A stretch of 64,000 bases of DNA, from the IMG/VR virus record IMGVR_UViG_3300033233_000009, positions 60,598-124,597 of that record; one strand, 5' to 3'. The DNA is from a virus. The position numbers and the translations under genes were made by a program. Numbering within the stretch: the stretch's first letter is position 1; every line of letters begins with the position of its first letter. Shown piece after piece: positions 1 through 64,000 of the stretch. The notes under the pieces are model-generated. The model was not told where the DNA came from. It was given only the letters and a program-made list of their open reading frames with translations, and searched no databases.

Positions 1-157
1 AGGTGGGGGCGGATCGGATCTGGCTGAACCCGCGGGACCAGAGCACGGTCGTGGTGGCGGGCAGCGTCACTACCGAGGACTGGATCCGGTGCCCCGGGCT
101 CGGCTGCACATGGGTGTTCAAGATCGACGACTCGGTGGTTCACACCCGGGGGCCCTG

Positions 158-538
158 ATGGCGGGCATCTTCGACCACGAGACCGAGCAGGCCACCGACG
201 CGGCCGCGCAGGAAGCTGACAGCCAATCGGCGGACCTGATCCAGCAGGCGGTGCAGACGATGCAGGCCGTGCAGGCGAGCCTGCCGCGCGATCAGGGCAT
301 GGGCGTGTTCGCGTACGGCGCCCCGAGTGCGCCGGGCTGGCCGGCTGCGCCCCAGCCGTTCGTGCCGGCCACCCCCGTGCAGCCGATCCCAGTCCCATCG
401 CTCTGGATGGACCCGCCGCCGCCGCACGCCGATGCGGAGTTCGCGGCGCTGGGCAAGATCCTGGACGCCCTGGCTGGCCTTCCGCCCGAGGCGCAGAAGC
501 GGCTCGTGCGCTACCTCGCGTCGAGGTACGAGCCGTGA
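158..538 (+). CDS. hypothetical protein (Pro/Gln-rich)
   Basis: ORF 89..538; the ATG at 158 (MAGIFDHE) is the more plausible start; codon usage looks coding. Confidence 0.55.
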   Translation: MAGIFDHETEQATDAAAQEADSQSADLIQQAVQTMQAVQASLPRDQGMGVFAYGAPSAPGWPAAPQPFVPATPVQPIPVPSLWMDPPPPHADAEFAALGKILDALAGLPPEAQKRLVRYLASRYEP

Positions 539-662
539 CGGCTTGTGCTACCTTGCTCTGCAAGGCGTGGCGGCTCAATGGGTCCCCCCCCTCCTGTTGC
601 CTGTCGCGCCCAGCCTGTCCGTCGGGGAACCCCTGGCGGGCAGGCGCTTTGGGGGGAAGACG

Positions 663-905
663 GTGAGCGCGCGGGAGCCGCCTGCGTGGCTGGAGGCGCT
701 GGACACCGTGTTCTTCGGCATCGACTGGGCGGTGCTACTCGCGACGGTGGCCTTCGTGGTGCACGCGCTCGGCTGGAAGTCGCTGCCGGTCGTGTTCCTG
801 CCGCTGTTCTGCGCGTACTCGGTGGGCAAGCGGCTTGCGACCGACAAGTGGATGCGGGCGATGGACGCGAAGGTCGCCGAGCTGAAGAAGCGGGAGGAGC
901 GGTGA
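663..905 (+). CDS. small membrane protein
   Basis: GTG at 663; two hydrophobic segments (FFGIDWAVLLATVAFVV, LPVVFLPLFCAY); stop overlaps next start. Confidence 0.55.
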   Translation: MSAREPPAWLEALDTVFFGIDWAVLLATVAFVVHALGWKSLPVVFLPLFCAYSVGKRLATDKWMRAMDAKVAELKKREER

Positions 906-1141
906 TTGCGCGCAAGCGCAAGAAGGCGCCGCGAGCGCGCCTCGTGGTGAAGACGCCGGTGCGGTTCCGGGTGCACGCGATCATCAGCGAGAAGGTCGAG
1001 CAGGGTGTGCGCTACGGGTACAGCCGCGCGCACAAGCACACGAACACGCCGAACGCGGAGGCGTTCACCGAAGCCATCGAGCAGGCCGTCATGGACGCGC
1101 TGTCGGAGGTGATCGACTTCGAGCCGGAGTTCGACGAGTGA
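902..1141 (+). CDS. hypothetical phage protein
   Basis: GTGA overlap with upstream gene, GGAG RBS, acidic C-terminus. Confidence 0.6.
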   Translation: MIARKRKKAPRARLVVKTPVRFRVHAIISEKVEQGVRYGYSRAHKHTNTPNAEAFTEAIEQAVMDALSEVIDFEPEFDE

Positions 1142-1200
1142 AGACATCCGCGCGGCAGGCCCTTGCGTGCCCACCGAGCAGGTGTTATAGCGTCTGTACG

Positions 1201-1407
1201 ATGAAACAACGGTGGACGGCCGCGCGCGTACAGGCGGCCCGGAAGCGCCTGGCGCTGACGCAGGAGCAGTTTGCAGGGCTGCTCGGGGTCACGTTCGCGA
1301 CGGTCAATCGCTGGGAAGCCGGCCACTCCTCGCCGAGGGGGCTGTCCGTGCGGGCGCTGGATGCGCTGGCGATGCCGGGCGACGCCGGCAGCGGGAAGGG
1401 GCGGTAG
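1201..1407 (+). CDS. XRE/Cro-family HTH transcriptional regulator
   Basis: ARKRLALTQEQFAGLLGVTFATVNRWEAG is a canonical HTH_3 signature; TTGCGT-N17-TATAGC promoter-like element just upstream. Confidence 0.85.
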   Translation: MKQRWTAARVQAARKRLALTQEQFAGLLGVTFATVNRWEAGHSSPRGLSVRALDALAMPGDAGSGKGR

Positions 1408-1458
1408 GGGCAGTGCGGGCGACCCACGAGGCCGTGCAAGGGGCGCCGCCGAACTGAC

Positions 1459-1845
1459 ATGACGGACTTCGGAGGCATGGGCGGCGTGCAGGGCGGCCGA
1501 CCGCGGAACCCGGACGACCCGTTCGAGGCGGCGGTGGAGCGGGCGCTCGGCGAGCGGCTGCGCAAGGAACATGTCGGAGTGCCGCGCCTCGGCTGGTACG
1601 AGGGCAGGGCCATCGGCAATCGCCTGTGGGGCTCGCTCGCGAACGTGGACTGGACGCACGAGAACGGCGACACGGCGAGCTACTCGTTGCGGGCGGCCGG
1701 CGACCTGATCGCGGCCATCGTCGGCGAGGGCGACTACATGACCTACTACTGCTCCGCGGAGCACGGCGTCATCGACGAGGAGATCGCCGATGCGATGGCG
1801 CGCGAGGGCTGGACGGCGAGCGTGATGGAGGCGGAGGGAACATGA
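1459..1845 (+). CDS. hypothetical protein
   Basis: ORF with coding-like composition; ATGA overlap with next gene. Confidence 0.6.
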   Translation: MTDFGGMGGVQGGRPRNPDDPFEAAVERALGERLRKEHVGVPRLGWYEGRAIGNRLWGSLANVDWTHENGDTASYSLRAAGDLIAAIVGEGDYMTYYCSAEHGVIDEEIADAMAREGWTASVMEAEGT

Positions 1846-2123
1846 GCGTCACGACGATCACTGGGCTGTTGCTCGCTGCCGCGTGGGGTTGGTTGGGCTA
1901 CCGCCACGGGCGACGGAGCGGCATCCGGGCCGAGCGGCTGCGCGTGCTCTACGGCATGGACGTCGCCTTGAACCTCCTGTCGAGCCCGGCGCTCCACTAC
2001 CTGAACGGCTGGATTCGCGGGGACATCGACGAGGACTATCTCCGCGCCGGGGTCCGCGACTACGCGAAGCGGAAGCAGGAGAAGCACGAGGCGGAGCGCA
2101 AGCAGTGGAGGGGGCCACTATGA
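1842..2123 (+). CDS. small protein with N-terminal transmembrane helix
   Basis: ATG at 1842 after GGAGGG; ITGLLLAAAWGWLGY. Confidence 0.6.
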   Translation: MSVTTITGLLLAAAWGWLGYRHGRRSGIRAERLRVLYGMDVALNLLSSPALHYLNGWIRGDIDEDYLRAGVRDYAKRKQEKHEAERKQWRGPL

Positions 2124-2515
2124 GCCCGACTGCTGCCGCTGAGGCCGCGGAGCTACGCGCCGCCGAGCTAGCGCTCGGGAACCTGCCCGAGCGAGCGCTC
2201 ACGCTGCTGTACCGCTCGCTCGTGCAGAACCGCCACCTGAGCCCGCTGGAGCACCCGGCCCGGCCGATGACCGAGTGGGAGCTGGACGCCTTCCGTCAGG
2301 TCGAGGCGGAGTTCTTCACGCCGGACGGCACGCGCACGCTGCGCGTTGCCCCGGCCTTCGTGGACGCGGTGAACGCCGGGAACGTCCCTGTGCGACTGAC
2401 GGGCACGCCTCGGGATGTCTACTACTGCGGAAATTACAACGGCTGGGTCCAGCTACGGAAGCTGATCCCCGGCGAAGCGGTGTACGTGGACACGGAAAGA
2501 AAGGATCGAACATGA
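2120..2515 (+). CDS. ThyX C-terminal-fragment paralog, translationally coupled to the Cas12 gene
   Basis: HLSPLEHPARPMT and YCGNYNGWVQLRKLIPGEA match the C-terminal part of the ThyX at 7920-9167; lacks the RHR motif; ATGA overlap with cas12. Confidence 0.7.
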   Translation: MSPTAAAEAAELRAAELALGNLPERALTLLYRSLVQNRHLSPLEHPARPMTEWELDAFRQVEAEFFTPDGTRTLRVAPAFVDAVNAGNVPVRLTGTPRDVYYCGNYNGWVQLRKLIPGEAVYVDTERKDRT

Positions 2516-4629
2516 AACGTCGAACGTCCCAAGCATTGGTCGGTATCTGGACTGGATTCGCACGGCCGCCCGTGGAGGGGGCCGCTCTGGTGCGGCGAGA
2601 GCTGGAGAAGGCGCACGACTACTACAACCAGATCGTGCAGTTGGAGCTGGACAGGCGGACCCTGTACCGCGCTGCGCGCGGGACGGTCGGGGAGACCCTC
2701 ACCGCCCTCCAGGCGGAGATGGACGCGCTGAACGAGAAGATCACGGCGGAGGTCGGCGGCCTGCGCGCAGTGCGCCAGGCGGCGCGGACGCGCGTCGAGG
2801 ATCCCGCGGCGAGTGCCAGGATCAAGGCGGTGAAGGAGGAGCGGCGGGCGCTCGCCGAGCGGCTCAAGGCGGCGCGCGCGGAGGCCGAGAAGGTCTACGG
2901 GCCGGGCAACGAGGAGCTGAGCCAGCGGAGCGCCCGTCTGGCGGAGGGGAACACGGCGTCGCGCATCCGGGAGAAGACGAACCGCGCGGCGCTGGAGGAA
3001 ATGCTCACGGAGCCGGAGTGGGCTGACGAGTGGAAGATGGTCGCGCGGATCAATCACGACGCGAACGAGGTGAAGAAGCAGATCCGGGCCGCCTGTGGCC
3101 TCACCCCCGGCACGTACCTGCTGGTCGAGAAAGCGGTCGAGGCTGCGTTCGCGCCGCCGCCGAAGGGGCGGCCGCCGCGGCCCGACCCGCGCCCGAAGGA
3201 GCGGTTCATCGGCGAGGGGCGCCTCGGTGTGCAGGTGCACCGGCTGCCGGTGGCAGACCTGCTGGCGGGTCGCAACGGGCAGATCGCCCTGCGCATGAGC
3301 GACCGGCTCCCGAACGGAGCGAAGGCGGCGCAGCGGTACGGCACGCTGCGCATGCGGGTCACCACCGACGGTCAGTACGCCGAGTTCCCGGTGAAGCTCC
3401 ACCGGCCACTGCCGCAGGACGGGTTCATCACGCAAATCTGGATCCGCGCAGAGCGGCAAGGACCGCGGACGCTGTATTCGCTCCAGTGCGTCGTGGAGTC
3501 GCCGCAGTGGGCGAAGCCTGGCCCGGTCGAGGGTGCCGGGACGATTGCCATTGACACCGGCTGGCGCGTCATGGATGGCGGCATCCGGGTGGCCTACTGG
3601 ATGGACGACCACGGGCGGCACGGGCAGCTCCTCGTCCCGGAGGGGGTGCGGAAGGCGATCGACTACGCCGACGTGCTGCGCGGCCGGGCGGACGATCACT
3701 TCAACGCCGCGTGCGCGGAGTTGCGCGCGTGGATGGTCGCCAACCCGGGGCACGTCCCGGCCTGGATGCAAGCCGCGACGGCGACGATGCCGTACTGGCG
3801 CGCGCACGGGAATCTCATCCGGGTGGCCCGGCGGCTGGGGGCCGACCACGGCCTGTGGAAGCAGTGGCGCATCGACCGGAAGGCGGCGGGGCTCGACCTG
3901 TTCGGCACGTTCGCGGAGGTGAGCGCGTGGCTCCAGCAGAGGCATGCCGCGACGACGGCCCCCGTCCACCCGCTCATGCAGATCGCCGTCTACCTGGAGT
4001 GGTGGCGGCGGAAGGACGCGCACCTCTACGACTGGGAGATCCGCGAGCGGCGCTACGCCGAGAACGCGCGGACCGAGATGTTCCGCAAGGTCTGCCAGGT
4101 CGCCCGGCAGTACGAGCACGTGCTGGTCGAGAAGATCGACCTGCCGAAGTTCGCCAAGAACGCCTCGGCCGAGGAGAAGGTGAACCGGGACTGGCTGCAC
4201 CGGGTGGCGCGCATCGCATCGCCCGGCGACCTCGCCGCACGGCTCATGGAGACGTGCAAGGGGCAGGCGGAGAAGATGGCGCCGCACAACAACACGCGCA
4301 CGTGCCACAAGTGCGGTCACGTGAACAATGCGTGGGAGCGGCAGGCGGATAGGGTCCAGACCTGCGCGGGGTGTGCGGCGAGCTGGGACCAGGACGAGAA
4401 CGCTTGCCGGGTGATGCTGGCGCTGTGGCACGGGCATGCGCCCGGTGGCGAGCGCGAGCGGTCGGGTGATGCACCGACCACGGCACCCGCTCGCAGCGCG
4501 GAAAACAAGCCCGCTCGCAGCGGGGAAGTGGCAGATCGGCAGCCCACGGGGTCTTCCGATCTGGGGCGCCCGAGGGACCGCTCGCAAGGCGGTCGCCAAG
4601 GGCCCGAAAGGATAGCAGGGCCCGGATGA
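2512..4629 (+). CDS. cas12m: type V CRISPR effector, Cas12m (V-M/V-U1)-like, TnpB-derived, about 705 aa
   Basis: ATG at 2512 with AAAGGA RBS; N-terminal AHDYYNQIVQLE plus long coiled coil; GLTPGTYLLVE; GEGRLGVQ; KLHRPLP; RuvC-I IAIDTGWR; RuvC-II VLVEKIDL; Zn finger CHKC..CAGC; RuvC-III WDQDENAC; CRISPR array begins 4 nt after the stop. Subtype judged from recalled motifs only. Confidence 0.8.
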   Translation: MKRRTSQALVGIWTGFARPPVEGAALVRRELEKAHDYYNQIVQLELDRRTLYRAARGTVGETLTALQAEMDALNEKITAEVGGLRAVRQAARTRVEDPAASARIKAVKEERRALAERLKAARAEAEKVYGPGNEELSQRSARLAEGNTASRIREKTNRAALEEMLTEPEWADEWKMVARINHDANEVKKQIRAACGLTPGTYLLVEKAVEAAFAPPPKGRPPRPDPRPKERFIGEGRLGVQVHRLPVADLLAGRNGQIALRMSDRLPNGAKAAQRYGTLRMRVTTDGQYAEFPVKLHRPLPQDGFITQIWIRAERQGPRTLYSLQCVVESPQWAKPGPVEGAGTIAIDTGWRVMDGGIRVAYWMDDHGRHGQLLVPEGVRKAIDYADVLRGRADDHFNAACAELRAWMVANPGHVPAWMQAATATMPYWRAHGNLIRVARRLGADHGLWKQWRIDRKAAGLDLFGTFAEVSAWLQQRHAATTAPVHPLMQIAVYLEWWRRKDAHLYDWEIRERRYAENARTEMFRKVCQVARQYEHVLVEKIDLPKFAKNASAEEKVNRDWLHRVARIASPGDLAARLMETCKGQAEKMAPHNNTRTCHKCGHVNNAWERQADRVQTCAGCAASWDQDENACRVMLALWHGHAPGGERERSGDAPTTAPARSAENKPARSGEVADRQPTGSSDLGRPRDRSQGGRQGPERIAGPG

Positions 4630-4632
4630 CGG
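4454..4632 (+). promoter_or_regulatory. putative CRISPR leader overlapping the cas12 3' end
   Basis: 10-bp inverted repeat GCGAGCGGTC (4454-4463)/GACCGCTCGC (4576-4585); 13-nt direct repeat CCCGCTCGCAGCG (4486, 4510); partial repeat GTCGCCAAGG at 4592. Confidence 0.55.
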
Positions 4633-6289
4633 GTCGCCAAGGCAGCGCGGGGCCTTCGACGCCGCGACCCGCGCGTCCGTCCATGCGTAGTGCGCGCCGC
4701 TGGGTCGCCAAGGCAGCGCGGGGCCTTCGACGCCGCGACCCGCTGCCGCTCGCCGGGGCCGGCTCGGAGGAGCTGCCGTCGCCAAGGCAGCGCGGGGCCT
4801 TCGACGCCGCGACGCGCGATCGACGTCCTTCCGCGCGGCCTCCACCTTGTCGCCAAGGCAGCGCGGGGCCTTCGACGCCGCGACTGTGCGCCCGTTAGTC
4901 TACTCCATGCGCCTCCGGCGGTCGCCAAGGCAGCGCGGGGCCTTCGACGCCGCGACTGGCGGCCCGCCTCCCTCCGGTGCGGTGCGCTCCGGGTCGCCAA
5001 GGCAGCGCGGGGCCTTCGACGCCGCGACAACGAGGCGCCGCCCGACGGCATCGACGACATCGCGGAGGAGGTCGCCAAGGCAGCGCGGGGCCTTCGACGC
5101 CGCGACTGGGGCAGGGAGCCGGATCGGGTGTATGCTTGGGCTTGGGTCGCCAAGGCAGCGCGGGGCCTTCGACGCCGCGACTGCTCTCTCTCTCTCCTTC
5201 TCTATTTTTCTCCTCTCTCTGTCGCCAAGGCAGCGCGGGGCCTTCGACGCCGCGACGCGTGCTCCGTGTCGGGGGACGGCTCCTCCGTTGCGTCAAGTCG
5301 CCAAGGCAGCGCGGGGCCTTCGACGCCGCGACGACAGGCGCTTCGGGAGCACATGATTCGCGAGCTGGGTCGCCAAGGCAGCGCGGGGCCTTCGACGCCG
5401 CGACAAGCCGGTTTGGTCCTCCCGGCTGGCGGCCCTGCTCGGGTCGCCAAGGCAGCGCGGGGCCTTCGACGCCGCGACCTTTCCTGTTGGTGCGACGGGC
5501 ACGGAGACCCGTCCAGTCGCCAAGGCAGCGCGGGGCCTTCGACGCCGCGACCTCCCGTGGACAGCCCCGTGTGCTTGGCAACTTCGAGGTCGCCAAGGCA
5601 GCGCGGGGCCTTCGACGCCGCGACTAGTCGCTCGGCTGCAGCAGCAAGTCGGAGAGGACGACGGTCGCCAAGGCAGCGCGGGGCCTTCGACGCCGCGACC
5701 TCGCAACATGCAGAGGGTCAGGGGACGCCCCTCGCCGAGGGTCGCCAAGGCAGCGCGGGGCCTTCGACGCCGCGACTATCCGCTCCGCCCGATCAGACGC
5801 TGCGCCCGTCGGAGTCGCCAAGGCAGCGCGGGGCCTTCGACGCCGCGACGAGATCCTCGGCGAGCAAGACCCGGTGGCCCCTCACCAGTCGCCAAGGCAG
5901 CGCGGGGCCTTCGACGCCGCGACCATCCCGCCCTGGAGTGAGTCCGACCTGCGCCACAAGGTCGCCAAGGCAGCGCGGGGCCTTCGACGCCGCGACGAGC
6001 ACGCCGTCGGTGAAGAGGCGGATTTCTACTTCGTCGCCAAGGCAGCGCGGGGCCTTCGACGCCGCGACCGAGGGTCCGAGTGGAGCTGGGGTCGCTGATG
6101 CCGGAGTCGCCAAGGCAGCGCGGGGCCTTCGACGCCGCGACCGGGGCTGGATACTGTGACAATCGCCCGGGCAGCAATGCATGTCGCCAAGGCAGCGCGG
6201 GGCCTTCGACGCCGCGACCCGTGCTTGCCGACGAGGATGCGGCGCGCGTCGGAGTCGCCAAGGCAGCGCGGGGCCTTCGACGCCGCGAC
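4633..6289 (+). CRISPR. CRISPR array: 23 identical 36-nt repeats GTCGCCAAGGCAGCGCGGGGCCTTCGACGCCGCGAC and 22 unique spacers of 35-42 nt
   Basis: Repeats counted at 4633, 4704, 4778, 4849, 4921, 4993, 5071, 5146, 5221, 5297, 5369, 5443, 5516, 5589, 5664, 5741, 5814, 5888, 5961, 6033, 6106, 6183, 6254; orientation inferred from cas12 and leader position. Confidence 0.98.
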
Positions 6290-6313
6290 TGGTAAGCGCT
6301 GGCGGGGGGCGCC

Positions 6314-6348
6314 TTGACGCCGGTGCTGCCACCGGCTAAGGTGCCGCC
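6314..6348 (+). promoter_or_regulatory. sigma70-type leaderless promoter
   Basis: TTGACG-N17-TAAGGT-gccgcc-ATG(6349); near-identical copy on the minus strand at 45733-45775. Confidence 0.7.
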
Positions 6349-6558
6349 ATGTACCGTGACTTCGGGGAGAACATCCAATTCCCGCGTGGCGTCGCCGCAG
6401 AGGTCGAGAACCGGGCCGACGACGCGATCGTGCGCCTGTGCTTCACGACCCTGGAGCAAGGGGAGGCATGCGTGCAGACGCTGCGTGAGGCCGCCGACCG
6501 GATGGAGAAGGAGCTGACGCTGTGGCGGAAGGCCCAGAGCGAGGGGAAGTGGCTGTGA
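6349..6558 (+). CDS. hypothetical protein
   Basis: ATG directly after the promoter; overlaps next gene. Confidence 0.6.
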   Translation: MYRDFGENIQFPRGVAAEVENRADDAIVRLCFTTLEQGEACVQTLREAADRMEKELTLWRKAQSEGKWL

Positions 6559-6752
6559 AGCTCGTCGAACGCTGGCCACTCACGATCCTTTACCTGCTGC
6601 TCCTCGGAGTGACGGCGGTTCTCGGAAGCGTCTTCGCGGCGATACTGTGGAAGCTGGGCCCGTGGTGGACCGGAGGGGGCCTGGTCGTCTCGATGTTCTG
6701 TGCGTTCGTGGAGATCGACCGACGGGCGCAGCGGCGAGGAGGACGGCGATGA
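6555..6752 (+). CDS. small membrane protein (2 TM)
   Basis: GTG at 6555; ILYLLLLGVTAVLGSVFAAILW. Confidence 0.6.
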   Translation: MKLVERWPLTILYLLLLGVTAVLGSVFAAILWKLGPWWTGGGLVVSMFCAFVEIDRRAQRRGGRR

Positions 6753-7018
6753 CTGAGGTTACTCTCCTCTGGAGCTTGGCATGCATCTTCACGGGGCTCG
6801 CATGGTACCGGTACGGGCTTCGTAAAGGCCGCCGAGAGGTCCGCGATGCCGCGCTGACGGCCATCGTCTCCGCGCTGCACGAGGTGCGGACGAGAGAGGC
6901 AGTCGCGACGGTCGGCAGCCTCTACCGGGTCGTCGATGGCGAGTGGACCGACGAGCAGATGCGGGATCAGATACGGGCGATACAGTCGGAAACACGGGAG
7001 ATCGGGAGGCAGCGATGA
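6749..7018 (+). CDS. membrane-anchored hypothetical protein
   Basis: ATG at 6749 with GGAGG RBS; N-terminal TM followed by YGLRKGRRE, similar in layout to 1842-2123. Confidence 0.55.
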   Translation: MTEVTLLWSLACIFTGLAWYRYGLRKGRREVRDAALTAIVSALHEVRTREAVATVGSLYRVVDGEWTDEQMRDQIRAIQSETREIGRQR

Positions 7019-7320
7019 GGGGCTTGGCGTTAGGTCTGTTCAGCGTGCTCGGGGTCGTGATCATCGGGTCCATGGTCGTTGGAGTCCACGAACTGCTCGA
7101 CCGCCTTGCGCGCGACGCGGCCGGCTCCTGCTGGGTGGACCCGCGCCCCGAAGTGCGACTCGACTTCGACTTCTACACCGGCATCGACGGGCAGCTGTCG
7201 CGCTGCGGGTACTCGCGGGGCACGCTGGGTAGGGCGCAAGCCATCGCTGGAGATCCGCGTGAGGGCTTCGTCGATGTCGTCCGCTGCTACCCGCTCGCCA
7301 GGAAGGAGTGCCCGAAGTGA
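7015..7320 (+). CDS. membrane-anchored hypothetical protein
   Basis: ATG at 7015 with GGAGG RBS; N-terminal TM. Confidence 0.55.
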   Translation: MRGLALGLFSVLGVVIIGSMVVGVHELLDRLARDAAGSCWVDPRPEVRLDFDFYTGIDGQLSRCGYSRGTLGRAQAIAGDPREGFVDVVRCYPLARKECPK

Positions 7321-7565
7321 AGGTCGCGCTGAACATCGTGCTGTTCTCGGCATTCATCTTTCTCGGCTTCATGCTCGGGCGCGTCCACGAGATGAATGAC
7401 CACGCCGAGCGTGACGTGAAGGAGTGCTTCGCTTGCGGTCAGACGCAGGCGTGCGCATTCGGTCCCGGCATCGTTGGCGTGCAGTCGTGCGAGGTCGGCT
7501 ACAAGTGGGGCCGCTGCGAGCCGGACCCGCGGTTCAAGGTGCCGCGCGAAGGAGAGGTCAAGTGA
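7317..7565 (+). CDS. membrane-anchored Cys-rich protein
   Basis: N-terminal TM; CFACGQTQAC..GVQSC..WGRCE disulfide-type motif. Confidence 0.55.
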   Translation: MKVALNIVLFSAFIFLGFMLGRVHEMNDHAERDVKECFACGQTQACAFGPGIVGVQSCEVGYKWGRCEPDPRFKVPREGEVK

Positions 7566-7641
7566 CCCAGACCGAAGAAGAAGCCACGCAGAAGTACGCG
7601 CGTGAACTGGACGTGCGAACCGTCGGGAGCATCCGGTACTG

Positions 7642-7923
7642 ATGCGCGAGCGAACGATCCTCGCGCCAGGTGCCTACGCGGTGCCGCTGGCGGACTACCC
7701 GAAGTGCAAGCACTGCGGCGCGCTCAAGTACGCGGTCTTCGACGCGTCGCCCGGCGGCTTCAGCGGCGGCTCGGAGCACATCCACGCCCCGCACTGCCCC
7801 GAGCTTCGGTGCGAGCACGGCGTCCTCTGGGCCTACGAGTGCGAGAAGTGCGAGGCCGCGGACGAGGCACGCAGGAAGCAGGAAGCGGAGTTGTCCCGGT
7901 TCCGGGACGAGGAGTACCAATGA
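7642..7923 (+). CDS. Zn-finger hypothetical protein
   Basis: CKHC, CEHG..CEKC. Confidence 0.55.
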   Translation: MRERTILAPGAYAVPLADYPKCKHCGALKYAVFDASPGGFSGGSEHIHAPHCPELRCEHGVLWAYECEKCEAADEARRKQEAELSRFRDEEYQ

Positions 7924-9167
7924 GCTACGACGCGAAGATCCTGGCAGACTCGATCACGGAGCACGGCGAGCGCCTGACCACGTTCGAGGTCACGTTCCCG
8001 CGCATCGTGCTCGCTGAAGTGAATACGCACCGGATGCTGAGCCGGAACAGCGCCTCGTCCCGGGCCACCCCGGTCGCGAAGAAGATCGCGCAGATCGAGG
8101 TCGATCCGTTCATCCCGGCGGCGTTCATCAAGAACCAGAAGGGGATGCAGGGCGCGGAGGCGCTGGACGACGCCATGGCGCTGGAGGCCGAGGCGTGGTG
8201 GCGGCAGGGAGTGACCGGCGCGCTCAGTGTCGCCAGGGCGCTGTCCGGCGCGGGGCTACACAAGGCGCTCGCGAACCGCGTGCTCGAACCCTACGCCTGG
8301 CACACCGCTATCCTGTCGGCGACCGACTGGTCGAACTTCTGGCACCTGCGTGTGAACCCGGACGCGCAGGGGGAGTTCCGCACGGCGGCGGAGATGATGC
8401 TCGCGCTCTACGAGAAGCACGAGCCGACGTTGCTCGGGGACGACGACTGGCATCTGCCGCTGGTATCGGAGGAGGAGCGCGACGCCGCGCTGCCAGGTAC
8501 GCCGGCAGAGGTGCATGCAGCAGATCAGCGCCTCGTGAAGATCAGCGTGGCCCGTTGCGCTCGCGTCTCGTACCTCACGCACGACGGAGTCCGGGACCAG
8601 GCGGAAGACCTGGCTCTCTACGAGAAGCTCGTCACGGGCGGCCACCTGAGCCCGCTGGAGCATGTGGCGCGGCCGATGACGACCTACGAGCGAACACGGT
8701 TCGAGCAGATCCCTCACATGTGGGACGGACGTGTCTGGATCTGGGCAGGCCAGCGGACGACGCACTACCTCGGCAACTACGATGGGTGGGTCCAGCACAG
8801 GAAGCTCGTCCCCGGCGAGGCGGACATCCTCGGGTACCGAGCGCGAGTCGAGAAGGACTGCGAGCAGATGGGGGCCATGTGCGCCGCGTACGAGGAGAAG
8901 TTCAAGATGCAGCGCGAGATCGTCTGCGCTGCGCAGGACTGGCGGAAAGAGGACATGGATCGGGAGGCAGAGGCGCACGAGGAGACGGGACGCGGCCTGC
9001 TCGACACGCTCGCCGACGCCGTGGACGCTCTGAACGAGTGGGTGAAGGAGCGCGCCGCGGAGCGCGCGGGGTCGTTCACCTGTCCGACCTGTGGCCCCCA
9101 CGTCAAGGCGGACGAGGACGGATGCTGCGCGACGTGCGGCGCGGATTGCAAGATGGAGGGCGCGTGA
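7920..9167 (+). CDS. thyX: FAD-dependent thymidylate synthase with C-terminal extension
   Basis: MSYDAKILADS..RLTTFEVTFPRIVLAEVNTHRMLSRNSASSRA (ThyX motif); NFWHLR; SVARCARVSY; HLSPLEH; extra C-terminal Zn ribbon CPTC..CATC. Confidence 0.9.
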   Translation: MSYDAKILADSITEHGERLTTFEVTFPRIVLAEVNTHRMLSRNSASSRATPVAKKIAQIEVDPFIPAAFIKNQKGMQGAEALDDAMALEAEAWWRQGVTGALSVARALSGAGLHKALANRVLEPYAWHTAILSATDWSNFWHLRVNPDAQGEFRTAAEMMLALYEKHEPTLLGDDDWHLPLVSEEERDAALPGTPAEVHAADQRLVKISVARCARVSYLTHDGVRDQAEDLALYEKLVTGGHLSPLEHVARPMTTYERTRFEQIPHMWDGRVWIWAGQRTTHYLGNYDGWVQHRKLVPGEADILGYRARVEKDCEQMGAMCAAYEEKFKMQREIVCAAQDWRKEDMDREAEAHEETGRGLLDTLADAVDALNEWVKERAAERAGSFTCPTCGPHVKADEDGCCATCGADCKMEGA

Positions 9168-9364
9168 ACGAAGGCCCGAAAGTCCGTGTCGAGGCGTCCT
9201 GCTCGGACTGCGTCCACTGTCGGAACGACAGGTACGTGTGCCAGGGCGACTCCGGCTTCGACGTCTCGTGCGGACATCCCGACGTGAAGGGTGACCGGCG
9301 CATCGGGGACACGACGTGGAAGACGCCTGCGTGGTGTCCGTTCCTGGGAGGACAGCAACCGTGA
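9164..9364 (+). CDS. small Cys-rich protein
   Basis: CSDCVHC...TPAWCP; GTGA overlap. Confidence 0.55.
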   Translation: MNEGPKVRVEASCSDCVHCRNDRYVCQGDSGFDVSCGHPDVKGDRRIGDTTWKTPAWCPFLGGQQP

Positions 9365-9690
9365 CCGACGAGGAGTGGGCTGCCTCAATCGTGAACGTGG
9401 ATCTGCTGGAGGCCTACGCGGAGTCGGCAGCGGCGCTGGGCACTACGGACCTAGTCATGTGTCTCAACGTCGCGGAAGACGGCCTCGTGGCTTTCCGGCG
9501 CGAAAAGCTCCAGGCCGACTGGCGCAAACTGTTCCCGGATCCGAGCACCTTCTCGAAGCAGCTGTCGGAGCCCGCGACCGATCACACCGCTCTGCAGATG
9601 GCCTTCTGGTTCGTCGTGCAAGCGCCTGGTGGCGTCGTGTGCATCGCGGTGGGTTGCCAGCGTGCGCCACGAAAAGCAGCGACGGCCTGA
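9361..9690 (+). CDS. hypothetical protein
   Basis: GTG at 9361 after GGAGG. Confidence 0.55.
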   Translation: MTDEEWAASIVNVDLLEAYAESAAALGTTDLVMCLNVAEDGLVAFRREKLQADWRKLFPDPSTFSKQLSEPATDHTALQMAFWFVVQAPGGVVCIAVGCQRAPRKAATA

Positions 9691-9716
9691 GTACGGGAAC
9701 CACCGAAGGAGAGAGC

Positions 9717-10922
9717 ATGGAGCACGAGCAGACGACGAACGATGACCTGAACGACCACGCGGTCGAGCGGGCGATGCGCGAGGACGCGGAGGCCAACGAC
9801 CCGGTCAACCACCCGAAGCACTACCGGAGCCACCCGAGTGGCGTGGAGTGCATCACCGTCGTCGAGCACTTCAACTTCAACCGCGGGAACGCCATGAAGT
9901 ACATCTGGCGCGCCGGGGAGAAGGGCGACGTGATCGAGGATCTGAGGAAGGCCGCGTGGTACGTACAGCGCGAGATCGAGCGGCTGACGCGACCAGCGGT
10001 ACCCGTCCCTGACGTGCATGTCGCGGCGTCACCGGAGACGATCGACGAGGTGCTGGCCCCGGCCGGCCCGATCACCTGCCTCGTCTGCAACTTGACGTTC
10101 GGCACCGCGGAAACATTCCAGGCGCACCGCGAGATGGTCCACGGCGAGGAGGAGATCCCGCCGGCCCTGGACTGCCCCATCTGCCGCGCCCTCGCGCGGA
10201 TGCCAGGGACTGACTGGATCTGCGCGCACCACAAGAAGACTCCCGCCATCGACTCCACGTGCGATGGCGTTCTAGCCGGTGCCGGCCACGGTGGAGAAGA
10301 CCGGCGCTCTGACGCGGCGCTGTTCGCCGGTGGCGAGGAGGATGACGGGTGGGACCCGATGGACCTGGAGCGCGCGCTGGATCGAGCGCGGCTGGTGGAA
10401 GTCGGCTCGCGCCGATTCATCAACAGCGTGCGCGGGCTGCGATCTGTGATCGTGGCGCTGCTGCGAGCGTACACGACGGTGCAGGCACTGGAGCACCAGG
10501 AGGCTGCGAAGGCGGCCGAGCGGCTGACCGTGCAGCTAACGGCACGGACAGCGAAGCTCGAACACGTGGAGACCGAGATGACCGCCGCCTACGCGGCTGC
10601 CGGCATCAGCGACATGGAGAACCTGGCGAGGCACATCACCCGGCTGCGCACCATGGCAGCGAGCGCGGAGGACTACCGCGACCGGGCAACCGTCGCGCAG
10701 GCGGAACGACAGACCGCCGAGGCCCGTCGTGGTTCCCTGCTGGCGCTCGTCGAGCGCGTCGGCGCACTACTCGCGTACCTGGACGGCCGCTGCCGCTCGG
10801 ACGGCTCCGAGAACGAGACGGAACGCGCCGCGCTCAACGCCTACGGCTACGTGCGCGCACGGTTGCAGTCCGCCATGGCCGCGCTGCCGCAGGATCTGCG
10901 GGAAGAAGCGTGCGGCGCGTGA
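9717..10922 (+). CDS. DUF3310 (T7 gp1.7-like) domain protein with Zn fingers and coiled coil
   Basis: DPVNHPKHY..ECI..FNRGNAMKYIWRAGEKG..EDLRKAAWY is the DUF3310 signature; CLVC..H..H C2H2; long helical C-terminus. Confidence 0.8.
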   Translation: MEHEQTTNDDLNDHAVERAMREDAEANDPVNHPKHYRSHPSGVECITVVEHFNFNRGNAMKYIWRAGEKGDVIEDLRKAAWYVQREIERLTRPAVPVPDVHVAASPETIDEVLAPAGPITCLVCNLTFGTAETFQAHREMVHGEEEIPPALDCPICRALARMPGTDWICAHHKKTPAIDSTCDGVLAGAGHGGEDRRSDAALFAGGEEDDGWDPMDLERALDRARLVEVGSRRFINSVRGLRSVIVALLRAYTTVQALEHQEAAKAAERLTVQLTARTAKLEHVETEMTAAYAAAGISDMENLARHITRLRTMAASAEDYRDRATVAQAERQTAEARRGSLLALVERVGALLAYLDGRCRSDGSENETERAALNAYGYVRARLQSAMAALPQDLREEACGA

Positions 10923-10924
10923 AG

Positions 10925-10960
10925 CAACCCAAGGCAGCGCGGGGCCTACGACGCCGCGAC
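10925..10960 (+). CRISPR. solitary CRISPR repeat (31/36 identical to the array repeat)
   Basis: caacCCAAGGCAGCGCGGGGCCTaCGACGCCGCGAC, intergenic, followed by 18 nt and then the TTGACA promoter. Confidence 0.9.
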
Positions 10961-10978
10961 AAGGTCCAATCCACCCAG

Positions 10979-11007
10979 TTGACAGCAGCGGCAGCACGCT
11001 GTACGCC
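10979..11007 (+). promoter_or_regulatory. sigma70-type promoter
   Basis: TTGACA-N17-TACGCC, ATG at 11016. Confidence 0.55.
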
Positions 11008-11015
11008 TACAGAAG

Positions 11016-11393
11016 ATGACCGACGACGACGCCAAGAGCCCCAAGGCCCCCGCTCCGCTGAACCGCCAGCAGCGCCGCGCCCTGAAGCGCGGCCGGATGA
11101 AGCTGATCGAGGGCGGCAAACCGGCGGACGCCCCGTCGGTGGACATGAGCCAGCCGGCCGGGCGCTTCGCCTACCACCTGCACGAGTTCATCGTGCGGTA
11201 CTTCGCGGCAAACCCGGATCTGGAGCGCACGGCGGCGTGCGCGGCCGCGTTGCAGATCGCGGCGAAGTTCGCTGTCGAGCTGGGCGGGGACACCGATCAG
11301 TTCGCCATGGCGGCGTCGCACTTCTTCGACGGCGAGGCCGCGGCGCGCCGGAAGCCGGGCGGCGGTACGCCTGGGCCGGGCAGGGCAGGATGA
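11016..11393 (+). CDS. hypothetical protein
   Basis: ORF downstream of the promoter; NRQQRRA motif common in phage proteins. Confidence 0.6.
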   Translation: MTDDDAKSPKAPAPLNRQQRRALKRGRMKLIEGGKPADAPSVDMSQPAGRFAYHLHEFIVRYFAANPDLERTAACAAALQIAAKFAVELGGDTDQFAMAASHFFDGEAAARRKPGGGTPGPGRAG

Positions 11394-11400
11394 GCGCGCC

Positions 11401-12717
11401 ATGAGCGAACCGCGACCGGAACAGCCGACCATCCCAGCCGAGGACTACTTCGGCCCGGGGGACGCCGCGACGTACGACTACGGTGTCCTGTACCAGGCGG
11501 AGTGGGAGACGCCGTGGGACGCGACGGCCATCGCTGCGCGCCTGCACGCGCGGGCGCTGGCGGCGCAGGGGGTCCCGGTGCTGCTCAAGTCGTTCTCGGG
11601 CATCATCGTGAACGACGCGGGGATCCCCGAGCCCGTGTTCGCGCCGGGGGGCCTGCCGGACGTGGTGAAGGCCGAGGTCGGCACGCTGCCCGACACGTCG
11701 ATCCGTACGCTGGCCGTCTTGCTCCGGCACATGGTGGTGCACGGCCAGGGCACGCTGGAAAACCATCTGATGCCGCGCCAGGTGGTGGCCTCCGACCCGG
11801 AGCTGCTGCTGGCCCTGCGGCGCGCGGTGTACGACTCGACGATCACCTACACGGTCTGGGAACGGGACCGCGTGGCACCCGGCATTGCGGCGCAGCTTGC
11901 CCGGTGCGGGCAGGCGTGGGTCCCCTGCCACCAGAACGCGGCGATGCTGATCCGGTCGGGCGTGCCGGCGGAGAAGGTCCACGTCGTGCCGCACCCGTAC
12001 GAGCCGAGCGACCCGATCTGTCGGCTGGTCGAGCGGCGGCCGTTCGCGGAGCGCCGCTTCTACACCATCGGGCGCTGGGAGCCGCGCAAGGGCCTGCATG
12101 AGCTGGTCGGCGCGTTCCTGGAAGCGTTCCGGCCGGGCGACGACGTCCGGCTCACGATCAAGACCAGTCCGGGCACGTGGAGGGGGTACCCGACGCCCGA
12201 GGAGAGCCTCGCCGAGTGGCTCAAGCGGTACGACTACTGGCGGAACCCGGAGACGATGGCGGCGCACCTCACGGTGGACACGCGGCGGTACCCGCGGAGC
12301 AAGATCCTGAAACTGCACTTCGACCACAACCTGTACGTCTCCGCGTCGCATGGAGAAGCGTGGGCCCTGGGGGCATTCGAGGCGAAGCTCGCGGGCAATC
12401 GCGTGGTGCACGTGCCGTATGGCGGCACGGCGGACTTCTGCGAGCCGGAGGACGTGCCGGTGGCCTACGGTATGGAGAAGGTGCACCCGAGCTACGGCTG
12501 GGAGCCCGACGCCGAGTGGGCGAGCGTCACGAGTGAGGCGCTCGTGCGCGCGCTGCGCAAGGCGACGCCGCCTGTCGCGTTCGCGCGGCCGGCGCACTAC
12601 GAGCGCGTGTTCGGCTTTCCGGCCGTCGGGCGGCAGATGGCCGACTTGATCCTCAAGCGGCTTGACGGAGTGGACCCAAAGGCGGCCGCGTGGCTGCGGG
12701 AGCGGGTGAAGACATGA
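11401..12717 (+). CDS. GT-B (GT4-like) glycosyltransferase
   Basis: YTVWE; KVHVVPH; YTIGRWEPRKG; SASHGEAWALGAFEAKLAG (Glycos_transf_1 E-x7-E). Confidence 0.85.
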   Translation: MSEPRPEQPTIPAEDYFGPGDAATYDYGVLYQAEWETPWDATAIAARLHARALAAQGVPVLLKSFSGIIVNDAGIPEPVFAPGGLPDVVKAEVGTLPDTSIRTLAVLLRHMVVHGQGTLENHLMPRQVVASDPELLLALRRAVYDSTITYTVWERDRVAPGIAAQLARCGQAWVPCHQNAAMLIRSGVPAEKVHVVPHPYEPSDPICRLVERRPFAERRFYTIGRWEPRKGLHELVGAFLEAFRPGDDVRLTIKTSPGTWRGYPTPEESLAEWLKRYDYWRNPETMAAHLTVDTRRYPRSKILKLHFDHNLYVSASHGEAWALGAFEAKLAGNRVVHVPYGGTADFCEPEDVPVAYGMEKVHPSYGWEPDAEWASVTSEALVRALRKATPPVAFARPAHYERVFGFPAVGRQMADLILKRLDGVDPKAAAWLRERVKT

Positions 12718-12977
12718 AGATCGCGAGCGAGCAGGACGAGTCAAAGAAGGATGCACTGCTCCTGGCGGTGCACGCCGTGAGCACGCAGGCATACGGGGAC
12801 CTCGTGCTGCGGCTGGGCCTGGAGCCCGAGGATGCTGTTGGCCTGATCGGGATGGCGATGTTCGAGGAAGCGGCGGCGATGACGCAATCCCATCGGCTGT
12901 CGCGGGAAGAGTTCCTGACGGCAGCGGGTCTGTGCTGGGACGCAGTGGCCGCGGTGCGCGAGAAGGGGGCAGCGTGA
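12714..12977 (+). CDS. hypothetical protein
   Basis: ATGA overlap. Confidence 0.55.
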   Translation: MKIASEQDESKKDALLLAVHAVSTQAYGDLVLRLGLEPEDAVGLIGMAMFEEAAAMTQSHRLSREEFLTAAGLCWDAVAAVREKGAA

Positions 12978-13555
12978 GCACCGGACGACCCAGCGACGAT
13001 GCCTCCACCGAGGAGTGGCAGCTCTATGTACTTCACCGGGTGGCGCCGCTCATCGCGGAGCGCGATGTAGAGTTTCAGGGGGCGCTGCCGCTGTTTACGG
13101 CGCTGGCCGCACAGATGGACGTCGAGACCGCGCGGTTCGCGCCCGTCGTGAGGGAGATGCTGGCTCTCGCGCAGGCTGCGGCAGTGAGTGTCGAGGGCCT
13201 GCTCGACACCCTGAAGGCGGCGTTCGCTCCCGACCCGATGCCCTGGCCACTGTGGCTCGGGCGTCCGCGTCAGGCGGAGGGCGGCGACGGCAGCGAGGCG
13301 TACTTTGCGCCGCCCGCGTGGGAGGCTCACTGCGAGCGGGTCTACCTGCGAGAGTGGGAGCGACGCCGTCTGGAGGCGCAGGGCCTGGACTTCGCGACGA
13401 TCGAGCGGGCGAAGAATCGCGGGACGGCTGACGAGCGCGCGATCATGGCGCAGGCGGGGCTCGGGAGCCTCGGCGGTGGCGTGGTCGTGGTGGTGGAGCG
13501 AGCGCCGCAGGGCGAGGGGGCTACGGACGATCCGGCGGAGCGGACGGGGCCATGA
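12974..13555 (+). CDS. hypothetical protein
   Basis: GTGA overlap. Confidence 0.5.
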   Translation: MSTGRPSDDASTEEWQLYVLHRVAPLIAERDVEFQGALPLFTALAAQMDVETARFAPVVREMLALAQAAAVSVEGLLDTLKAAFAPDPMPWPLWLGRPRQAEGGDGSEAYFAPPAWEAHCERVYLREWERRRLEAQGLDFATIERAKNRGTADERAIMAQAGLGSLGGGVVVVVERAPQGEGATDDPAERTGP

Positions 13556-13830
13556 CGAGGCTGACCCGAGAGGAAGCGATCCAGAAGATGCGCGAGGGGC
13601 AGACCGTGCGCCACGTGACCTGGGCACACGGTGCCGTCATCTTCATGGAGGACGCTGCCGGTCGAGATCCGTGGCTGGTGCGGCGTGAGCGGCTCTCCGA
13701 CGCTTTGAAAAGCACGCCCAACGGGGGCAACGGGCTCAACTGGGAGGTGGTGCTCAAGCCCTGTGAGCCGGAGGAGGAGCCCCGGTGTGGCGCCATCCCG
13801 GCAGCGGTGGCGACGAAGGCGGGGTCGTGA
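13552..13830 (+). CDS. hypothetical protein
   Basis: ATGA overlap; EAIQKMREGQTVRH..W resembles DUF2829-like starts. Confidence 0.5.
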   Translation: MTRLTREEAIQKMREGQTVRHVTWAHGAVIFMEDAAGRDPWLVRRERLSDALKSTPNGGNGLNWEVVLKPCEPEEEPRCGAIPAAVATKAGS

Positions 13831-14948
13831 CGCCCACGGTCCGCCTCTACGGCCGCGTGCTCGGCTACGGATCGCACGCGCAGGTCACGGATGGATTTGC
13901 CGGCGTGCTGCGCGACGCGGACCTGCTCGCCGGCATCGTCGCGTTCGATCGCGACCTGCCGCCCGACTCGCCCCAGCCCGGCGGCGCGCTCGCGCCGCAT
14001 GCCGTATTCACCGGGCCACTCGGCCACCTGCGCGCCATGCGGAGCGGTGCGCGCCACCGGGCACGGTACGCGATGCTGGCACCGAACAGCTCGGCGGTGC
14101 CCCCGCTCCTGCTCCGGGCGCTGGAGAGCGAGTGCACGGAAATCCTCGTGCCGTCGGAGTGGGCGCAGGAAGTCGTCGAGGAGCTGACAAGCATTCCGGT
14201 GCGCGTCGTGCCGCACGGCATTGCCCCGGGGTTCGTTCGGAGCCCGTCCCTGCGCGAGGTGGCCGCGGAGGCGTATCGACGTGGCGCCTTCAACGTGCTG
14301 CACCTGTCGTCGAGTGACCGGGAGCGCAAGGGCACGCACGCCTTGCTGGAGGCGTGGGGGATGCTGATGGCGAAGGGGGAGCTGCCCGCGGAAGCGAAGC
14401 TCCGCCTGGTGCTCGACGTGGAGGCGCTCTCGAAGACCGTGGCGTGGATGGCGGAGCGTGCGGGGCCAGGTATGCGCCTCGATTCCGTCACGGTGACGGC
14501 ACGGCTGGAGGCGCGTCCGACAGCGCTCGCGCAGGTCTACGGCGTGCAGCACGTCGTGTGCCAGCCCTCACGTGGGGAGGGCTTCGGCTGCTGCCCCCTC
14601 GAAGGGCTCGCGTGCGGGGTGCCGATCGTGGCCACGGCCTGCACGGGGCATTCGCAGTGGTTCCGCCCTCTCAGTCTTCAGCCCAGCCTCCCGGGCGCCG
14701 TGCGGGTCGAGCATGGCCCGGACGCGCGAATCGACGACCTGCCGGGGGCCATGGCGCCGACGGTCGAGCCCGACGCCGTTGCGGTGGCGCTGCGGCGCGC
14801 GTACGCGGAGTGGGAGGCGCTCGACGCCGCGGCTGCATCCGGGGCCGCGGCCCTGCGCGAGACCTGGGCGTGGGGCAGACAGATCGCGCCCTTCGTGGAG
14901 TATCTGCGTCAATCGGACGCCAACCAGCAGGAGACGACGACCCCATGA
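13827..14948 (+). CDS. GT-B (GT4-like) glycosyltransferase
   Basis: ILVPSEW; VVPHGI; ERKGTHALLEAW; PSRGEGFGCCPLEGLACGVPIVAT. Confidence 0.9.
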   Translation: MTPTVRLYGRVLGYGSHAQVTDGFAGVLRDADLLAGIVAFDRDLPPDSPQPGGALAPHAVFTGPLGHLRAMRSGARHRARYAMLAPNSSAVPPLLLRALESECTEILVPSEWAQEVVEELTSIPVRVVPHGIAPGFVRSPSLREVAAEAYRRGAFNVLHLSSSDRERKGTHALLEAWGMLMAKGELPAEAKLRLVLDVEALSKTVAWMAERAGPGMRLDSVTVTARLEARPTALAQVYGVQHVVCQPSRGEGFGCCPLEGLACGVPIVATACTGHSQWFRPLSLQPSLPGAVRVEHGPDARIDDLPGAMAPTVEPDAVAVALRRAYAEWEALDAAAASGAAALRETWAWGRQIAPFVEYLRQSDANQQETTTP

Positions 14949-15409
14949 ATGACCCTACCGATCCGCCCGCCACCTCGACCGAGCCCGGCATCACTCCCAC
15001 CTCGCAGCCGGCCAGCAAGCCCACCGACGACCGGCTCGCGCCGTTCCGTGCGCTGTTCGGGATGCCGGTCGCCGTGCAGTTCGCGCAGCAGGTGCCCTAC
15101 GTGCAGATCGCTCCGCTGATGGACAAGAACGGGGAGCCGCAGACGGTGCGGGTTCCGGGCTCCGACCGCGTGATCGGGCTGCCGGGCATCGTGGAGCCCA
15201 TGCAGCCCACCGCCGTCGCCGTCGGCGTGCTCCGGGCGTCGGAGTGCGGCACGTGGCTCGTCATCGAGGAGCGGCTCGGCATCCCGCGCACGGCGGAGTC
15301 GCTCGGCGGGCAGGCGCTGATGGACGTGTACGTGCGACCGGAAATGGTCACGCACGTCAGCTTCGTCCGCGCGGTCGAGTTGCGGCCGCGGCGCGACGGG
15401 GGCGGATGA
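14945..15409 (+). CDS. hypothetical protein
   Basis: ATG at 14945 with AGGAG RBS. Confidence 0.55.
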   Translation: MNDPTDPPATSTEPGITPTSQPASKPTDDRLAPFRALFGMPVAVQFAQQVPYVQIAPLMDKNGEPQTVRVPGSDRVIGLPGIVEPMQPTAVAVGVLRASECGTWLVIEERLGIPRTAESLGGQALMDVYVRPEMVTHVSFVRAVELRPRRDGGG

Positions 15410-15768
15410 CCTCGCCGCAGGCGCGCCTTCGCGCCATCGAGAAACAGATCCGATCCTGCGAAGCCGCGCTCAACCGCGCCCAGGAGGCGAAGTACCGGTT
15501 CTACCGGTCGTACTGCAAGCAGCACCCGCTGACGGCGAAGCAGTACGATTGGCTCGTCGCGCGGGTAGCGGCGGGCGGAGCACTCTGCTGCGACGAGGGC
15601 CGTAAGTTCCTGCTGAGCACGGTGCCGCCCATCTGGGCAGCGCTCATCAACCACTGGGCGTACGAGGCGCTGAGTTGCAAGGGCAACTCGAAGAACCACG
15701 GGGAGGACGTAGCGAAGGTCCGGCTCCAGCTTCGGCGGGATGTGCCGCCGCCGGGCTACCACGCCTGA
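15406..15768 (+). CDS. hypothetical protein
   Basis: ATGA overlap. Confidence 0.55.
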   Translation: MTSPQARLRAIEKQIRSCEAALNRAQEAKYRFYRSYCKQHPLTAKQYDWLVARVAAGGALCCDEGRKFLLSTVPPIWAALINHWAYEALSCKGNSKNHGEDVAKVRLQLRRDVPPPGYHA

Positions 15769-15778
15769 GCGTGCCGTC

Positions 15779-16444
15779 ATGCCGGAGCCCCCGCCGAAGG
15801 AGGAGGACCACGCCCGCTTCCGGCGCTGGCTGATCGAGAAGGTCAAGCGGTCGCGCTGGGTGACCTACCCGACGGACAGTCTGGAGGCGGTCGCGCGTCG
15901 TGTCGGTGTGCAGCCCGACGTGCTCGTGCAGGCGCAGGCCGAGCTGTCGGCGGAACGGCGCAGCGCGGGCCAGCGAGCGGTCGTGCTGGGCACCGGGAAG
16001 ACCGTGCACGGTCGGCGCAAGCAGATCGACCTCGACCTGCCGAAGGCGCTGAACGACGACTGGCTCGCGTACTGCCGCGCGCGCGACCTGTCCAGCTCGG
16101 TGGTGCTGCGGAGCATCATCCACACGCTGCTGTCGGGGCCGGAGAATCCCGGCTGGACCGGCCGCTCGTGGTGGTACCGCGGCAAGACGCACCGGCTGAG
16201 CAACTTCAAGGAGGTCGCGGCGAAGGGGTGGTGGCCGTACAACGCCAAGACCGACGTGACACCGGGGGCCTTCCGGGCGCTGGTGCTGCGGGCCCAGCGG
16301 CTCCGTTGCACGTACACGGGCCTGGTCCGGGGGGCCATCATCGATCTGCTGGAGGGGCGCACGAAGCGGCTGAACGTGGTCACCGTGGCCTCGGAGATGT
16401 GGGAGGACGAGAACCGCTACTGGACGGGGAAAGAGCCCCCTTGA
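15779..16444 (+). CDS. putative DNA-binding protein (HTH plus two RHH-like units)
   Basis: SLEAVARRVGV; IDLDLPKALNDDWLAYCRARDLSSSVVLRSII; second similar unit. Confidence 0.5.
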   Translation: MPEPPPKEEDHARFRRWLIEKVKRSRWVTYPTDSLEAVARRVGVQPDVLVQAQAELSAERRSAGQRAVVLGTGKTVHGRRKQIDLDLPKALNDDWLAYCRARDLSSSVVLRSIIHTLLSGPENPGWTGRSWWYRGKTHRLSNFKEVAAKGWWPYNAKTDVTPGAFRALVLRAQRLRCTYTGLVRGAIIDLLEGRTKRLNVVTVASEMWEDENRYWTGKEPP

Positions 16445-16476
16445 CAGCCGGTGGCGGGAGTGGCAGCGTTGGCGGC
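16441..16476 (+). promoter_or_regulatory. leaderless sigma70-type promoter
   Basis: TTGACA-N17-CAGCGT-tggcggc-ATG(16477). Confidence 0.6.
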
Positions 16477-16661
16477 ATGGAACCATGTGCCTGGTACAGC
16501 GTCACAGCGGGCCAGGGCCTGGCCCTGCTCAGCACGGACGAGTGGGACGGGGGGAGCGAGTTCGTGCTCGTGGTCGGCGGCCGCGTGGCGGCGCGCTCGG
16601 GCGCCCCGGCGGTGCAGAAGGCCGAGCCGGCGCAGTGGCCCAGCGGATGGGGGCAGGGCCC

Positions 16662-17015
16662 ATGACGGAGGGGACCAAGGCCGAGCTGGCCGCACTCGTC
16701 GAGCGCATGGATGAAGTTGCGTGCCGGACCTACGGTCTGTTCTTCGGCGCGAACATGGGTGGGGAGGTGCATGCCTTCATCGAGTTCAACGGGCTGCTCG
16801 GCAAGTACGTCGAAGTGTGCGCGCGGTGCGCCGCGCAGGGGATCGACTTCCGCTTCCTGAACACGCACACGGGGCAGGCGCTGCCGGTGGCCGTGCACGA
16901 CATGGAGTACCTCGGGGAGAAGCTCCGGTGCATCTTCGGCCCGATCATCGACGCGAACCCGGCAGCGCGCGAGGCGCTGAAGAAGGCGCTGTTCGGGGAG
17001 GGGCCGCAGCCATGA
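16662..17015 (+). CDS. hypothetical phage protein
   Basis: HAFIEFNGLLGKYVEVC..NTHTG..YLGEKLRCIFG; coding-like. Confidence 0.65.
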   Translation: MTEGTKAELAALVERMDEVACRTYGLFFGANMGGEVHAFIEFNGLLGKYVEVCARCAAQGIDFRFLNTHTGQALPVAVHDMEYLGEKLRCIFGPIIDANPAAREALKKALFGEGPQP

Positions 17016-17797
17016 CCTGGGCGGAGGCGTACGCGCTGTGGCAGCGGCTGGATGGGTCGATCTGGTTCGGCGTCGCCGTGTACCCCTACCTGTCGCGGCG
17101 CCGCATCCAGGAGCGGCTCGACCTGGCGGCGGAGGCGGTACGCGACCAGGAGACGACCATCCGGGGGCTGCTGGTCGCTACCGGGCTCAGCGGCGTGGAT
17201 CTGCATCGGGTGCGGCGGCGGATGCGGCTGCTGCTGACGGACGACGAAGACAGCACGGAGGCGCGGCACTGATGCGAGCGTTCCGTCTAGGGAGTCGCGT
17301 CGTGGTCCGGCGGACCGCGGAGGGCCACGTCGTCAACGCCGCGGGCAGGGTCGCGCGGCTGCGCCGCTGCGACGACGGGGCGTGGATCGCGCTGGACCGG
17401 CGGCTGCCGGACGAGGCGCCGCATCCGTTCCCTGCGGGCGACCAGCGCGGCACGCACGTGCTCGCCTTCCCTGATGACTGCGAGCCGGCGCACCTGCGCG
17501 CGGTGGCGGCAGCGGAGCGTGGGTGACATGCCGTGAGGTGGCGTCCCTTCACCCTGCGCGCCGTGCGTCTCGAAGGAGAGCCGGACCCCGGCGGCGAGTC
17601 CGACCACTGGCTCACGTGTCTGCTGTGCGAGCAGCCGACGCGGGGCGACCTGGCAGGCAAGCGGCCGAGTGGCAAGCCGGTGGAGTACACGGTGACGCTC
17701 CTCGGTGACGGTCAGGTGCGCGGCTTCGGGCTGCACTTACGCTGCCTGGAGAAGATGGAGCGGTGGCAAGAGAAGATGGCGATCGGAGAGGACGAGC

Positions 17798-18232
17798 ATG
17801 GACACGAGTGAACCTCAGCACCTCCTCTGGGTCCGCCTGCGGCCCGAGCAGGGGAACTGCGACCAGTTGCCCGAGTGGCTCGACCCGAAGGTCGGCTGCC
17901 CCGAGTGCGGGAGCGCCTGGACGGACGTGCGCGCGGTGGCGTGTGCCGCCACCTGCATGCACGGGCAGTTCGAGGAGGAGCACTGGTTCATCCGGCAGAT
18001 CGGTACTCCCGAGCCGATCCTCGCGGTGCGCCTCTGCTGCTTCAACGGCCACTTCGTCGAGTACGACGGCACCAGGCTGAAGGTGATCCCCCCGACGCCC
18101 CACTGGGCGCTCCTCGCTGCGGCCACCTACATGATCGGCGCGTTCGCGTTCCGGAGCGCGATGACGGCGCGCGGGCCGATCGTGGAGCACCTTCGGGTGA
18201 GCAGCGGCAACACCGGAGACCCCAACCCATGA
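17798..18232 (+). CDS. Zn-ribbon hypothetical protein
   Basis: CPEC..CFNGH; GAGGA RBS. Confidence 0.5.
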   Translation: MDTSEPQHLLWVRLRPEQGNCDQLPEWLDPKVGCPECGSAWTDVRAVACAATCMHGQFEEEHWFIRQIGTPEPILAVRLCCFNGHFVEYDGTRLKVIPPTPHWALLAAATYMIGAFAFRSAMTARGPIVEHLRVSSGNTGDPNP

Positions 18233-19086
18233 GAATCGTCGAATCCATCGCCTTTTCGGACCGCGGATTGCTGGAGCGCGCGTTCGAGCAGCGCTGCAAG
18301 ACCGTCTACCTCGGCAACCACGTCGCGCTGACGCGCGTGCTCGGCGACCTGCTGCTGTACGTGGACACGCGCGACCTGATCCTGGCGCCCCACCTGCTGA
18401 TGAACGGCTGCTGGGAGTTCTGGGTCACGCAGGCCATCGCACGGCACCTGCAACCCGGCATGGTCTGCGCCGACGTGGGCGCGAACGTCGGCTACTACAC
18501 GCTGCTGATGGCGGCGCGCGTCGGCGCGGCGGGGCGCGTGCACGCCTTCGACATCCTGCCCGCCCACTGCCGCCTGGTCACGCGCAGCGCGGAGATCAAC
18601 GGGTTCCGCGGCACGGTCACCGTGCACCAGTGCGCGGTGGCGGAGCGGGATGGCGAGGCGCGCATCCTCGTGCCGCAGTCGGGGGATACGTTCGCTCACC
18701 TGGGGAACGCGGCCATGGCCGACGTGAACACGCGGTCGCCGCCGGGCGAGATGATGCAGCCGGGGGTCGTGGCGTCCCGCAAGCTCGACTCGGTGGACTT
18801 CTGGCCCGCCGGTGCGCCGCTTGCCGACCGCAGGCTCGACTTCATCAAGGTGGACGTGGAAGGCGCGGAGCCGCTCGTGTGGGAGGGCTCGCTCGCGGTG
18901 CGCGACACGTACCGCCCGGTCATCTGCATGGAGTACGAGGGCTGGCGCCAGGGCTACCCGGAGTTCCTCACGCGGGTGAGGGAGCACGGCTACCGCGTGC
19001 GCTACATCGAGTACGACAGCAGCCTCGTCGAGCTGCCGAAGGAGCCGGCCCCGGAGCGGCTCTACATGCTGTGGGTGACCAAGTGA
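18229..19086 (+). CDS. FkbM-family SAM-dependent methyltransferase
   Basis: ADVGANVGYYTLLMA; DFIKVDVEGAE. Confidence 0.9.
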   Translation: MRIVESIAFSDRGLLERAFEQRCKTVYLGNHVALTRVLGDLLLYVDTRDLILAPHLLMNGCWEFWVTQAIARHLQPGMVCADVGANVGYYTLLMAARVGAAGRVHAFDILPAHCRLVTRSAEINGFRGTVTVHQCAVAERDGEARILVPQSGDTFAHLGNAAMADVNTRSPPGEMMQPGVVASRKLDSVDFWPAGAPLADRRLDFIKVDVEGAEPLVWEGSLAVRDTYRPVICMEYEGWRQGYPEFLTRVREHGYRVRYIEYDSSLVELPKEPAPERLYMLWVTK

Positions 19087-19313
19087 CGGGTCGGGGCAAG
19101 GGCCCGACGGCACGGGTCAAGATCACGTTCGCGACCATCGCGGAGACGCGCGACCGGATTGCCGCCGCGGCGAAGCAGGCCGGGACGGACGTGGAGAGCG
19201 TGATCGCCGAGGCGCTCTACGTGCACCTGCACCGGCTGGAGACGAGCGGCAAGCGGGCGTACCCGGACGCGACGGACAAGCTGGCACGGCGCGTGCAGCG
19301 AAGGAAGCCATGA
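19083..19313 (+). CDS. ribbon-helix-helix-like small protein
   Basis: VKITFAT..TRDRIAAAAKQAGTDVESVIAEAL. Confidence 0.5.
   Translation: MTGRGKGPTARVKITFATIAETRDRIAAAAKQAGTDVESVIAEALYVHLHRLETSGKRAYPDATDKLARRVQRRKP
19282..19297 (+). promoter_or_regulatory. sigma54 (-24/-12) promoter
   Basis: TGGCACGGCGCGTGCA: GG-N10-GC, 12 nt before the ATG at 19310. Confidence 0.55.
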
Positions 19314-20251
19314 CAACCTTTACCCTGAACATCGTTTCTCTGTGCGTGGTGCTCGCCGGCTGTGGCGGCGACTCGTTTGGCGGCGCTGCTGCCAGTGACG
19401 GCGGCGTGGGCGAGGCGGACGGCGCCCGTGTCACGGCGGACGCGGTCGGTGCGGGCGGCGGGACGCAGGCCCGCGAGGGCGGTGCCGGGGGGCCGGGGGC
19501 GGGCGGACACGCCGGTACCGGTACGGGGGGCGAGGCAGCGGACGGCGGCACGGTCACCCCGGGAGCAGGCGGGGCGACAACGGAGGGCGGCTTCGGTACG
19601 GGCGGAGCGGCGCCGGGGGCCGGCGGGACCGTCCCGGGTGCGGGTGGGATGACGGCCGAGGACGGCCCCGGGGCAGGCGGAGCGGCGCCGGGAGCCGGCG
19701 GAGCCAGCCAGGGCGCAGGCGGAGCGGCGCCGGAGGCCGGCCCCGGCTGCAAGCCCCCGGTGGTGGACGAGACGAACCTGCCGCCCACGGTGGTCTGGGA
19801 GTCGTACCTCACGAAATACGGGACGTACTGCCTGACGTGCCAGCACAGCCCGTGCACGATCTGCCCGCTCACGTGGTGGCCGGTCACGCAGAGTGCGGAC
19901 GGGCTGACCGTCACGGCGACGATCAACAAGGGCGTCTGCGACCCCCTGCCGCTGAACATGGGCCTCTGCACCAGCGACCTGACTGCTGGAAGCTGTACGA
20001 CGCTGAATCCCAGCGTCGAGGCGACGTTTGTGCTCCGCCTGGAGCCGAAGCCGGACGGTACGGGCTACCGCGTGGCGGACGCCAGCGGCGAGCAGGCCCG
20101 CGTCACCCGTCTGTACGGTTCGTGTACCGGGGGCACCATCCAGGGCGCCACGACGTTCGACAACGCCTGGGCGGCCTACCCCGCCGATCGGAGTCTGCTC
20201 GCGGCGACGCGTGCCACGATGCTGGCAGCCGAGTGGCCCTGTGGGCGATAG
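19310..20251 (+). CDS. Gly-rich lipoprotein with Cys-rich C-terminal domain
   Basis: signal peptide with lipobox LAGC; GGAAPGAGG repeats; multiple Cys. Confidence 0.75.
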   Translation: MTTFTLNIVSLCVVLAGCGGDSFGGAAASDGGVGEADGARVTADAVGAGGGTQAREGGAGGPGAGGHAGTGTGGEAADGGTVTPGAGGATTEGGFGTGGAAPGAGGTVPGAGGMTAEDGPGAGGAAPGAGGASQGAGGAAPEAGPGCKPPVVDETNLPPTVVWESYLTKYGTYCLTCQHSPCTICPLTWWPVTQSADGLTVTATINKGVCDPLPLNMGLCTSDLTAGSCTTLNPSVEATFVLRLEPKPDGTGYRVADASGEQARVTRLYGSCTGGTIQGATTFDNAWAAYPADRSLLAATRATMLAAEWPCGR

Positions 20252-20326
20252 GGCACGATTTCTGCTGTCCTGGGCCTGACCGCCGTTTTCTTGACGGCAC
20301 GGCTCGGCGAGCGATAGCCTCCCCAC

Positions 20327-20761
20327 ATGGCGTTCGTTCTCGGTGACGTGGTGTCCATGACCCTGTTCGCGCAGGAGAACCTGTCCGGGCTGCTCGGACC
20401 GCTCGTGCAGGCGCAGCCCCCGAAGTTCGGCATCGTGCAGGCCCTCGGCATGGGGGCCACGGTGGACGTGCTGTGGGAGGACGGTCGCGTCGTGACCGCG
20501 GTGCCCAACACCGCGCTCGACAAGATCGGCGCTCCCGACTCGGGCGTCGTCGCGAGCTTCCAGGGCTTCGTGCTCAAGACCGACCCCGGCGTCGCGGCGC
20601 AGGCGGAGAGCCCGGAGTACCAGGGCGTGGATGTCACGTTCTACACGCGCGACAACGCCGCTGCCGGTACGCCGACCGACACGCTGTGCCTCATGCTGAC
20701 GAACGCCGGGCTCTACCGCGAGCTGCTGGCCTCGACGCTGAAGGTGGTCGGAGGACGGTGA
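20327..20761 (+). CDS. hypothetical protein
   Basis: TTGACG-N18-TAGCCT promoter 6 nt before the ATG. Confidence 0.65.
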   Translation: MAFVLGDVVSMTLFAQENLSGLLGPLVQAQPPKFGIVQALGMGATVDVLWEDGRVVTAVPNTALDKIGAPDSGVVASFQGFVLKTDPGVAAQAESPEYQGVDVTFYTRDNAAAGTPTDTLCLMLTNAGLYRELLASTLKVVGGR

Positions 20762-21552
20762 GCGAGGCGGTCGCCAGCGCGCAGCCGGACCCGAGCGCGC
20801 TCCGCGCTCCGCTTGCCGCGTGTCTGGCCGGGCTGCGGGCGGCAATCGAGCACGCCCGCGCCGCCGCCGATGCGTGGAGCGCCGGGGGCGACCCGCACGG
20901 GCCGCTGGACGCTGCGGACGGTGCCGTGCGCCGTGCCCGTGCGCAGACGGTGGCGCTGCGCTCGGTGCTCCCGGGCCACTCGCGCCGGGTGCGCCTGGCC
21001 GACCGGGCAGTGGAGCGCGCGGGCGAGCTGGTTGCCGTCGTCCGCGGGCTGCCACCGGCGGACTCGACCGATGTCGAGGAGACCCTCCTGATCGTGGTCG
21101 AGCGCGCCTTCGGTGCAGCCGAGAGGGCGGTACGGGCGGCGGACGGCGGCGCCTGATCGCCGTGTCACGGGTGACGCAGCGTTGCGTCACTGCTGCCACT
21201 GGCAGCACCCTGGCACGGGACCGGACCTGCCGCACCGACGGCGAGGCCATCTGGTCCTACGCCCTCCTGATCGCCGTGCGGGCCGGCTCCATCGTCTACG
21301 TGCTCGACCTGGCCGAGTCGCCCAGCCGACGCCCTGCCCCGTAGCGGTGTCTCCCTGGCCGGCATGTGGCAGGCGGGCCACGGGGACGAGGACGACGACC
21401 GCGGCTTCCCCGTCCGCGGCGACCGGGAGGACTTCCACGCGGACGGGTGAGGCGTCACACGTGACGCTACGTGACGGCCGGGTTACGCCCGGCCGTTCGC
21501 GTTTTGTGGGCTTCGGGGCTTGATCTTGCGCGCTGCCGGTGGCAGCATGGGC

Positions 21553-21568
21553 TGGCACGACGGGTGCA
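21553..21568 (+). promoter_or_regulatory. sigma54 promoter
   Basis: TGGCACGACGGGTGCA; intergenic; upstream of AGGAG-ATG 21614. Confidence 0.65.
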
Positions 21569-21613
21569 AGGCAGGTAGGCATGACCAGTAAGCCGGCCAC
21601 CAGGAGAGACCAG

Positions 21614-22474
21614 ATGACCACCGCCACGACGACCCCGATCCAGGACGCTCTCGCTCTGCTCCCCGAGTCCGCCGACGACTGCCCGTGTGTGGAGGCAGCC
21701 CTGGCCGCCTACGAGGCCGCGGCCCCGGGCTCACCGGAGGAGACCGGTGCGGACCTCGCCCATGATGCGCTCCGCGCGGAGGTGCAGGCCGGCCTCGACG
21801 CCTGGCGCGCCTATGGCATCGACCTACTCACCGGCTCGGACGAGCCCCGTGAGTGGCAGCTCGACGAGGACGAGGGCCGCGGGTATGACACCTGCGTCGC
21901 CTCCTCAGCCGCCGAGGCGCTCGCCGTCGCCCGCGGCAACGTTGACCGCGACAACTACACGACGGACCCGGACGCCGGCACCATCTACGTCGATTACGGC
22001 GTCCGCTGCGTGCTCACCGGCGAGCACGACGAGGACGGAGCCACGCTCGCCCCGGAGGAGCCCTACTGCGACTCTGAGGCGGGCTCCCACGAGTGGGTGA
22101 CGCCCGTCTGGCTCGTCGGTGGCATCGGCGAGAACCCCGGATGCTGGGGCCACGGTGGGGGCGTCATCTGCGCCGAGGTCTGCCGGCACTGCGGGTGTCG
22201 GCGGACGACCGACACATGGGCTCAGCGCCGCGACACCGGGGAGCAGGGCCTCACCGAGGTGAGCTACGACGCGGATCACTACCTCGATTCCATCGCCGAG
22301 CACGCCGAGCGCATCGCCACGCGGCTCCGCCGGGACATCGGCGAGGACACGTTCGCCTCGCCCGAGGCTCTCCGGGAGTACGTGGAATCCTGCTCCACGC
22401 GAGCGACGGAGATGCCCGTGCTCTGCGCCCAGGTGGTCGGGCTCCTCGCCGATCTGATCTCGGAGGCAGCGTGA
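21614..22474 (+). CDS. acidic hypothetical phage protein
   Basis: ATG at 21614 with AGGAG; HEW..ENPGCWGHGGG..CRHCG. Confidence 0.65.
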   Translation: MTTATTTPIQDALALLPESADDCPCVEAALAAYEAAAPGSPEETGADLAHDALRAEVQAGLDAWRAYGIDLLTGSDEPREWQLDEDEGRGYDTCVASSAAEALAVARGNVDRDNYTTDPDAGTIYVDYGVRCVLTGEHDEDGATLAPEEPYCDSEAGSHEWVTPVWLVGGIGENPGCWGHGGGVICAEVCRHCGCRRTTDTWAQRRDTGEQGLTEVSYDADHYLDSIAEHAERIATRLRRDIGEDTFASPEALREYVESCSTRATEMPVLCAQVVGLLADLISEAA

Positions 22475-22531
22475 TCCGCCTCGCCTCCCTCACCCCCGAC
22501 GCCGTGGCTCGCGAGGTGGAGCTGACGGTGA

Positions 22532-22798
22532 GCGGCGGCGAGGTCACTGGCGGAGTTCATCGCGACGCTGACCGGGCTCGCCGTGCCGGCCCTCGGGGAC
22601 CTGGCACGCGGCGCCGTGGTCGGAGCGATCACGATCACGGACTGTGTGCAGAAGTCCGAGTCTCGGTGGTTCTTCGGGCCGTACGGATTCGCGCTGGCGA
22701 ACCCCGTGGCGTTGTCCACCTCGGTCCCGTGTCCGGGCAGGCTCGGGTTCTTCGATGTGCCAGCGGACGTGGCCGAGCAACTGCGGAGGGCAGCGTGA
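22532..22798 (+). pseudogene. ASCH-domain C-terminal fragment
   Basis: GAVVGAITITDCV..WFFGPYGFALANP..PCPGRLGFF is ASCH-like; in-frame stop upstream removes the N-terminal KALS/GxKxxE part. Confidence 0.5.
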
Positions 22799-23885
22799 AC
22801 GGTGTCAGAGACGCCATTGTGGCTCGTCCCACTGGTATGCAGCCAATGCAGTCAACCGCCTACCGCATCGTACGACTCTTTCGCGGGCACGTCAGGCCGG
22901 ACGGCTGGGGCGGCCCCTACGGCGAAACCGTGCGCGACGACGTGTCTCTCGCGGAGGCGCAGGCGCACTGCTCCGGCCCGGAATCGAGCAGCGAGACGTG
23001 CACGAGCGCGGCCGGCAAGCGGCTGACACAAGAGCGTGGGCCCTGGTTCGACTCGTACCTGGGGCCCGAGGACGAGGACGACTCGTTTCTGGACTGAGAG
23101 GCAGCAACCGCATGGACAAGGACCGAACCGAGTACGTGGTGGTCTGCCGCGGCGACGCCGATCCGGGCTCGCCCTACGTCTACGGCGCGTACGAGCTTGC
23201 GACGCGCACGGTGTTTCCGACGCGCGAGGCGGCGCTGGCGTACAGCGTCGGGATCGCGGCGGAGCGTGCGCCACTGGTCGTCGCCGGGCGCTGGAGTGGT
23301 CTGCGCCGGGATGCGGCGGAGCGCTTTCCGTGAGCGTCACCGGTTGGAAGCGGCGCCTGGCGAAGCGTGGGCTGGCGCTGAGCCTGCGGCCCGGCAACCG
23401 CGACTGCTGGATCGCCTACGTGACGGCGCCGGACGCGCCCGTGGACCAGCGCTTCTCGCCGCTCGTCGGGGTCGGCTGGGCAGATAGCTACGACGAAGCG
23501 ATCGACGCGGCGGTCCGCGCCTTCGATGCGAAGCGTGAGGACCAGCAGCATGAGCGGGTGGTGCTCGCCCTGGCCGAGCCGGAGACGGCGCGAGCTAGGA
23601 GGAACAGAGCCAATGCCGGGCAGCCCGCGTAAGCGCTCCTCTCGCGTCCTGAAGCCTGGGTCTGGTGACACTCCCGCGGCCGTCCGTCGCGCGGGCTGGT
23701 GCTACGAGTGCAAGGAGGCCCTGGCGGATTGCGTGTGCGGGCTGGACGAGCCGGTGGACTTCCAGACACGTCGAGCGGCGTGGTGCGTGCAGGATGACGG
23801 CAACGACGACTGAATACTGGCAGCGTTGCTGCCGTCGGACCCGATACGTTGACGACGCCGCGGGCGTCCGGTAGGTGAAATCCTC

Positions 23886-24413
23886 ATGGCCAAGACGCAG
23901 ACCGAGAGCGCACTCACCCTCCTCGAAATGGCCGCCTCGGAGGTCGAGTCGCTCCAGGGGGAAATGACCGACTGGCAGGGCAACATGGAGGGGGCCAACA
24001 TGGACCACCTGCCGAAGTACGAGCAGGTGACCGAGTGCGTGGACGCGCTGGAGAATGCCGACGTGCGCTCGCGGGTGGACGAGCTGGCGACGCTCGTCGA
24101 GATGGCGGGGTCGCTCGGCGACCTCGGAGCGGTCATGGCGACCTACGTGCAGAGCACGGCGAAGCGCAAGACCCGGGCCGATCGGCTGGGCGAAGCGCAG
24201 GGCTGGCTGGAGCAGGCGCTGGCCGCGCTCGACGACCGTCTGCAAGACCTGAAGGACCAGGACGACCTGCGGGTGAAGGCCGACGAGGAAGCCAACCCCG
24301 AGACCGAAGCGGAGCCGGACCCGCGCATCGAGGAGGTGCAGGCCGCCCTGTCCGACCTGCGCGACGCGATGGACTCGCTGTCGGACGTGTCGTTCCCCGG
24401 CATGTACGGATGA
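23886..24413 (+). CDS. acidic helical hypothetical protein
   Basis: TTGACG-N17-TAGGTG upstream; strong coding bias. Confidence 0.65.
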   Translation: MAKTQTESALTLLEMAASEVESLQGEMTDWQGNMEGANMDHLPKYEQVTECVDALENADVRSRVDELATLVEMAGSLGDLGAVMATYVQSTAKRKTRADRLGEAQGWLEQALAALDDRLQDLKDQDDLRVKADEEANPETEAEPDPRIEEVQAALSDLRDAMDSLSDVSFPGMYG

Positions 24414-24468
24414 GCGCCGCTGGCGTTGACAGCACTGCTGCCGCCTGATAGGACAGGGAGGTAAACCG

Positions 24469-24807
24469 ATGCCCACGCAGATGGACCTGAAATGGGAGAG
24501 CCCGCGGGCTGCAATCCGGGCGCGCGACCGCGCCATCGATCAAGTCGAGCGCGGCTCGGGTGAGTGGCAGGTGGAGGCGCTCACGGCGATCCGCCAGGTG
24601 GCGCGCACGCAGCCGGAGCTGACAACGGATGACGTGTGGCGGGCGCTCGGGCGGGACCCCGATGTCGAGGGCCGAGCGATGGGCGCTGCCATGCGCCAGG
24701 CAGCGAAGCTGGGGCTCATCGAGCGCACGGACCGGACGACCAAGAGCGCGCGCGTCGCGTGTCACCGGCGCGACCTGCGCGTCTGGGTATCGAGACTCGG
24801 CCGATGA
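24469..24807 (+). CDS. winged-HTH-like phage protein
   Basis: GGAGGT RBS; LTTDDVW..RAMGAAMRQAAKLGLIERT..VW. Confidence 0.6.
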   Translation: MPTQMDLKWESPRAAIRARDRAIDQVERGSGEWQVEALTAIRQVARTQPELTTDDVWRALGRDPDVEGRAMGAAMRQAAKLGLIERTDRTTKSARVACHRRDLRVWVSRLGR

Positions 24808-25327
24808 CGCGCCTGCGCAAGGCGGAGCCGGTGCGCCACGAGCGCTCGGTGGCCTTCGTGACCCGCTCCCGCCGTGCGGCGGAGTGGTCGGGAGTCGAGC
24901 GGGGGAGCCTGGTGCCCGAGTCGATGGACGACTGGAACGCCTTGCGGAAGGCGGCGGAGGCGCCGTGACGCGCCTGCGCTGCTGGAAGCACGCGCGGCGC
25001 GTGGCGGTCGCCTGCGGAACTACCACACGCCGCGGGTACTGCCGCCACTGCTGGCCGGAGCGCGCGGAGTGTCCGGCGGACACGCTCCACGTCCTGCTGG
25101 CCATCCACTGGCCCCGCACCCCCCGCGACGCCACCCTGGCGCTCGCCATGTGACCGGCATGGTACGCTCGGAAGCGTCACGTTACGCCTGCCCGCCTTCC
25201 GCCCTGGCGGCACGCCAGCCAGGGGCGGCACCGCCGCCAGGCAGGCCAGGGGCGCCAGGGTAGCCAAATCCGCCGGTTCCATCGGTTCCGCCAGGGGCGG
25301 AAGGGGCTGCATTGGCAGCGCGCGGGC

Positions 25328-25343
25328 TGGCACGGAGGGTGCA
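25328..25343 (+). promoter_or_regulatory. sigma54 promoter
   Basis: TGGCACGGAGGGTGCA, 12 nt before ATG 25356. Confidence 0.65.
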
Positions 25344-25355
25344 GGGTAGGTTGGC

Positions 25356-25979
25356 ATGTCCAAGACGATCCACTCCATCACGCTCGGAACCGAAACCTTC
25401 ACCCGCGAGTCCGCCTCGCGGAAGTACGGGGCCTGCCTCGTGGCGACCATCACAGAGGAGAGCCAGCGCGTCGAGAACGCGCGGGCGGCACGGACGGCGG
25501 AGCAGGCGACGAAGCTGGAGGCCGAACTGGCCGCCATGCTCGCGGAGCGGGGGACGACGCTGGAGAAGGCGCAGGCGGAGTATGACGCGCGGCACGTCGC
25601 GTCTGACGCGACGCACGAGAAGGTGCTCGACTACATCGGCGCGCATCGCGAGGATGATGGCATGTACCAGGCGCCGCAGTACCTCGCGCTTCGGGCAACG
25701 CACCGCGCGGCGCACGACTTCACGTTCGCCAAGAGCGGCCCCTTCGGCGTGCTCGAACTGGCCGAGCAGGCGAAGCGGGAGCGCGCTGCATCGGTGGCCC
25801 ACTGCCTCCCGATCGGCGGGCAGGGGGTCGTTTCCTGGCACCACACGGTCGCCCTGGCCGAGAAGGCGGCGGCTCACGAGGCGGCCGTGAACGCCCGCTG
25901 CGCGCGGTACAGGGCCTTCTCCGTCCGCACGGACTTCACGACCCGCGAGCGCGCCGTCCGCAAGGCGAAGGTCGCGTGA
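25356..25979 (+). CDS. hypothetical protein
   Basis: ORF downstream of the sigma54 site; coding bias. Confidence 0.65.
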   Translation: MSKTIHSITLGTETFTRESASRKYGACLVATITEESQRVENARAARTAEQATKLEAELAAMLAERGTTLEKAQAEYDARHVASDATHEKVLDYIGAHREDDGMYQAPQYLALRATHRAAHDFTFAKSGPFGVLELAEQAKRERAASVAHCLPIGGQGVVSWHHTVALAEKAAAHEAAVNARCARYRAFSVRTDFTTRERAVRKAKVA

Positions 25980-25980
25980 C

Positions 25981-25996
25981 CGGCACGGCGCGTGCA
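25981..25996 (+). promoter_or_regulatory. sigma54 promoter
   Basis: CGGCACGGCGCGTGCA, 12 nt before ATG 26009. Confidence 0.5.
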
Positions 25997-26008
25997 ACGG
26001 AGGAAGCC

Positions 26009-26242
26009 ATGAAGAACAAGAACGCTGGAATCCCGAAGTCTGCGCCGGAGACGACCCGTGAGGCGTACGGCCGCATCCTGGAACTAGCGGAGGCGGTCGG
26101 CGCGCTCCGCGTGGCGGGAGCGAGCGAACTGCACTCGCTCCGGCTGCCGCCGGAGGCGGTCCGCGCCCTGGGCGAGGCGCACCAGGCGCTTCTGGCGGCG
26201 CACAGGGCGGTCGAGGCAGCGGTGCTCGGGGGTGCGTCGTGA
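26009..26242 (+). CDS. hypothetical protein
   Basis: GGAGG RBS and ATG at 26009. Confidence 0.55.
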   Translation: MKNKNAGIPKSAPETTREAYGRILELAEAVGALRVAGASELHSLRLPPEAVRALGEAHQALLAAHRAVEAAVLGGAS

Positions 26243-26694
26243 GTGCTGTGGCCCTGGGCGTGAGTCCCGCGGGCGTCGAGTGGGTCGTGTACCCGCGCGG
26301 CGGAGAGACGCCGGAGCGGTTCGCCTGGCGCGTCCAGCGGGGCCAGGAGCGGCTCGCGGCGCTCGCGGCACGGCTGGCCGCCAGAGCGGAGCCGGAGGCC
26401 CCGTCGGCCGATCTGGCGCGGCTGCGCGCCCGTCACGCGGCAGCCCGGCGCGAGGTGTTCCGCCTGCTCGGACAGGACCGGGCAGCGCGGGCACGGGGGC
26501 GCTACGCGCGGGCCTGGGATCGCCCGGAGTACGTCGCAGCGTACGAGCGGCTGCAAGCGTCCCGGAAGGGCGACCGCTACGGCGAGGTGGTCAAGGTCGA
26601 GCCTGAGCGCGTGCGCGTCCGCCTCGACAAGTCGGGCAAGTCGTTCTGGTTCCGGCGCGAGGACGTGCTGCACCCGGGGAATCGAGCGCCATGA
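26239..26694 (+). CDS. hypothetical protein, SH3-like C-terminus
   Basis: YGEVVKVEPERVRVRLDKSGKSFWF. Confidence 0.5.
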   Translation: MSAVALGVSPAGVEWVVYPRGGETPERFAWRVQRGQERLAALAARLAARAEPEAPSADLARLRARHAAARREVFRLLGQDRAARARGRYARAWDRPEYVAAYERLQASRKGDRYGEVVKVEPERVRVRLDKSGKSFWFRREDVLHPGNRAP

Positions 26695-27635
26695 GCCTGC
26701 CAGAAGTGATCCGGGGACCGTGCGCGCCTGAGCCGGATGGCGGCTGGCGCCAGCAGGTACTCGTGGACGGCCTGAGGTTCGATCTGGCGCTCACGCGCGA
26801 AGGGACGTACCGGCAGCCCTGCCTGGAGTACGGCAAGGCGGCGCAGAAGGGCGTGCGCTACCGCGCCGCGGATCGCTGGCAGGGCGTGGTCCGAAACGCA
26901 GGGGGCAGCGTGGTCTGGACCGGGATGGTATCCAGAAGCTGCGGACCGGCCCGGCTCCTTTGGCGGGCAGGCATCGTCCCGGCGGGGTACACAGTGCCCG
27001 GGGCAGTGCCATGAGCAAGACAGACGCCGAGTGGCGGAACTGGCTCACGGAGCGGAAGCTGCCGCCTGCCCCCGAAGGCGTGGTCACCAACGTGCGTTGG
27101 ATTGCTCGGCATGACGACTGGTACGTCCGCGTTGGTGCCCCAGTGGTACTGGCTCGACCCGCGCGGCGCTCAGTGGAAGCGAACTTCGTTCGAGCCATGA
27201 TGGAACCCATGAGCCGCTACCTGAACGTGATCAGCACTGGGCCGCTGATGATCTTGCGCCTGCCGGAGCCAGAGCCGTCGTGGAGGCAGGTGCTCAAGGC
27301 GTTCGCCCCGGTCAAGCGCGGGCACAAGCTGCGCTGGAAGGACGTGTTCGCGTTGGAGCAGCCGCACGCTGACATGGCGGACCGGCTGGACGGCGTTTTC
27401 GTGCTCGTCCGGGGAGCTACGTGACCGACCCGACCCTCACCGCGAGCGACGTGCGCGCCCTGCGCGGGCTGCACCAGCGTGGCGGCGGCCCGCTATCTCC
27501 GGGGCGCTCGGCGCGCCTGATCGGCCTTGGGCTCGCGGAGCCGCACCCGAGCGACCCGGAGCGGCGCTACCGGCTGACGGGCAAGGCGCGCGTGCTGCTC
27601 CACAACCGGGGCAAGCTGCCCGGCGCGACGGGGAT

Positions 27636-27941
27636 GTGACCGGGACGCGGCGCGAGCCGAGCGAGCGCCAGCGCGCGCTGTGGGCGCTGGCCGGCTACGT
27701 CGTCCCGAGGGTCGGCGACGAGGGTCGGTGGGGGCCCTCGACCGGCAACGCCTTCCGCGTCCGCGTGTCGCGCGTTTCTGGCGACGGCATGGCGATCTGG
27801 GTGCGCTTCCTCTGGACGGCGACGTATGGGCCCGGCTTCGGCCCCGAGCGCAAGTTCGGCCGGCAGGCAAACGGCCTCTACTGGGGCCGACAGGACGATC
27901 TGTACGATCCAGCCAGGGCGCTCCCGTTGCACTTCCGGTGA
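27636..27941 (+). CDS. hypothetical protein
   Basis: GTGA overlap; 5' end duplicated at about 27957. Confidence 0.5.
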   Translation: MTGTRREPSERQRALWALAGYVVPRVGDEGRWGPSTGNAFRVRVSRVSGDGMAIWVRFLWTATYGPGFGPERKFGRQANGLYWGRQDDLYDPARALPLHFR

Positions 27942-28035
27942 CTCAACGCCAACCCAGCGAGCGCCAGCGCGCGCTGTGTGGGCGCTGTGGGCGCTGGCCG
28001 GCTACGTCGTGCCGAGGGTAAGCGACGAGGGCTGC
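27938..28035 (+). pseudogene. frameshifted partial duplicate of the 27636 gene start
   Basis: AGCGAGCGCCAGCGCGCGCTGTG..GGCGCTGGCCGGCTACGTCGT repeated with an 11-nt insertion. Confidence 0.55.
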
Positions 28036-28122
28036 GGGGCCGCCTGGAGCGGGAGGGGCTCCAACTTTCATGTGGCCGAGGCTGACTCCCGCGCAACCGC
28101 GCGGCCTACCAAGCTCTGGACC

Positions 28123-28347
28123 ATGGAAACCATGACGTTCAATCTACTCCGTCGCCGCCACGGCCTCACCCTCACCCGCGTCGCCAGGGAAGCGCGCTGC
28201 GCCCCGCGCACGGCCCGGCGGTTTGAGCGGGGCCTTGCAGTGCGCGATGCCAGCGCTGAGCGCCTCCGGGCTGCGTACTGGCGGCTCACCACTCCCCGCT
28301 ATTTCGACGACAGCGGAACGCTCCTTCGTCCGATCCGTCCGGCATAA
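28123..28347 (+). CDS. XRE-like HTH protein
   Basis: LRRRHGLTLTRVAREARCAPRTARRFERG. Confidence 0.6.
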   Translation: METMTFNLLRRRHGLTLTRVAREARCAPRTARRFERGLAVRDASAERLRAAYWRLTTPRYFDDSGTLLRPIRPA

Positions 28348-28390
28348 TCGGTAATACGCAGGAGGGTAGCAACGTGCTACGGTGGGCCGG

Positions 28391-28786
28391 ATGCCTCGCC
28401 CGGCCCGGAGCTACGAGCGCGCCGCACTAAAGGCTGGCCTGCTCGCCGTGGACGCCGAGGGCAGGGTCTGGCGCCTGCGGCGCTTCGGCCGCCCCTGCGC
28501 GCCGTACCGGGCCGAGAGCCCGCGGGCCGACGGGTACCTCGCGGCGCCCCTGTCGCTGGCCGGGCGCCGCGTCCGGGTGCTCGCGCACCGGCTGGTGTTC
28601 GAGGCGCGCGTCGGCCGGATCCCCGGGGGCTGGGTTGTGCGCCACCGGAACGGCCAGCGCGCCGACAACCGCCCCGAGAACCTCGTGGCCGCACCGCATC
28701 CGGTGCCAGGGAAGCGTCGGACGCCGGCCAGCGTACAACCCGAACGGTTGGCCGGAGGCGAGCCTTCCGGCAGGATGACCCCATGA
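28391..28786 (+). CDS. HNH endonuclease (HNH_3)
   Basis: DGYL..LAHRLVF..GRIPGGWVVRHRNGQRADNRPENL. Confidence 0.8.
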   Translation: MPRPARSYERAALKAGLLAVDAEGRVWRLRRFGRPCAPYRAESPRADGYLAAPLSLAGRRVRVLAHRLVFEARVGRIPGGWVVRHRNGQRADNRPENLVAAPHPVPGKRRTPASVQPERLAGGEPSGRMTP

Positions 28787-29988
28787 GCACAGTCCTACGT
28801 CACGTCGGCTGGTGTCCCGTCTGCGAGGGCACGTTCAAGGTGCGGAACAAGCTGCTCGTGCACCACGGGTACGAGCGGCCCGGCCACGGGTACATCGTGG
28901 GCGACTGCTTCGGCGTGAACCGCCCGCCGCACGAGCTATCGCCGCGCACAGCCGAGGAGTACCTGTCCGACGCCGTGGTCCCCCGCATCCGCGCGGTCGA
29001 GAAGTCGATCCAGCACCTGGGGCCGCCCGGCGAACCGAAGGAACTGTTCTTCGATGAGTACGACCGGGTGAGCCGCCAGTACGTGCCGGTGATGAAGCGG
29101 CGCTCCGAGGTGAAGGACTACGACTGGACGAACCGGCTTCGGCGCATCCGCGAGCAGGCGGCCGACGAGCTTGCGTCGTGGCAAAAGGAAGCACGGCAAC
29201 TGGAAAAGCTGATCGCAGAGTGGCAGCCGCAGCCGCTGCGCACGGTCGAGGAGGAGGAGGCGGCGCACCGCGAGGTCAAGGCGGCGCAGCACTCCCGCGT
29301 CAGCGCCGACCGGGAGCAGCGCTCTGCGCACGCGCTCGTGAACCTCCAGCAGCAGATCGACCGGGCTGTGAAGAAGCGGGACGTGTACGACCTGACCGGC
29401 CTGTACGCCCGCGCCTGGGAGAAGGTTTCCGGCCCGCTCGGGCGAGAGGCCGAATTGACCCGCGATCAGGTGCTCAAGCTGGTGGACCGGGACGAGGTCT
29501 GGGGCGCCCTCGGCTTCATGCGCGGCCGGGAGTACCTCCCATGGCGGGAGGCCGAGGCCATGGACAAGTGGCGCACGGACATCGACTGGCCGGAGCCGCG
29601 CGCCGTCTCGCGGGAGACGCTCGCCCAGGTGAAGGCCGAACGCGCAGCCAAGAAACAGGCGAAGGAGCAGGCGTCTATCGACAGTGCGCACGCTCAGCAC
29701 GCAGCGCGGGTCGAGAAGGCTCTCCGTACCCGCAACATGAAAGCGTTGATGCAGGCGTTCCTGGGTGCGGAGCTTCCGTACGACCTCGGCCGCAAGCTCC
29801 CCGACCGTGGCCGCAGCCAGATGATTCCTCTGCTCGGCATGGACGACCTGTGGGCGTCCCTCGGCTGGGTTCACCCGGACGGGGCCTACTGGTCCACCAA
29901 GGACTTCGAGACAGCTATCGGAGTGCCCTACTACGACAACGACCGCTTCGACCCGACCGGGGTCTTCGAGTGGCCGGAAGGCTTCTGA
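28783..29988 (+). CDS. hypothetical protein with N-terminal Zn-binding motif
   Basis: GWCPVC..LVHHGYERPGHG..GDCFG; AGGA RBS. Confidence 0.7.
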   Translation: MSTVLRHVGWCPVCEGTFKVRNKLLVHHGYERPGHGYIVGDCFGVNRPPHELSPRTAEEYLSDAVVPRIRAVEKSIQHLGPPGEPKELFFDEYDRVSRQYVPVMKRRSEVKDYDWTNRLRRIREQAADELASWQKEARQLEKLIAEWQPQPLRTVEEEEAAHREVKAAQHSRVSADREQRSAHALVNLQQQIDRAVKKRDVYDLTGLYARAWEKVSGPLGREAELTRDQVLKLVDRDEVWGALGFMRGREYLPWREAEAMDKWRTDIDWPEPRAVSRETLAQVKAERAAKKQAKEQASIDSAHAQHAARVEKALRTRNMKALMQAFLGAELPYDLGRKLPDRGRSQMIPLLGMDDLWASLGWVHPDGAYWSTKDFETAIGVPYYDNDRFDPTGVFEWPEGF

Positions 29989-30734
29989 GCGCTGCCACTT
30001 GCGCCACCGCCGCCACTGGTGTACCTGACCGGAGTGACGCCCGTGACGGGCCTGGCCTACCTGGCGGCGCTGCCGCCGCCGTCGTGAATACAAGCGTACC
30101 CGCGAACGTCGTTCGGAGGAAGGACCACCGGAAGTGCAGCACCTGCCGCTAGTAGCCGACCTGTACGAGGAGAAGGAAGGGCAGCGCACGCTGCTCGGCT
30201 CGTACCCGGTCCACGTGCGGCGCCGGAGCCCCGGTTACCTGACTGCGGAGGTGCGCCACTCGTGTGGCTTTCTGCGCACGCTCATGGACCATCCGAAGCA
30301 CTGCTGGGTGGTGCGGCGCGGCGCGGCCGTACTGGAGACCCGGCCCGTGTCGTCGTACGTGCTCGGTGCGCCTCCGCCGGGCACGGCGCCCGACGCCACG
30401 CTGCAAGCCTGGCAGTTCGAGCAGATCGCGGTCTGGGCGTGGAACTCGACCGACGACGGATGGCGCGAGCGCTTCGGCGTCGAGGCATTGCAAGGACAGG
30501 AAGACCTCCCATGAGCGAGAAGCACTACACCATCAGGCAGGCGATCTTCGACGCCTTCGGGATCGTCGCGAAGGGACTGGAGGAGCCGAGGGACCTCGCC
30601 AGGCTGGCGCTGCTGCTGCGCACCGCGGGGCACTCGCTCACCCTGATGTGCAGGGGCTGGGCGTTCGAGGCGATCGAGAAGGCCGCCGAGGAGGCTGAAC
30701 GGCTGCTGCGCGAACCCGGGAGGGAGGACGTGCC

Positions 30735-31331
30735 ATGACCTGGATCGAGACGTTCAGCGGTAAGCGGTTCGACCTGCTGGAACCAACGCCCGAGCAGGTG
30801 GACCTGAAGGACATCGCCCACGCGCTCGCCCGGATCAACCGGTTCACGGGCCACACCACCGTTCCGTACTCGGTTGCAGAACACGCCATGCACGTCGAGT
30901 GGTGCGTCCGGGAGATCGGGAACGGCGACCCGCTCCTGAATGCGCTCGCGCTGCACCACGACGACGCGGAGGCGTACGTGGGGGACGTGTCGGCGCCGAT
31001 GAAGGCGGCGCTACGGGAGTCGGCGTACGACGGGCGCACGTGGTTCCACTCCATCGAGGATGGCGTGCAGGAGACCATCCTGAAGGCCCTGAGCCTGCCG
31101 GAACCGACGTCCGAGCAGGAGGCCATCATCAAGGAGGCCGACCTCTGGTGCCTGGCAGCCGAGCGCATGGTGCTCATGCCGAACACCGGCGAGCACGAGT
31201 GGTACCTGAAGGCGCAGGCGCCACCGGAGCTTGTCCAGCGGCTCCGAGAGCCGTACTGGCGCCACGCCCGGGTGGAGGAGATCGGGGCGCGGTTCTACGA
31301 CGCGGCCAAATCCCTGCTGGCCCAGCAGTGA
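30735..31331 (+). CDS. HD-domain phosphohydrolase (YfbR-like 5'-deoxynucleotidase)
   Basis: DIAHALARINRFTGH..YSVAEH..LHHDDAEAYVGDVSAPMK..KEAD. Confidence 0.85.
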   Translation: MTWIETFSGKRFDLLEPTPEQVDLKDIAHALARINRFTGHTTVPYSVAEHAMHVEWCVREIGNGDPLLNALALHHDDAEAYVGDVSAPMKAALRESAYDGRTWFHSIEDGVQETILKALSLPEPTSEQEAIIKEADLWCLAAERMVLMPNTGEHEWYLKAQAPPELVQRLREPYWRHARVEEIGARFYDAAKSLLAQQ

Positions 31332-31789
31332 GCGTCCCGCGGTGCCCCTCGAAGGCTGGGCACCGCCGCTGGACCTGCCCGTACTGCCGACGGCGGTTCG
31401 CGGCGCGGTCCCAGGAGGACCCGGAGCAGTTTGCGGCGCGCTGCGGCGCGCACCAGCGAAGCCGCCTCTGTGGCGCGCTCGACCTGGCTGACCGGCTGGG
31501 TGCGCGGGAGCTGGAGCGCCTGATCGGTCGCACCGGCGACTTCCTGGAAGGGCACGCGGCGCTGAAGGAAGCGGGTCTCGTCGAGACGCACCGTACACGC
31601 CTCGTCGAGCCCGACTCCCTGCGGCCCGAGCCGTGGGCGCCGATCTGGGCCATCGAGTACGAGCGGTACCTGCGGCGGAAGCCGCGGCGCCCGTTCAGTG
31701 AGCGCGTTGCCGAGCTACGGGCGGCGGCGGAGAGTCCCGAGAGCGTGGAGCGGGCCCGTGCGTTTCTCGCGCTCGTTGACAAGGGCTGA
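31328..31789 (+). CDS. Zn-finger hypothetical protein
   Basis: WTCPYCRRRF..H..C. Confidence 0.5.
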   Translation: MSVPRCPSKAGHRRWTCPYCRRRFAARSQEDPEQFAARCGAHQRSRLCGALDLADRLGARELERLIGRTGDFLEGHAALKEAGLVETHRTRLVEPDSLRPEPWAPIWAIEYERYLRRKPRRPFSERVAELRAAAESPESVERARAFLALVDKG

Positions 31790-31811
31790 CCCCTGTGGCA
31801 GCATCGGCAGC
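31776..31811 (+). promoter_or_regulatory. leaderless sigma70-type promoter
   Basis: TTGACA-N17-CAGCAT-cggcagc-ATG(31812). Confidence 0.6.
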
Positions 31812-33520
31812 ATGATGAAGACTGAGCAGCCCGACAGCCGCGACTGGATCCCCCCGGAGGATATGCGCCGCATCTTCGTGGCGCTCAAGTACGCGAGGGC
31901 TCACATGAGCATCGACGGTGACGGGCAAGCGGCGGCGATCGAGTGCCTGGCCGACGCCGTGGAAGACCTGGCGACCTACGTGGCCAACAGCAGAGGCAGC
32001 CGTGGCCTGTGATCGCATCGTCAGGTTTTCGGCGTACCCGAAGCCGAGCCGCGAGGACATCGCCAATCTGCTCCAGGATTACTTCGGGCTCGGCGGCGCA
32101 ACATCGATCAAGTGGAATACGGACCGGTTCGACGTGCTTATGGTCGGCAACTGCTCGTCGCCCCGGGCGCGCTACCGCGCGCGGCTCGGGCTCCCTGGCT
32201 CGGACCTGAAGATTATCGCGCGGCTCTCCTCGTACCGAGCGAACGGTGGCGTCACCGGTGTGTGTCGGACGTGCTCACGGACGAGGGCGAAGGAACTGTA
32301 CCCGCTCCCCGGGAAGGAGCCCGTCACGACGCGGACCAAGCGCGCGAGGAGTGCCGACGGGTTCGTTCGCGGGCTGCACAAGAAGGCGGTTTTGCTGCGC
32401 ATGCAGGGACGGGAGCGAGAGGGCCTTTTGCGGGACGCGCTGGAGCGTCTGCGTCACAATCGCGGCCCGTGGACGGAGCGCTACGACATTGCGAGCCGCG
32501 CACTCGCGGAGACGGCGCCAAAGGCGAGTAACCCCGAACCCACCACCGGTGCAACCGTGAAGCAGTACACCATCGTGGTCTGCGCGCCCCGAGTCGTGAC
32601 CACCTACGCTCGCACCTGGGACGGCTACGTTGCGCTCCAGCTCTGGTGGACGACATGACCGCGTTCTTCCGCTACCTGTTCGGCCTCCTGATCCCGCGCG
32701 GTTGGGGGCACTGATGGCTGCACCCACCGTTGCTGTCTCGGCAGTGATCCTCGACGCGCTGCGACGGCGCGCGACAGAGGCGCGGTGGGAGCTGGGCCGG
32801 CTTCTGCTCGACCTGCTGCGCGCCGGGGCGGAGACGGTCCGGTTCGACGATGTGCGCGTAGCGGACGCCGTAGCCTCGGTCAGGGAGGCCGAGGCGGCGG
32901 TGACCGAAGCGGAGAGCGCGGCTGCCGAGCTGGAGCGGCTGCGGCAGGAGAACGCCGTGCTGCGCGGCGAGCTGGACGGGTTCCTGCCCCCGATGGACGG
33001 CCGCGGCACGACGGCGTCCGGGGAGGCGCTCCAGACCAACGCGGCGCTCCGCTCGCTCGTCGCCGCGTGGCAGCCGGTCGTGCGGGCAGCCGATGCGTGG
33101 CAGGGGGCCGGTGGGGGAGACCGAGCTGCCGAGGCGAAGCTGTTGGAAGCCCTGTACGGGCTCACCGACGCGCAGCGGGAGGCGGCCCGGTGATCGGCAG
33201 CGTTCTGGGCGCGGTCGCGGCCATGGTGCTCGTGGTCGGCATCCGGGCAGCGGTCTACTACCCGTTCTGGAAGCGGCACCAATCGGAGCGGCACCATGAC
33301 TGAAAGCGCCGGCACCGGCCCGGACGTGACCACGCTCCGGGCGGCCATCGCGAAGGCCGACGCGCTGATCGCGCACTACCACCAGGGCATCACGCTCGCG
33401 CAGAGCCTGAAGCGGACGCTCGTGCTACGTCTGCTCCACGCGCAGTTCCAGAACCTCACCGTGTTCGAGCAGAACAAGCTGCTGCGTGGCTACGGGCTCG
33501 AACCGTGAAAGGGCTGTAGG

Positions 33521-33871
33521 ATGGCGACATCGAAGAAGCGAATCAGGCGACGGCGGAGCGAGTCGGAGGTGTCCGTGGCCATCAACGAGCGTGTCCACTC
33601 GCTGGAGGACGCCGTGTTTGCAGCGATGGACGCCGTCGAGCGTCACGCCGGGCTGCGCGCGGCAACGGAGATCGTGCCCGTTGCGCTGACCATGTTCGCG
33701 GCGCAGATCGCCTGGCACGAGACGCTGGCCACCGAGGAGGACTTCGTGAACGAGGCGCGGCGCTGCTTTCAGAAGATCGCGATCGCGCACGCGGGCTGCC
33801 GGCGCAGGACGCAAGGCCAGCCCGCGCACGGGGCGCCGGTGCACGGGGCACGGCGGGACGATCTGAATTGA
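33521..33871 (+). CDS. hypothetical protein
   Basis: ORF with coding bias. Confidence 0.55.
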   Translation: MATSKKRIRRRRSESEVSVAINERVHSLEDAVFAAMDAVERHAGLRAATEIVPVALTMFAAQIAWHETLATEEDFVNEARRCFQKIAIAHAGCRRRTQGQPAHGAPVHGARRDDLN

Positions 33872-34217
33872 GCGTGGCCGCACTGCGCGAGGAGTTGCAG
33901 CGCGAGCAGGTCGTCTGGGCGCTCGGATCCATGCGCCCTGTGAAGGACTGGGAGCGCTGGGGCCTGGCCAAGGCGGCACTGGAGGCGCACCTGCCACCCG
34001 GCACGCCGATGCGGCTCCCGCTCGGGCTCATGCCGGACTGGTACCGCCAGACGTTCGCCGACCCGACGCAGATTGATGGCCGCGTCGCGCTGATCGAGGC
34101 GAACTCGGCGGTGGTGACGGTGATCACTGCCACGCACTGGAACGGCGGCACGAGGTACTCGGTCGAGTCCGTCGCCTTCCTCGACGCGGTGCTGGCAGGC
34201 CAGGTAGGGGACGCCTC

Positions 34218-34544
34218 GTGACGCTCGCTTCCCTGAAAGAGGACAGCGAGTACGAGCTGATCGTGCGGACGCTGGCGGCCGGAACCACCGTGCGCGTATG
34301 GGGCTGGTTGAACGAAAGCATCGCGCGGCACGTGCCGAGCGGCACGCGCGTTCTGCTGGACGCTCCGGTGGTGCCGATCCTGCTCCGCGACCTGTCGCCC
34401 GAGCCACAGGGCCAGGTCGCCACGGTGCTCGATTGGGATGCGTACAACGTCCGGTTGCTGTTCAGCGACGGCCAGCAGGTCTGGATGCCGACCGAGCGCT
34501 TTATCGACGCGGTGTTCGACGGCACGGCAAGGGACGCCTCGTGA
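34218..34544 (+). CDS. hypothetical protein flanked by 21-nt direct repeats
   Basis: GGGACGCCTCGTGACGCTCGC at 34208 and 34531. Confidence 0.55.
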   Translation: MTLASLKEDSEYELIVRTLAAGTTVRVWGWLNESIARHVPSGTRVLLDAPVVPILLRDLSPEPQGQVATVLDWDAYNVRLLFSDGQQVWMPTERFIDAVFDGTARDAS

Positions 34545-34837
34545 CGCTCGCGGAGATTCGCGCGGAGGTCGAGCGGCACCTGGCGGTGTCGGCCCTCTCG
34601 GGCGCGAGCCGGGCGGTGAGCGAGGGGACGGCCCAGCGCGTCCTGGCGGCCCTGCTGCGCGCACACCTGCGGCCGCGGTGCACCCTGCTTTGGTACGGCG
34701 AGCCCTGGCTGCTGGAGCGGTTCGAGCACGGCGACCTGATCTTCCACCGCCCCCGGAGCGTGATCCGTCTCGATCGACTTCCTGACGGCGCTCCGGCGGG
34801 GCGGCGTGCGGGACGACCCGGCCGGCGCGGAAGCGCC

Positions 34838-34870
34838 CGTAACGTGACGGTTGCTGCGCGTCACGTTACG
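34838..34870. repeat. perfect 12-9-12 inverted repeat
   Basis: CGTAACGTGACG-gttgctgcg-CGTCACGTTACG. Confidence 0.8.
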
Positions 34871-34956
34871 CCCGTCCGTTACGCCTTCGGTTGCAGCCAG
34901 GACGGAACGAAGGTTGCGCCGGGGGCTGCCTACGCTGCCAGTGCCGCCAGTGGCGT

Positions 34957-34972
34957 TGGCACGGCGGGTGCA
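34957..34972 (+). promoter_or_regulatory. sigma54 promoter
   Basis: TGGCACGGCGGGTGCA, 12 nt before ATG 34985. Confidence 0.65.
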
Positions 34973-34984
34973 GGCTGGGGGAGC

Positions 34985-35422
34985 ATGACGAACATGAAGC
35001 TGGCCGATGGCGAGTACCGGGTGCGAGAGACGACGCGGAACCCGCTCCCTGCGAGGGAGCACCGGAAGGAAGGCGGCTGGCTCCGCGCCGCCGTGTGGGA
35101 CCGTGGACTGCAAATCACGGTCAAGGATGGCCGACTGAGCGGCTACCCCGGCCACGGTCGGCACCCGCCGCCGCTCACCGCTGCGCAGCAACGACTGGTC
35201 TGTCAGGCAATCACCCCGATGCTGACGCCGTGGGCGCCAAGCGTGCCGAGTGAACTTCACGAGCTTCCCTACCAGGGCGCAAGTCGGGTTCTCGATGCCC
35301 TCGCACTCGCGGGGAAGATCACGCTCGACGACGTGCGCGAGGCGTGCGCGGTCGTCAAGGCAGTGCGAGACATCGACGAGGTGTTCGAGGGCCTCCGCGC
35401 TCTGCACGGGGGTGCGTCGTGA
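34985..35422 (+). CDS. hypothetical protein
   Basis: GGGAG-ATG after the sigma54 site. Confidence 0.55.
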   Translation: MTNMKLADGEYRVRETTRNPLPAREHRKEGGWLRAAVWDRGLQITVKDGRLSGYPGHGRHPPPLTAAQQRLVCQAITPMLTPWAPSVPSELHELPYQGASRVLDALALAGKITLDDVREACAVVKAVRDIDEVFEGLRALHGGAS

Positions 35423-35876
35423 GCCGCGCCGTGGCGGGGCAGGCGCGCCGCAAGATGCGCGCGGCGGAGGCGTCCGAACGCGCCGAAGCGAAGGCGCTGG
35501 CAGCTTGCGCGGACGGCTGGGCGCCGTTCCCCGGCTCCGGCGTGCAGCTTGCGACGCTGCGCCGCCTGGAGGCGCGGGGACTGATCGAGTACCGCTCTGA
35601 GGTCACTGACGGGCGCATCACGGCCCGGTACCGGAAACTTGCCGCCGAGGCTGAAGGCACTGCGGGGCCGCTGAACGCGCCATGCTCGTCCGCCTGATGC
35701 CACGCACGGAATTCGTCATGCTGCACCCGACGACCGAGAACGCCGCGCTCTACCACTGGCGGCCCGTCGGCGAGACGGTGCGCGGCGCACGCACGACGTG
35801 GTGCTCGGGAGTGCGATGTGCCCGGCGGCGCAGGATCGCGCGCGGCGGGCGGGGCGGCTCGGTCACGTTTCGTGAC

Positions 35877-35892
35877 CGGCACGGCGGGTGCA
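35877..35892 (+). promoter_or_regulatory. sigma54 promoter
   Basis: CGGCACGGCGGGTGCA, preceded by the palindrome GGTCACG-ttt-CGTGACC. Confidence 0.55.
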
Positions 35893-36700
35893 GGTAGGAT
35901 GCTACAGAGGCAAGCCATGAAGCACACGCTGACGCAACCACAGGCCGCCGCGCTGCGCATCCTGGTGCAGGAGGGGAGCGTGCCCTACGGGTACGGGCGG
36001 TTCGGTCGCTCCATGGCACGACTGGTGCGCGAGGGCCTGGCCGTGGTGCGCGGCGCCACCGCCGAGCCGACCGCAGCGGGCATCGCTTGGGTCGAGCGCG
36101 CGCTCGCGAAGCGCATGGCGGAGGCGACGGCGGCGCACGGTACGCACCTGCCAAGCCACCTGCGCGGCGACTTCGACGAGAGCATTGCCGCGCTCGCGCG
36201 GGCGCATGATCGGCTGGCGGGCAGGGCGTCGTGAGCAAGGCGGCGAAAGCCTCGACCATGACGGACGAGCGTAGCCTGGTCTGGTGGCAAGCCGAGGCGC
36301 TCCGCCTGCAACGTGCCCTGGACGCGGTGCTGCCCCGCCCGCAGGTGTGCCTCCCGCTGCCGGAAGTGCCAGAGCCGACCAGCGGTGCGGCGCCGAGTCG
36401 CACCAATCGCTACGTGCGCCTGACCGCGCGGGAGCTGGCCACGCTGGAGCTGGTCTACGTGGAGCTACTCAGCGGCGGCCGGTTCGCGCGCGTGCTGCCC
36501 GCCTCGTACGACCCGCTGCCCGCCGACGAATCGGAGGTCGATGACTTCATCGCGCGGCGCACCGAGGAATGGCGCGAGGGGCTCGCGCGGCGGCTGGAGC
36601 GGATCTTCATGCGCCACGACCGGCGGGAGCGCGTCGTGCGCGCCCTGGAGGGCAAGCTGCTGCCCTACGATGACGACGACGACGATCCGGGGGAGACACC

Positions 36701-37069
36701 GTGAGCGCTCGCGATCCGCGCTCTCTCCCGCCGGGCGCCTTCGCGCTGTCCGCGGACGGCGAGTGGACGACCGCGCCGGGGTTCGGTGGGAAGCGCAAGC
36801 GCCCGCGCACCACGATCATCCATGTGAACCAGCACGTCATCCGTCGCAACGGAAAGACGGGCGAGCGGAACCCGACGCTGACCGTGAAGCAGGGGAAGCG
36901 GAACCGCTACGCGCAGAAGGTCATCATCGAGGGCCCCTCCCGCGTCGTCTACAGCCCGGACAAGCCGCTGAGCTGCGGCGCCAAGGTCTGGATCGCCACG
37001 GAGAGCCCGGTGACCCTCGTGGGCGAGCAGGCTGTGCCGGCGCGAGGGCGCCGCGTCTGCAAGACGTGA
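36701..37069 (+). CDS. conserved hypothetical phage protein
   Basis: IIHVNQHVIRRN..PTLTVK..GPSRVVYSPDKPLSCGAKVWIAT. Confidence 0.65.
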   Translation: MSARDPRSLPPGAFALSADGEWTTAPGFGGKRKRPRTTIIHVNQHVIRRNGKTGERNPTLTVKQGKRNRYAQKVIIEGPSRVVYSPDKPLSCGAKVWIATESPVTLVGEQAVPARGRRVCKT

Positions 37070-37138
37070 ATAGACCGCCCCCGCTTGCCGTCAGTCCTGC
37101 CAGCGGCTACACTGCCGCCAGCCCCAGGAAGGAACACC

Positions 37139-37876
37139 ATGGCCGAGGTCACCATTTCCATCGAACGTGCACGGGGGTGCGGGTACCGGAAACCAAGCAA
37201 GGGCGGCGTGGGCATCTACCTCGTCGCCGACGGGACCGAGGCGCCGTGCGGGCTGCTCCCCTACCCGCTGGAGGTCTGCCCGTGCTGCGGCGGCGGGATC
37301 AAGGCGACCCGCGGCTGGCAGTGGATCACGCCCCAACTGATGTTCGTTGGCGACGTGATGAGCGCGCTCGCTGGGACCGCGCGGGACTGCGAACGATCCA
37401 CGCAGATCCAGCGCTTCAAGGTGGACGGGCAGCGCCTGACGGGCTGCTCGCTGTGCCCGATCGGCACGCCGCCGCCCGGCCTGCACGGCCTTCTGTGGGT
37501 CGGCGAGAAGTTCTACGCGACGCCCGACGACTTCCAGCGCGAGGCGGGAGCGATGGGGGTCTCGCGCAAGATCAAGGCGGTCCCCCGCGGCTTCGTGCTC
37601 GGGGAGACGTGGGTGTTCCTGGCGCACCGGCGGAGCGTGCGGAACCCCGCGACGGGCGAGTGCGAGTTCGCTGGCGTCTTCACCGCGTTCAAGCCGCGGC
37701 AGGTCGATCTGGTGATCGCGGACGAGCACGACGTGCCGGAAGCGGCGGAGAACCTGGCGGAACGCCTCGGCGAGGGCGCGCGGATCGTCAAGGTCGTGCG
37801 CGACGTGGACGCGCAGCTCGACCTCGGCGCTCCCGCGGTTCCGGCCCCGGCGGCGCAGCCGACGGTGAGCCCGTGA
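37139..37876 (+). CDS. Cys-rich hypothetical phage protein
   Basis: AGGA RBS; RGCGYRK..GIYL..LLWVGEKFY..F..EA..MGVSRKI; TTGCCG-N17-TACACT promoter at 37085. Confidence 0.7.
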   Translation: MAEVTISIERARGCGYRKPSKGGVGIYLVADGTEAPCGLLPYPLEVCPCCGGGIKATRGWQWITPQLMFVGDVMSALAGTARDCERSTQIQRFKVDGQRLTGCSLCPIGTPPPGLHGLLWVGEKFYATPDDFQREAGAMGVSRKIKAVPRGFVLGETWVFLAHRRSVRNPATGECEFAGVFTAFKPRQVDLVIADEHDVPEAAENLAERLGEGARIVKVVRDVDAQLDLGAPAVPAPAAQPTVSP

Positions 37877-38669
37877 GCGGCCCGGCGCTAGTCCTGGTCA
37901 TCGGGTCGGACCGGGCGCCGCACGGGCTGTCCGCCCTGGAGGAGCGCCTGGGTGTCTGGGTCGAGTGGATCGAAGGGTCCACCCGGACCGTGGACCAGGC
38001 CGTGCGGCGGATCCGGTCCGCCTCGGTGGCCGGGCTGATCGTGCTCGACGGGTTCATGCCGCACCGCCTGTTCGGTGTGCTGCTGACGGCCAGTCGGGAA
38101 GCCGGCGTGCCCCTGGCCTACGCCGGGCGGGGCGGCAAGGCGGCGCTGGCTGCCGCGGGGCGGGCCCTGGCTGCCGCCCTGGCCGCGCGGCGCGGGGCAT
38201 GACGGCAGCGCGTCGCCGGACGGCGGCGGGCGCGTCCTGGCGCCACCGGGGACCGCTCGTGGTCCCGGAGCCGGCCGCTCCCTGGCCGACCACCTACCTG
38301 GCCCGGCTCGACGCCCTGGCCGCGCAGCAGGATGCCCTTCAGGCCCGCCTGCGGCCCCTGCGCGACGCAGCGCGTGCCTTCCACGTGCTCGGCGCTCTCG
38401 GGCCTGGCGAGGGAATCGAGGTGCAGGCCCGCTGGCCCCTGCCGGCGGGCGCCGTCCTCGTCGTCCGGGCGGGCTACAAGCTGCACACCGACGTCGGCGC
38501 CATCGGTGCGGGCGTGGTGCCGCAACCCGATCCCCTGGTGTGCCTGGCGTCGGCCCTGCACAGCCCCGCGCTGTGGGCCGAGGCGATGGGCGTCTTCCGC
38601 GAGGCCGCAGCCTGGGCTGCCGAGCAGGCAGCGATCTACGCCGTACCCGAGTAGACTCTCGCGGAGAGC

Positions 38670-39707
38670 ATGGCCTCTCCGTCGCGTCCCCTCGACCCGC
38701 CCAGCAGGGATCTGCTTCGCCTCGACGCACGCGGCGCACTCGACCCGGCGAAGGCCGCGGAGCTGCTGACCGCCGTGGACGACGCCGCGGCATTCGTCCA
38801 GGCGGCCCGGTCGAAGGGAACCCGCGACGCCTACGCCTCGGACTGGCGACAGTTCGCCGCGTGGATCGAGTCGCACGGGCTCGACGCGCTGCCCGCCGAT
38901 CCGCGCATGGTCGCGCTCTGGCTCGGCCACATGGCGCGCGCGCTCAGCCGCAGGCCCGCCAGTATCCGCCGGATGCTTTCGACGATCGGCACCGTCCACA
39001 AGCGCGCCGGTCACCCGAACCCCTGCGAGCAGGAGGTGGTCCGCGAGGCCATGCGCGGCATCGCGAACACGCTCGGCGTTCGCCCGAAGCGCGCGGCGCC
39101 GCTCCTGATCCCCCACCTGGAAGCGCTCGTCGGAGGCATGGGGGCTGACCTCCGCGGCGTGCGCGACCGCGCGATCCTGCTCACCGGGTGGAGCGGTGCG
39201 CTCCGCCGAAGCGAGATCGCGGGACTCCTGGCCGAGGATCTGACCTTCCTCGACAAGGGCGTGAGCGTGCTGATCCGCCGGAGCAAGACCGACCAGCAAG
39301 GCGAGGGGCAGCACGTCGCGCTGTTCTACGCGACCCGCACGGCGCTCTGCCCGGTGCGGGCCCTGCAAGAGTGGATGGAGCGCGCCGGCATCACCGAGGG
39401 GCCCGTGTTCGTGCGACTCAGCGGGCACCGGAAGGACCCGCAGTTGATCGCGGACCCGCTCGCGCCCGAAATGATCCGCTACATCGTCCAGACCTGGACG
39501 AAGCGGGCGGGCGTGCAGCCCGAGCAGCTCGGCGCGGTGTTCAGCGCGCACTCGCTCCGCGCGGGCTTCATCACCGAGGCGGCCCGGAGCGGCAAGGCCG
39601 AGTGGATGATCGCCAAGCAGTCGCGCCACAAGAGCGCCGACGTGCTCCGCAGCTACATTCGCGTGGCCGACACGTTCCAGGGCAACGCGGGCGAGGGGCT
39701 GCTGTGA
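38670..39707 (+). CDS. tyrosine recombinase (Cre-like integrase/resolvase)
   Basis: N-terminal SAM-like domain TRDAYASDWRQF; RDRAILL..LRRSEI; RRSKTDQ; SAHSLRAGFIT; SRHKS..RSY. Confidence 0.92.
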   Translation: MASPSRPLDPPSRDLLRLDARGALDPAKAAELLTAVDDAAAFVQAARSKGTRDAYASDWRQFAAWIESHGLDALPADPRMVALWLGHMARALSRRPASIRRMLSTIGTVHKRAGHPNPCEQEVVREAMRGIANTLGVRPKRAAPLLIPHLEALVGGMGADLRGVRDRAILLTGWSGALRRSEIAGLLAEDLTFLDKGVSVLIRRSKTDQQGEGQHVALFYATRTALCPVRALQEWMERAGITEGPVFVRLSGHRKDPQLIADPLAPEMIRYIVQTWTKRAGVQPEQLGAVFSAHSLRAGFITEAARSGKAEWMIAKQSRHKSADVLRSYIRVADTFQGNAGEGLL

Positions 39708-40075
39708 AGCGGAAGGACGCGGAGGCGCTCCTCGGCTCGCGCGTGAGCGTCTGGACCGCCATGAACGGCGAGTACGTCGGGACGCTCGTGGACGTGGTCG
39801 GGAGCCCCTGGCGCGCAAAGGTGCAGATCACCGGCGTGCTCGCGCCCGCGGCGTTCGAGTGGAGCCGTGGGAGCCGGCAGCGCCCCGGCTTCCGCCCGGG
39901 ACAGGTCGTCGAGGTGGGCGGCGCGAGCGTGCGGCCAACGGCCGACCCCGGCACGACGTACGAGCAGGCGCTCCGCGTCGCCGCCGAGGTGGCGGAGGCG
40001 TCGGCAGCGACCGCCGGACCGCGCGACGTGTCCACGCTGCTCCGCGTCGCGGCGCACTACCGTGGTCAGCTCTAG
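39704..40075 (+). CDS. hypothetical protein
   Basis: GTGA overlap with the recombinase gene. Confidence 0.55.
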   Translation: MKRKDAEALLGSRVSVWTAMNGEYVGTLVDVVGSPWRAKVQITGVLAPAAFEWSRGSRQRPGFRPGQVVEVGGASVRPTADPGTTYEQALRVAAEVAEASAATAGPRDVSTLLRVAAHYRGQL

Positions 40076-40116
40076 CCCCGGCTTGCCACGGGCCTCCCGC
40101 CTGGTACTCTCCCCGC

Positions 40117-40191
40117 CGCGGCAGAGTGGCACGGTCCCACGCCAGGCCCATACCCTGGAGACAGTCGGTTCGACTCCGGCAGCCGCAACCA
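40117..40191 (+). tRNA. tRNA-Met(CAT), initiator-like, atypical
   Basis: Cloverleaf CGCGGCA/AGCCGCA-A-CCA; D arm GTGG/CCAC; anticodon arm CCAGG-ccCATac-CCTGG; T arm GTCGG-TTCGACT-CCGGC; promoter TTGCCA-N16-TACTCT at 40083-40110. Confidence 0.8.
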
Positions 40192-40254
40192 TCCCTGGGA
40201 GTTTCTTGCTCTGCTTGACGCCCGGTGCCGCCTCTGGCAGCGTTGGCGGCACGC

Positions 40255-41985
40255 ATGACCTCCATGGCCGCCGTCGTCCAGGGCACCGAGCGCTGGCACG
40301 TGCAGCACGCCGATTGCCGGTTCGCGCTCTCGTGCCTGCCCGATGCGTGCGTTGACGCGATCGTGTGCGATCCACCGTACGACCTCACGGCGGGCAAGAA
40401 GGGCGGCACCGGCGTCGCATCGCTGAACCTGAACTCACCCGCAGGTCGCGCGCGCATCTCGACCGGCTTCATGGGCAAGGCGTGGGACGGCACCGGGATC
40501 GCATTCGACCCGGCGATGTGGGCCGAAGCTCTCCGCGTTCTCAAGCCCGGCGGTCACCTGCTCGCGTTCGGCGGGACGCGGACCTACCACCGCATGACGT
40601 GTGCGATCGAGGACGCCGGCTTTGACGTTCGGGACTGTTTGGCATACATGTACGGCACCGGCTTCCCCAAAAGCCTCAACGTGCACGAGTCGGCGCGTGG
40701 GCTATACTGCGAGTGTGGTGACAGCGACGTGCACGGAGTGCGGGGCTCGGTACGAGACGCAAGCTTGCTGGCTCAAGCGAGTGAAGCGACCGAAGTGCTC
40801 CAGGGAGTGCAACGGAGCGGAGCGCGGTCGTCAGTGGGCGACGTTCGGTCACATGGGCCCGAAGGCGAAGACGGCGGAGTCGCTCAGGCGAGCGGCGGAC
40901 AAGATGCGTGGGCCACGGAACCCGGCCTGGAAGGGCGGGGCGACGTACTTCCGGAAACACGGGAATTACAAGCCGATCCGATACGTCAGATGTCCAGCGG
41001 AGCTAGCGTCGATGGCCCGCAAGGACGGATACGTGATGGAGCATCGGCTGCTCATGGCGCGGATGGCGAAGCGCCCGCTCGACCGCGTCGAGGTCGTGCA
41101 CCACGTGGACCACGACCCGCAGAACAATACGCCGACGAATCTGGAGCTGTGGCCAGACAACCGGTCACACAAGTTGGCGGAGCATGGCCGACATGTGGAA
41201 GGTGCGGCAAACCGCGTATCCCCTCCGGTTTCGGTACCGCGCTCAAGCCCGCCTTCGAGCCGGTCGTCCTCGCGCGAAAGCCCCTCGGCGGAACCGTCGC
41301 CGCGACGTTCATGGAGCACGGGACGGGCGCGCTGAACATCGACGGGTGCCGGATCGGAACGACCGTGGAAACATGGCCAGAGAGTCGCACATGGGGGCGT
41401 CCGCCGGTGCCAACGGACTGCAGCACCGGCAGCCCCGGCAGCACCGGCAGCCCGCCGCCCGGCCGCTGGCCTGCCAACGTGCTCCTCGACGCGGACGCGG
41501 CCGAAGTACTCGACGAGCAGGCGGGCGCTGTCACGCGCAACGGCGGCGGCCGGCAAATCTGGGGCGCGAGGAACACGAACGGTCCTGTACCAGACAGCGG
41601 TTACGCGGACTCCGGCGGACCATCGCGGTTCTTCTACACGGCGAAGGCGTCCAGATCCGAGCGCGACGCCGGTCTCGACGACTTCGACGCGCGGGCCGCT
41701 GGCGAGGCGACCGGGCGCAAGGACGGCAGCGCGGGACTCACGCCGCGAGCCGGTGCGGGTAGAGCTACCCGCACCGGCGTCCGCAACACTCACCCGACGG
41801 TCAAGCCCGTCGATCTGATGCGCTGGCTCGTGCGACTCGTCTGTCCGCCCGGCGGCATCGTGCTCGACCCGTTCGCTGGCAGTGGGACCACCGGCGTCGC
41901 CACGATGCTGGAAGGCTCCGGCCGACGCTTCATCGGCCTGGAACTCGACCCGCTGCACGTCGATGCGATCGGGGGAACGCCGTGA
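40255..41985 (+). CDS. N6/N4 DNA methyltransferase (beta class) with a large internal insertion
   Basis: DAIVCDPPY; GFMGKAWD; LRVLKPGGHLLAFGGTRTYHR; YGTGFPKS; GTALKPAFEP; GRWPAN; HPTVKP; VLDPFAGSGTTG. Confidence 0.92.
   Translation: MTSMAAVVQGTERWHVQHADCRFALSCLPDACVDAIVCDPPYDLTAGKKGGTGVASLNLNSPAGRARISTGFMGKAWDGTGIAFDPAMWAEALRVLKPGGHLLAFGGTRTYHRMTCAIEDAGFDVRDCLAYMYGTGFPKSLNVHESARGLYCECGDSDVHGVRGSVRDASLLAQASEATEVLQGVQRSGARSSVGDVRSHGPEGEDGGVAQASGGQDAWATEPGLEGRGDVLPETRELQADPIRQMSSGASVDGPQGRIRDGASAAHGADGEAPARPRRGRAPRGPRPAEQYADESGAVARQPVTQVGGAWPTCGRCGKPRIPSGFGTALKPAFEPVVLARKPLGGTVAATFMEHGTGALNIDGCRIGTTVETWPESRTWGRPPVPTDCSTGSPGSTGSPPPGRWPANVLLDADAAEVLDEQAGAVTRNGGGRQIWGARNTNGPVPDSGYADSGGPSRFFYTAKASRSERDAGLDDFDARAAGEATGRKDGSAGLTPRAGAGRATRTGVRNTHPTVKPVDLMRWLVRLVCPPGGIVLDPFAGSGTTGVATMLEGSGRRFIGLELDPLHVDAIGGTP
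40715..41335 (+). CDS. nested HNH endonuclease in the +1 frame inside the methyltransferase
   Basis: CTECG..KCSREC; GPRNPAWKGG; DGYVMEHRLLMA..RPL..EVVHHVDHDPQNNTPTNLEL..H..EH; TATACT at 40703, 6 nt before the GTG. Confidence 0.8.
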   Translation: MVTATCTECGARYETQACWLKRVKRPKCSRECNGAERGRQWATFGHMGPKAKTAESLRRAADKMRGPRNPAWKGGATYFRKHGNYKPIRYVRCPAELASMARKDGYVMEHRLLMARMAKRPLDRVEVVHHVDHDPQNNTPTNLELWPDNRSHKLAEHGRHVEGAANRVSPPVSVPRSSPPSSRSSSRESPSAEPSPRRSWSTGRAR

Positions 41986-42076
41986 CCACCTGCCACCACT
42001 GCCTCGCCCAGTTCGCCCCCCGACGAGTGCTGGCCGAGGCGCGGCGATTGTGCGACCGGCGGAGACGGGGTGTGCG

Positions 42077-43246
42077 GTGCTGACGAATCTGCAGAAGACG
42101 CCCTTTCCATGGTTCGGCGGGAAATCCGACGCTGCCCCATCCGTGTGGACCGCGCTGGGCGATGTCGATCACTACGTCGAGCCGTTCGCCGGCTCGCTCG
42201 CGGTGCTCCTCCGCAGGCCGCACCCGTGCAATCGGAGCTACTTCTCCGAGACCGTGAACGACCTCGACGGCCTGCTCGTGAATGCGTGGCGCTCCATGCA
42301 ACTCTCGCCCGACGCAATGGCTGATGCGGCGTCGTGGCCCGTCTCTGAGGCGGACATGCATGCGCGGCACTTGGCGCTCGTGAAGTGGCGGAACGAACGG
42401 CAGCTGGAGCACCTGATGGGCGACCCGGCGTTTCACGATCCGGTCATGGCCGGCTGGTGGTGCTGGGGCCAAGCGTGCTGGATCGGCTCGGGCTGGTGCG
42501 ACGGCGGAGGCGGGTGGATCGTGGGCGCGGACGGGCGGATTACGAAGGCGGCGCGCGAGCCGAACGGCATCGGGAAGCGCCAGCTCCCCCACCTCAGCAA
42601 CGACGGCCAAGGCGTGAACCGGCCGCAGGCACGCGAGCCGGGCGTGTCGCGCCAGCTCCCCCACCTCGGCGACGACGGCCAAGGCGTGAACCACGCCGGA
42701 GCGCGAGAGCCGGGCGTCGAGATCGACCACGAGTATCACCCGATGACGATGCCGGAACTGACCCGCTGGTTCCGCTTCCTGTCCGCGCGGCTGCGCCACG
42801 TGCGGATCCTCAATGGCGACTGGAAGCGCGCGCTGACCAACGGCGCAGCGAAGACGCTCCCTGTCCGCATGGGCGGGGCGTGCGGCGTGTTTCTCGATCC
42901 GCCCTACGCCGACACGGCCAAGCGCCAGAGTAACCTGTACGCGCACGACTCGGGAACGGTGGCGCACGAGGTCCGCGAATGGGCGCTCGCGCACGGGGAC
43001 GATCCGCAATTCCGGATCGTGCTCGCCGGGTACGCGGAGGAACACGTCATGCCGGACGGGTGGCGCGAAGTGGAGTGGTTCCGCAAGGGGTTCCTCAAGG
43101 GCGGCATGGGCAATCAGAGCGAGGGGCACGAGTCGCACCAGCAGCACAAAGAGAGGCTGTGGATGAGTCCGCATTGCCTCGCGCCGGAACTCGCGAAGCC
43201 GGCGGCACAGATGGCGATGTTCGACGCGCTCGGAGCCGCCCCATGA
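42077..43246 (+). CDS. D12-class (Dam-like) N6-adenine DNA methyltransferase
   Basis: PFPWFGGKS; YVEPFAGS; ETVNDLDG; VFLDPPY; ERLW; internal 24-aa tandem duplication. Confidence 0.88.
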   Translation: MLTNLQKTPFPWFGGKSDAAPSVWTALGDVDHYVEPFAGSLAVLLRRPHPCNRSYFSETVNDLDGLLVNAWRSMQLSPDAMADAASWPVSEADMHARHLALVKWRNERQLEHLMGDPAFHDPVMAGWWCWGQACWIGSGWCDGGGGWIVGADGRITKAAREPNGIGKRQLPHLSNDGQGVNRPQAREPGVSRQLPHLGDDGQGVNHAGAREPGVEIDHEYHPMTMPELTRWFRFLSARLRHVRILNGDWKRALTNGAAKTLPVRMGGACGVFLDPPYADTAKRQSNLYAHDSGTVAHEVREWALAHGDDPQFRIVLAGYAEEHVMPDGWREVEWFRKGFLKGGMGNQSEGHESHQQHKERLWMSPHCLAPELAKPAAQMAMFDALGAAP

Positions 43247-43458
43247 CCTGCCACCACTGCCTCGCCCAGTTCGCCCCCCGCAAGGCCGGCCAGCGCTTCT
43301 GTTCCGCCGAGTGCCGCTGCGCCGAGCGGAACGAGACGAAGCGCGCCGCCCCCGGGCACGACCACGCGACGCTGGACGAGGTTGCCGCCGCGATGGGGCT
43401 GGCGCAGGGCACCGCGCTGCAGAGGCTCACGACGCGCGGCCTGGAGGCGGACTACTGA
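43243..43458 (+). CDS. small Zn-finger/HTH protein
   Basis: CHHC..FCSAEC; TLDEVAAAMGL. Confidence 0.55.
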   Translation: MTCHHCLAQFAPRKAGQRFCSAECRCAERNETKRAAPGHDHATLDEVAAAMGLAQGTALQRLTTRGLEADY

Positions 43459-43855
43459 TGCTGACCCCGAAGGACGACGTGATGCTCCGCGACATCCTGC
43501 GCGCCCAGGTGGCCCCGCCGTGGCAGCTCGTCACCGTGCTCCTGGAGCAGGTGCGGCAGGACGCCAAGGAGGACGGGCGAAGGTGACGCTGTCCGTTGCA
43601 CTGGCGCTCGTGCTCGCGGGCCTACCGGCCGGCTACGGGCTCCGCTGGCTTCACGAGGCCCATCAGCGGCGCCAGCGGGAGCGGGTGCTGCGCGCGCTCG
43701 GCGGCGCCCTGCCGGACTGGGAGGTGGACGCCCGCGCCCTGGAACACAAGGCGCACGAGTGCACACTCCACGGGAACATCTACGGCGCCGCCGACATGCA
43801 CCGCGCCGCTGATACGACCCGGGCCCGCGGCCGGAAGCGGGATCGCGAGTGGGCT

Positions 43856-43893
43856 TGACGGCATCGTTCGCCAGTGGCAGCATTGGCGGCACA
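43856..43893 (+). promoter_or_regulatory. sigma70-type promoter
   Basis: TTGACG-N17-CAGCAT-tggcggcac-ATG. Confidence 0.55.
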
Positions 43894-45106
43894 TGACCGA
43901 GTACACCCTCGTTGCGGTGTTGAACGACAACCTCGTGCGCGCGAGCAGCCAGTACGGCCCCGAATGAAGCTCCTGAACTGCCGCCAGTGCGACGACGTGA
44001 TCAAGATCGTGGACAAGGCCCGCTCCTGCGAGTGCGGCCGCTGCACGGGTATGCTCGACGCCGTTGGCGGCACACTGCTGGTCACCGGCCCGGCGCGTGT
44101 GTTCGAGATACCATGGCCCGAGTACGACCAGGCGGCGGGCGGTGAGTGGCAGCGGTGGCGGATGGTGCCGCGATGAGCACGGTGGGCCCGGAGTACGCCA
44201 CGACGCACCGTCTGGTCGCGCTGGAGCAGAGGGTCGGGCCCCAGCCGGTCCCGGTGCCCCCGGGTCCCCACGGGTGGCGGCTCTGTGCGGCCACCGCGGT
44301 GATGTGGGTCGTGGACGAGGCCCAGAACAGCCACCAAGTGCTCTACACGTGGTTCTGGAGGCGCGCCGGCCGGGAACGTGTCGCCGGAGCGCTCGGGGGC
44401 GACGGAGATCCCCAATGAGCCTACGGGACGACGTGCGCTGGGTCCGCGAGGCGGCCGACGGCTTGCTCGTCGGTTGGCTGCCCGGTCGCCTGCCGCGGTG
44501 GTCCACGACGGAGGGCGAACAGCTCGGCTGGCTCGTGCTGCTGCTCTGGCACAAGTTCTACGACGCGAGCATGGCCCGCATCATGCTGGAGGCGCGTGTG
44601 CAGAGCCTGGAAGGCGACGTGGACGGGCTCCGCGAGACGAACCGCATCCTCACCGACCTGCTGGAGGCGTGCGAGCACCGTGGCGACCCGTAAGGGGCCG
44701 CCCTGCCCGGAGTGCGGCAAGCTCGGCTGCAAGTCGCAGTCCACGTTCGCCTGCTGGGTCCGGTGCCACAAGCTCGCCCTCGCCGAGCACGGCTACGCCC
44801 GGTGTGGCAGCAATACGGTGATGCTCCGCAAGGCGGGGGTGCACCTTCTGCTCGCGCCGCAGCCGGCGGGCAACGAGGTCTGGTACGGGCCCGACTGGGC
44901 GGTACGGAAGCTCGCGGACCTGCGCAAGCAGGCCAGCTCCGCGGAGCGGCGCCTGTACGGCTTGCGTGTCGAGCAGGCACTCCGCTCCGACCCACGATTC
45001 GGTCCCCTGCCGGCCGCAATGACGGACCGCCTGGAGGTGCTGCGCGCCTTCGCCGTTCTGCGAGGCTGGCGTCTCCACCGCGGCTCGTGGCATAAGTGAC
45101 GGCACA

Positions 45107-45589
45107 ATGCTCCAGGCCACACGCATCGCATCTCGCATGTACCAGGGGCCCTGCCCCCCATCGACCGATGCCGTGCGGGGACACCGGTTCACCGTGCTCG
45201 TGTTCTGCGCGCGCGAGATTCAGCCGTACCTGCCGGACCACCTGCTCCGCGGGCTCGACGTGCTGTACGTGCCGCTGAACGACAGCTTCAACGAGCCGAT
45301 GACCGACGCCGAGTGGGACCTCGCGCACGGCGCGGGCAGGGAGGTGGCCCGACTCACTGCGCTCGGTGGGCGCTCGCTAGTGACGTGCGCGGCGGGCCTG
45401 AACCGCTCGGGCATCGTGAACGCCATCGCGCTCCACTACCGCTTCGGCTGCTCGGGCGCCGGGGCCATCGCTCAAATCCGCGCGACGCGCGGACCGCAGG
45501 CGCTGAGCAATCCGAGCTTCGAGCGCCGCCTGGTCAAGCTCGGTTCACGACGGCGCAGACCCCATGCCGCCGCGGGGCCGGCGTCGTAG
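45107..45589 (+). CDS. dual-specificity/tyrosine phosphatase-like protein
   Basis: VPLND; LVTCAAGLNRSG (CX5R); AIAQIRATR..ALSNPSF. Confidence 0.82.
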   Translation: MLQATRIASRMYQGPCPPSTDAVRGHRFTVLVFCAREIQPYLPDHLLRGLDVLYVPLNDSFNEPMTDAEWDLAHGAGREVARLTALGGRSLVTCAAGLNRSGIVNAIALHYRFGCSGAGAIAQIRATRGPQALSNPSFERRLVKLGSRRRRPHAAAGPAS

Positions 45590-45732
45590 GCCCCGCGCTG
45601 CCTTGGTGCTCTCGACAAGACGACGTCGCGGTGTCGTAGGCCCCGCGCTGCCTTGGGAATGGGGACCGGCATGGGGCCGTCAAGCCTGTACTGCTCGCCG
45701 TGACGTTGGAGGCCCCACGTTGCCTTGCAGGC
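45575..45732 (-). CRISPR. degenerate CRISPR mini-array (3 repeats; spacers of 36 and 14 nt)
   Basis: Minus strand: gcctgCAAGGCAaCGtGGGGCCTcCaACGtCaCGgC (45697-45732), attcCCAAGGCAGCGCGGGGCCTaCGACaCCGCGAC (45625-45660), agcaCCAAGGCAGCGCGGGGCCTaCGACGCCGgccC (45575-45610). Confidence 0.9.
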
Positions 45733-45775
45733 ACATGGCGGCACCTTAGCCGGTGGCAGCACCGGCGTCCAGGCG
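45733..45775 (-). promoter_or_regulatory. promoter of the mini-array, duplicate of 6310-6352
   Basis: TGGACG-N17-TAAGGT; 42/43 identical to 6310-6352. Confidence 0.75.
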
Positions 45776-45790
45776 ACCCACCGGCCCCAC

Positions 45791-46810
45791 TCAGAACGGG
45801 ACCTCGTCGTCGGCCAGCTCTTGCTCCCCGTGCGCTTCCGTCGCCCGCAGCGAGGCTTCCCGGGCCGCCTCGCTCTCCTGCGCCTGGCGCCACTCGGCCT
45901 CACTCTGCTCCAGCCGCTCCGACAAGATCGCGGTCACCTCCTCGGGGTGTTCCTCGACCCATTGCAGGAACGTCTCGGTGCGGCTCCGCTTCGGGGACGC
46001 GGTGATCCCTCGCTTCACCGCCTTCCACACGGGAAGCAGCTCGGGATCGATGTCGCTCTCGACCGTGGAGTCCGATTCCGAGGCGGCTTCGCTCCGCCGG
46101 ATTCCGCGGAGCGCGCTACTGGCCTTCCGCCCGGTATGAGTCTGAAGGGCGGTGAGGTCGCGGGTAAGTTCAATCTCGGCGCGCAGCCGCTGCTCTCTCT
46201 CCTCGATGGGATCCACTGCCCGGTGGCGGCGCGCGTCGTAGAACGCATCGACCTCGGCTCGAAGCTGCCGCGCCCGCTCCTCACCGACCACCTGGCAGCG
46301 GTCACCTCGCACCAGCGTCGTCGGCTCGATGATGGTGCGGGCGCGCGCCGCCTTCGTGAACGGGGCGAGCTGCTTCCCCACCGCTCGCTTGTCGGCCTCC
46401 AGATCCGCGATCTGCTCACGCAGCCGGCTGATCTTCTGCTGGGCGGTTCGGCGCACGCCGCTCGCGTACATGCGTTCGGCCTCCAGTTGCCGCGCGCTCT
46501 TGTTCGGCTGTAGCTCACCGAGCCCCAGGTCGAGCCACGCCTCGGTGATCTGCCGGTCGTCGCGCCACTCCTCGGGGTGGTGGCCCATGCGGCGGAGCAG
46601 GCCCTTCTTCTCCATGGCCCGCACCGTGTGCACGGTCGTGTACCACCGCGGCAGCCGATACGGCTCGTGCCCGATGTCCTTCTGCCACCGCCACTCGATC
46701 CCCGGCGTCGTCCAGAAGCCGCCAGGCCAGCGCTCCAGCACGCCGTCGGAACCCGGCTCGGTCAGCTTCTCGATGACCTCAAGCTGGGCGAGGGATGGGC
46801 CGGACGCCAT
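45791..46810 (-). CDS. hypothetical protein (wHTH-like N-terminus, coiled coil)
   Basis: MASGPSLAQLEVIEKL..RWPGGFWT..TVRAMEKKGLL; abuts the upstream stop. Confidence 0.6.
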   Translation of the reverse strand: MASGPSLAQLEVIEKLTEPGSDGVLERWPGGFWTTPGIEWRWQKDIGHEPYRLPRWYTTVHTVRAMEKKGLLRRMGHHPEEWRDDRQITEAWLDLGLGELQPNKSARQLEAERMYASGVRRTAQQKISRLREQIADLEADKRAVGKQLAPFTKAARARTIIEPTTLVRGDRCQVVGEERARQLRAEVDAFYDARRHRAVDPIEEREQRLRAEIELTRDLTALQTHTGRKASSALRGIRRSEAASESDSTVESDIDPELLPVWKAVKRGITASPKRSRTETFLQWVEEHPEEVTAILSERLEQSEAEWRQAQESEAAREASLRATEAHGEQELADDEVPF

Positions 46811-49800
46811 CAGCGCCGCCGGCCCGGGTGCGCGGTGGCAAACAGTCGCCCCGCCTTCGCCGACATCTGCATCGGATGCCCCGGGTCGTCCTGTCCCGCG
46901 AAGAACTCGTGCGACGTTTCGTAGTCGCGAACCGGTACCTGCCAGCGAGCCACGAGCGCGTACGCCGTCGGCGCCGACACGACGGCCTGCTCGCGGCCGA
47001 GCACGAGCCTCCAGGGAGAGCCGCGGTCGTACGGATGCTCCAGGTACAGCCCAGCCTGTCCGGTGTCCTCCTGGTTCGGCGTCCACCCGTGCGGCGTTGC
47101 GTCGTCCTCGTCCTCCTCGTCGGGATCCTCCTCCTCCGGCTCGGGCTCCATTTCCGCAACCGACACGTGCATCCCCTGGAAGGCGCGGTTCGCCGCGTGC
47201 GACGGCGCGAGCCGCAGCCCGAAGTTGTCGCTGCGCCAGACGGGCAGACCGGTCGCCGTGCTCCGAATCTCGAAGTAGATGTCGTCGTTCGTGATGTCCT
47301 CGGTGCTGCGCCGGATCAGCGTGTCCAGGCTGCCCGCGTAGTCCCACACCGCCCCGCTGTCTTCCTTGAACGACGCCCAGGTCACGCCGACGCCTTCCAT
47401 TTCGCGCGCGCGATCGTAGCGGGCCTGCTCGTCGTACTTGTCAGCCAGGGGCGGCAGGTAGTCATCAGCGTCGCTCCCTGCTGGGGCCGGGGCGGCACCC
47501 GCGAGCGGCAGCCCGAAGCGCTTGTCGCGCCAGACGGCGCGGCCATCGGCTTCCTTGTCGCGCCACTCCACGTCGCGGAGCCCATGACCACGCGCCATCT
47601 GCTCGCTGGTCAGGTCGTCGGTGAAGTACTCTCGGTCTGCCATCTCTCCGACGAACATCGAGTAGCGGTATCCGCTTGCGCGCGTTGTCCGCTGGCGCTC
47701 CTCCTCCAGCACCGCATCAGCGAGCGGAGGGAACGCGGCGGGCTTCTTGCCACGCGCCCGTCCCTCGGCCAGCGGCAGAGAGAAGCCCTCGGTCCGCCAG
47801 GCGACCTTGCCGCCACGCGCAGACCCCAGGGCCCGCGCCGCCACTGCCTTCCGAATCTCCCGGATCTGCCGCTCCTTGCCCGCGCACCGCGCGACGTTGC
47901 GCGTGAACGCCGACGCGAACGCCTCGTCGTGCTTCTCCTTCTGGATGCCCTCGTCCTCGGGCTCGCAAAACGAGTAGTAGATCCCGTCCGCCATGTGCGT
48001 GACCTCGTGGATGGCCAGCGCGTAGAGCGTGTTCAGATCCTCCTCGTCCACGATGCCGTACAGTTCGTCCTTCGCCGGCTTCTTCCCGCGCTCCGTCGGT
48101 ATCGCGCTCGGGATGCGGTACGGGTTCAGCAGCAGCCAGTGCTCCCCGGTGTTGGAGTCCCGCTGGTAGGCGGCAAGCATGCCGTGGTCGAAGATGAAGC
48201 CGACGCCGTAGGGCTCGGGGCTGCCGACCTGGATCAGCACGAAGCGGCACAGCTCCGCCCAGAACCGCGCGAGCTTCTTCATCGTGGGGCTCATGCCCTC
48301 GGGCCAGAACATCTTGGGCACGTGGTAGCCGGGCACGACGTTGACCAGCAGGAAGTCCGGCTCCCAGACGAGCTGCTTCACGGCAGCCTCGACCGCGGTG
48401 GGGCCCGGCATGATCGTCCCGTCGAGCATCGCACTCACCAGCCCGCCGAAGGCGCGGAGATTGAGTCCGGTGTGCCCGATATCCATGAAGCGCGGCTCGC
48501 TGCCAGCTCCGGGCGCTTCCCACTGCGGCTCGCCACCGGCTCCCGGCTCGCCCCACTGCGGCTCACCGCCCGCCCCTGGCTCGCCCCACTGCGGTTCGTC
48601 GCCGCCAGGCGCGCCGCGCGGCGCTCCATGCACCGTCTCGGTGACCTCCCCGCCGCCCTCCTGGTCGATGACCTGGCGGATCAGGTCGCGCTGCGCCTCG
48701 CTCAACGCGGGCCCGCCGCGCGTCTTGCCGGCGGGCACCACTTCCTCCAGGTGCTTGAGCACGTTCGCTTGCAGCGCCTTCTCCGGGGCGCCGTGAAACT
48801 TGCCGGTGCCGTGGAACTTCTCGCGGATGATCCCCTGCTTCTTCTTCAGTGCGCTCCGCACGTCCGCCGACAGCGACGTGGTGAACTTCTCGATGGACTG
48901 CTTCAGTCCCCAGTCGCGGAAGCCGTCGCGGTTGTCGGTGAGCAGATCCACCGACGCCCCGGTCAGCTCGATGATCAGCATCCCCTTCACCGACTCGGAC
49001 ACGTCCAGCTCGAACATGAACAGGCCCATCGTGCGGACCAGCAGCCGCCCCGGCTTCTTGCTCTTGTCGTGGTAGAGCGTCGCCTTGCCGCCGCCGAACG
49101 TGCGGATCTCCTCACCCGGGGCCAGGTCCGCCTTGTGCGTCTTGCCGTTGACGGTAAGCCGGACGCCCGGCAGGTAGCACTTCTCGATATACGCGATGGC
49201 GCACGACTCGTGCGTGGTCTGGTCGGGCGCCATCACGACGCGCAACTCGGTCCCCTGACGGAACGGGGAGTCGTCGCGCACCGGAGGCGTGCCGCCCTGG
49301 CCGACCATGCGCTGGCCCAGCGAGTCGATGCTCCACGCGAGCCAGGGCATCACGAGCAGCTCCTTGGCCTTCCCGAAGCCACCCGCGGTGCCAGCGCTCG
49401 ACGTTTTCGAGGTACCCCCGAGCATCAGAAACTTCTCCATGATCGGCACGGCCATGCCCTTGCCGTTGTCCGTGACGGACGCCGCAAAGCCCTCGGGCAC
49501 GGGCTCGACTCGGCAGTCGATCCTCGTCGCGCCCGCGTCGGCACTGTTCTGGATGGCCTCGCGCCACCACTTCTCCTGCCAGTCGTGGTAGGTCTTGAGC
49601 GCGCTGCTGTAGAAGTTCTCGTCGATGCCCCACTGCATCGTCACCGGGGGGTTCGGCGCGAACCGGGAACCCTCGGTGACGCGCACCGCGATCCACTTCG
49701 ACCCATCGACCTCGTACCGCTCGCCGATGTAGGTCGCGCGCTCGTCCGCGACCATGGCCTCCAGGCCGCCGTAGGCCGGGTCCTGCGCGCGCGCCGAGTA

Positions 49801-49869
49801 GACGCCGGGGCGCAGCACCGCGTCGTCGGCCAGCGGCTCGACCAGGATGTTCGCGTGCACCTCGCCCAT
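46810..49869 (-). CDS. GHKL (HATPase_c) ATPase fused to an HEXXH metallopeptidase-like domain, 1019 aa
   Basis: REAIQNSADAGA; VTDNGKGM; GGFGKAK; GTEL; LAIHEVTH..HDEAF; GGEPQWGEPGA repeats. Confidence 0.8.
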   Translation of the reverse strand: MGEVHANILVEPLADDAVLRPGVYSARAQDPAYGGLEAMVADERATYIGERYEVDGSKWIAVRVTEGSRFAPNPPVTMQWGIDENFYSSALKTYHDWQEKWWREAIQNSADAGATRIDCRVEPVPEGFAASVTDNGKGMAVPIMEKFLMLGGTSKTSSAGTAGGFGKAKELLVMPWLAWSIDSLGQRMVGQGGTPPVRDDSPFRQGTELRVVMAPDQTTHESCAIAYIEKCYLPGVRLTVNGKTHKADLAPGEEIRTFGGGKATLYHDKSKKPGRLLVRTMGLFMFELDVSESVKGMLIIELTGASVDLLTDNRDGFRDWGLKQSIEKFTTSLSADVRSALKKKQGIIREKFHGTGKFHGAPEKALQANVLKHLEEVVPAGKTRGGPALSEAQRDLIRQVIDQEGGGEVTETVHGAPRGAPGGDEPQWGEPGAGGEPQWGEPGAGGEPQWEAPGAGSEPRFMDIGHTGLNLRAFGGLVSAMLDGTIMPGPTAVEAAVKQLVWEPDFLLVNVVPGYHVPKMFWPEGMSPTMKKLARFWAELCRFVLIQVGSPEPYGVGFIFDHGMLAAYQRDSNTGEHWLLLNPYRIPSAIPTERGKKPAKDELYGIVDEEDLNTLYALAIHEVTHMADGIYYSFCEPEDEGIQKEKHDEAFASAFTRNVARCAGKERQIREIRKAVAARALGSARGGKVAWRTEGFSLPLAEGRARGKKPAAFPPLADAVLEEERQRTTRASGYRYSMFVGEMADREYFTDDLTSEQMARGHGLRDVEWRDKEADGRAVWRDKRFGLPLAGAAPAPAGSDADDYLPPLADKYDEQARYDRAREMEGVGVTWASFKEDSGAVWDYAGSLDTLIRRSTEDITNDDIYFEIRSTATGLPVWRSDNFGLRLAPSHAANRAFQGMHVSVAEMEPEPEEEDPDEEDEDDATPHGWTPNQEDTGQAGLYLEHPYDRGSPWRLVLGREQAVVSAPTAYALVARWQVPVRDYETSHEFFAGQDDPGHPMQMSAKAGRLFATAHPGRRR

Positions 49870-49872
49870 GGC

Positions 49873-50580
49873 TCAGTCCTCTCCGACGGCGTCGGCCGAC
49901 GCCTGCGCGACGCGCTCCCACTCCGCGGGATCGGTCACGTCGTCCACGCCCCACTCGTAGCTCACGAGGTACTGGCCGTGCTTCAGCGTCGTGTGGCCGA
50001 TCTGCGTCAGGTCCGCCTCCGCAGCCTCGACCACCTTCAGGAACTGCGGGTCGTCCCAGTCGGACCACCGTGGGTCCGACCATTCCGGGTTCCACGGGAT
50101 GCCCTCGGCCTCCGCTGCTTCCTTCAGCTCGGCTTCGGCCACGTCGGTGAAAAACCCGGCGTAGTCGTTGTCGTCGAGCCACTCGACCGCAGCCTCGAAA
50201 GCGGACTCCAGGTGGTCGCCCCAGGCGTACACGATCGTCGTGCCGATCTGACCGAACCAGAAGCGGTAGAGCGACTTGGCGTCCGCCGCATCGTGCGGGT
50301 TCGCCACGTTGAGTTCCTCGTCCGCCTGCCAGGTGTCGGGCGGCGCGTTCGGCGTGTGTCTCGGCGTGTGCATCCCCCTGAGATCCCTGATCAGCAACCA
50401 TTTGCGGGTGCCGGAAGCATCAAACCCTCTTGCCTCCGCCGCTGCAACGACCCGTTCTATCTGCTCTCGCGTCAGCGCGGACACGTCGAGCGTGACTTCG
50501 CTTTTGCGGGCCTCCACCCGATCCAAGATCAGGTCCAGCATGGTCCGCCCGGCGGACGCGGGCGCCTTCGCACGGCTCAC
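49873..50580 (-). CDS. acidic hypothetical protein
   Basis: GTG at 50580 after GGAGG; coding bias. Confidence 0.6.
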   Translation of the reverse strand: MSRAKAPASAGRTMLDLILDRVEARKSEVTLDVSALTREQIERVVAAAEARGFDASGTRKWLLIRDLRGMHTPRHTPNAPPDTWQADEELNVANPHDAADAKSLYRFWFGQIGTTIVYAWGDHLESAFEAAVEWLDDNDYAGFFTDVAEAELKEAAEAEGIPWNPEWSDPRWSDWDDPQFLKVVEAAEADLTQIGHTTLKHGQYLVSYEWGVDDVTDPAEWERVAQASADAVGED

Positions 50581-50729
50581 CGCGCCCTCCGCGTCCTGAG
50601 CATCTTCGGGAGGAACACCGCGGCGACGAGCAGGGCCGCGCCTGCCACCCACGGGGTGGGGTTCACCGTCGGGACGATACCCTCGCCAAGCGAGCGGCGG
50701 TGCAAGGTGGGGACGTACATGCCGACAGG

Positions 50730-51263
50730 CTACCGGCTACGCCCCCCGGGACGCCACTTTTCGGTCGGCGCGACCCGCGCGCCCGCCAGAGCCACGGCGG
50801 CCGCATCGGCGGCGTGCTCGCTCAGGGTGCCAGGCCAGGGCCCGATCCGCGCCAGGACCGCGCGCTTGACCTGCGCCTTGGGCGCCGTCCGGGGGAGCCC
50901 CAGACACGCCCGCCACGTCGCCGGCTCGACCTCGACCAGGGGGACGCGGTACTGCCACGCCAGGGCCCGTAGGAGCCCCGTCACTTCCCGGACGGCCAGC
51001 GCCCCGTCCGAGGTGGTCCCGCGCTCCCGGTGGCCCGCCTGGGCGCGCGCCTGGGCCTCCACGGCGAGCAGGTCCACGGGGCCATCGACGGACACCAGGA
51101 TCTGTCGCACCCGCTCCCAGATGACGTGCAGCCGAGCCGCAAGCGGCTGGTCCGGCCGGGTGCGGATCGTTTCGAGCAAGGTCGGCACCCACCGCTGTCC
51201 CTCGCTCCGTAGCAGGGCCAGCCCGCAGGTCGCGAAACCGGGGTCGGTCGCCAAAACTCTCAC
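50730..51263 (-). CDS. ruvC: RuvC-like Holliday junction resolvase
   Basis: VLATDPGFATCGLA; LAVE; VEVEPATWR; KAQVKRAV; HAADAAAVA. Confidence 0.88.
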   Translation of the reverse strand: MRVLATDPGFATCGLALLRSEGQRWVPTLLETIRTRPDQPLAARLHVIWERVRQILVSVDGPVDLLAVEAQARAQAGHRERGTTSDGALAVREVTGLLRALAWQYRVPLVEVEPATWRACLGLPRTAPKAQVKRAVLARIGPWPGTLSEHAADAAAVALAGARVAPTEKWRPGGRSR

Positions 51264-51806
51264 TTGTACGATCGCCGTGTTACGATCATCCAGATCGCGT
51301 CTAGCGTCACGCCGTGTTCCCGCGCAAGCGCTGTTTGCTTTTCACCCGAAGCGACCCGGCGCCGCACGTCCTCGGCTACTGTTCGCGAGAGCCGTTTCTG
51401 GGGTCCCCTAAGCCCCTTTCGATACCGACCCTTCGCCATCATATCCGCATTGTTCTCTCGCACCGTGCCGAGAAAGAGGTGTTCCGGCCTGACGCAAGCA
51501 GGGGTGTCGCACTTGTGGAGTACGCAGAGCAACCCGGTGGGCGAGCGCCGCGGTCCGCGCGGGTCGCCTCCTCCCGTCCACCATGAATTCCCCGTAACCT
51601 TTCGGATTTCTGTGGGCAACCCACAACCAGCAGGTATCCGACTTCTGCACCTTCGCCCAGAAGCGCCGAGACGGTTCGCGAACCTCGCGCGTCTTTGAGT
51701 GCTGCGTCAGAACGCTGCACCGAATGCTACAAAACTTCGCGACCATCGCCAGGTACGGCGGGACGCGACGCTCTTTTCCGCACCACTGGCACGTGATGAT
51801 CGGCAT
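51260..51806 (-). pseudogene. frameshifted HNH endonuclease
   Basis: Frame A: CQWC..FCSIRC..RFWAKVQKSDTCWLW..GYG..AHRVA; frame B: CVLHKCDTPACVRPEHLFLGT..NNADM + HTH; shift near 51530 with a likely deletion. Confidence 0.75.
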
Positions 51807-52672
51807 CTTTTCGATAGACGGTACTGGCCGCGAACCCATCCACAAAGTGATACTGTGGCGCCCGTGCAGCGCCACCCCGCCGTCCAGTGGATCGTGTTCC
51901 AGCCCGTTCCGGGCGGCGTGCACATCCGCTGCGAGGCGTGCGGCGCGACCGCCACGCTCGCTCCCACGCAGGCTGACGCCTTCAGCCGACAGCACGCGCA
52001 GCATCGGAGCGCGTCGCCCTCACACCTCGGGCTCGGTGATGTGGTCGCCCGGGTCGCGCAGCCCGTCGCTCGGATGCTCGGGCGCCCCGAGACCTGCACC
52101 CCCTGCGAGCGTCGCAAGCACGCGCTGAACTCCGTCCTGCCTGCCGTATGGCGGCGCTGAGCCCATGCCCATGCCCTCGACCTCGTCGAGCAGCGCGTCG
52201 AAGTCGGCGTCGTCGCTCTCCGCCAGCGACGCCGCCTTCGCCTTCCTCGCCAGCCGGTCGCGCATGAGGCGGTCCATGAGCGTCTGCTGCTGCTTGACCT
52301 CCGTCCAAGGATCCGGCTGCGCGGGCTTCGGCGGACCCGCCAGTGCCGCGACCGCTTGCTCGCGCTCCCATTCCTCCGTGCAGTGGGCGAACCAGTCGTC
52401 CGCCATCTTGATCACGGCGCGCACGACTTCCGCCCGGCTGCGGCCCGCCCAGTCGGCGAGCATGCGCTTGCGCTGGGGCACGAGGACGCCCAGAACCCAC
52501 TCGAAGTCGATCCAGCCGACTCCAGACGATGGCACGATGGAAGCGGTCACCTTTGCGCCGGGCACTCCGATGCCTCGGCGCTCGTTCCAGATCGCCTCGA
52601 CGGCAGCGCCGGCATCGGCGCCCACCGCGACGTGCTCACTCGACCCGCTCTGCCACACGCTGACCTCGTAGC

Positions 52673-52909
52673 TCAGGGCCGAAGTCCCTCGATCCACTCG
52701 ATGATCGCGCGGTTGAAGGACATCTGCTTGCCCTCTTGCTTCGCGCGACGGGCGCAGTGGTCGAGCAGGCGCGCCTTGTGCGCCCGGTCGATGCGGAGCG
52801 TGATGACCTCGTAGTCCTTCACGACGGCGCCGTTACCGTGTCCGTTCGGCCTCGCCCTCGCGGGCTTCCGGGGGTTACTCTTGCGTGCGATAGCGGATCT
52901 GACTGCCAT
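52673..52909 (-). CDS. RHH-like small regulator
   Basis: ITLRIDRAHKARLLDHC..SFNRAIIEWI; leaderless promoter TTGACG-N17-TAGGGT (52944-52916). Confidence 0.6.
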   Translation of the reverse strand: MAVRSAIARKSNPRKPARARPNGHGNGAVVKDYEVITLRIDRAHKARLLDHCARRAKQEGKQMSFNRAIIEWIEGLRP

Positions 52910-52989
52910 GGCGCCACCCTAGCCCCTGGCAGCAGCGCCGTCAACCGCCTTGGCAGCCCGGCCGAAACCGGCTATCCTGCCGGGGCCGG

Positions 52990-53172
52990 ATGACCTACGA
53001 GTATCAGTGCACGGATCTGGCCTGCCAGCACAAATGGGAGGCCGAGCAGCGCATCACCGAGCCCGCCATGACGGTCTGCCCGGCCTGCGGCAGGGACACG
53101 GCGCGGCGTCTGATCTCGCAGACCACGTTCATCCTGAACGGGACCGGATGGGCGAACAAGGGAGGGTACTGA
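52990..53172 (+). CDS. FmdB-family Zn-ribbon protein
   Basis: MTYEYQC..C.H.WE..CPACG..RRLIS..FILNGTGW. Confidence 0.85.
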   Translation: MTYEYQCTDLACQHKWEAEQRITEPAMTVCPACGRDTARRLISQTTFILNGTGWANKGGY

Positions 53173-53175
53173 GAG

Positions 53176-53505
53176 ATGAGCACCGTGTCGAACTACATCC
53201 TGTCCATCTCGGGCATGGAGGAGGACGGGGACGACGAGTACCCGAACGTCGCGGCGCTCAACGAGCGGCTCGTGAACGAGCACGGCGGCTCGGTGGGCGA
53301 CGGCTTCCAGCTTGCTCGCTACGGCGGAACGAAAGGCAAGGCGTGGGAGGCGTCGATCTTCATGCTCGCCGCGAACTACGTCGGCGCGGCGGAAGTGGCT
53401 CATGCCATTCGTGAGGTGCCCTGGACCGATCCCGACGAAGTGCAGCTATTCGCGAAGCACCAGGAAGCCCTGACCTTCGTCGAGGTCGAGTGGTGGGTCC
53501 CATGA
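53176..53505 (+). CDS. hypothetical protein
   Basis: coding-like ORF. Confidence 0.6.
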   Translation: MSTVSNYILSISGMEEDGDDEYPNVAALNERLVNEHGGSVGDGFQLARYGGTKGKAWEASIFMLAANYVGAAEVAHAIREVPWTDPDEVQLFAKHQEALTFVEVEWWVP

Positions 53506-55569
53506 GGACGACGTACCTCATTACCGCCGTAGAGGACGTCGAGGACGGCTGGCTTCTCGGTGTTGAGGGCGCGACCTTCGTCGCGTGCCCCTCCTACCTC
53601 TGTCGGGTACGTCCTGCCGTCGGAGAGGTGATGGTTGTGCAGGACGGCGCCATCACGATCGGGGACCGGGTGTACCGCTCTTTGGACGTGGCCGGTGTTA
53701 CATGACGGGTGGGCGAAGGATGGCTACTAACTGCACTCCCAGCGCCCAGGCCGACTCCTGTCAGGATCTCATCCATCCGGTGACCCACGCCGCGAGCGCC
53801 GCTGGTACGCCGCTCTGTCGGCCGCATCCAGACTCCAGTCGGAATGGGCCGTACGTGGAAGGGCCGGTCGTTCCGGGTGTGGACTTCGACGACGTGCACG
53901 TGTCGCACGCCTGTCGGCGGTGCAAGTACATAAGGCTGTGGACGTGATGGCCCAGAAGCAGACCGTCTTCGTCAAGCATATCCCGACGGCGCTCACCGAC
54001 GTGCTGGAGCGCCTGATGAAGAAGGACGAGGCGCAGCGCGGCTTCGTCATCGTCGAGCACGACCCGACGGGGCGGTACTTGCAGTTCTGCACGGAACCCG
54101 TGACAGGGAAGCTCCTGTTCGACGAGGGCGGCTTCACGAACAGTGTACGGCTGCCGCCGTACGTGATGAAGCCCATGCCGACCGTGCGCTCCGCCGTGCT
54201 CAGTGCGGAGATGCTCGTGCGGAGCATGAACGGGCCGGGCTGGTCCCTCCGCGGCGACGACGAGGTCACGATCACGGAGGACGACAGTGAAAGTCGCTGG
54301 CGCGGCCTGAAGCGCAAGGTGAAGTCCTGGCTCGCCGGCCCCGAGGGCGCGCCAGAGCCGGAGCCAACGGAGGCGTGATGCGCGCGCGCGACCCCGACCA
54401 CGTCTTCTCGCTCTCCTGGGCGACGCCGTGCTTCCTGGGGTTCACAGGGCTCCTCGTCTACCTCGCCCCCTACGTCACGACGGCGTTCGTCCTTTGCTTT
54501 GCGTACTGGGTGGGCGGGGACGGGGCCGGCTCGGTCACCCGGGCCCGAATCTCCTCGCTCGCGCTGCTCCTCACGTTCACCCTGGCGGCGAGCACGCTTC
54601 ACATGGAGAACGTCCGTCACCGGGAGCTGATGCTGAGCCCGGTTCTGTTCCTGACCTTCGCCTCGGCGGCGGTGCGGAAGCGGTCCCGGATCTGGCCCGG
54701 GTAGCACGGCGATGTACCTGCTCATCGCGTACCTGCTCGTGACCGGAGCGCTCGCGCTCTTTCTGCTGCCCGGCTTCCTCGCCGACCTGCACGAGCCTGG
54801 GGACGATCCCGTGTGGGTGCTCGTCGTGGGCTACGTCGCCTGCGTCGTCGCGTGGCCGGTCATGCTTCCGGTGCTGCTGAAGTCCAAAGGCGAGTGATGG
54901 GGCGCGCGCGGGTGGACTGGTCGGCCACCGACGCGGCGATCCTCGCCGTACTCCGGCAAGCGCAGCAGCCACTCCGCAGCCGGGAGATCAAGCAGCGCAG
55001 CGGAGTCCCGCCGCTGCACTTCGACATCCGGCTACAGATGCTGAAGCGCCGCGGCCTCATCGTATGTGATGGCCGCACGACGGCTGGCAGGTGGAAGATA
55101 TGGCGATGGCCCGCGAGTACCAGGCGCTGACGAAGGCCAAGTTCGGACCCGGTGGCCCCGGTTGCCGATGCTGCCAGCCGCATCACACCAAGCTCACCGC
55201 GCGCCGCGTGGTGCGTCGTAAGTCTCGGCAGGAGACAAGGCTGTTGACCAGCCACCCGCCCGAGTACGAGCCGGACCCGTGGGACGACTACCTGCTCTCG
55301 TACGACTGGGAGGAGGACCGCCTTTGGGGACCGAATGCCGGCGTTACCTGGCGCATGACAGAATCGCCGTTCCGGCTGGTGCCCGCGTGGGTGCGTGACG
55401 ATGCCGCGGAGGCGTACGAGAGAGAGCGCGCACTCTGGGCGCTCGCAGGAGAGCCGCTCTGCTTGACCTGGGGCGTCCCAGTGTCGCTGTGCGACGAGAT
55501 GCGATTCTTCCTTCAGACGCTCGTTACCGCGCACGATGACCTGCTCATCGTGACCGGCTGCTGGCACGA

Positions 55570-56145
55570 CTAGGACAGCCACTGCCAGAGCGCGCCGGCC
55601 CAGCCCGCGTAGCCCGCCACCGTCGGCTGCACCCCGTCCGGGCCGCGCGGCAGCGTCAGCGCCGTGGCGGTCGGGAAGTACCGCGGCGACGGCTCGCCCT
55701 CACGCGCCCGCACGCTGGCCGGTGGTGCCACCGGCGGCCCGATCCAGACGACCTCGGCGCCCGCTGCCTGGATGGCGGTCAGCAGACCCTTCAGCGCCGT
55801 CGCCTGCTTGGCCCCCGCCGCGCCGTTCGCTGCCGGCACGTCGAGCGCCACGACCACGAGCGTCGGCTTGAACGCCGCGAGCTTCGCTGCCAGCTCCGGC
55901 CGCACGGCCCACTCGTCGGTGCGCAGCGGCTTCGTGCCGCTCGGGACGCCCACCGAGTCGAACGGTACCTTCTGCTCCTTCGCGAGTGCGCCGAGCGGGG
56001 GACCGAGCCCGCTCGCGAACGCCCCGCCCACGAGCAGCAGGCGCGTTGCACCCCCGGGCACGATCTTGGGCCCACGGCGCACCAGGCGCGCAAGGCCGAC
56101 GCCTGCCACCACGGCCAATCCACCGTACAGCCAGCGGCGATCCAT
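55570..56145 (-). CDS. membrane-anchored SGNH/GDSL-fold protein, catalytic residues degenerate
   Basis: N-terminal TM; LLLVGGAF (GDS position); KPTLVVVAL; VVWIGPP; PDGVQPTVAGY (DxxH position). Confidence 0.6.
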   Translation of the reverse strand: MDRRWLYGGLAVVAGVGLARLVRRGPKIVPGGATRLLLVGGAFASGLGPPLGALAKEQKVPFDSVGVPSGTKPLRTDEWAVRPELAAKLAAFKPTLVVVALDVPAANGAAGAKQATALKGLLTAIQAAGAEVVWIGPPVAPPASVRAREGEPSPRYFPTATALTLPRGPDGVQPTVAGYAGWAGALWQWLS

Positions 56146-57007
56146 CGTCGCCGTGCAGCCTACCTGCGGCTACTGCGTCGCCGCAAGTTTTGCGCAGCGT
56201 CGCTCACGGCGCTCGACCGGCGGCGGCTCACTCAGCGGCTCGGCAAGCGTCGTGCGACAGGTACAGTGTCGCAATTCCAACCAAGTTCCGTCGCCCGCGT
56301 CCTGGTAGCCGCACAGCGGCAGGCTGGTCCACTCGACGGTCTGCCCACAGCATCGACAGCGGCGCTTCATGGCGAAACCGTCCCAATAGCGCGTTCGATG
56401 GTCGTGAGCAACTTCTCCGCGGCCACCGGATCGTCCTTCACGGCGTCGTGCAGGATCAGTGCGGCGCCGGGCATTTCGTACGAGCGCACGAGCGCGTTGT
56501 TCGCGTCGCACTCCTCGACCACGCGCCCCTCCCCCTCGCCCAGGATCAGAAGGAACCAGTGCCCCCCGTATTGCAGGAGCAGCTCCGCGGCGTACGGCCG
56601 CGGGGAGCGCCTGCACGCCTCCACGTGGTCGTCGAGCGCCTCACGGATCAGCCAGAGCAGCGGCAGTTGTCCGAGGACGGCCCCGGCCAGTGCAGCGACC
56701 GCGGCACGCCGGTCGAGTGCAGCCTGCGCGGCACTCACCGCCGACATTCTGGCGGCCCTTCCGCGCCGTGCCGCTCTCAGGTGCGAGATGACCACGTGGG
56801 GGGCCAGCACCTTGCCGAACGTGCACTCCCAGAGATCCCAGCCCGGGTGTGCAGCATGCCGTACTCGACCGGATCCGCCTTGTGGGCTTCTTCCACCGTC
56901 TTCTGCTCGGCTTCGGTGAGGGCGCCTCCCGTGAACGCCTTGAGCATCAGTCGCTCCACGGCCGCCCACCGGATCTGCTTCTGCTGCTTCACGGGCTCGG
57001 TCCTCTC

Positions 57008-57385
57008 TTAGCGTCGCTCGCGGCGCCCGCGCTCCAGTAAGCACTGCACCTCGTGCAGCACATGCTGGTGCCCGCAGTCTGTCTCGGGAATCTCGCGAAG
57101 CACTGCAACGATGCGCTCGGCACTCCCCCGGAGCGTCACCTTCAGCTCCAGGTCTCGCCGCAGGTAGGCGATGGCTGCCTCCGGCGAATGGCCGCAGGCG
57201 CGGTCATTGCCTACCTGGACGGTCCACTCGACCTCGGCCCAGTTCTGACTCGGCATGTTGTTGTCGTGGCGTTCCCCCACGCGGTACATGAGACGTACCT
57301 CGGTGAGCACCGCATCCGGGAACTCCCGTTGCAGCAAAGCTAGCGCGGCGCGCGCCGCCTCCCTGGTCTCTCGGTGCTGGGTCAT
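57008..57385 (-). CDS. hypothetical protein
   Basis: GAGGT RBS. Confidence 0.55.
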   Translation of the reverse strand: MTQHRETREAARAALALLQREFPDAVLTEVRLMYRVGERHDNNMPSQNWAEVEWTVQVGNDRACGHSPEAAIAYLRRDLELKVTLRGSAERIVAVLREIPETDCGHQHVLHEVQCLLERGRRERR

Positions 57386-57615
57386 CGCGTCACCTCTTTC
57401 TTCCGCTCGGCCACGAGCACGTCGCGCAGTAGAGGAGTCCCCGTCAATCGGCGCTGAAGGCGTGCCCGAGAGGAGTCGCTGGCGACCAGCAACCCGTCAC
57501 GTAGCGCGACCCACCGGCCCGCGAACTCTCCCCGATGCGACTCCACCCATCGCATGTTGTCCCGGAGGTCTCCACGGCCACTCGCCGGAAGAAGTCTAGT
57601 CGGCGCGGTCGTCAC
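57382..57615 (-). CDS. DUF5678-like small protein
   Basis: WVESHRGEFAGRWVALRDGLLVASD. Confidence 0.55.
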   Translation of the reverse strand: MTTAPTRLLPASGRGDLRDNMRWVESHRGEFAGRWVALRDGLLVASDSSRARLQRRLTGTPLLRDVLVAERKKEVTR

Positions 57616-57910
57616 GCCCGCCTCCGCAGCCGCAGCCGCCGGCCGATTCGTACCCCGCGCACGGCGGCGAGGAGCTTCCGCGCATCGTCGCCACCGGGCA
57701 CCGCGAAGGACAGGCGCCCCTTACGCACCAGGAGCGCGAGCCGCAGGCAGCCGTCGCCCTCCGGCAGTGCGTCGCCGGCCAGGCACGCCATCGCGCGCTC
57801 GGCGTCTATCTCGGCGAACGCCCCCGGGTGCGCGTGGAAGCAGAGGTGCCCCTCGTCGTCCATCGTCACGACGTGGATCGCGTCGCCGCAACGAACTCGG
57901 TACCGCCCGC

Positions 57911-60436
57911 TCATGCGGCCGCCTTGCTCTTGCCCTTGGGGTCACGGATCGCGAGCACGCGCTTCGCGTACGGCGGGGGCGGGTAGGACTTCTCCCAGTC
58001 CACGGCGGGGTCGAGCACGCCGACCACGAGCTGACAGCCGCGCGGCGGCTCCTTCGGCCAGGGCGTCGCGCCGTCAGTGAGCACGATGATCACCTTGCTC
58101 TGGAGCTTCTGGGCGGCGGCGATCCCGACGCCCATGTCCGTGCCGCCACCGCCCGCCAGCTCCACGTCGAGCGCGCTCGATACGCGCTGCGCCCCACCGT
58201 GTACCGCCGCATCGCAGCAGAGCACCGGCACCTTGCGCTGCCCGACCACGCGCAGGATGCCCTGCACCTCGCAGAGCGCGCGCGCGAGCAGGTCGCCGCC
58301 CATGCTGCCCGACGTGTCCAGCACGACCGACGCCTCCGGGCAGGGTCGGACCAGCGCAGGCATGAGCACGCCACCGAAGCTGCCGCGGCGGCTCACCTTC
58401 GTGTACGAGTAGTCCACCGCGCCGCGCGCCATGGTGACGGCGGTCTTGACCAGGGCCGACAGCTCGCGCTCCCAGGGCACGACGGCCGGCTCCAGCAGGG
58501 TTTCGGCCCAGCGCTTCCAGCCGGCCGGCACGCTGCCGGGCGCCCGTTGCGCGGCGGACTGAATCTCCGCTGCGACCTGGCGCCGGAGCAGGTCGCCCTC
58601 GGCCTCACCGATACCGGGCGCCTTCTTGCCCGGCTCACCGGTGCCCGGCGCGGGCAGCTCGTACGGCCGCGCCACGCCGTGCGCGCCACTCCCGCAGTCG
58701 CACTTCTCGGGCAGCGAGCCGTCCCCCGCGGGTTTGCCGGGGGCCGGGTGCCTGCCCGACGGCTGGGGCTTGCCCAGGCCCTGGCCGGGGCTCCCTCCGC
58801 CCGGCTGGCCACTTCCCGCCTTGCCGCCGCCACGCTTCGGCGGCGGGTTAGCGAGCATCATCTGGTAGTACTCCTCCCACAGCTTGCCGTCGGGCCAGCC
58901 GAACTTGCGCGGCAGCGGCGGGTCCCCGGGGAGGTGCAGCTTCATCTCCGGCGCCTCTTTCTCCGCCTCGAAGTCGTCGTTGATCTCCAGATCCTCGCAG
59001 TTATGAACGAGTAGCCCTTCGGCGACGTACGTGTGGTCGCTCGTCTCCATGTTGTAGACAGGCCCACTGTAGGGCTCACTCGTAACGCTGCGCACCGGCA
59101 CGGCGATTCCACCATCGACCGGTTTCCATCGGCGTGCGTACGAGGAGAACGTGCGCCCCTTGAACGTACGGGGAGATTGGGCTGGCTCCCAGCGCCAGCC
59201 CACACTGAACAGCTTGTTCGCTGATTGGATGAGTTTGCCGAGAATCCTCCGACCCGCCTTCTGCACTCTGCTCGTCTGCCACGTACCGAGGCCCAGCCGG
59301 CAGAGGAGCAAGCGTACCTGTACGGCAAGGCCAGCACTTGCTGTCGATAGGACAACGTGCTGGTTCGATGTGGAGCCGTCTCCGGCCAAGAGCCCCTCTA
59401 GGTAGGCACGTACGATAGCGAGGTCCGTGTGGTGCACGATGAACCAAGGCACCTTCTTCTGGAGAGCGCCGTCGCCGCACCACTCCTTGAGCGCCCGCGC
59501 CAGCACGGGGCCGCTGAGGTAAACGGTGATGGAGCCCGCGGCACCCGCTTTACCGGCGTGGCTTGTGACGGTCCCCGCAAACCCATGCGCGACCGCAATA
59601 CCAGCAGCCCGAGCCACGAGTGCCTGTTCTCGCGGGCCCAGCGATAAGTTCGCCGACCGCCTTCCGCTGCCTTCTGCCGTGTAGAGGCCCAGCAGCCATG
59701 CTGTTTCCGTATTCAACACGAACTCGCGCTGCGTGCAGCGGGACGCAAGCGAGTTGCCGCCTTCTCGCATGTACGGCTCCAGGCTGAACACCGTGTCCGT
59801 CACGGTGCCCGGAAGGCTCGGGATGACCACGTAGTCTGTCTCGGTCAGCGTTCCGGCTTCTGCCCACTCTGGCTCCTTGAGCCGAATCGGTGTCAGCCCC
59901 TTCTTGTGACGCCGCCGTACGACGCGCAGAGGATGCTCCGGTGTGCACCGTAGGACGGCACCAGCCGCACGGATCGTCAGCAGCGGCCCCTCGTACTGAC
60001 GCACCATCGGCGTCACCACCCGCACCCGTCCCGCGGCACCGACGGTTTCGGTACGCGGCGCCTCAACGGGCAGGCCATCCCCCAAGATCGTACCTGGTGG
60101 GAAGCAGACGTTGACCCGGTACGCCGTCTCCTCGACCTCCTCGATCGGCGCCTGGCGGATGAGATGCTCCGCGCGCTCGTGGTGCTTGCGGAGCCAGTGC
60201 CCCAGCTCGTGCACGAGCACCGCCGCGCACTGCTCCGCGGTCCACTGCTCTCCCGACGCGGTGCTGCCGGTGCCGATGCGGGCCGGGTTGATGTAGACCC
60301 GCCCGTACTTGTCCACCGCCATGGTCTCGACGCGAGACTCGGCGACGAGGTGCATGGCGAACAGCGCAGTCGCGAAGTAGGGCCGCTTGTGCGCGGCCAG
60401 GAAGCGAACCGAGGCGATCTTGGTGCTGTCGTCCAT
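57911..60436 (-). CDS. DUF2201-type HEXXH metallopeptidase-VWA protein, intein-containing
   Basis: TMAVD..YINP; VHELGH; N-V-[intein]-CEDLEIN; DCGSGAHG; VVLDTSGSM; GGGGTDM; LTDGATPWP. Confidence 0.88.
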   Translation of the reverse strand: MDDSTKIASVRFLAAHKRPYFATALFAMHLVAESRVETMAVDKYGRVYINPARIGTGSTASGEQWTAEQCAAVLVHELGHWLRKHHERAEHLIRQAPIEEVEETAYRVNVCFPPGTILGDGLPVEAPRTETVGAAGRVRVVTPMVRQYEGPLLTIRAAGAVLRCTPEHPLRVVRRRHKKGLTPIRLKEPEWAEAGTLTETDYVVIPSLPGTVTDTVFSLEPYMREGGNSLASRCTQREFVLNTETAWLLGLYTAEGSGRRSANLSLGPREQALVARAAGIAVAHGFAGTVTSHAGKAGAAGSITVYLSGPVLARALKEWCGDGALQKKVPWFIVHHTDLAIVRAYLEGLLAGDGSTSNQHVVLSTASAGLAVQVRLLLCRLGLGTWQTSRVQKAGRRILGKLIQSANKLFSVGWRWEPAQSPRTFKGRTFSSYARRWKPVDGGIAVPVRSVTSEPYSGPVYNMETSDHTYVAEGLLVHNCEDLEINDDFEAEKEAPEMKLHLPGDPPLPRKFGWPDGKLWEEYYQMMLANPPPKRGGGKAGSGQPGGGSPGQGLGKPQPSGRHPAPGKPAGDGSLPEKCDCGSGAHGVARPYELPAPGTGEPGKKAPGIGEAEGDLLRRQVAAEIQSAAQRAPGSVPAGWKRWAETLLEPAVVPWERELSALVKTAVTMARGAVDYSYTKVSRRGSFGGVLMPALVRPCPEASVVLDTSGSMGGDLLARALCEVQGILRVVGQRKVPVLCCDAAVHGGAQRVSSALDVELAGGGGTDMGVGIAAAQKLQSKVIIVLTDGATPWPKEPPRGCQLVVGVLDPAVDWEKSYPPPPYAKRVLAIRDPKGKSKAAA
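59000..60106 (-). mobile_element. intein with LAGLIDADG homing endonuclease (about 369 aa)
   Basis: Starts CFPPGT; block B CTPEHP; LAGLIDADG motifs WLLGLYTAEGS and YLEGLLAGDGS; ends VYNMETSDHTYVAEGLLVHN followed by Cys; visibly lower GC. Confidence 0.93.
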
Positions 60437-60449
60437 GGCAGATCCTACG

Positions 60450-60920
60450 TCAGAGCCAGCGGGTAGCTTCCTCGGAAAGTTCGTAGCACCGCCGCCGGGC
60501 GCGTTCGATGCCGAGCAGGATGCGGGTCGCTGCCTCGACGTTGGTGCCTGCGCGACGGGCCAGGTCAGCCGCGGCCGTCCGCACGTCGAAGAACTTGCGC
60601 GGCTCGCCCTGCACCGGGACCACCGTGAGCAGGGGGACCAGCATGTGCTCCGGGCGCCCTGGTTTCACCCCGCCCTGAGAATGCGAGGGTGTCAGGTGCA
60701 GCCGTGCCATTACGCCGCGCGGCAGCGCGACCCGCACGTACTCGCGACCGGTCTTGCTGGCTCGCATAGCGATGCCGGCGAGGAGCCCCGCGTCACGCAG
60801 CGACGCACGTGTGTCCCGGAAAACCCCCAGGCCCTTCGTGATCGGCGCCAGGACGGCCGCGCCGCCGCCCGCTCCGCCGAGCGTCGCGGCGACAATCTCC
60901 CGTTGCAGGTTCGCGCGCAT
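60450..60920 (-). CDS. hypothetical protein
   Basis: MRANLQRE, in the operon between the MoxR and VWA genes. Confidence 0.5.
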   Translation of the reverse strand: MRANLQREIVAATLGGAGGGAAVLAPITKGLGVFRDTRASLRDAGLLAGIAMRASKTGREYVRVALPRGVMARLHLTPSHSQGGVKPGRPEHMLVPLLTVVPVQGEPRKFFDVRTAAADLARRAGTNVEAATRILLGIERARRRCYELSEEATRWL

Positions 60921-61198
60921 CACGCCGCTCCCCGCACGGCGACCCGCTCCCACCCGAAGGCGGCGCAGTACCACGCCTCGCCGGTGGCTACGTCGATGGC
61001 CACGTCGCCGACGCTCATGGAGCGCACCCGAAGGCGGCAGCACGTCTCCGTGCCGCCCACCGCGTTCATCTCGCGGAACAGCGCCTCCAGGTCGGCTGCC
61101 TCGACCCGGGCGACCTCCCGGTAGGCCGCCGGATCCACCTCGGCCGGAGCCGCGGAGGGGCCGAAGGCCGAGCCGTACAGGACTCGATAGGTGGCCAT
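60920..61198 (-). CDS. YodL-like protein
   Basis: LEALFREMN..RSMSVGDV..WYCAAFGW. Confidence 0.65.
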   Translation of the reverse strand: MATYRVLYGSAFGPSAAPAEVDPAAYREVARVEAADLEALFREMNAVGGTETCCRLRVRSMSVGDVAIDVATGEAWYCAAFGWERVAVRGAA

Positions 61199-62349
61199 CA
61201 GATCAGCCCCGCGATCTTGAGGATCGGAACGAAAGCAGACACTTCCTTCGGGAGCCGCGTGTCGGGCGGCCGGTGCGCCGCGAGCAGCCGCGCCGACGAG
61301 GCGGCGATGTCCGGCCGCCCCTGGCTGGTCGCCTTGGCGAGCACGTGCCACGCCGCGTTCCAGCGCTTGGGCGTGTTGTTGGCGAGCACTGCCGAGACGA
61401 CGGCCGTGAGCACCGCGAACGCGCGGTCCCCTCGCTCGGGCAGCTTCAGGCTCGCGGGATCCGCGAGCACGGCCTCGGGATCGGGCAGGTCCAGTTCGCC
61501 GACGTAGGTGAGCCACTCCCGCGCCGCGCCGGGCCCGACGCACCCCCCGACGCACTTCACGAGCACGTCATGCGGCAGCGCGCCCTTCGTGTCGCCGATT
61601 CCGTAGCCGAGCGCGCGGCAGCCCGCGATCAGCCGCTCCGCTTGCGTCCACGACCGCATGGACGGGAACGGCTTGCTGCGCAACGCCGCTTCCGCGGGCA
61701 TCTTGCGAATCGCGTCGGGCTTCGCGTTAGCGAACGCGGCCACGAGCGTCCTGGCCCACAGGAGGTGCTTCTCCCAGTCCGCGGGGAGCGCCTCGCCCGC
61801 GTCGGGCGCCGGGAAGCCCGCGATGTGCGCCTGGTTCCAGTACTCGACCGGCATGTCCCAGCCGAGGTGGCAGAACCGGTTGCTGAGCGGCGCGCTCAGC
61901 TCGTAGCCCGACTCCGCGATGTCCGCGGGGTTCATGGCCACGACGGTCGCGAGGTTCGGGATCTTCGTCTCGCCCCACACGCCGTCGAGCACCCCGCGCA
62001 TCGTGGCCGAGCGCGTCGCGGGCGCGCCGTTCGAGAACTCGTCGAGCAACAGGCCGGGGCGCTTCGCACGCGCCAGCCGGGCGACCCAGCCCACCGGGAG
62101 CATCCCGACGCCGGCTGGTTGCGTGATGCGCCCCTCCTTGTCGCTCACCGCCGCCTGCGGCACCGGGTAGCCGCCGTACTCGGGCGGCTCGTGGAGCGCC
62201 ACGATGCTCACCTGATAGTCGTCGCAGTGCGCCGCGAACAGCGCCTCGACGATCGCCGTCTTGCCCTCACCGACCCCCCCCTCCAGTAGGGCGGGCACTC
62301 GGGTCTGGATGCACATAGCGAGCGCCTTGATGGTTGCGTCGAAGTTCAT
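61198..62349 (-). CDS. MoxR-family AAA+ ATPase
   Basis: Walker A GGVGEGKT; Walker B LLLDEF; AMNP; LSNRFCH; PSMRSW; linked to the DUF2201/VWA gene. Confidence 0.88.
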   Translation of the reverse strand: MNFDATIKALAMCIQTRVPALLEGGVGEGKTAIVEALFAAHCDDYQVSIVALHEPPEYGGYPVPQAAVSDKEGRITQPAGVGMLPVGWVARLARAKRPGLLLDEFSNGAPATRSATMRGVLDGVWGETKIPNLATVVAMNPADIAESGYELSAPLSNRFCHLGWDMPVEYWNQAHIAGFPAPDAGEALPADWEKHLLWARTLVAAFANAKPDAIRKMPAEAALRSKPFPSMRSWTQAERLIAGCRALGYGIGDTKGALPHDVLVKCVGGCVGPGAAREWLTYVGELDLPDPEAVLADPASLKLPERGDRAFAVLTAVVSAVLANNTPKRWNAAWHVLAKATSQGRPDIAASSARLLAAHRPPDTRLPKEVSAFVPILKIAGLI

Positions 62350-62752
62350 CGTCGTCCTTTCGTTTCCGTTCCAGTGCCTCCGACGGCAGCAGTGCTGCCA
62401 GCATTCACCAACTGCGCCGCGCAGTCCAGCGCGTCGGCTCCGGGGTCCCCGAGCACGCGCCACACCGTGACCGCCACCGGGTGACTCGGGCGCCGCGACC
62501 AGTCGCGAATGTCGGCCGCCGCCTCCGCCAGCTCCGCCGGGGCCACGCCGTGGCGCCGGGCCACGGCGGCGATCCGTTCGGCGTCCTCGCTCGGGGAGGT
62601 CGCGGGGTTGCCCTTTCGCAGGGCTCGTTCCAGTGCGGTCAATGCTGCCATGCTCGCCATCCTTCCCTTAGACGGTAGCAGTGCTGCCGTTATTCAATGG
62701 CACCGTTCTGCTGCCAGTGGTAGCAGCGCCGCCACCCGGGCGCAAGCCCTGC

Positions 62753-63232
62753 CTACTGGAGCGCGTCGAACGCGGGTAGCTGGTCGAAGCTCGGAGCCGC
62801 CTGGGGGGCCGGCGGGGGCGGCAGCACCTGAACGCCATCGGGGGCTCCGTTTCCGTCGAAGGCCGTGGGCGCGGGCACGTGCGGGGGCCGGCGCGGGGGC
62901 GCGGCGGCCGCAGGGGGCGGCGCCGCGCGCGCCGCGGGGCGCGGGGCGCGGGCCGGAGGGAGGCTCGCCTCGATGCGGTGCGTGACCTCGGTGCGCTGCA
63001 CCGCTTCCTTGAACCCGTCGATGTACGCGCGCAGCGCGAGGTCGTCCTCGTGCATCTTCTGGATCTGCTCGTCCTGCTTGGCGATGCGCGCAGCCACGAC
63101 CGAGTACACCTTGCGCGTCGCCACCAGCTCCGCCTGCGCCTGGCTGTCGGTGCAGCTCTTGATCGCCGTGGCCAGGCCCGCGCACGCCGTGACGATCGCG
63201 ACGAGGTGCTTGGTGTTGTCGCGCGTCAGCAT
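62753..63232 (-). CDS. membrane-anchored coiled-coil, Pro-rich protein
   Basis: GGAGG RBS; N-terminal hydrophobic segment. Confidence 0.55.
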   Translation of the reverse strand: MLTRDNTKHLVAIVTACAGLATAIKSCTDSQAQAELVATRKVYSVVAARIAKQDEQIQKMHEDDLALRAYIDGFKEAVQRTEVTHRIEASLPPARAPRPAARAAPPPAAAAPPRRPPHVPAPTAFDGNGAPDGVQVLPPPPAPQAAPSFDQLPAFDALQ

Positions 63233-63244
63233 GGCGGCCTCCAG

Positions 63245-63622
63245 TCAGACGATCTCGCCGGCCGGGATCTTGCCCAGCGTTTCGAGCAGGTTGTAGAGCG
63301 CGGTCTTGGTGGCTCCGTACACGGACATGCCCGGCGGCACCGGCGCGTTCATCGCGTCGAGCAGGGGCTGCCCTGCCGTCGGCACGTCGAGCCTGGTGTG
63401 CTCCTGCTGGACAGGGAACAGGACCGTGCCGTCGAGGTAGCAGAGCGACCACCAGACCTCGATCGCGATGCCGGCCGGGTTGTTCAGCGGCATGTGGACG
63501 TTGAAGTCGTCGATGCTGACGTGATCGACCGTCCGGGTCGCCGCCACGTCCACGAACGTGTTGTTGATCCGAAGCGTCTGGACGACGGTCCTGGTCTCGG
63601 GCTCGCTGATGACGTAGGGCAT
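63245..63622 (-). CDS. hypothetical protein
   Basis: coding-like ORF. Confidence 0.6.
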   Translation of the reverse strand: MPYVISEPETRTVVQTLRINNTFVDVAATRTVDHVSIDDFNVHMPLNNPAGIAIEVWWSLCYLDGTVLFPVQQEHTRLDVPTAGQPLLDAMNAPVPPGMSVYGATKTALYNLLETLGKIPAGEIV

Positions 63623-63629
63623 GGCTGGC

Positions 63630-64000
63630 TCACTCCCATCCGTAGTCGAAGGTGATGCAGTTCGTGATGACGCCGGATGTACCGACCGTGCCGAGGTACT
63701 TCTTCGAGACGGCCACGAACTCTCCCGGGTTCACGTAGACGGGCTCGGCGAACCTCACGTCGATGTCGGCGAGTTGCGTGTTCACGGCGGCAGCGGCGCC
63801 GATGGCGTGGCTCCCGAGCACGATGCGGCGTGCCGCCTTGGTCGTGGCGTTCCCGAAGCTCGCGCTTTCTGCTGTGGCGAGAGACACGGCCGTGTGACCG
63901 AAGTTGAGCGCCCAGATGGCGTTCGATGGGCCTCCGGCCAGGACGGTCGAGACGAACGCGCTGATGCGGACGCCATGGATGCGGAGCCGGCGACCTCCCA
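63630..64000 (-). CDS. C-terminal part of a beta-rich, possibly virion-associated protein (truncated by window edge)
   Basis: Frame appears open to the window end; ..NFGHTAVSLATAE..TKAARR..PVYVNPGEFV..FDYGWE. Confidence 0.5.
   Translation of the reverse strand, partial: GGRRLRIHGVRISAFVSTVLAGGPSNAIWALNFGHTAVSLATAESASFGNATTKAARRIVLGSHAIGAAAAVNTQLADIDVRFAEPVYVNPGEFVAVSKKYLGTVGTSGVITNCITFDYGWE

Follow-up and report, generated by a model that had tools for sequence, protein, structure and literature searches.

A sediment virus that encodes its own Cas12m-like CRISPR protein carries, besides the array adjoining the effector gene, exactly four further copies of its CRISPR repeat: a solitary one, hereafter sat1, and three grouped in a mini-array. 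With a probability of about one half, we interpret these stray repeats as leftovers of a cassette that has shifted within the genome, the mini-array likely specifying two hard-wired silencing crRNAs and sat1 being mainly a relic. Cas12m, a CRISPR interference protein found in nature, binds DNA without cutting it. Positions are those of the window, namely the whole stretch of 64,000 nucleotides that we analysed, unless they are given for the complete contig of 124,597 bp.

The effector, its array and the stray repeats

The effector gene (2512-4629, + strand) encodes a protein of 705 amino acids, in which an apparent RuvC triad of the D-E-D type and a putative C4 zinc finger can be recognised. 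A phmmer search against the PDB matched it to 23vw_A (E=7.5e-37) in three stretches spanning residues 19-638, to the Cas12m2 structures 8hio_A and 8hhl_A (~1.7e-12) and to UnCas12m4a (4.7e-09). This homology to solved Cas12m chains bears out the Cas12m-like identity proposed in the first-pass annotation and, as far as alignments can tell, the protein is homologous to characterised Cas12m proteins, as expected for type V-M. Its similarity to PF07282, examined for the TnpB-like C-terminal RuvC domain with zinc-finger (TNB) insertion that marks type V-M, reached E=1e-4 and 22.8 bits, under the 26.3 cut-off. Residues D348, E540 and D626/D628, together with the zinc-finger cysteines C598, C601, C618 and C621 (CxxC...CxxC), are invariant across 11 homologues. 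Known V-M effectors have ~600 aa, whereas this one has 705 aa and the D-E-D triad. In the accessible text of the two relevant studies, Bigelyte et al. assayed D-E-D Cas12m variants and saw no cutting (PMC11013384), and Omura et al. left cleavage by D-E-D clades open (PMC10442227).

The main array (4633-6289, + strand) begins 4 nt past the cas12m stop codon and comprises 23 identical 36-nt repeats, with a start-to-start spacing of 71-78, and 22 spacers of 35-42 nt. At the sensitivity of the whole-contig scan and covariance model described below, no anti-repeat emerged, since the sole reverse-strand repeat-like copies were those of the mini-array, 39 kb off; the locus thus shows the V-M organisation of an array beside the effector and a single crRNA without tracrRNA. 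Genes for Cas1, Cas2 and Cas4 were absent from the 124.6-kb contig, which is 69% complete. Spacer 5 (4957-4992, + strand) matches one of the virus's own genes at 36/36 positions (contig 54153-54188, + strand, outside the window), and the 5' flank of this protospacer is CTCGG. Directly 5' of cas12m lies a C-terminal fragment of ThyX (1883-2515, + strand), which is paralogous to part of the complete ThyX gene at 7920-9167. It aligned to the thymidylate synthase profile PHROG 85 at profile positions 635-705 only, and the two copies share ~80% nucleotide identity between 2218-2480 and 8627-8823 (repeats D15/D16). The left boundary of the cassette as it now stands lies at this fragment.

The four extra copies lie at 10925-10960 (+ strand) and within 45575-45732 (- strand, three copies), ~4.6 kb and 39 kb away as the first-pass annotation had placed them, and its count of one effector and 23 repeats was equally accurate. 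Searching for the 31-nt repeat core with ≤3 mismatches retrieved 26 matches, versus 0 in 100 shuffles. Over the whole contig and both strands, where background starts at 9 mismatches, the stray cores differ from the array core by one mismatch (10930-10960, + strand), two (45625-45655, - strand), four, all at the 3' end (45575-45605, - strand), and seven (45697-45727, - strand). A covariance model recovered 27 matches at 41.5-55.3 bits, the next one scoring 16.8 bits; because it was trained on these same copies, this result shows solely that there are no further ones. The search for additional satellites in the rest of the genome, suggested in the earlier annotation, therefore covered the 124.6-kb contig and added none to the four.

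All four stray copies retain the 31-nt crRNA scaffold; in R3, the last repeat of the mini-array, the pseudoknot helix is missing because the 3' end has diverged. The scaffold that we propose consists of a 4-bp stem (AGGC/GCCU) and a 5-bp pseudoknot helix (CGCGG/CCGCG). In a comparison of 28 variants of the repeat, taken from this virus and its relatives, 90.7% of the cells were paired, versus 36-42% when the partners were slid, and the pseudoknot helix reached 97.9%; it also appeared in the minimum-energy fold of 4/5 of the virus's own variants, R3 being the exception. A stem plus pseudoknot with a dispensable 5' end is likewise the arrangement of the Cas12m2 repeat, as judged from the accessible published descriptions, according to which the first 7 nt (nucleotides -36 to -30) are disordered in the solved complex (PMC10442227). 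The 4-5 nt that the satellites were said to have lost from their beginning are not deleted but altered (CAACC, ATTCC, AGCAC, GCCTG), and the first 5 nt of the repeat also vary among related arrays (GGAAC, GTCAC, GCAAC). The T-to-A change described as common to three copies does exist (CCTACGAC, with C in the fourth), but the separately maintained lineage deduced from it does not follow: this position is the most variable scaffold column (T/A/C/G in the 28 variants) and the A equals the array state of relatives, so it is no mark of a new lineage.

The solitary repeat and a probable movement of the cassette

The scaffold of sat1 (10925-10960, + strand) is identical to the array core at 30/31 positions and its 5' end reads GCAAC(C). 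The repeat starts 3 nt past a stop codon, its conserved core 8 nt past it, and a generic scan found no promoter-like or terminator-like site around it. Between sat1 and the TTGACA of the next promoter there are indeed only the 18 nt previously noted (10961-10978, + strand), a would-be guide AAGGTCCAATCCACCCAG without homology to the trailer in the related virus L014. The leaderless promoter that follows (10979-11018, + strand; TTGACA-N17-TACGCC-N8-ATG) serves ORF 11016-11393 and is conserved in L014.

Gene order in relatives accounts for this location. Three of them (L012, L013 and L014) share the order ThyX, DUF3310, cas12m, array, degenerate terminal repeat, promoter, w11016 homologue and glycosyltransferase; their whole cas12m-array cassette occupies the junction where the DUF3310 gene meets the w11016 promoter, which is exactly the site of sat1. 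In an alignment of this junction (83% mean column identity), the terminal repeat of L014 falls opposite sat1, and it has decayed by deletions of 6 and 9 nt. L011 and L015 have the cassette at yet other sites. Sat1 is thus best read as orthologous to the terminal array repeat of L012-L014 and as a remnant of a site previously occupied by the cassette; judged by synteny, a cassette once present at this site has moved or been replaced and sat1 is its footprint. As this virus group evolved, the type V-M cassette would have moved to another site, with the four stray repeats as remains of earlier arrangements, and sat1 would be the orphaned last repeat of an array once located between the DUF3310 gene and the ORF 11016 promoter. 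A by-product crRNA may still arise from it, yet we rate sat1 mainly as a relic and prefer this reading over the guide unit or decoy that it had been taken for.

A promoter-led mini-array

The mini-array is preceded by a copied promoter (45730-45779, - strand), identical at 47/50 positions to the trailer of the main array (6306-6355, + strand). The latter contains the leaderless promoter of ORF 6349-6558 (TTGACG at 6314-6319, TAAGGT at 6337-6342, ATG at 6349), of a class represented by those 8 of 55 TTGAC[AG] sites that sit 35-39 nt 5' of a predicted start codon. In the copy, the -35 element is weakened to TGGACG (45771-45766), the -10 element is TAAGGT (45748-45743), and transcription is predicted to start at A 45736, 4 nt ahead of the first 36-nt repeat; a generic sigma-70 scan returned nothing here. 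The first repeat, R1' (45697-45732, - strand), is the most diverged copy, with 7/31 core positions changed. Both of its helices are kept (5/5 and 4/4 pairs) through compensatory changes, a retention expected by chance with P = 0.014 (simulation, 200,000 trials), although the selection that this suggests may date from a time inside a working array. Spacer 1 (45661-45696, - strand) measures 36 nt, or 41 nt up to the next conserved core. It is followed by R2 (45625-45660, - strand), with 29/31 core positions and both helices intact, and by spacer 2 (45611-45624, - strand), whose 14 nt between 36-nt units agree with the earlier description and become 19 nt when counted up to the next conserved core. 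The terminal repeat R3 (45575-45610, - strand), diverged at its 3' end, covers the final codons and the stop of a convergent phosphatase gene (45107-45589, + strand); cut off inside this gene end, it looks like a rearrangement scar. No locus from a relative spans this junction.

We suggest that the repeats at 45575-45732 belong to an older type and make up a small secondary array, which became joined to the copied leaderless promoter 4 nt past the predicted start. The array is most likely transcribed, and the same effector most likely takes up R1' + GAGCAGTACAGGCTTGAC... and R2 + GTCGTCTTGTCGAGAGCAC, because R1' and R2 have a full scaffold and Cas12m2 needs a guide of only ~17 bp; the mini-array thus probably yields two hard-wired crRNAs. 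These non-adaptive crRNAs would bind and silence a target that lies beyond the 124.6 kb of sequence and belongs to the host or a competing element. The two-tier system envisaged in the first-pass annotation accordingly survives in its components (a real effector, array and satellites, conserved scaffolds, a promoter before the mini-array) but loses its solitary member, which by synteny is best taken as a relic. The accompanying argument that truncated guides allow binding without cutting adds little: in the available descriptions, the guide duplex of Cas12m2 has only 17 bp (PMC10442227) and the Cas12m proteins assayed did not cut (PMC10442227, PMC11013384), so that short guides are no special trick in this system.

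Other V-M loci contain comparable units. L009, with an effector 32% identical to ours, has five diverged 31-nt repeats separated by 16-19-nt spacers. Their hairpin is 95.8% paired, with compensatory changes in 3/6 pairs and a covariation score reached by 0/500 shuffles; on this comparative evidence, the minimal-unit size recurs in L009 together with compensatory repeat evolution. Short units or separate extra arrays were also present in L010, L011, L023, L024, L066, L077 and L086. The repeat period is irregular (34-59 nt) in L066 and L011, and short spacers in the other V-M loci may reflect erosion and not design. All four stray copies could, likewise, be inert scars of cassette relocation and array erosion, their scaffolds reflecting recency or past selection. 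The orthology of sat1 with the L014 terminal repeat at a former cassette site, the truncation of R3 within a gene end, the failure to find satellite targets (contig, 90 loci, IMG/VR, INPHARED) and the eroded irregular arrays of L011 and L066, which lack adaptation genes, all fit such an origin. However, the promoter fused ≤4 nt from the first repeat of the mini-array, the two helices kept in R1' (chance P ~0.014), the identity of R2 (29/31) and sat1 (30/31) to the working repeat between unrelated flanks, and the compensatory changes in five uniformly short units of L009 speak against it; we regard this explanation as possible but doubtful.

The search for guide targets recommended in the earlier annotation was carried out on the whole contig, 90 fetched loci (related or unrelated), IMG/VR and INPHARED, and revealed no target. 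In the 124.6-kb contig (69% complete, ~31% of the genome missing), the three satellite guides had no target at up to 2-7 mismatches and no seed of at least 10 nt elsewhere, save one chance-level 10-mer. The 90 loci gave no match. Exact 18-mers in IMG/VR numbered 0 for the sat1 guide, one for spacer 1 and one for spacer 2, and these two look like chance matches because neither extends past 18 nt; every INPHARED match had E >= 0.8. The matches to related viruses expected for superinfection exclusion by the mini-array were thus found in none of the 90 loci, IMG/VR or INPHARED, a weak negative because the databases hold few relatives. Competition within the virus group is nonetheless plausible, since spacer 2 of L015 matches the present virus at 30/32 positions. 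Another conceivable role would be the repression of viral genes or of cas12m itself through partial complementarity, in the manner of CreR or tracr-L. Other CRISPR types commonly have regulatory mini-arrays, according to the accessible text of 10.1101/2023.03.03.530964, and the perfect self-match of spacer 5 makes action on the virus's own DNA conceivable. Yet, besides the missing seeds, no match with ≤2 mismatches in 14 nt lies near cas12m (upstream region included) or any promoter of this 69% complete contig, and the mini-array is 39 kb away from cas12m; we consider autoregulation very improbable.

Lastly, Cas12m might bind or cut the handle within viral transcripts, tuning mRNA fate or titrating viral or host Cas12m. 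The transcripts concerned would be read-through mRNA at sat1, which inside its operon is flanked by a stop codon on one side and the following promoter on the other, and RNA from the mini-array running antisense into the phosphatase gene (45107-45589). The handles are intact, and solitary repeat units are known as RNA anti-CRISPRs (Racrs) from the accessible parts of PMC10651486 and PMC11656645. Such a docking or decoy function, drawn by analogy, nevertheless seems improbable to us, as it would be confined to two sites, host V-M systems are not known and, because the virus itself encodes the cognate effector, a decoy would inhibit its own system. Sat1 resembles Racrs as an isolated CRISPR repeat within a viral genome; as described in the accessible text of PMC10651486, however, Racrs mimic host repeats and poison host Cas proteins, whereas here the matching effector and an array of 23 repeats come from the virus itself, and sat1 is by synteny an array remnant. 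We did not retain it as a Racr.

Relation to known systems and significance

The closest relatives of the system are the type V-M loci of MmCas12m2, GoCas12m, MsCas12m and the phage MvCas12m, which share with it a homologous effector, the absence of adaptation genes, 36-nt repeats with a stem and pseudoknot scaffold, and the lack of an anti-repeat near the gene. MvCas12m is also virus-borne, according to the accessible text of 10.64898/2026.09.14.751636. The present system differs in combining 22 spacers with four repeat copies outside the array, which find no mention in the accessible parts of V-M descriptions, and in a cassette whose genome position differs between related viruses.

The delocalized crRNAs of V-K and I-F CRISPR-associated transposons, as presented in the accessible portion of PMC11656645, consist of an extra-array unit, whose repeat matches that of the array in part and whose spacer is short and fixed, and serve a nuclease-inactive effector alongside an ordinary array, similar to the arrangement here. 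The mini-array has this same architecture (extra-array unit, partly matching repeat, short spacer), but its guides have no target found, it is 39 kb away and it belongs to a viral genome. Regulatory mini-arrays (Shmakov et al., 10.1101/2023.03.03.530964; CreR, 10.1101/2023.03.10.532045) offer a further parallel: in the accessible text of these works, a pair of degenerate repeats encloses a short spacer-like sequence and a resident effector is reused for a non-immunity job. R2, the 14-19 nt that follow and R3 likewise form degenerate repeats around one short spacer. Those units, however, lie within or beside the cas locus and partially match a cas or toxin promoter, whereas ours are far off (39 kb from cas12m) and have no partial match; within its accessible text, the first of these works treats V-M in the discussion only. 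Viral mini-arrays for inter-virus competition, as described in the accessible part of PMC11656645, are also virus-borne, with one or two spacers, but they use host Cas proteins and host-type repeats, whereas the repeats found here go with the effector that the virus itself encodes, and the mini-array had no viral target among the sequences searched.

Tentatively, Cas12m viruses may combine an adaptive array with separate, hard-wired, promoter-started minimal crRNA units (31-nt scaffold, 14-19-nt guide, period ~47-50 nt) through which the non-cutting effector would act as a fixed transcription repressor of host or rival genes. Synteny indicates that the cas12m-array cassette shifts sites inside one virus group and is able to leave a solo repeat behind, which calls for caution before every stray repeat is declared a functional RNA. 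If fixed guides are kept beside the adaptive array, the virus would have at its disposal a repressor that can be programmed to take over the host or to regulate the virus itself; the units would then be the viral counterpart of the delocalized crRNAs of CRISPR-transposons, and their hard-wired guides would point straight at the genes that the virus needs silenced.

The effector, its array and the dispersed repeats

The first-pass annotation had proposed a two-tier system, in which an adaptive array would be complemented by fixed satellite guides used for repression or as decoys. We give about even odds to a narrower reading: the solitary repeat sat1, at 10925-10960(+), would be a relic, and the mini-array of three repeats (R1', R2 and R3) at 45575-45732(-) an expressed secondary array whose two fixed crRNAs would let the viral Cas12m bind a putative target.

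The ORF at 2512-4629(+) encodes a protein of 705 aa similar to solved Cas12m chains (23vw_A, E=7.5e-37; the Cas12m2 chains 8hio_A and 8hhl_A, ~1.7e-12; UnCas12m4a, 4.7e-09); Pfam recovered the TNB domain alone, below threshold. An alignment of 11 homologues shows D348, E540, D626/D628 and four zinc-finger cysteines to be invariant. In one study, D-E-D Cas12m proteins bound DNA without cutting it; their crRNAs, 50-60 nt long, are cut inside the repeat, the PAMs being T- or C-rich (PMC11013384). For Cas12m2, another describes a crRNA with a 36-nt scaffold, the first 7 nt disordered, that forms a stem and a pseudoknot, and a guide-target duplex of 17 bp only (PMC10442227). A 610-aa myxophage Cas12m with 8 spacers is presented as the first in a phage in a preprint (10.64898/2026.09.14.751636). 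In a set of 5.8 billion proteins, 17 others matched our effector at E <=0.001, seven of them with 58-71% identity, and the 11-protein alignment found 135 metagenomic relatives, the best 80 of which were retained. The best Cas12m relative in the GTDB genomes searched was only 28% identical, and thus gave no hint at the host. Cas1, Cas2 and Cas4 are absent from the contig, a 124,597-bp IMG/VR record (G+C ~70%, estimated completeness 69%) of which the window is the final 64 kb.

The main array (4633-6289(+)) starts four bases past the cas12m stop codon and contains 23 identical 36-nt repeats and 22 different spacers of 35-42 nt. The effector has a low-complexity C-terminal tail (window 4454-4632) with a terminal motif, DRSQxGRQ, conserved in eight homologues. 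Since a partial repeat copy, GGTCGCCAAGG at 4591-4601, overlaps the DNA of this tail, the array leader may sit inside the 3' end of the gene. When the entire contig was scanned allowing mismatches, the 31-nt repeat core turned up at four extra sites, sat1 (10930-10960(+), 1 mismatch), R2 (45625-45655(-), 2), R3 (45575-45605(-), 4) and R1' (45697-45727(-), 7), with unrelated sequence from 9 mismatches on. A covariance model gave 27 hits at >=41.5 bits and none other above 16.8 bits; as it was derived from the virus's own copies, this result excludes only additional ones. The coordinates and distances first reported for the satellites, and the lengths of the 18-nt and 14-nt "guides", were correct on re-reading.

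Elsewhere in the virus, RecE-like, RecT-like and DnaB-like genes are recognisable at contig 4488-6723 and 12215-13135, and a tRNA search found none. Five large ORFs tested (contig 17996-20845, 30676-33759, 37395-39047, 42167-44590 and 45861-47891) had no PHROG match, and a sixth (33813-35405) matched only marginally. The virion module is unusual. Two sediment metagenome runs, each from a different study, contain contigs with pieces identical to window 2000-12000 (depth ~17-20 in X1 and ~2-4 in X2), which show only that the same virus was present in both; among the public runs listed as carrying it, none was of RNA.

Repeat lineages and the solitary copy

Three satellites share a T>A change that had been taken as the mark of a separate lineage. 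This interpretation is not supported: the arrays of relatives carry A at that position, so that the A of the satellites is the relatives' state, and the column is the most variable of the scaffold, with T, A, C and G all seen. The 5' pentamer varies from lineage to lineage. The array repeat is GGAAC+CAAGGCAACGCGGGGCCTACGACGCCGCGGC in L012, L013 and L014, three contigs of one related virus with an effector 66% identical to ours, and GTCAC plus the same core in L015 (58%); the array of L011 (63%) is very heterogeneous, mostly GCAAC. The pentamer is GCAAC(C) in sat1 and AGCAC in R3. Given this variant base and these pentamers, the satellites resemble earlier forms of the repeat rather than a newly mutated lineage. 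The L011 array has at least 24 units (24 at <=8 core mismatches, plus more decayed copies in long gaps), and two of its short guides (12570-12589 and 12677-12704) recur in duplicated, diverged units located within 13107-13255 and 13836-13917. L013 (8490-8787) shares spacers in order with L014 (4294-5426) and L012 (10498-11073), minus the cas12m-proximal spacer, which fits spacer turnover, by gain or loss, at the cas12m end despite the lack of cas1 and cas2 nearby. Two further loci, L017 and L018, have no array.

We compared gene order by tblastn of all predicted contig proteins against L011-L015. In L012, L013 and L014, homologues of the ORF at window 1459 and of the ThyX and DUF3310 genes are followed by cas12m, the array, a homologue of the ORF at window 11016 (84% aa identity) and a glycosyltransferase gene (81%). 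In our virus, the DUF3310 gene (end at 10922) is followed by sat1, 18 nt and the promoter of ORF 11016. This junction aligns with that of L014 at 83% mean column identity, sat1 being matched to the last, degenerate repeat of the L014 array (itself with deletions of 6 nt and 9 nt), and the two junction promoters, GTTGACAGCA(G/C)CGGCAGC..., are plainly homologous. The present cassette of cas12m and array lies 8.4 kb upstream of the sat1 site, between ORF 1459 and ThyX, where its left start is a duplicated 3' fragment of ThyX; in L011 and L015 the cassette occupies two further sites. Given this alignment and these locations, the cassette apparently moved or was replaced, sat1 being its leftover footprint. 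No cas12m pseudogene remnants were found near the satellites (best other match, E=0.24).

Scaffold and predicted expression of the mini-array

In the repeat, AGGC can pair with GCCU as a stem, and CGCGG with CCGCG as a pseudoknot helix. Across 28 distinct repeat variants from our virus, L011, L014 and L015, 90.7% of cells were paired (97.9% in the pseudoknot helix), versus 36-42% with slid partners; covariation was thin, with 2 pairs altered on both sides, a value equalled in 29 of 500 shuffles. In their minimum-energy folds, the array repeat, sat1, R2 and R1' all form the pseudoknot helix, whereas R3 does not. R1' has 7 substitutions in 31 positions, three within this helix, and keeps all its pairs (5/5 and 4/4); when 7 substitutions were placed at random in 200,000 simulations, such full pairing was retained in just 1.4%. 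A G/A pair at -24 and -2 reads A/G in R1', as it does in the arrays of the relatives; by analogy with Cas12m2, we infer a covarying non-canonical pair. Such a kept scaffold would also suit satellites acting as docking or decoy RNA, a role that we consider improbable.

On the minus strand, the stop codon of ORF 45791-46810 is followed by 11 nt, a 50-nt promoter stretch, R1', spacer 1 (36 nt), R2, spacer 2 (14 nt) and R3. The 50-nt stretch is identical at 47 of 50 positions to the sequence behind the main array and contains a -35 element TGGACG, a 17-nt spacer, a -10 element TAAGGT and then ATGT. A promoter class TTGAC[AG]-N17-(T/C)A...-N6-8-ATG occurs at window 6314, 10979, 20291, 23849, 31776 and 52944(-) and at two sites before the window; eight of the 55 TTGAC[AG] sites lie 35-39 nt ahead of a predicted start codon, which implies that this promoter type is real in the virus and would produce leaderless mRNAs. 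By analogy, the predicted transcription start of the mini-array is A 45736, 4 nt ahead of the 36-nt R1'. In a generic scan for promoters and terminators, neither sat1 nor the mini-array had a hit nearby, and a candidate internal promoter in spacer 1 (CTTGACGG) was rejected, its -10 position, ATTCCC, being a misfit to the viral class. The array ends examined (ours, L014 and L015) all stop 16-25 nt ahead of a -35 element of the TTGAC[AG] class. Another motif, TGGCACG-N4-GTGCA (repeat family D6), has five copies directly ahead of start codons (window 19278, 21549, 25324, 25977 and 34953); their resemblance to sigma-54 promoters is a hint of a host with sigma-54.

At the other end, R3 overlaps the last codons of a convergent dual-specificity phosphatase gene (45107-45589(+)): the final codons (45575-45589) are the reverse complement of R3, and the TAG stop that of the CTA at the T>A variant site in CCTACGAC. 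With a promoter fused ahead of R1', the left edge of the mini-array has the look of design; the right edge, where an R3 without the pseudoknot helix overlaps the phosphatase end, resembles a scar. That the satellites are pure debris agrees with this right edge and with the origin proposed for sat1; set beside the left edge and the pairing kept in R1', we consider it unlikely, though the foremost alternative to an expressed mini-array. No relatives of the 339-aa neighbour gene were found in IMG/VR.

Targets and comparable loci

The first-pass annotation had suggested matching the satellite guides (spacers 1 and 2 of the mini-array and the 18 nt after sat1) to the phage's own sequence; none of the three has a target in the contig. 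Spacer 1 as a promoter-targeting guide was discarded (best 22/41, mean 15.6, in a promoter-anchored comparison over all 101 TTGAC sites), as was CreR-type autoregulation of cas12m (no seed match in the contig). Self-regulation by the satellites, for which such matches would speak, is accordingly the most remote of the readings considered. Exact 18-mers of the satellite guides had 0, 1 and 1 hits in IMG/VR; the two hits, L091 and L092, show no match beyond the 18 nt, are preceded by CGA and TCC, and were treated as chance. INPHARED blastn with the main array and the mini-array returned only noise.

Main-array spacer 5 (window 4957-4992) is identical over 36/36 positions to contig 54153-54188, in the virus's own 134-aa gene, which precedes the window (window position = contig position - 60,597); the 5' flank is CTCGG, and an extra 17-nt partial match lies at contig 54064-54080. 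The virus may tolerate this self-match, a single case and only a hint, either for want of cleavage by the protein or for lack of a PAM. Spacer 2 of L015 (L015 7769-7806, against contig 11490-11527(-)) matches 30/32 positions at 11493-11524, in a 299-aa gene, with the 5' flank CTTG, which differs from that of the spacer 5 match, and mismatches mainly PAM-proximal. It is in line with competition between viruses and with a T-rich PAM, again as a hint from one case, and suggests that the viral arrays of this group aim at kin.

Comparable units exist at other V-M loci. In L009, a low-G+C 182-kb virus record with an effector 32% identical to ours, a 3-repeat array follows cas12m, and a second set of five diverged 31-nt repeats with 16-19-nt spacers (period 46-50 nt) lies ~1.3 kb before cas12m on the opposite strand. 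Its hairpin is 95.8% paired, with 3 of 6 pairs changed on both sides and a covariation score reached by 0 of 500 shuffles. L010 has two identical 12-nt spacers (period 48 nt). The short guides of both have no self-target; dispersed repeat copies occur only beside the cassette in the L009 record, and none was found at <=3 mismatches in that of L010. A crude array finder applied to 59 loci, each of at least 4 kb, detected an array in 46, and 23 with a 33-36-nt consensus were scanned further; units with a period below 62 nt occurred in 4/23 (L023, L024, L066 and L077) and units separated from the main array by over 500 nt in 3/23 (L024, L077 and L086), counts in which some loci duplicate one system (L012-L014; L034 and L035). 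Secondary, diverged or short-spacer units are therefore common near cas12m, design and erosion being both possible.

In the Cas12m literature consulted, we found dispersed or secondary V-M repeat units described for no virus. The closest known systems, all of other CRISPR types, are the delocalized crRNAs of CRISPR-transposons, regulatory mini-arrays and solitary repeat units, and viral mini-arrays. In the virus studied here, a putative mini-array transcript from the copied promoter would give rise to two fixed crRNAs, with which the viral Cas12m would bind a putative target.

Follow-up and report, generated by a model that had tools for sequence, protein, structure and literature searches.

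The open reading frame at 2512-4629 of the window, that is, of the 64,000-nt stretch of an IMG/VR virus record analyzed here, encodes a Cas12m (type V-M), placed by both sequence and fold and lying far from TnpB and Cas12f. By analogy with characterized Cas12m proteins, this protein (P0001) is probably a crRNA-guided DNA binder that does not cut, used in conflicts between related viruses or mobile elements.

Placement within Cas12m

The frame translates into 705 amino acids without an internal stop. Its ATG overlaps the stop of the upstream gene (ATGA), AAAGGA lies a few bp upstream, and the MKRRTS N-terminus is common to its homologs. The features discussed below are collected in Table 1.

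Table 1. Features of the cas12m locus and its satellite repeats (window coordinates)
Feature	Position	Strand	Details
cas12m-like gene (P0001)	2512..4629	+	705 aa; folded core ~1-643; open frame, PDB and Foldseek matches
RuvC-I IAIDTGWR, D348	3544..3567	+	residues 345-352; aligned to solved Cas12m
RuvC-II VLVEKIDL, E540	4120..4143	+	residues 537-544; aligned to solved Cas12m
C4 zinc finger, TNB domain	4303..4374	+	C598, C601, C618, C621; weak Pfam match
RuvC-III WDQDENAC, D628	4384..4407	+	residues 625-632; aligned to solved Cas12m
Disordered C-terminal tail, probably translated array leader	4441..4629	+	pLDDT, GC3, conserved nucleotide blocks
CRISPR array	4633..6289	+	23 identical 36-nt repeats, 22 spacers of 35-42 nt
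Spacer 5	4957..4992	+	36/36 to own genome at G000:54153-54188
Promoter-like element	6316..6351	+	TTGACG, 17 nt, TAAGGT, 6 nt, ATG; 3' of array; next gene starts 6349
Solitary repeat unit	10925..10960	+	positions 5-36 kept with 1 change; positions 1-4/5 diverge
Mini-array	45578..45733	-	degenerate repeat, 33-nt spacer, repeat (45660-45625), 18-nt spacer (45624-45607), truncated repeat
Second exact promoter-like copy	45734..45769	-	36/36; reads into mini-array

The best phmmer match in the PDB is the Cas12m 23vw_A (E = 7.5e-37), aligned in three stretches that comprise the N-terminus, WED/RuvC-I and RuvC-II/TNB/RuvC-III. Cas12m2 (1.7e-12, query 278-637) and UnCas12m4a (4.7e-09) also match, and TnpB (0.012) and Cas12f (0.059) are far weaker. 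An AF2 model (pLDDT 80.9) gives the same placement: the top four Foldseek matches are all Cas12m, namely Cas12m2 (8hhl, 8hio and 8hhm) and GoCas12m (8pm4), at E-values from 6.5e-26 to 5.5e-22, followed by Cas12f and TnpB at ~1e-9. The Cas12m fold that the model matches comprises WED, a coiled-coil REC, a RuvC with a long helical insertion and a TNB zinc finger. Both the sequence comparison and the structure prediction, which the sequence-only reading had proposed as checks on its Cas12m-type call, thus put the protein inside V-M. A midpoint-rooted tree built without labelled references puts P0001 within a large radiation of D-E-D Cas12m-like proteins, for which 3,093 representatives reach E<=1e-30. 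Its own clade there is well supported and previously unnamed, and consists of longer (~700 aa) Cas12m that have large arrays and lie on related high-GC virus contigs.

The RuvC triad and the C4 zinc finger described in the sequence-only reading are both present. In the alignment, D348, E540 and D628 coincide with the RuvC residues in solved Cas12m structures, which points to homology rather than chance, and D626 and D628 are invariant in the homolog alignment (A1). The zinc-finger cysteines are kept in 144/165 aligned relatives, and Pfam Cas12f1-like_TNB matches residues 584-633 weakly. In Cas12m2, an Arg-rich REC cluster (R111/R112/R126) holds the non-target strand; in P0001, R92 is invariant within a basic R-x-R/K-R-V stretch of A1, a region outside the PDB alignment to Cas12m2, which starts only at residue 278. 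The D-to-E spacing is 192 aa in P0001, and the available excerpts of the structural papers give 168 in MmCas12m (H317/D485) and 175 in GoCas12m (H322/D497) (PMC11013384, PMC10442227).

D-E-D is the commonest triad among the aligned relatives (129/165), and it is present in all 12 of the closest homologs, in 30/32 members of the enclosing clade and in the six virus-borne homologs examined. Such conservation in the closest and virus-borne homologs indicates selection on the site for some function, which could be catalysis. The sequence-only reading had set the triad against characterized Cas12m with substituted RuvC sites, a premise that is now out of date: in the accessible portions of two papers, four D-E-D Cas12m have been assayed (Bigelyte et al. 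2024, PMC11013384) and Cas12m clades 3 and 4 are listed as D-E-D (Omura et al. 2023, PMC10442227).

Tail, CRISPR array and satellite repeats

The low-complexity tail noted from the sequence is borne out by the model, in which residues 644-705 have pLDDT <50. The GC3 signature of coding sequence is missing from these last 62 codons (0.68 vs 0.93 in the body), and at all five loci compared GC3 is lower in the tail (0.58-0.76) than in the body (0.82-0.93), the tail has conserved nucleotide blocks, and a TGA lies just 5' of repeat 1. The tail of P0001 contains conserved CCGCTCGC blocks, a GACCGC...GCGGTC hairpin and a partial repeat, GTCGCCAAGG, at 4593-4602. From these nucleotide patterns, the last 62 codons are probably translated array leader. 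A sigma-70 consensus scan of 2200-6700 returned no promoter, including none in the tail, and it also missed the promoter-like element 3' of the array.

The array begins 3 nt 3' of the cas12m stop codon, and homologous arrays occupy the equivalent place in relatives that are 58-66% identical. The 36-nt repeat is predicted to fold as a pseudoknot (pairs 8-11/20-23 and 14-19/29-34) that is supported by covariation, with 88.5% of cells pairing vs 66.5% in shuffles (0/500 reach that value) and both sides changing in 9/10 pairs; slid controls stay at or below 44%. The sequence-only reading had seen no tracrRNA candidate, and this holds within positions 1-8000 of the window, where the longest exact complement to the repeat outside the array is 9 nt. 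We infer that the effector would use a single crRNA without a tracrRNA. There are no Pfam matches to Cas1, Cas2 or Cas4 in the 124.6-kb record, which is estimated to be 69% complete; the controls for this search gave matches in 6-9 of 14 genomes. The arrays of near-identical relatives differ: the gene-proximal spacer of loci L024 and L026 is absent from L025. Such differences suggest that spacers still turn over without viral adaptation genes, and that they do so at the end of the array nearest the gene.

Repeats also occur away from the array, as a solitary unit and as a mini-array behind a second copy of the promoter-like element. Conservation in the solitary repeat units is limited to positions 5-36, which would fit trimming at the 5' end of the repeat. 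When the satellite guides were compared to their own genome, allowing up to 4 mismatches in 18-20 nt, there was a single match, with 4 mismatches, which we take as chance.

Spacer matches and virus context

The self-protospacer of spacer 5 lies 6.4 kb before the window start, on the sense strand of a membrane-protein gene (G000:53956-54360) in a putative virion module. In an unrelated virus, G001, the Cas12m shares only 30% identity with P0001; G001 has three extra arrays, and one of its spacers matches the sense strand of a 559-aa ORF of its own at 34/35 positions. Such self-matches were found in only 2/6 virus records tested. Spacer 2 of a related locus, L027, matches the DnaC/IstB-like gene of this genome at 31/38 positions, with mismatches at spacer positions 1-3, the PAM-proximal end. 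The 5' flanks are CGG for the spacer 5 self-match, ACA for the G001 self-match and TTG for the L027 near-match. The flanks of both self-matches are not T-rich, so tolerance may only mean that a PAM is missing.

For the 22 spacers, no protospacer beyond the spacer 5 self-match was found in GenBank phages, 401 sampled Myxococcota genomes or IMG/VR scans. Whole-array blastn against the GenBank phages gave weak or repeat-like matches only, and matches to five IMG/VR Cas12m virus records were short and weak. Nothing was returned when IMG/VR was scanned with the initial 24 nt of spacer 5, with codon-degenerate forms of spacers 18, 6 and 10, or with the repeat core. The Myxococcota genomes gave 20 weak matches (best E 4.5e-6, per genome); several of these span repeat-spacer borders, and we take all of them as chance.

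The effector gene is virus-borne, as the earlier reading had it, in that it lies on a record that IMG/VR classes as viral; the label rests on that record class. A scan of 20 large proteins against PHROGs or Pfam recovered RecE, RecT, DnaB, a weak IstB-like protein, a ChlI-like ATPase, ThyX, DUF3310, an integrase, a D12 methylase and a DUF2201 protein with an intein, and no capsid, portal, terminase or tail protein. A tblastn search for the host with ThyX and RecT gave only distant matches, in phages of many phyla.

Binding, cutting and regulation

The sequence-only reading suggested that P0001 may be an evolutionary intermediate between TnpB and Cas12m. P0001 shares the RuvC fold, TNB zinc finger and D-E-D triad with TnpB and Cas12f, it has weak matches of that type confined to the TNB zinc-finger region, and the overlap of the gene's 3' end with the array leader superficially resembles the omega-RNA overlap in TnpB. 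However, the curated NCBIfam TnpB models are not reached (17.7 bits vs a cut-off of 425 for IS200_TnpB NF038281; 11.3 vs 100 for NF040570), both the fold and the full-length alignment are those of Cas12m, and P0001 sits inside the D-E-D Cas12m-like radiation. TnpB is ~400 aa, with a 3' omega-RNA and no array, whereas P0001 has no transposon ends and has a full REC lobe and a 23-repeat array in place of an omega-RNA or sgRNA; its 705 aa exceed the family median of 621, making it longer than typical Cas12m rather than shorter. It has a 192-aa RuvC insertion, and its D-to-E spacing of 192 aa compares with roughly 90 in TnpB and Cas12f. An intermediate is therefore very improbable. Could P0001 instead be an active RNA-guided DNA nuclease or nickase, with a canonical two-metal site as in Cas12f and TnpB? 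The triad is intact and strictly kept, Omura et al. speculate in the text available that the D-E-D clades 3 and 4 might hydrolyze DNA (PMC10442227), and the published negatives, as far as the accessible part of that study goes, come from only four D-E-D orthologs, apparently none of this clade (PMC11013384). Nevertheless, dsDNA cleavage is reported there for none of the eight Cas12m variants assayed, including these four; purified MsCas12m cut neither DNA nor RNA and had no collateral cleavage, with D274, a “predicted RuvC catalytic site residue,” mutated in the D274A control (PMC11013384). Converting HDD to DED in Cas12m2 did not restore cleavage, according to the excerpt available (PMC10442227), and among the titles and abstract openings listed by a literature search on Cas12m and nickases, none reports a Cas12m that cuts. 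The alignment shows D-E-D in 23vw_A, the nearest relative with a solved structure, which the PDB titles “CRISPR-associated DNA-binding protein Cas12m.” Two independent virus genomes also retain perfect or near-perfect self-matching spacers; with a PAM present, carrying them would be costly if the effector cut. Because D-E-D is usual in the family and four D-E-D orthologs do not cleave dsDNA, the triad gives little reason to expect a nuclease, and we consider this role unlikely.

A third reading is that the system mainly regulates the virus's own late or structural genes, with Cas12m made into a programmable repressor by self-matching spacers and promoter-driven satellite guides. The sense-strand self-matches of spacer 5, in a putative virion-module gene, and of G001 would fit this, as would the three extra arrays of G001 and the location of the mini-array, which is preceded by an exact duplicate of the promoter-like element that starts the gene after the main array. 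However, a self-match occurs in a minority of the virus records, adaptation on replicating viral DNA is expected to yield self-derived spacers as a by-product, and the satellite guides lack own-genome matches apart from the one chance-like exception; we find this reading doubtful. It is equally doubtful that virus-borne D-E-D Cas12m in general are programmable repressors aimed at both their own genes and related viruses. If true, such viruses would contain a natural form of CRISPRi circuit, with extra guide units scattered through the genome, some behind viral promoter copies.

We favor a DNA binder that does not cut, with steps inferred from characterized Cas12m. The array would be transcribed in the gene direction, either from a leader inside the unconstrained translated 3' tail or by read-through. 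Cas12m would then trim each repeat near its 5' end, leaving, without a tracrRNA, a guide made of a ~31-nt pseudoknotted handle that ends in AC and then the spacer. The Cas12m-crRNA complex may bind PAM-flanked dsDNA and block transcription or replication without cutting, while D348, E540 and D628 may hold Mg2+ and the displaced strand. It would probably serve the virus in competing against related viruses or other mobile elements that share its host. In weighing these roles, we counted the tolerated self-matching spacers (36/36 here, 34/35 in G001) for binding over cutting, and the L027 near-match for targets among related viruses.

Comparison with known systems and significance

Type V-M on plasmids, on prophages and in a phage is already in print, and D-E-D is the norm. 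The intact triad alone thus matters little, given this norm and the four D-E-D orthologs without dsDNA cleavage in the available text of PMC11013384. Of more interest are the clade of longer Cas12m, the signs of spacer turnover without viral adaptation genes, and the self-matching spacers and promoter-driven satellite guides, which offer a lead on how viruses use a binding-only CRISPR effector. For tool builders, P0001 may be one more compact natural DNA binder, with a PAM that is possibly not T-rich.

Among solved or characterized proteins, P0001 is most like the MsCas12m/23vw_A (D-E-D) type, which has the same D, E, D and zinc-finger alignment positions and uses a single crRNA, with no tracrRNA or adaptation genes, as appears to be the case at this locus. 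Unlike that type (577 aa), P0001 is ~125 aa longer, with a disordered tail of 62 aa overlapping the array leader and an additional helical segment in REC (A1 columns ~150-200), and is carried on a virus record. MmCas12m2 (8hhl, 8hio) and GoCas12m (8pm4) rank highest by structure (Foldseek E 6.5e-26 and 2e-24, TM to target 0.63-0.64) and have similar RuvC motif spacing and a similar handle, with the stem 3' strand at -8 to -3 and an AC end, but they are only 19-20% identical to P0001 and have H-D-D where it has D-E-D.

The closest published parallel in lifestyle is MvCas12m of myxophage MV-1, a virus-encoded V-M effector with a D-E-D triad (D305/E463/D555) that the available part of the preprint presents as the first phage Cas12m (bioRxiv 10.64898/2026.09.14.751636). 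Compared by description, it likewise has an adjacent array and no cas1/2/4 or tracrRNA in the portion available, with 610 aa and 8 spacers vs 705 aa and 22 spacers here. A 2024 review, in the excerpt available, states that V-M is “also encoded by some prophages” (PMC11656645); this and the locus of the GenBank virus Rctr197k (KX853510.1) argue against the priority claim. The Rctr197k homolog, annotated as “similar to transposase” next to a CRISPR repeat_region, is 25.8% identical over 88% of the query and falls in a different clade from P0001. None of the Rctr197k spacers matches its own genome at E<=1e-3. The homolog has D-E-D and C4, and directly downstream on the same strand are ~21 repeats of 36 nt that end in GAGAC.

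Family placement of the effector

The virus record (G000; linear, from IMG/VR, 124,597 bp, CheckV completeness estimate 69%), of which the window is the final 64 kb, carries a cas12m-like gene whose start codon shares bases with the preceding gene's stop (ATGA), with AAAGGA ahead of it. Its product, P0001, begins with MKRRTS, an N-terminus common to its homologues. By translation and alignment we located all three RuvC acidic residues and the four zinc finger cysteines, as the sequence-only reading of this DNA had described. The translationally coupled upstream gene (window 2105-2515, +; 136 aa) is paralogous to part of a ThyX-domain ORF at window 7920-9167 (+), namely residues 233-301; the two align at 42% identity across 91 aa (E 1e-17).

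Pfam and NCBIfam gave only sub-threshold matches for P0001, to TNB and TnpB. The closest PDB sequence is chain 23vw_A, "CRISPR-associated DNA-binding protein Cas12m" (E 7.5e-37), with further matches to Cas12m2 (1.7e-12) and UnCas12m4a (4.7e-09), and non-Cas12m matches to TnpB (0.012) and Cas12f (0.059). An AlphaFold2 model with 17 homologues as input (mean pLDDT 80.9) had four Cas12m structures as its top Foldseek matches (8hhl, 8pm4, 8hio, 8hhm; E 6.5e-26 to 5.5e-22), with Cas12f and TnpB next at ~1e-9. P0001 is thus an effector of the Cas12m family, which upholds the original call. The same reading had also raised the idea of a TnpB-to-Cas12m intermediate. This is highly improbable, as the sequence matches and fold are of Cas12m type, far above TnpB and Cas12f, and so is the 192-aa distance from D348 to E540, which is similar to that of MmCas12m (H317/D485) and GoCas12m (H322/D497) as published (PMC10442227, PMC11013384).

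Features of the effector, the array and the satellite units (window positions unless marked)
Feature	Location	Strand	Description
cas12m-like gene	2512-4629	+	open frame encoding 705-aa P0001
RuvC-I IAIDTGWR	D348 of P0001	+	translation and alignment
RuvC-II VLVEKIDL	E540 of P0001	+	translation and alignment
RuvC-III WDQDENAC	D628 of P0001	+	translation and alignment
Zinc finger cysteines	598, 601, 618, 621 of P0001	+	translation and alignment
cas12m tail / putative array leader	4441-4629	+	last 62 codons; non-coding-like composition, conserved nucleotide blocks, 5/5 related loci
CRISPR array	4633-6289	+	23 identical 36-nt repeats, 22 spacers of 35-42 nt
Promoter-like element	6316-6351	+	TTGACG-17-TAAGGT-6-ATG, downstream of main array
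Solitary repeat	10925-10960	+	only positions 5-36 conserved
Three-unit mini-array	~45578-45733	-	one 33-nt and one 18-nt spacer
G001 extra arrays	~41851-42245, 60432-60540, 71810-72800 (G001)		6, 2 and 15 units

The D-E-D triad within Cas12m

When 1.84 billion representatives were searched with a profile, 3,093 proteins scored E<=1e-30. From the best 150 of these, 147 not yet in our set of 18 family members were added to it for an alignment, and the 165 RuvC triads comprised 129 DED, 15 NED, 5 NDD, 2 HDD, 2 DAD and 12 single other patterns; the zinc finger was CCCC in 144. In a FastTree phylogeny of 172 sequences, P0001 falls within a clade of 10 (support 1.0), all DED, enclosed by a clade of 32, of which 30 are DED. 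The nearest solved relative, 23vw_A, is likewise D-E-D where it aligns with the P0001 triad. Judged from these sequences, a D-E-D triad is not unusual in the family.

The sequence-only reading had set this triad against characterized prototypes with substituted RuvC sites that do not cut dsDNA. This holds only for the Mm and Go prototypes. In Omura et al. (2023; PMC10442227), Cas12m clades 3 and 4 are given as DED, and an HDD to DED change did not restore cleavage. Bigelyte et al. (2024; PMC11013384) describe eight variants (four D-E-D, two H-D-D, two N-D-D); dsDNA cleavage was detected in none of the eight, the D-E-D proteins included, and PAM-dependent binding in six, while purified MsCas12m and GoCas12m gave no target or collateral DNA/RNA cleavage. 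The earlier interpretation rests on an outdated premise about Cas12m RuvC sites.

The array, its repeat and the gene tail

The first repeat begins 3 bases past the TGA of cas12m. Relatives of P0001 (58-66% identity) are encoded at five metagenome loci (L023-L027), at each of which a homologous array occupies the equivalent place and a TGA closely precedes repeat 1. When 13 repeats, drawn both from this clade and from distant virus loci, are compared, columns 8-11 would pair with 20-23 and 14-19 with 29-34 in a pseudoknot. Pairing is found in 88.5% of cells versus 66.5 +/- 2.6% in shuffles (0/500 reached the observed value), both sides change in 9 of the 10 pairs, and a slid-partner control gave <=44%; these comparisons support a predicted pseudoknot. 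As in the Cas12m2 crRNA (PMC10442227), the 3' strand lies at -8 to -3, and AC forms the 3' end of the repeat. G13/A35 in the P0001 array becomes A13/G35 in L024-L027, a swap that, by inspection only, is reminiscent of the G(-23):A(-2) pairing in Cas12m2. Complements to the repeat near the array were none longer than 9 nt, which agrees with the earlier failure to see a tracrRNA candidate.

Residues 644-705 are disordered in the AlphaFold2 model, and the last 62 codons have a GC3 of 0.58-0.76 versus 0.82-0.93 in the gene body, with raised GC2, in all five loci compared. What is conserved here are stretches of nucleotides, set apart by unalignable sequence: two blocks that contain CCGCTCGC, one short hairpin and a partial copy of the repeat. 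The tail appears to be array leader DNA whose translation reflects only the lack of an in-frame stop before the leader end. The functional protein would then be ~640 aa, the length first proposed without the low-complexity tail.

Spacer targets and mode of action

For the 22 spacers, no external target was found in GenBank phages, 401 sampled Myxococcota genomes, IMG/VR Cas12m virus records or, with four of the spacers, IMG/VR pattern scans. Within the clade, spacer 2 of L027 matches G000 at 31/38 positions (E 3e-8), in a DnaC/IstB-like gene adjoining a DnaB helicase gene, with flank cTTG and spacer bases 1-3 mismatched, which points to related viruses as the source of spacers in this clade. 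Loci L024, L025 and L026 are near-identical and share spacers in order, with L025 lacking a gene-proximal spacer common to the other two; either gain or loss of a spacer at that end would fit. This difference occurs although no adaptation genes are seen on virus G000, where cas1, cas2 and cas4 were absent from the whole record (estimated 69% complete).

Spacer 5 (window 4957-4992) matches the virus itself at G000:54153-54188 (36/36), a site 6.4 kb upstream of the window. There, the spacer corresponds to the sense strand of a gene (G000:53956-54360) whose 134-aa product contains repeats and is hydrophobic at its C-terminus. The protospacer has ...GCTCGG on its 5' side and is followed by CTCGC, 5 nt that resemble the repeat start, GTCGC. 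Self-matches occur in two of six virus records. The other is G001, the virus of contig L002 (complete, 80,138 bp, with terminal repeats; Cas12m 30% identical to P0001), whose spacer 5 matches G001:15319-15353 (34/35), again in sense orientation, within an ORF of 559 aa. None was found at E<=1e-3 in G002, G003, G004 or the GenBank virus Rctr197k (KX853510.1).

We consider it fairly probable that P0001 is a binding-only effector, with related viruses or other mobile elements as its chief targets. By analogy with its homologues, it would process its own crRNA, bind DNA in a PAM-dependent manner and silence without cleavage. That P0001 instead cuts or nicks DNA seems unlikely; the tolerated perfect match of spacer 5 may suit a binder better than a cutter, a weak argument that depends on the PAM. 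As for the main role of the system, regulation of the virus's own genes would be quite improbable.

Satellite guide units

The effector itself belongs to an already known family; some side features are worth follow-up. The solitary repeat begins 2 nt past the stop of a DUF3310 gene, and its would-be guide covers a TTGACA box belonging to the operon that follows. Directly ahead of the mini-array (within window 45578-45769, -) stands a second copy of the promoter-like element, identical at 36/36 positions; another copy, degenerate with 6 mismatches, is found at window ~52907 (-). The satellite guides have no other match in G000 at <=4 mismatches, bar one 4-mismatch match taken as chance. Besides the 15-unit array at L002:7786-8805, G001 has three extra arrays in which, too, the 3' handle is conserved and the 5' end degenerate; G002 has a second array.

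Cas12m on other viruses

Cas12m on viruses is not new. A September 2026 preprint (bioRxiv 10.64898/2026.09.14.751636) describes myxophage-borne MvCas12m (610 aa, D305/E463/D555, eight spacers). Rctr197k encodes a homologue 25.8% identical to P0001, annotated "similar to transposase" and adjoining an annotated CRISPR region; on our own reading it is D-E-D with a C4 finger. At least five more IMG/VR contigs (L002-L006) encode homologues at 23-30% identity, all D-E-D, with the same protein in L004 and L005. A multi-repeat array lies directly downstream on the same strand in four of the five (L002-L005), and L006 has only one pair of repeat-like units. The virus-borne homologues and P0001 do not group in the tree, and virus carriage therefore arose more than once.

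In a human-faecal phage record, a 53-nt stretch (GenBank MT835686.1:18621-18673) resembles the repeat region (88% match); 14 of the repeat copies align to this one stretch, which may be a solitary repeat-like unit. The homologue on L010, an archaeal MAG contig, is N-D-D, with dozens of irregularly spaced repeat units on both sides of the cas12m-like gene (commonest 16-mer, 27 copies). Among the large proteins scanned in the putative structural module of our virus (G000:26000-60000), there was no PHROGs or Pfam match to capsid, portal, terminase or tail. A gene at window 57911-60436 (-), encoding an 841-aa DUF2201/VWA-like metallopeptidase-type protein, has LAGLIDADG and intein-splicing matches and may contain an intein.

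Follow-up and report, generated by a model that had tools for sequence, protein, structure and literature searches.

A candidate mobile HNH cassette overprinted in a viral DNA methyltransferase gene and the cysteine bracket at its borders

How can a complete endonuclease gene lie inside the gene for a DNA methyltransferase, in another reading frame, while the methyltransferase frame stays open? This question is raised by a locus in a 64,000-nucleotide stretch of viral DNA (IMG/VR record IMGVR_UViG_3300033233_000009, positions 60,598 to 124,597; the window hereafter), in which an HNH endonuclease is encoded in the +1 frame relative to the surrounding methylase. Our preferred answer, to which we give a probability of about 0.68, is that a mobile HNH cassette occupies a variable region of the methylase and that the methylase is read through it as a loop clasped by cysteines. 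Under this proposal the HNH homing cassette would reside between the core motifs GFPKS and GTALKP, the nuclease would be translated separately from an internal start (GTG 40697 or 40715), and the methyltransferase would be translated straight through the same DNA. Selection would purge stops from the methylase frame, so that the insert becomes a disordered loop of ~150-170 residues. Four cysteines at the loop ends would bind one zinc and pin the two methylase halves together, which would make RNA or protein splicing unneeded, and this bracket of cysteines would move with the cassette rather than with the methylase.

Two genes in one stretch of DNA

The methylase gene and its parts are as follows:

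40225..41985, plus strand: DNA methyltransferase ORF of 586 aa, read through the insert (PF01555, E 5e-23)
40225..40674, plus strand: N-terminal core of the methylase, ending in YGTGFPKS (AF2 pLDDT mostly >90)
40675..41232, plus strand: variable region, with 186 junk-like codons downstream of GFPKS in the methylase frame, predicted to be disordered and housing the HNH cassette
41233..41985, plus strand: C-terminal core of the methylase, from GTALKPAFEP to the end (relatives 50-60% identical)

GFPKS lies at 40660-40674 and GTALKP at 41233-41250, and ATG 40255 is a possible alternative methylase start. The enzyme is a beta-class N6/N4 methylase: motif IV (DPPY), near the N-terminus, precedes motif I (FxGSGTT, here FAGSGTT), near the C-terminus, in a Rossmann-like fold of the CcrM/RsrI type, and both motifs are intact. 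The top Foldseek matches of the methylase model were M.BceJIV, CcrM, MboIIA, RsrI and PvuII (E 4e-8 to 2e-4). In the AF2 model the variable region reaches a pLDDT of 33-47 (10-residue block means, model residues 161 to 300). The stretch from GFPK to GTALKP spans 187 aa in the window compared with 7-12 or ~50-75 aa in close insert-free relatives, and the initial annotation, which had noted an open methylase frame through about 165 extra junk-like codons, thus gave the right order of size. Among the contigs of two DNA runs, one, from a run that is possibly the source of the window, spans the methylase gene with no differences from it. A read joint from 40616 to 41326 (skipping 709 nucleotides; side 24, likeness 85) was considered as an empty allele; it probably stems from another organism's methylase and was not counted. 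Long spurious ORFs are plentiful in the 65-70% GC DNA of the window.

The gene in the +1 frame comprises the following features:

40697..41335, plus strand: HNH endonuclease ORF (start at GTG 40697, 40715 or 40718; stop at 41333-41335)
40715..41215, plus strand: conserved HNH part, with an N-terminal CxxC...CSxxC zinc finger, NPAWKGG, MARKDGYVMEHRL and VHHxxHxP..N...NL.L...N..HK..E
40703..40708, plus strand: TATACT hexamer, 6 nt before GTG 40715, coinciding with the L-Y-C codons of the methylase frame

The full open stretch in this frame runs from 40601 to 41335 (244 aa). The Pfam family HNH_3 scored 25.0 bits for 40715-41215, against a cut-off of 24.8, and 24.1 bits, just below the cut-off, for the 244-aa ORF. 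The same family matched 53 of 61 members of the HNH family at E 0.01 or better (best 9.5e-12). The window protein retains 45/45 of the columns conserved at >=90% in the family, and the family-invariant residues H129, N142, N149 and H152 are all present. The zinc-finger/HNH protein is complete, as the initial annotation had stated, and its frame is conserved, a condition on which that annotation had made its interpretation depend. Going by the family name, the His and Asn residues would be the catalytic ones. AF2 modelled the HNH frame with a mean pLDDT of 89.9, whereas the methylase-frame reading of this DNA reached 33-47. In comparisons aimed at a beta-beta-alpha-metal fold, the best VIA-align match of the HNH model was a modest one to I-HmuI (PDB 1u3e; Z 5.4, rmsd 4.4, 77 residues, 20% identity), other HNH and His-Me proteins giving Z 2.2-3.2. 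Foldseek returned no match of the HNH model at E 0.001 or better, and a search of the HNH sequence profile against solved structures gave chance GAPDH matches alone (E 0.5).

The HNH ORF of the window stops 39 codons past the 167-residue query piece, compared with 1-19 codons in 20 class A relatives; the usual HNH stop is missing in the window. No clear ribosome site was found before the candidate HNH starts of the window, and GTG 40697 suits the N-terminal length of the family at least as well as GTG 40715. If GTG 40697 is the start, TATACT falls inside the ORF. This hexamer had been pointed out as standing 6 nt before a GTG, and it is present there. A role as promoter of the HNH gene did not hold up: TATACT has no -35 partner, a consensus scan of 40000-42200 gave 0 promoter-like and 0 terminator-like sites, and by eye the hexamer was not seen at the equivalent place in relatives (45 nt upstream of the first zinc-finger Cys). 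The product is a putative nuclease with a presumed target and mode of initiation.

Stop codons in the methylase frame and the search for splicing elements

The HNH protein has 119 relatives in our search. Eighty loci were kept and 76 were evaluable, after exclusion of one with the methylase on the opposite strand (L035), two at contig ends (L061 and L080) and one of odd order (L091). In these 76 viral loci the HNH sits between the N and C blocks of a methylase, and in 75/76 it lies in the +1 frame. The methylase frame was stop-free from the N block to the C block in 69 loci, and 6 of the remaining 7 were open through the HNH into GTALKP, which brings the open methylase frames to 75 of 76; on cellular genome contigs the frame was open in 18/19 loci. 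Because of the kinship among the loci, some of which are identical, these counts are not independent events.

The part played by chance was gauged by redrawing the synonymous codons of the HNH ORF and counting the stops that arose in the methylase frame. The window alone has 0 stops in this frame vs 3.3 expected (P(0) = 0.0275) and 4 stops in the third frame vs 2.9 expected, so that its open frame is by itself marginally significant. Over the 69 stop-free loci, which had been picked as open, are related to each other and include four identical pairs, 0 methylase-frame stops were seen where ~528 were expected, while the control frame had 606 against an expectation of 463. The avoidance of stops extended to members with a GC content of 34-45% in the HNH segment, each of which expects 10-20 stops. 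These results support the view that the methylase frame is kept open by selection. They also make it hardly credible that insertion of the HNH has killed the methylase gene and that its frame is open by chance in GC-rich DNA. For the window taken singly, a P(0) of 0.0275 and the frequency of spurious long ORFs at 65-70% GC would suit such an accident, but the avoidance of stops is family-wide and includes the GC-poor members, DPPY and FAGSGTT are intact, and the core of the methylase is modelled with confidence by AF2. A read-through protein with methylase activity is predicted.

An open frame could also be incidental if the insert were removed from the RNA or the protein. An E-value scan of 39500-42500 against Rfam gave no match to an intron family, even at E 10, and five weak unrelated matches; with the host frame open as well, a group I or group II intron was rejected. 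The absence of intein ends, remarked upon in the initial annotation, was confirmed for the window, which has no Cys1, no block B TxxH and no HN+S/T/C at the insert borders. ARAGORN found no tRNA in the window, and an Rfam tRNA match beside the integrase reached 21.9 bits where the cut-off is 29.

Protein splicing does occur among the relatives. In at least 42 of the 76 evaluable loci a canonical intein of the same methylase (YG/CLSEDTEI...TGN/SGFPKS) houses the HNH, again in the +1 frame. Searched against PDB sequences, the profile of this intein matched the solved inteins 6zgq (E 2.7e-7) and 9hth (7.6e-4). Among six proteins scanned, the four of class B, which comprises the intein-borne copies, gave no match to the Hint/intein families of Pfam, and NCBIfam gave one weak match in this class, to the intein-containing Rv2578c family (E 0.0037).

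We consider it very improbable that the insert of the window is removed, whether through a self-splicing intron that escaped recognition, through bypassing by the ribosome or through unconventional protein splicing. ORF-carrying introns can escape Rfam models, and the authors of the closest published study leave splicing formally possible (PMC11855218, in its section 4.4). Against removal stand the lack of an Rfam intron match and of intein blocks in the window and the extent of the HNH ORF, which occupies nearly all of the insert and leaves little space for a ribozyme core. Moreover, two deletions of the HNH core, in mycobacteriophages Abrogate and Oogway, both preserve the host frame. Finally, the avoidance of stops (75/76) and the selection on host-frame cysteines described below would be pointless if the segment were untranslated, which argues against its removal.

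A bracket of cysteines at the ends of the insert

In the methylase frame the insert is flanked by two pairs of cysteines:

40708..40716, plus strand: CxC (Cys-Glu-Cys), which opens the bracket 12 residues past GFPK
41194..41205, plus strand: CxxC (Cys-Gly-Arg-Cys), which closes the bracket 13 residues ahead of GTALKP

The initial annotation had placed the motifs at these positions and had proposed a search for further bracketed inserts with an HNH in an alternate frame, as well as an alignment with insert-less homologues. Of the 36 direct inserts covered by the search, 34 have both CxC and CxxC, 2 have neither motif and 0 have a single one; four of the inserts (L020, L078, L089 and P0095) were counted as bracketed after inspection, their CxxCGLP(R/K) mimicking GFPK. 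The placement of the motifs varies little. In the 30 direct inserts scored, CxC follows GFPK by 5 or 10-14 residues, and in 29 of them the start of CxxC precedes GTALKP by 13 residues. The first Cys of CxxC is invariant while the overlying residues of the HNH frame vary (F/I/H, then V/A). The alignment gave a matching picture. Among the 120 closest methylases the insert is present in 10, and all 10, with a variable region of 170-188 aa, have the bracket (9 by script, P0095 by eye); CxC followed by CxxC occurs in 0 of 103 shorter scorable regions, and 7 methylases are without a scorable motif. In the intein-borne copies of the same HNH, CxxC was found in 0 of 29 scorable loci, 16 of the 45 class B loci having been excluded for want of a match to the GTALKP pattern. 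The CxC/CxxC pair is a real, conserved and co-occurring bracket, and its Cys codons are under selection in the methylase frame. AF2 gave the CxxC block a pLDDT of 90, the CxC blocks 69-79 and the loop between them <50. Many relatives carry extra cysteines in the junk region (4-13 in all). The four cysteines of the bracket most likely bind one zinc ion.

Two further forms of the gene bear on the function of the bracket. In L110 and L103 the methylase is split: the N fragment ends in ...WCQCDD followed by a stop, a free-standing HNH comes next, and the C fragment, preceded by the ribosome site AAGGA, begins with M-T-I-C-S-C-C-G-K-P. Across the HNH of this form the methylase frame has 12 stops. 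The bracket is thus found exactly at both broken ends, and the break falls between the cysteine pairs. In Abrogate and Oogway, two different in-frame deletions have removed the HNH core, and both retain CDC...CSWC. These were the sole HNH-less bracketed forms seen, and remnants of the cassette persist in them.

We tentatively propose, at somewhat less than even odds, that the element itself carries the bracket as a 'zinc clasp', which would add a third solution to RNA splicing and protein splicing. The cassette would supply two half-sites, and these would reunite the halves of the host protein around a single metal ion, in cis across the translated loop of the window and in trans in the split gene of L110; the HNH lineage would have switched between intein and clasp. 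The clasp is not required for the hidden-HNH life style, since the direct inserts L060 and L092 are without any bracket and the insert of mycobacteriophage Pollywog, which belongs to the ShiLan type discussed below, shows none.

The main competitor of an element-borne clasp, unlikely in our estimation, is a native zinc knuckle of one methylase variant, in which case two HNH subfamilies would have landed independently in a tolerant loop. The bracket is indeed common to two subfamilies, namely that of the window (HNH_3) and that of mycobacteriophage Lamina13, and surrounds both at the same place, which agrees equally with a hotspot on the host side and with a module that the element carries. A structural module of the host would be expected to keep a fixed distance from the core motifs, as the bracket does, and the insert-free methylases P0103, P0110 and P0119 have a compact four-cysteine knuckle (CxxC-x9-CxC) in the same region. 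However, the order of the motifs is reversed in these three knuckles, and none of the 103 shorter regions shows CxC before CxxC. The pattern C-G-x-P...GTALKP, which matches 30 viral stretches, occurs in 27 methylases, and the HNH is just upstream in 27/27. The cassette remnants in Abrogate and Oogway also speak against a native knuckle, as does the finding that in mycobacteriophages everything between GFPKS and GTALKP, the bracket too, is exchanged as a single block of near-identical sequence.

Relation to known systems and mobility of the cassette

Hidden HNH genes in phage methylases have been described before. The ShiLan domain is an out-of-frame HNH insertion in mycobacteriophage DNA methylases (PMC9957025, Gosselin et al. 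2023; PMC11855218, Arsenault, Gosselin and Gogarten 2025), and the later of these papers put forward read-through and loop-out of such an insert. The initial annotation had presented this as a strategy different from introns and inteins; as a novelty, that claim was anticipated in 2025. According to the accessible text of the two papers, ShiLan resembles the window in its PF01555 host, the complete HNH in another frame, the lack of host-frame stops and of intron or intein signatures, the predicted loop-out and a patchy distribution taken as homing. The Pollywog HNH also has the same general build as that of the window (CxxC...CSxxC finger, NPxW.GG, GYV..EHR, VHH...N...NL). The two differ in the insertion site, which for ShiLan lies within GTALKPxxEP/xxxARKP and for the window between GFPKS and GTALKP, in the HNH frame (+2 vs +1) and in the host frame, which in Pollywog is without a CxC...CxxC bracket. 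A tblastn search of the window HNH against mycobacteriophages gave no match at 1e-5, the HNH of ShiLan and of the Lamina13 type included. The window thus has a stop-free insert, a complete HNH, no intron or intein and a patchy distribution, as a hidden HNH in a methylase should, and departs from ShiLan proper in site, frame and homology.

A closer counterpart in layout is the HNH of the Lamina13/Applejack type, which shares with the window the site between GFPKS and GTALKP, the +1 frame and a bracket (CDC ... CSWCGLP) in an open host frame. Its HNH differs, having a CxxC...HVHH...CxxCH core and, as read from the sequence, an extra N-terminal part resembling a helix-turn-helix; both cysteine pairs lie within the HNH ORF, unlike in the window. 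The out-of-frame HNH of Lamina13 and Applejack is annotated in GenBank, and the Applejack announcement (PMC12613952), in its accessible part, merely names the arrangement. In the accessible text of PMC11855218, zinc and cysteines come up solely in connection with the fingers of the HNH itself and with the chemistry of inteins. In the main texts consulted we found no published description of the CxC...CxxC bracket. The out-of-frame HNH layout was already published in 2025, and the cysteine clasp apparently was not. Inteins with a homing endonuclease in another frame have been reported as well (bioRxiv 10.1101/2025.01.02.630785; for a cyanobacterial dnaX intein, 10.64898/2026.09.14.751524; both as far as their accessible text goes). 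The former lists no HNH out of frame there, and no example in a methylase. The same HNH family occurs in the methylase inteins of our relatives, whereas the window has no intein.

Free-standing homing endonuclease genes are known to split host genes into two ORFs, as mobE does in nrdA of phage Aeh1. This state is matched by L110 and L103, while the host gene of the window is unsplit and, on our reading, translated through. I-HmuI, the HNH homing endonuclease of Bacillus phage SPO1, belongs to the same Pfam family as the window HNH (HNH_3) and is encoded in a group I intron; there is no intron around the window HNH.

The distribution of the HNH bears on its mobility. The context label (direct insert or intein) changes 3 times on the HNH tree, compared with 14 and 15 times on the trees of the methylase N and C segments, as counted on FastTree trees of short segments with weak support. 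Four loci identical to others (L015, L026, L032 and L063) and L077 were left out of the trees. Eighteen phage records share the Lamina13-type cassette at 98.6-100% identity across 80% or more of its length, and the records with a taxonomy seen belong to three genera, Fromanvirus, Cheoctovirus and Omegavirus. The locus of the cassette of StellaBean corresponds to an HTH-type region in Kostyavirus HanKaySha. Four settings of the same HNH were seen: some copies lie within an intein or a clasped loop, others within a split gene or free-standing beside an uninterrupted methylase. For the window cassette itself, homing is suggested by its patchy distribution.

An improbable alternative to a mobile element is that the HNH works together with the methylase, for instance as a nuclease whose cutting is blocked by methylation, and that nesting ensures their co-inheritance. 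The HNH family does reside almost always in this methylase family (75/76 viral and 18/19 genome loci), and the HNH and the methylase are each intact over 45-60% sequence divergence. A working partnership does not, however, accord with an insert in just 10 of the 120 closest methylases, with a context label that changes 14-15 times along the methylase trees and 3 times along that of the HNH, with the presence of the same HNH inside a bona fide intein, a hallmark of homing elements, or with a Lamina13-type cassette that is near-identical across phage genera.

If the clasp works as proposed, a selfish nuclease gene could occupy a coding region without any splicing chemistry, and an overprinted frame, the avoidance of stops and a small site for a metal would suffice. 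The failure of gene callers, and of searches for inteins and introns, to pick up such elements would then be accounted for. For annotation, methylases of this family with a variable region of ~170-230 residues merit a check for a gene in the +1 frame. The four settings of the HNH provide a ready comparative series for experiments, and the clasp itself would be a compact natural module for tolerating large protein insertions or for reassembling split proteins. If true, the proposal would widen the known repertoire of homing elements.

Anatomy of the methylase and its insert

In the window, which belongs to a viral record of 124.6 kb, a beta-class DNA methyltransferase gene contains a second coding sequence in its +1 frame. 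The methylase carries its catalytic motifs near the N-terminus (DPPY) and the C-terminus (FAGSGTT), and the structural matches of its AF2 model are M.BceJIV, CcrM, MboIIA, RsrI and PvuII. Between the core motifs GFPKS and GTALKP, the methylase frame encodes a low-complexity stretch of 187 residues, and the HNH ORF takes up almost the entire insert.

Features of the methylase and its insert in the window
40225-41985, + strand: beta-class N6/N4 DNA methyltransferase ORF, 586 codons (PF01555, E 5e-23)
40601 to 41335, + strand: +1-frame open reading frame, zinc-finger/HNH protein
40660-40674, + strand: GFPKS core motif, methylase frame
40703-40708, + strand: TATACT, sequence
40708-40716, + strand: CxC, methylase frame
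40715, + strand: GTG, candidate HNH start, sequence
41194-41205, + strand: CxxC, methylase frame
41233-41250, + strand: GTALKP core motif, methylase frame

A check of the sequence showed that the initial annotation had placed CxC, CxxC, TATACT and GTG 40715 correctly, and that intein ends are indeed absent at the insert borders. An Rfam scan in E-value mode matched no intron family in this region of the window, and an intron or intein at the insert was therefore rejected.

The coding frame of the insert is the HNH frame. The proposed complete zinc-finger/HNH protein was borne out: all 45 family columns with at least 90% conservation are retained, HNH_3 matches 53 of the 61 family members in a profile search, and the AF2 model has a mean pLDDT of 89.9, compared to 33-47 for the same insert DNA read in the methylase frame. 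The homing endonuclease I-HmuI was the top structural match of the HNH model (Z 5.4, rmsd 4.4, 77 residues); neither Foldseek nor a sequence profile gave a significant match to the HNH protein.

Among 20 relatives with the HNH directly inside the methylase, 11 have an in-frame ATG or GTG 11-13 codons ahead of the first zinc-finger Cys, five of these with a Shine-Dalgarno-like sequence. The corresponding place in the window is occupied by the GTG at 40697, with further GTGs at 40715 and 40718, and no clear ribosome site precedes any of the three. A promoter role for TATACT is unsupported, as a promoter scan of 40000-42200 found no -35 partner and inspection by eye of the relatives' upstream stretches did not reveal the hexamer. 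The HNH stop in relatives usually lies among the codons immediately ahead of GTALKP; the window HNH lacks this stop and continues to 41335.

Several other features were observed in the surroundings. A tRNA-like stretch (40125-40180) between a tyrosine integrase (38670-39707) and the methylase scored 21.9 bits with Rfam, below the cut-off of 29, and was not called by ARAGORN; it could be what is left of an attachment site, or a tRNA that has degenerated. A second methylase gene (D12-class, PF02086) is flanked by a perfect 35-nt direct repeat (41988-42022 and 43246-43280, 1258 nt apart), either copy of which opens a small zinc-finger-like ORF (TCHHCLAQFAP...); a cassette that was inserted or duplicated may have left this repeat as a scar. 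Within the D12-class ORF there is also a tandem duplication (42577-42717; 2 x 69 nt, start-to-start 72, 84% identity).

The methylase frame is kept open across the HNH gene

To obtain a stop expectation, synonymous codons of the HNH ORF were redrawn from local codon usage. For the window alone, 0 methylase-frame stops were seen versus 3.3 expected (P = 0.0275), and 4 versus 2.9 in the third frame. With DNA this GC-rich, the stop-free methylase frame of the window by itself is marginal evidence.

Searching viral contigs with the HNH protein yielded 119 relatives; 80 of these, with 44-62% identity where the match is full-length, were retained. In the 76 evaluable viral loci the HNH is flanked by the N and C blocks of the methylase, and its frame is +1 relative to these blocks in 75. 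The methylase frame runs without a stop from N block to C block in 69 loci; in six of the remaining seven it is open across the HNH into GTALKP and breaks further downstream, leaving locus L077 as the sole exception. Across the 69 open loci, 0 methylase-frame stops were seen versus 528 expected, while the control frame of the same loci held 606 versus 463 expected. Where the HNH segment has 34-45% GC, 10-20 stops were expected per member. These 69 loci were picked for being open, are mutually related and include four identical pairs, but the deficit is far too big for any of this to matter. The frame was also open in 18 of 19 further loci from very different phyla, found by scanning one genome per prokaryote species. 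The claim that the methylase frame stays open through the insert is thus upheld in 75/76 viral loci.

A cysteine bracket linked to the insert

We scored the flanking CxC and CxxC in 36 direct inserts, taken from the window, from 26 loci and from 9 database proteins. Of these, 34 had both motifs (30 by regex and 4 resolved from further sequence comparison), two had neither, and none had a single motif only. In 30 scored inserts, CxC lies 5 or 10-14 residues past GFPK, and CxxC starts 13 residues ahead of GTALKP in all but one (29/30). The first Cys of CxxC is invariant while the overlying HNH-frame residues differ (F/I/H followed by V/A), which is exactly the variation that TGT/TGC in the methylase frame permits. 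This indicates selection on the methylase frame at CxxC, and therefore that this frame is translated there.

The initial annotation had proposed a comparison with insert-less homologs and a search for other bracketed inserts. Among the 120 methylases nearest to the window's C-terminal part, the bracket was found in 10/10 with a variable region of 170-188 residues and the CxC-then-CxxC order in 0/103 with a shorter scorable region, three of which have a compact CxxC-x9-CxC knuckle; in the remaining seven, no motif could be scored. Viral DNA was also scanned with a pattern for C-G-x-P...GTALKP; of the 30 stretches that matched, 27 are methylases, and an HNH lies immediately upstream in 27/27 of these. 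The bracket is well supported as a selected feature. In the AF2 methylase model, the CxxC block has a pLDDT of 90, the blocks around CxC 69-79 and the loop between them <50. The four cysteines would form a zinc clasp.

The three with a compact knuckle are the insert-free methylases P0103, P0110 and P0119, in which the variable region contains CxxCGK-x8/9-CxCP, with the cysteine pairs in the order opposite to that of the bracket.

Natural variants, mobility and known elements

For at least 42 relatives of the HNH, likewise +1, the surrounding element is a canonical intein that interrupts the same methylase at YG/SGFPKS (CLSEDTEI...TGN/S; slashes mark the junctions) and that matched solved inteins by profile at E 2.7e-7. 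Since CxxC is absent in 29/29 scorable intein-borne copies, bracket and intein are alternatives. The intein-borne loci lie among L017-L090 (for example L029:2074-3090); in several, the HNH frame is open starting 7 nt past the intein's first base and encodes another zinc finger (YPFWKVCxxC...CSxxC) ahead of the part common with the window.

In loci L110 (3283-5217) and L103, which are identical in sequence, the methylase is split in two.

Products of the split locus (L110/L103)
N fragment of methylase: 152 aa, ends ...WCQCDD-stop, two residues past CxC
Free-standing Lamina13-like HNH between the fragments: 192 aa
C fragment of methylase: starts M-T-I-C-S-C-C-G-K-P, three residues ahead of CxxC, preceded by an AAGGA ribosome site of its own

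The former methylase frame has 12 stops across this HNH. The position of the break, precisely between the cysteine pairs, is the one expected if the pairs hold the methylase halves together. In Abrogate (L011:1104-2261) and Oogway (L012:1104-2357), the HNH core has been deleted in frame, by a different deletion in each, with CDC...CSWC retained in both. The two forms resemble 'mini' derivatives of the Lamina13-type cassette and may be viewed as analogues of mini-inteins. In a fourth state, on Curtobacterium pusillum plasmid pCPAA3 (L135), the methylase N and C blocks adjoin (1056-2117) and an HNH relative stands free downstream (2501-2989), which possibly represents the cassette's ancestral arrangement.

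When the context of each HNH (direct or intein) is mapped onto trees, 3 changes are needed on the HNH tree versus 14 and 15 on those of the methylase N and C parts; these FastTree trees are built from short segments and have weak support. The window falls within a 21-member all-direct clade, whose support is 96. In 18 phage records, the Lamina13-type cassette shows 98.6-100% identity across at least 80% of its length, and the records with taxonomy examined span three genera. At the locus where StellaBean has the cassette, HanKaySha (Kostyavirus) has an HTH-type region. In mycobacteriophage methylases the entire GFPKS-to-GTALKP stretch is swapped as a block (L001-L009 against L004-L006), the two versions being a helix-turn-helix-like module, as read from sequence, and the bracketed HNH cassette.

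GenBank records of mycobacteriophages StellaBean, Lamina13 and Applejack already annotate an HNH gene in the methylase's +1 frame; the Lamina13 type shares the site of the window element but belongs to a different HNH subfamily. The ShiLan domain has been published (Arsenault, Gosselin and Gogarten 2025, PMC11855218): there, an insert in a methylase holds an HNH in another frame and leaves the host frame free of stops, signs of an intron or intein are lacking, the insert is predicted to loop out, and its distribution resembles that of a homing element. The observation of the initial annotation is confirmed and its interpretation partly supported: the lack of intron or intein signs favors a splice-free strategy, but this strategy had already been published as the ShiLan domain. 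In Pollywog, the ShiLan element is inserted inside GTALKPxxEP, directly after its final P; its frame is +2 and it has no cysteine bracket, whereas the window insert lies between GFPKS and GTALKP, in the +1 frame, and is bracketed. We found no published description of the CxC...CxxC bracket, including in the zinc and cysteine wording of the accessible part of PMC11855218. The window element is a variant of a published kind, new relative to the ShiLan domain in site and frame, and the conserved, cassette-linked four-cysteine bracket is its novel part.
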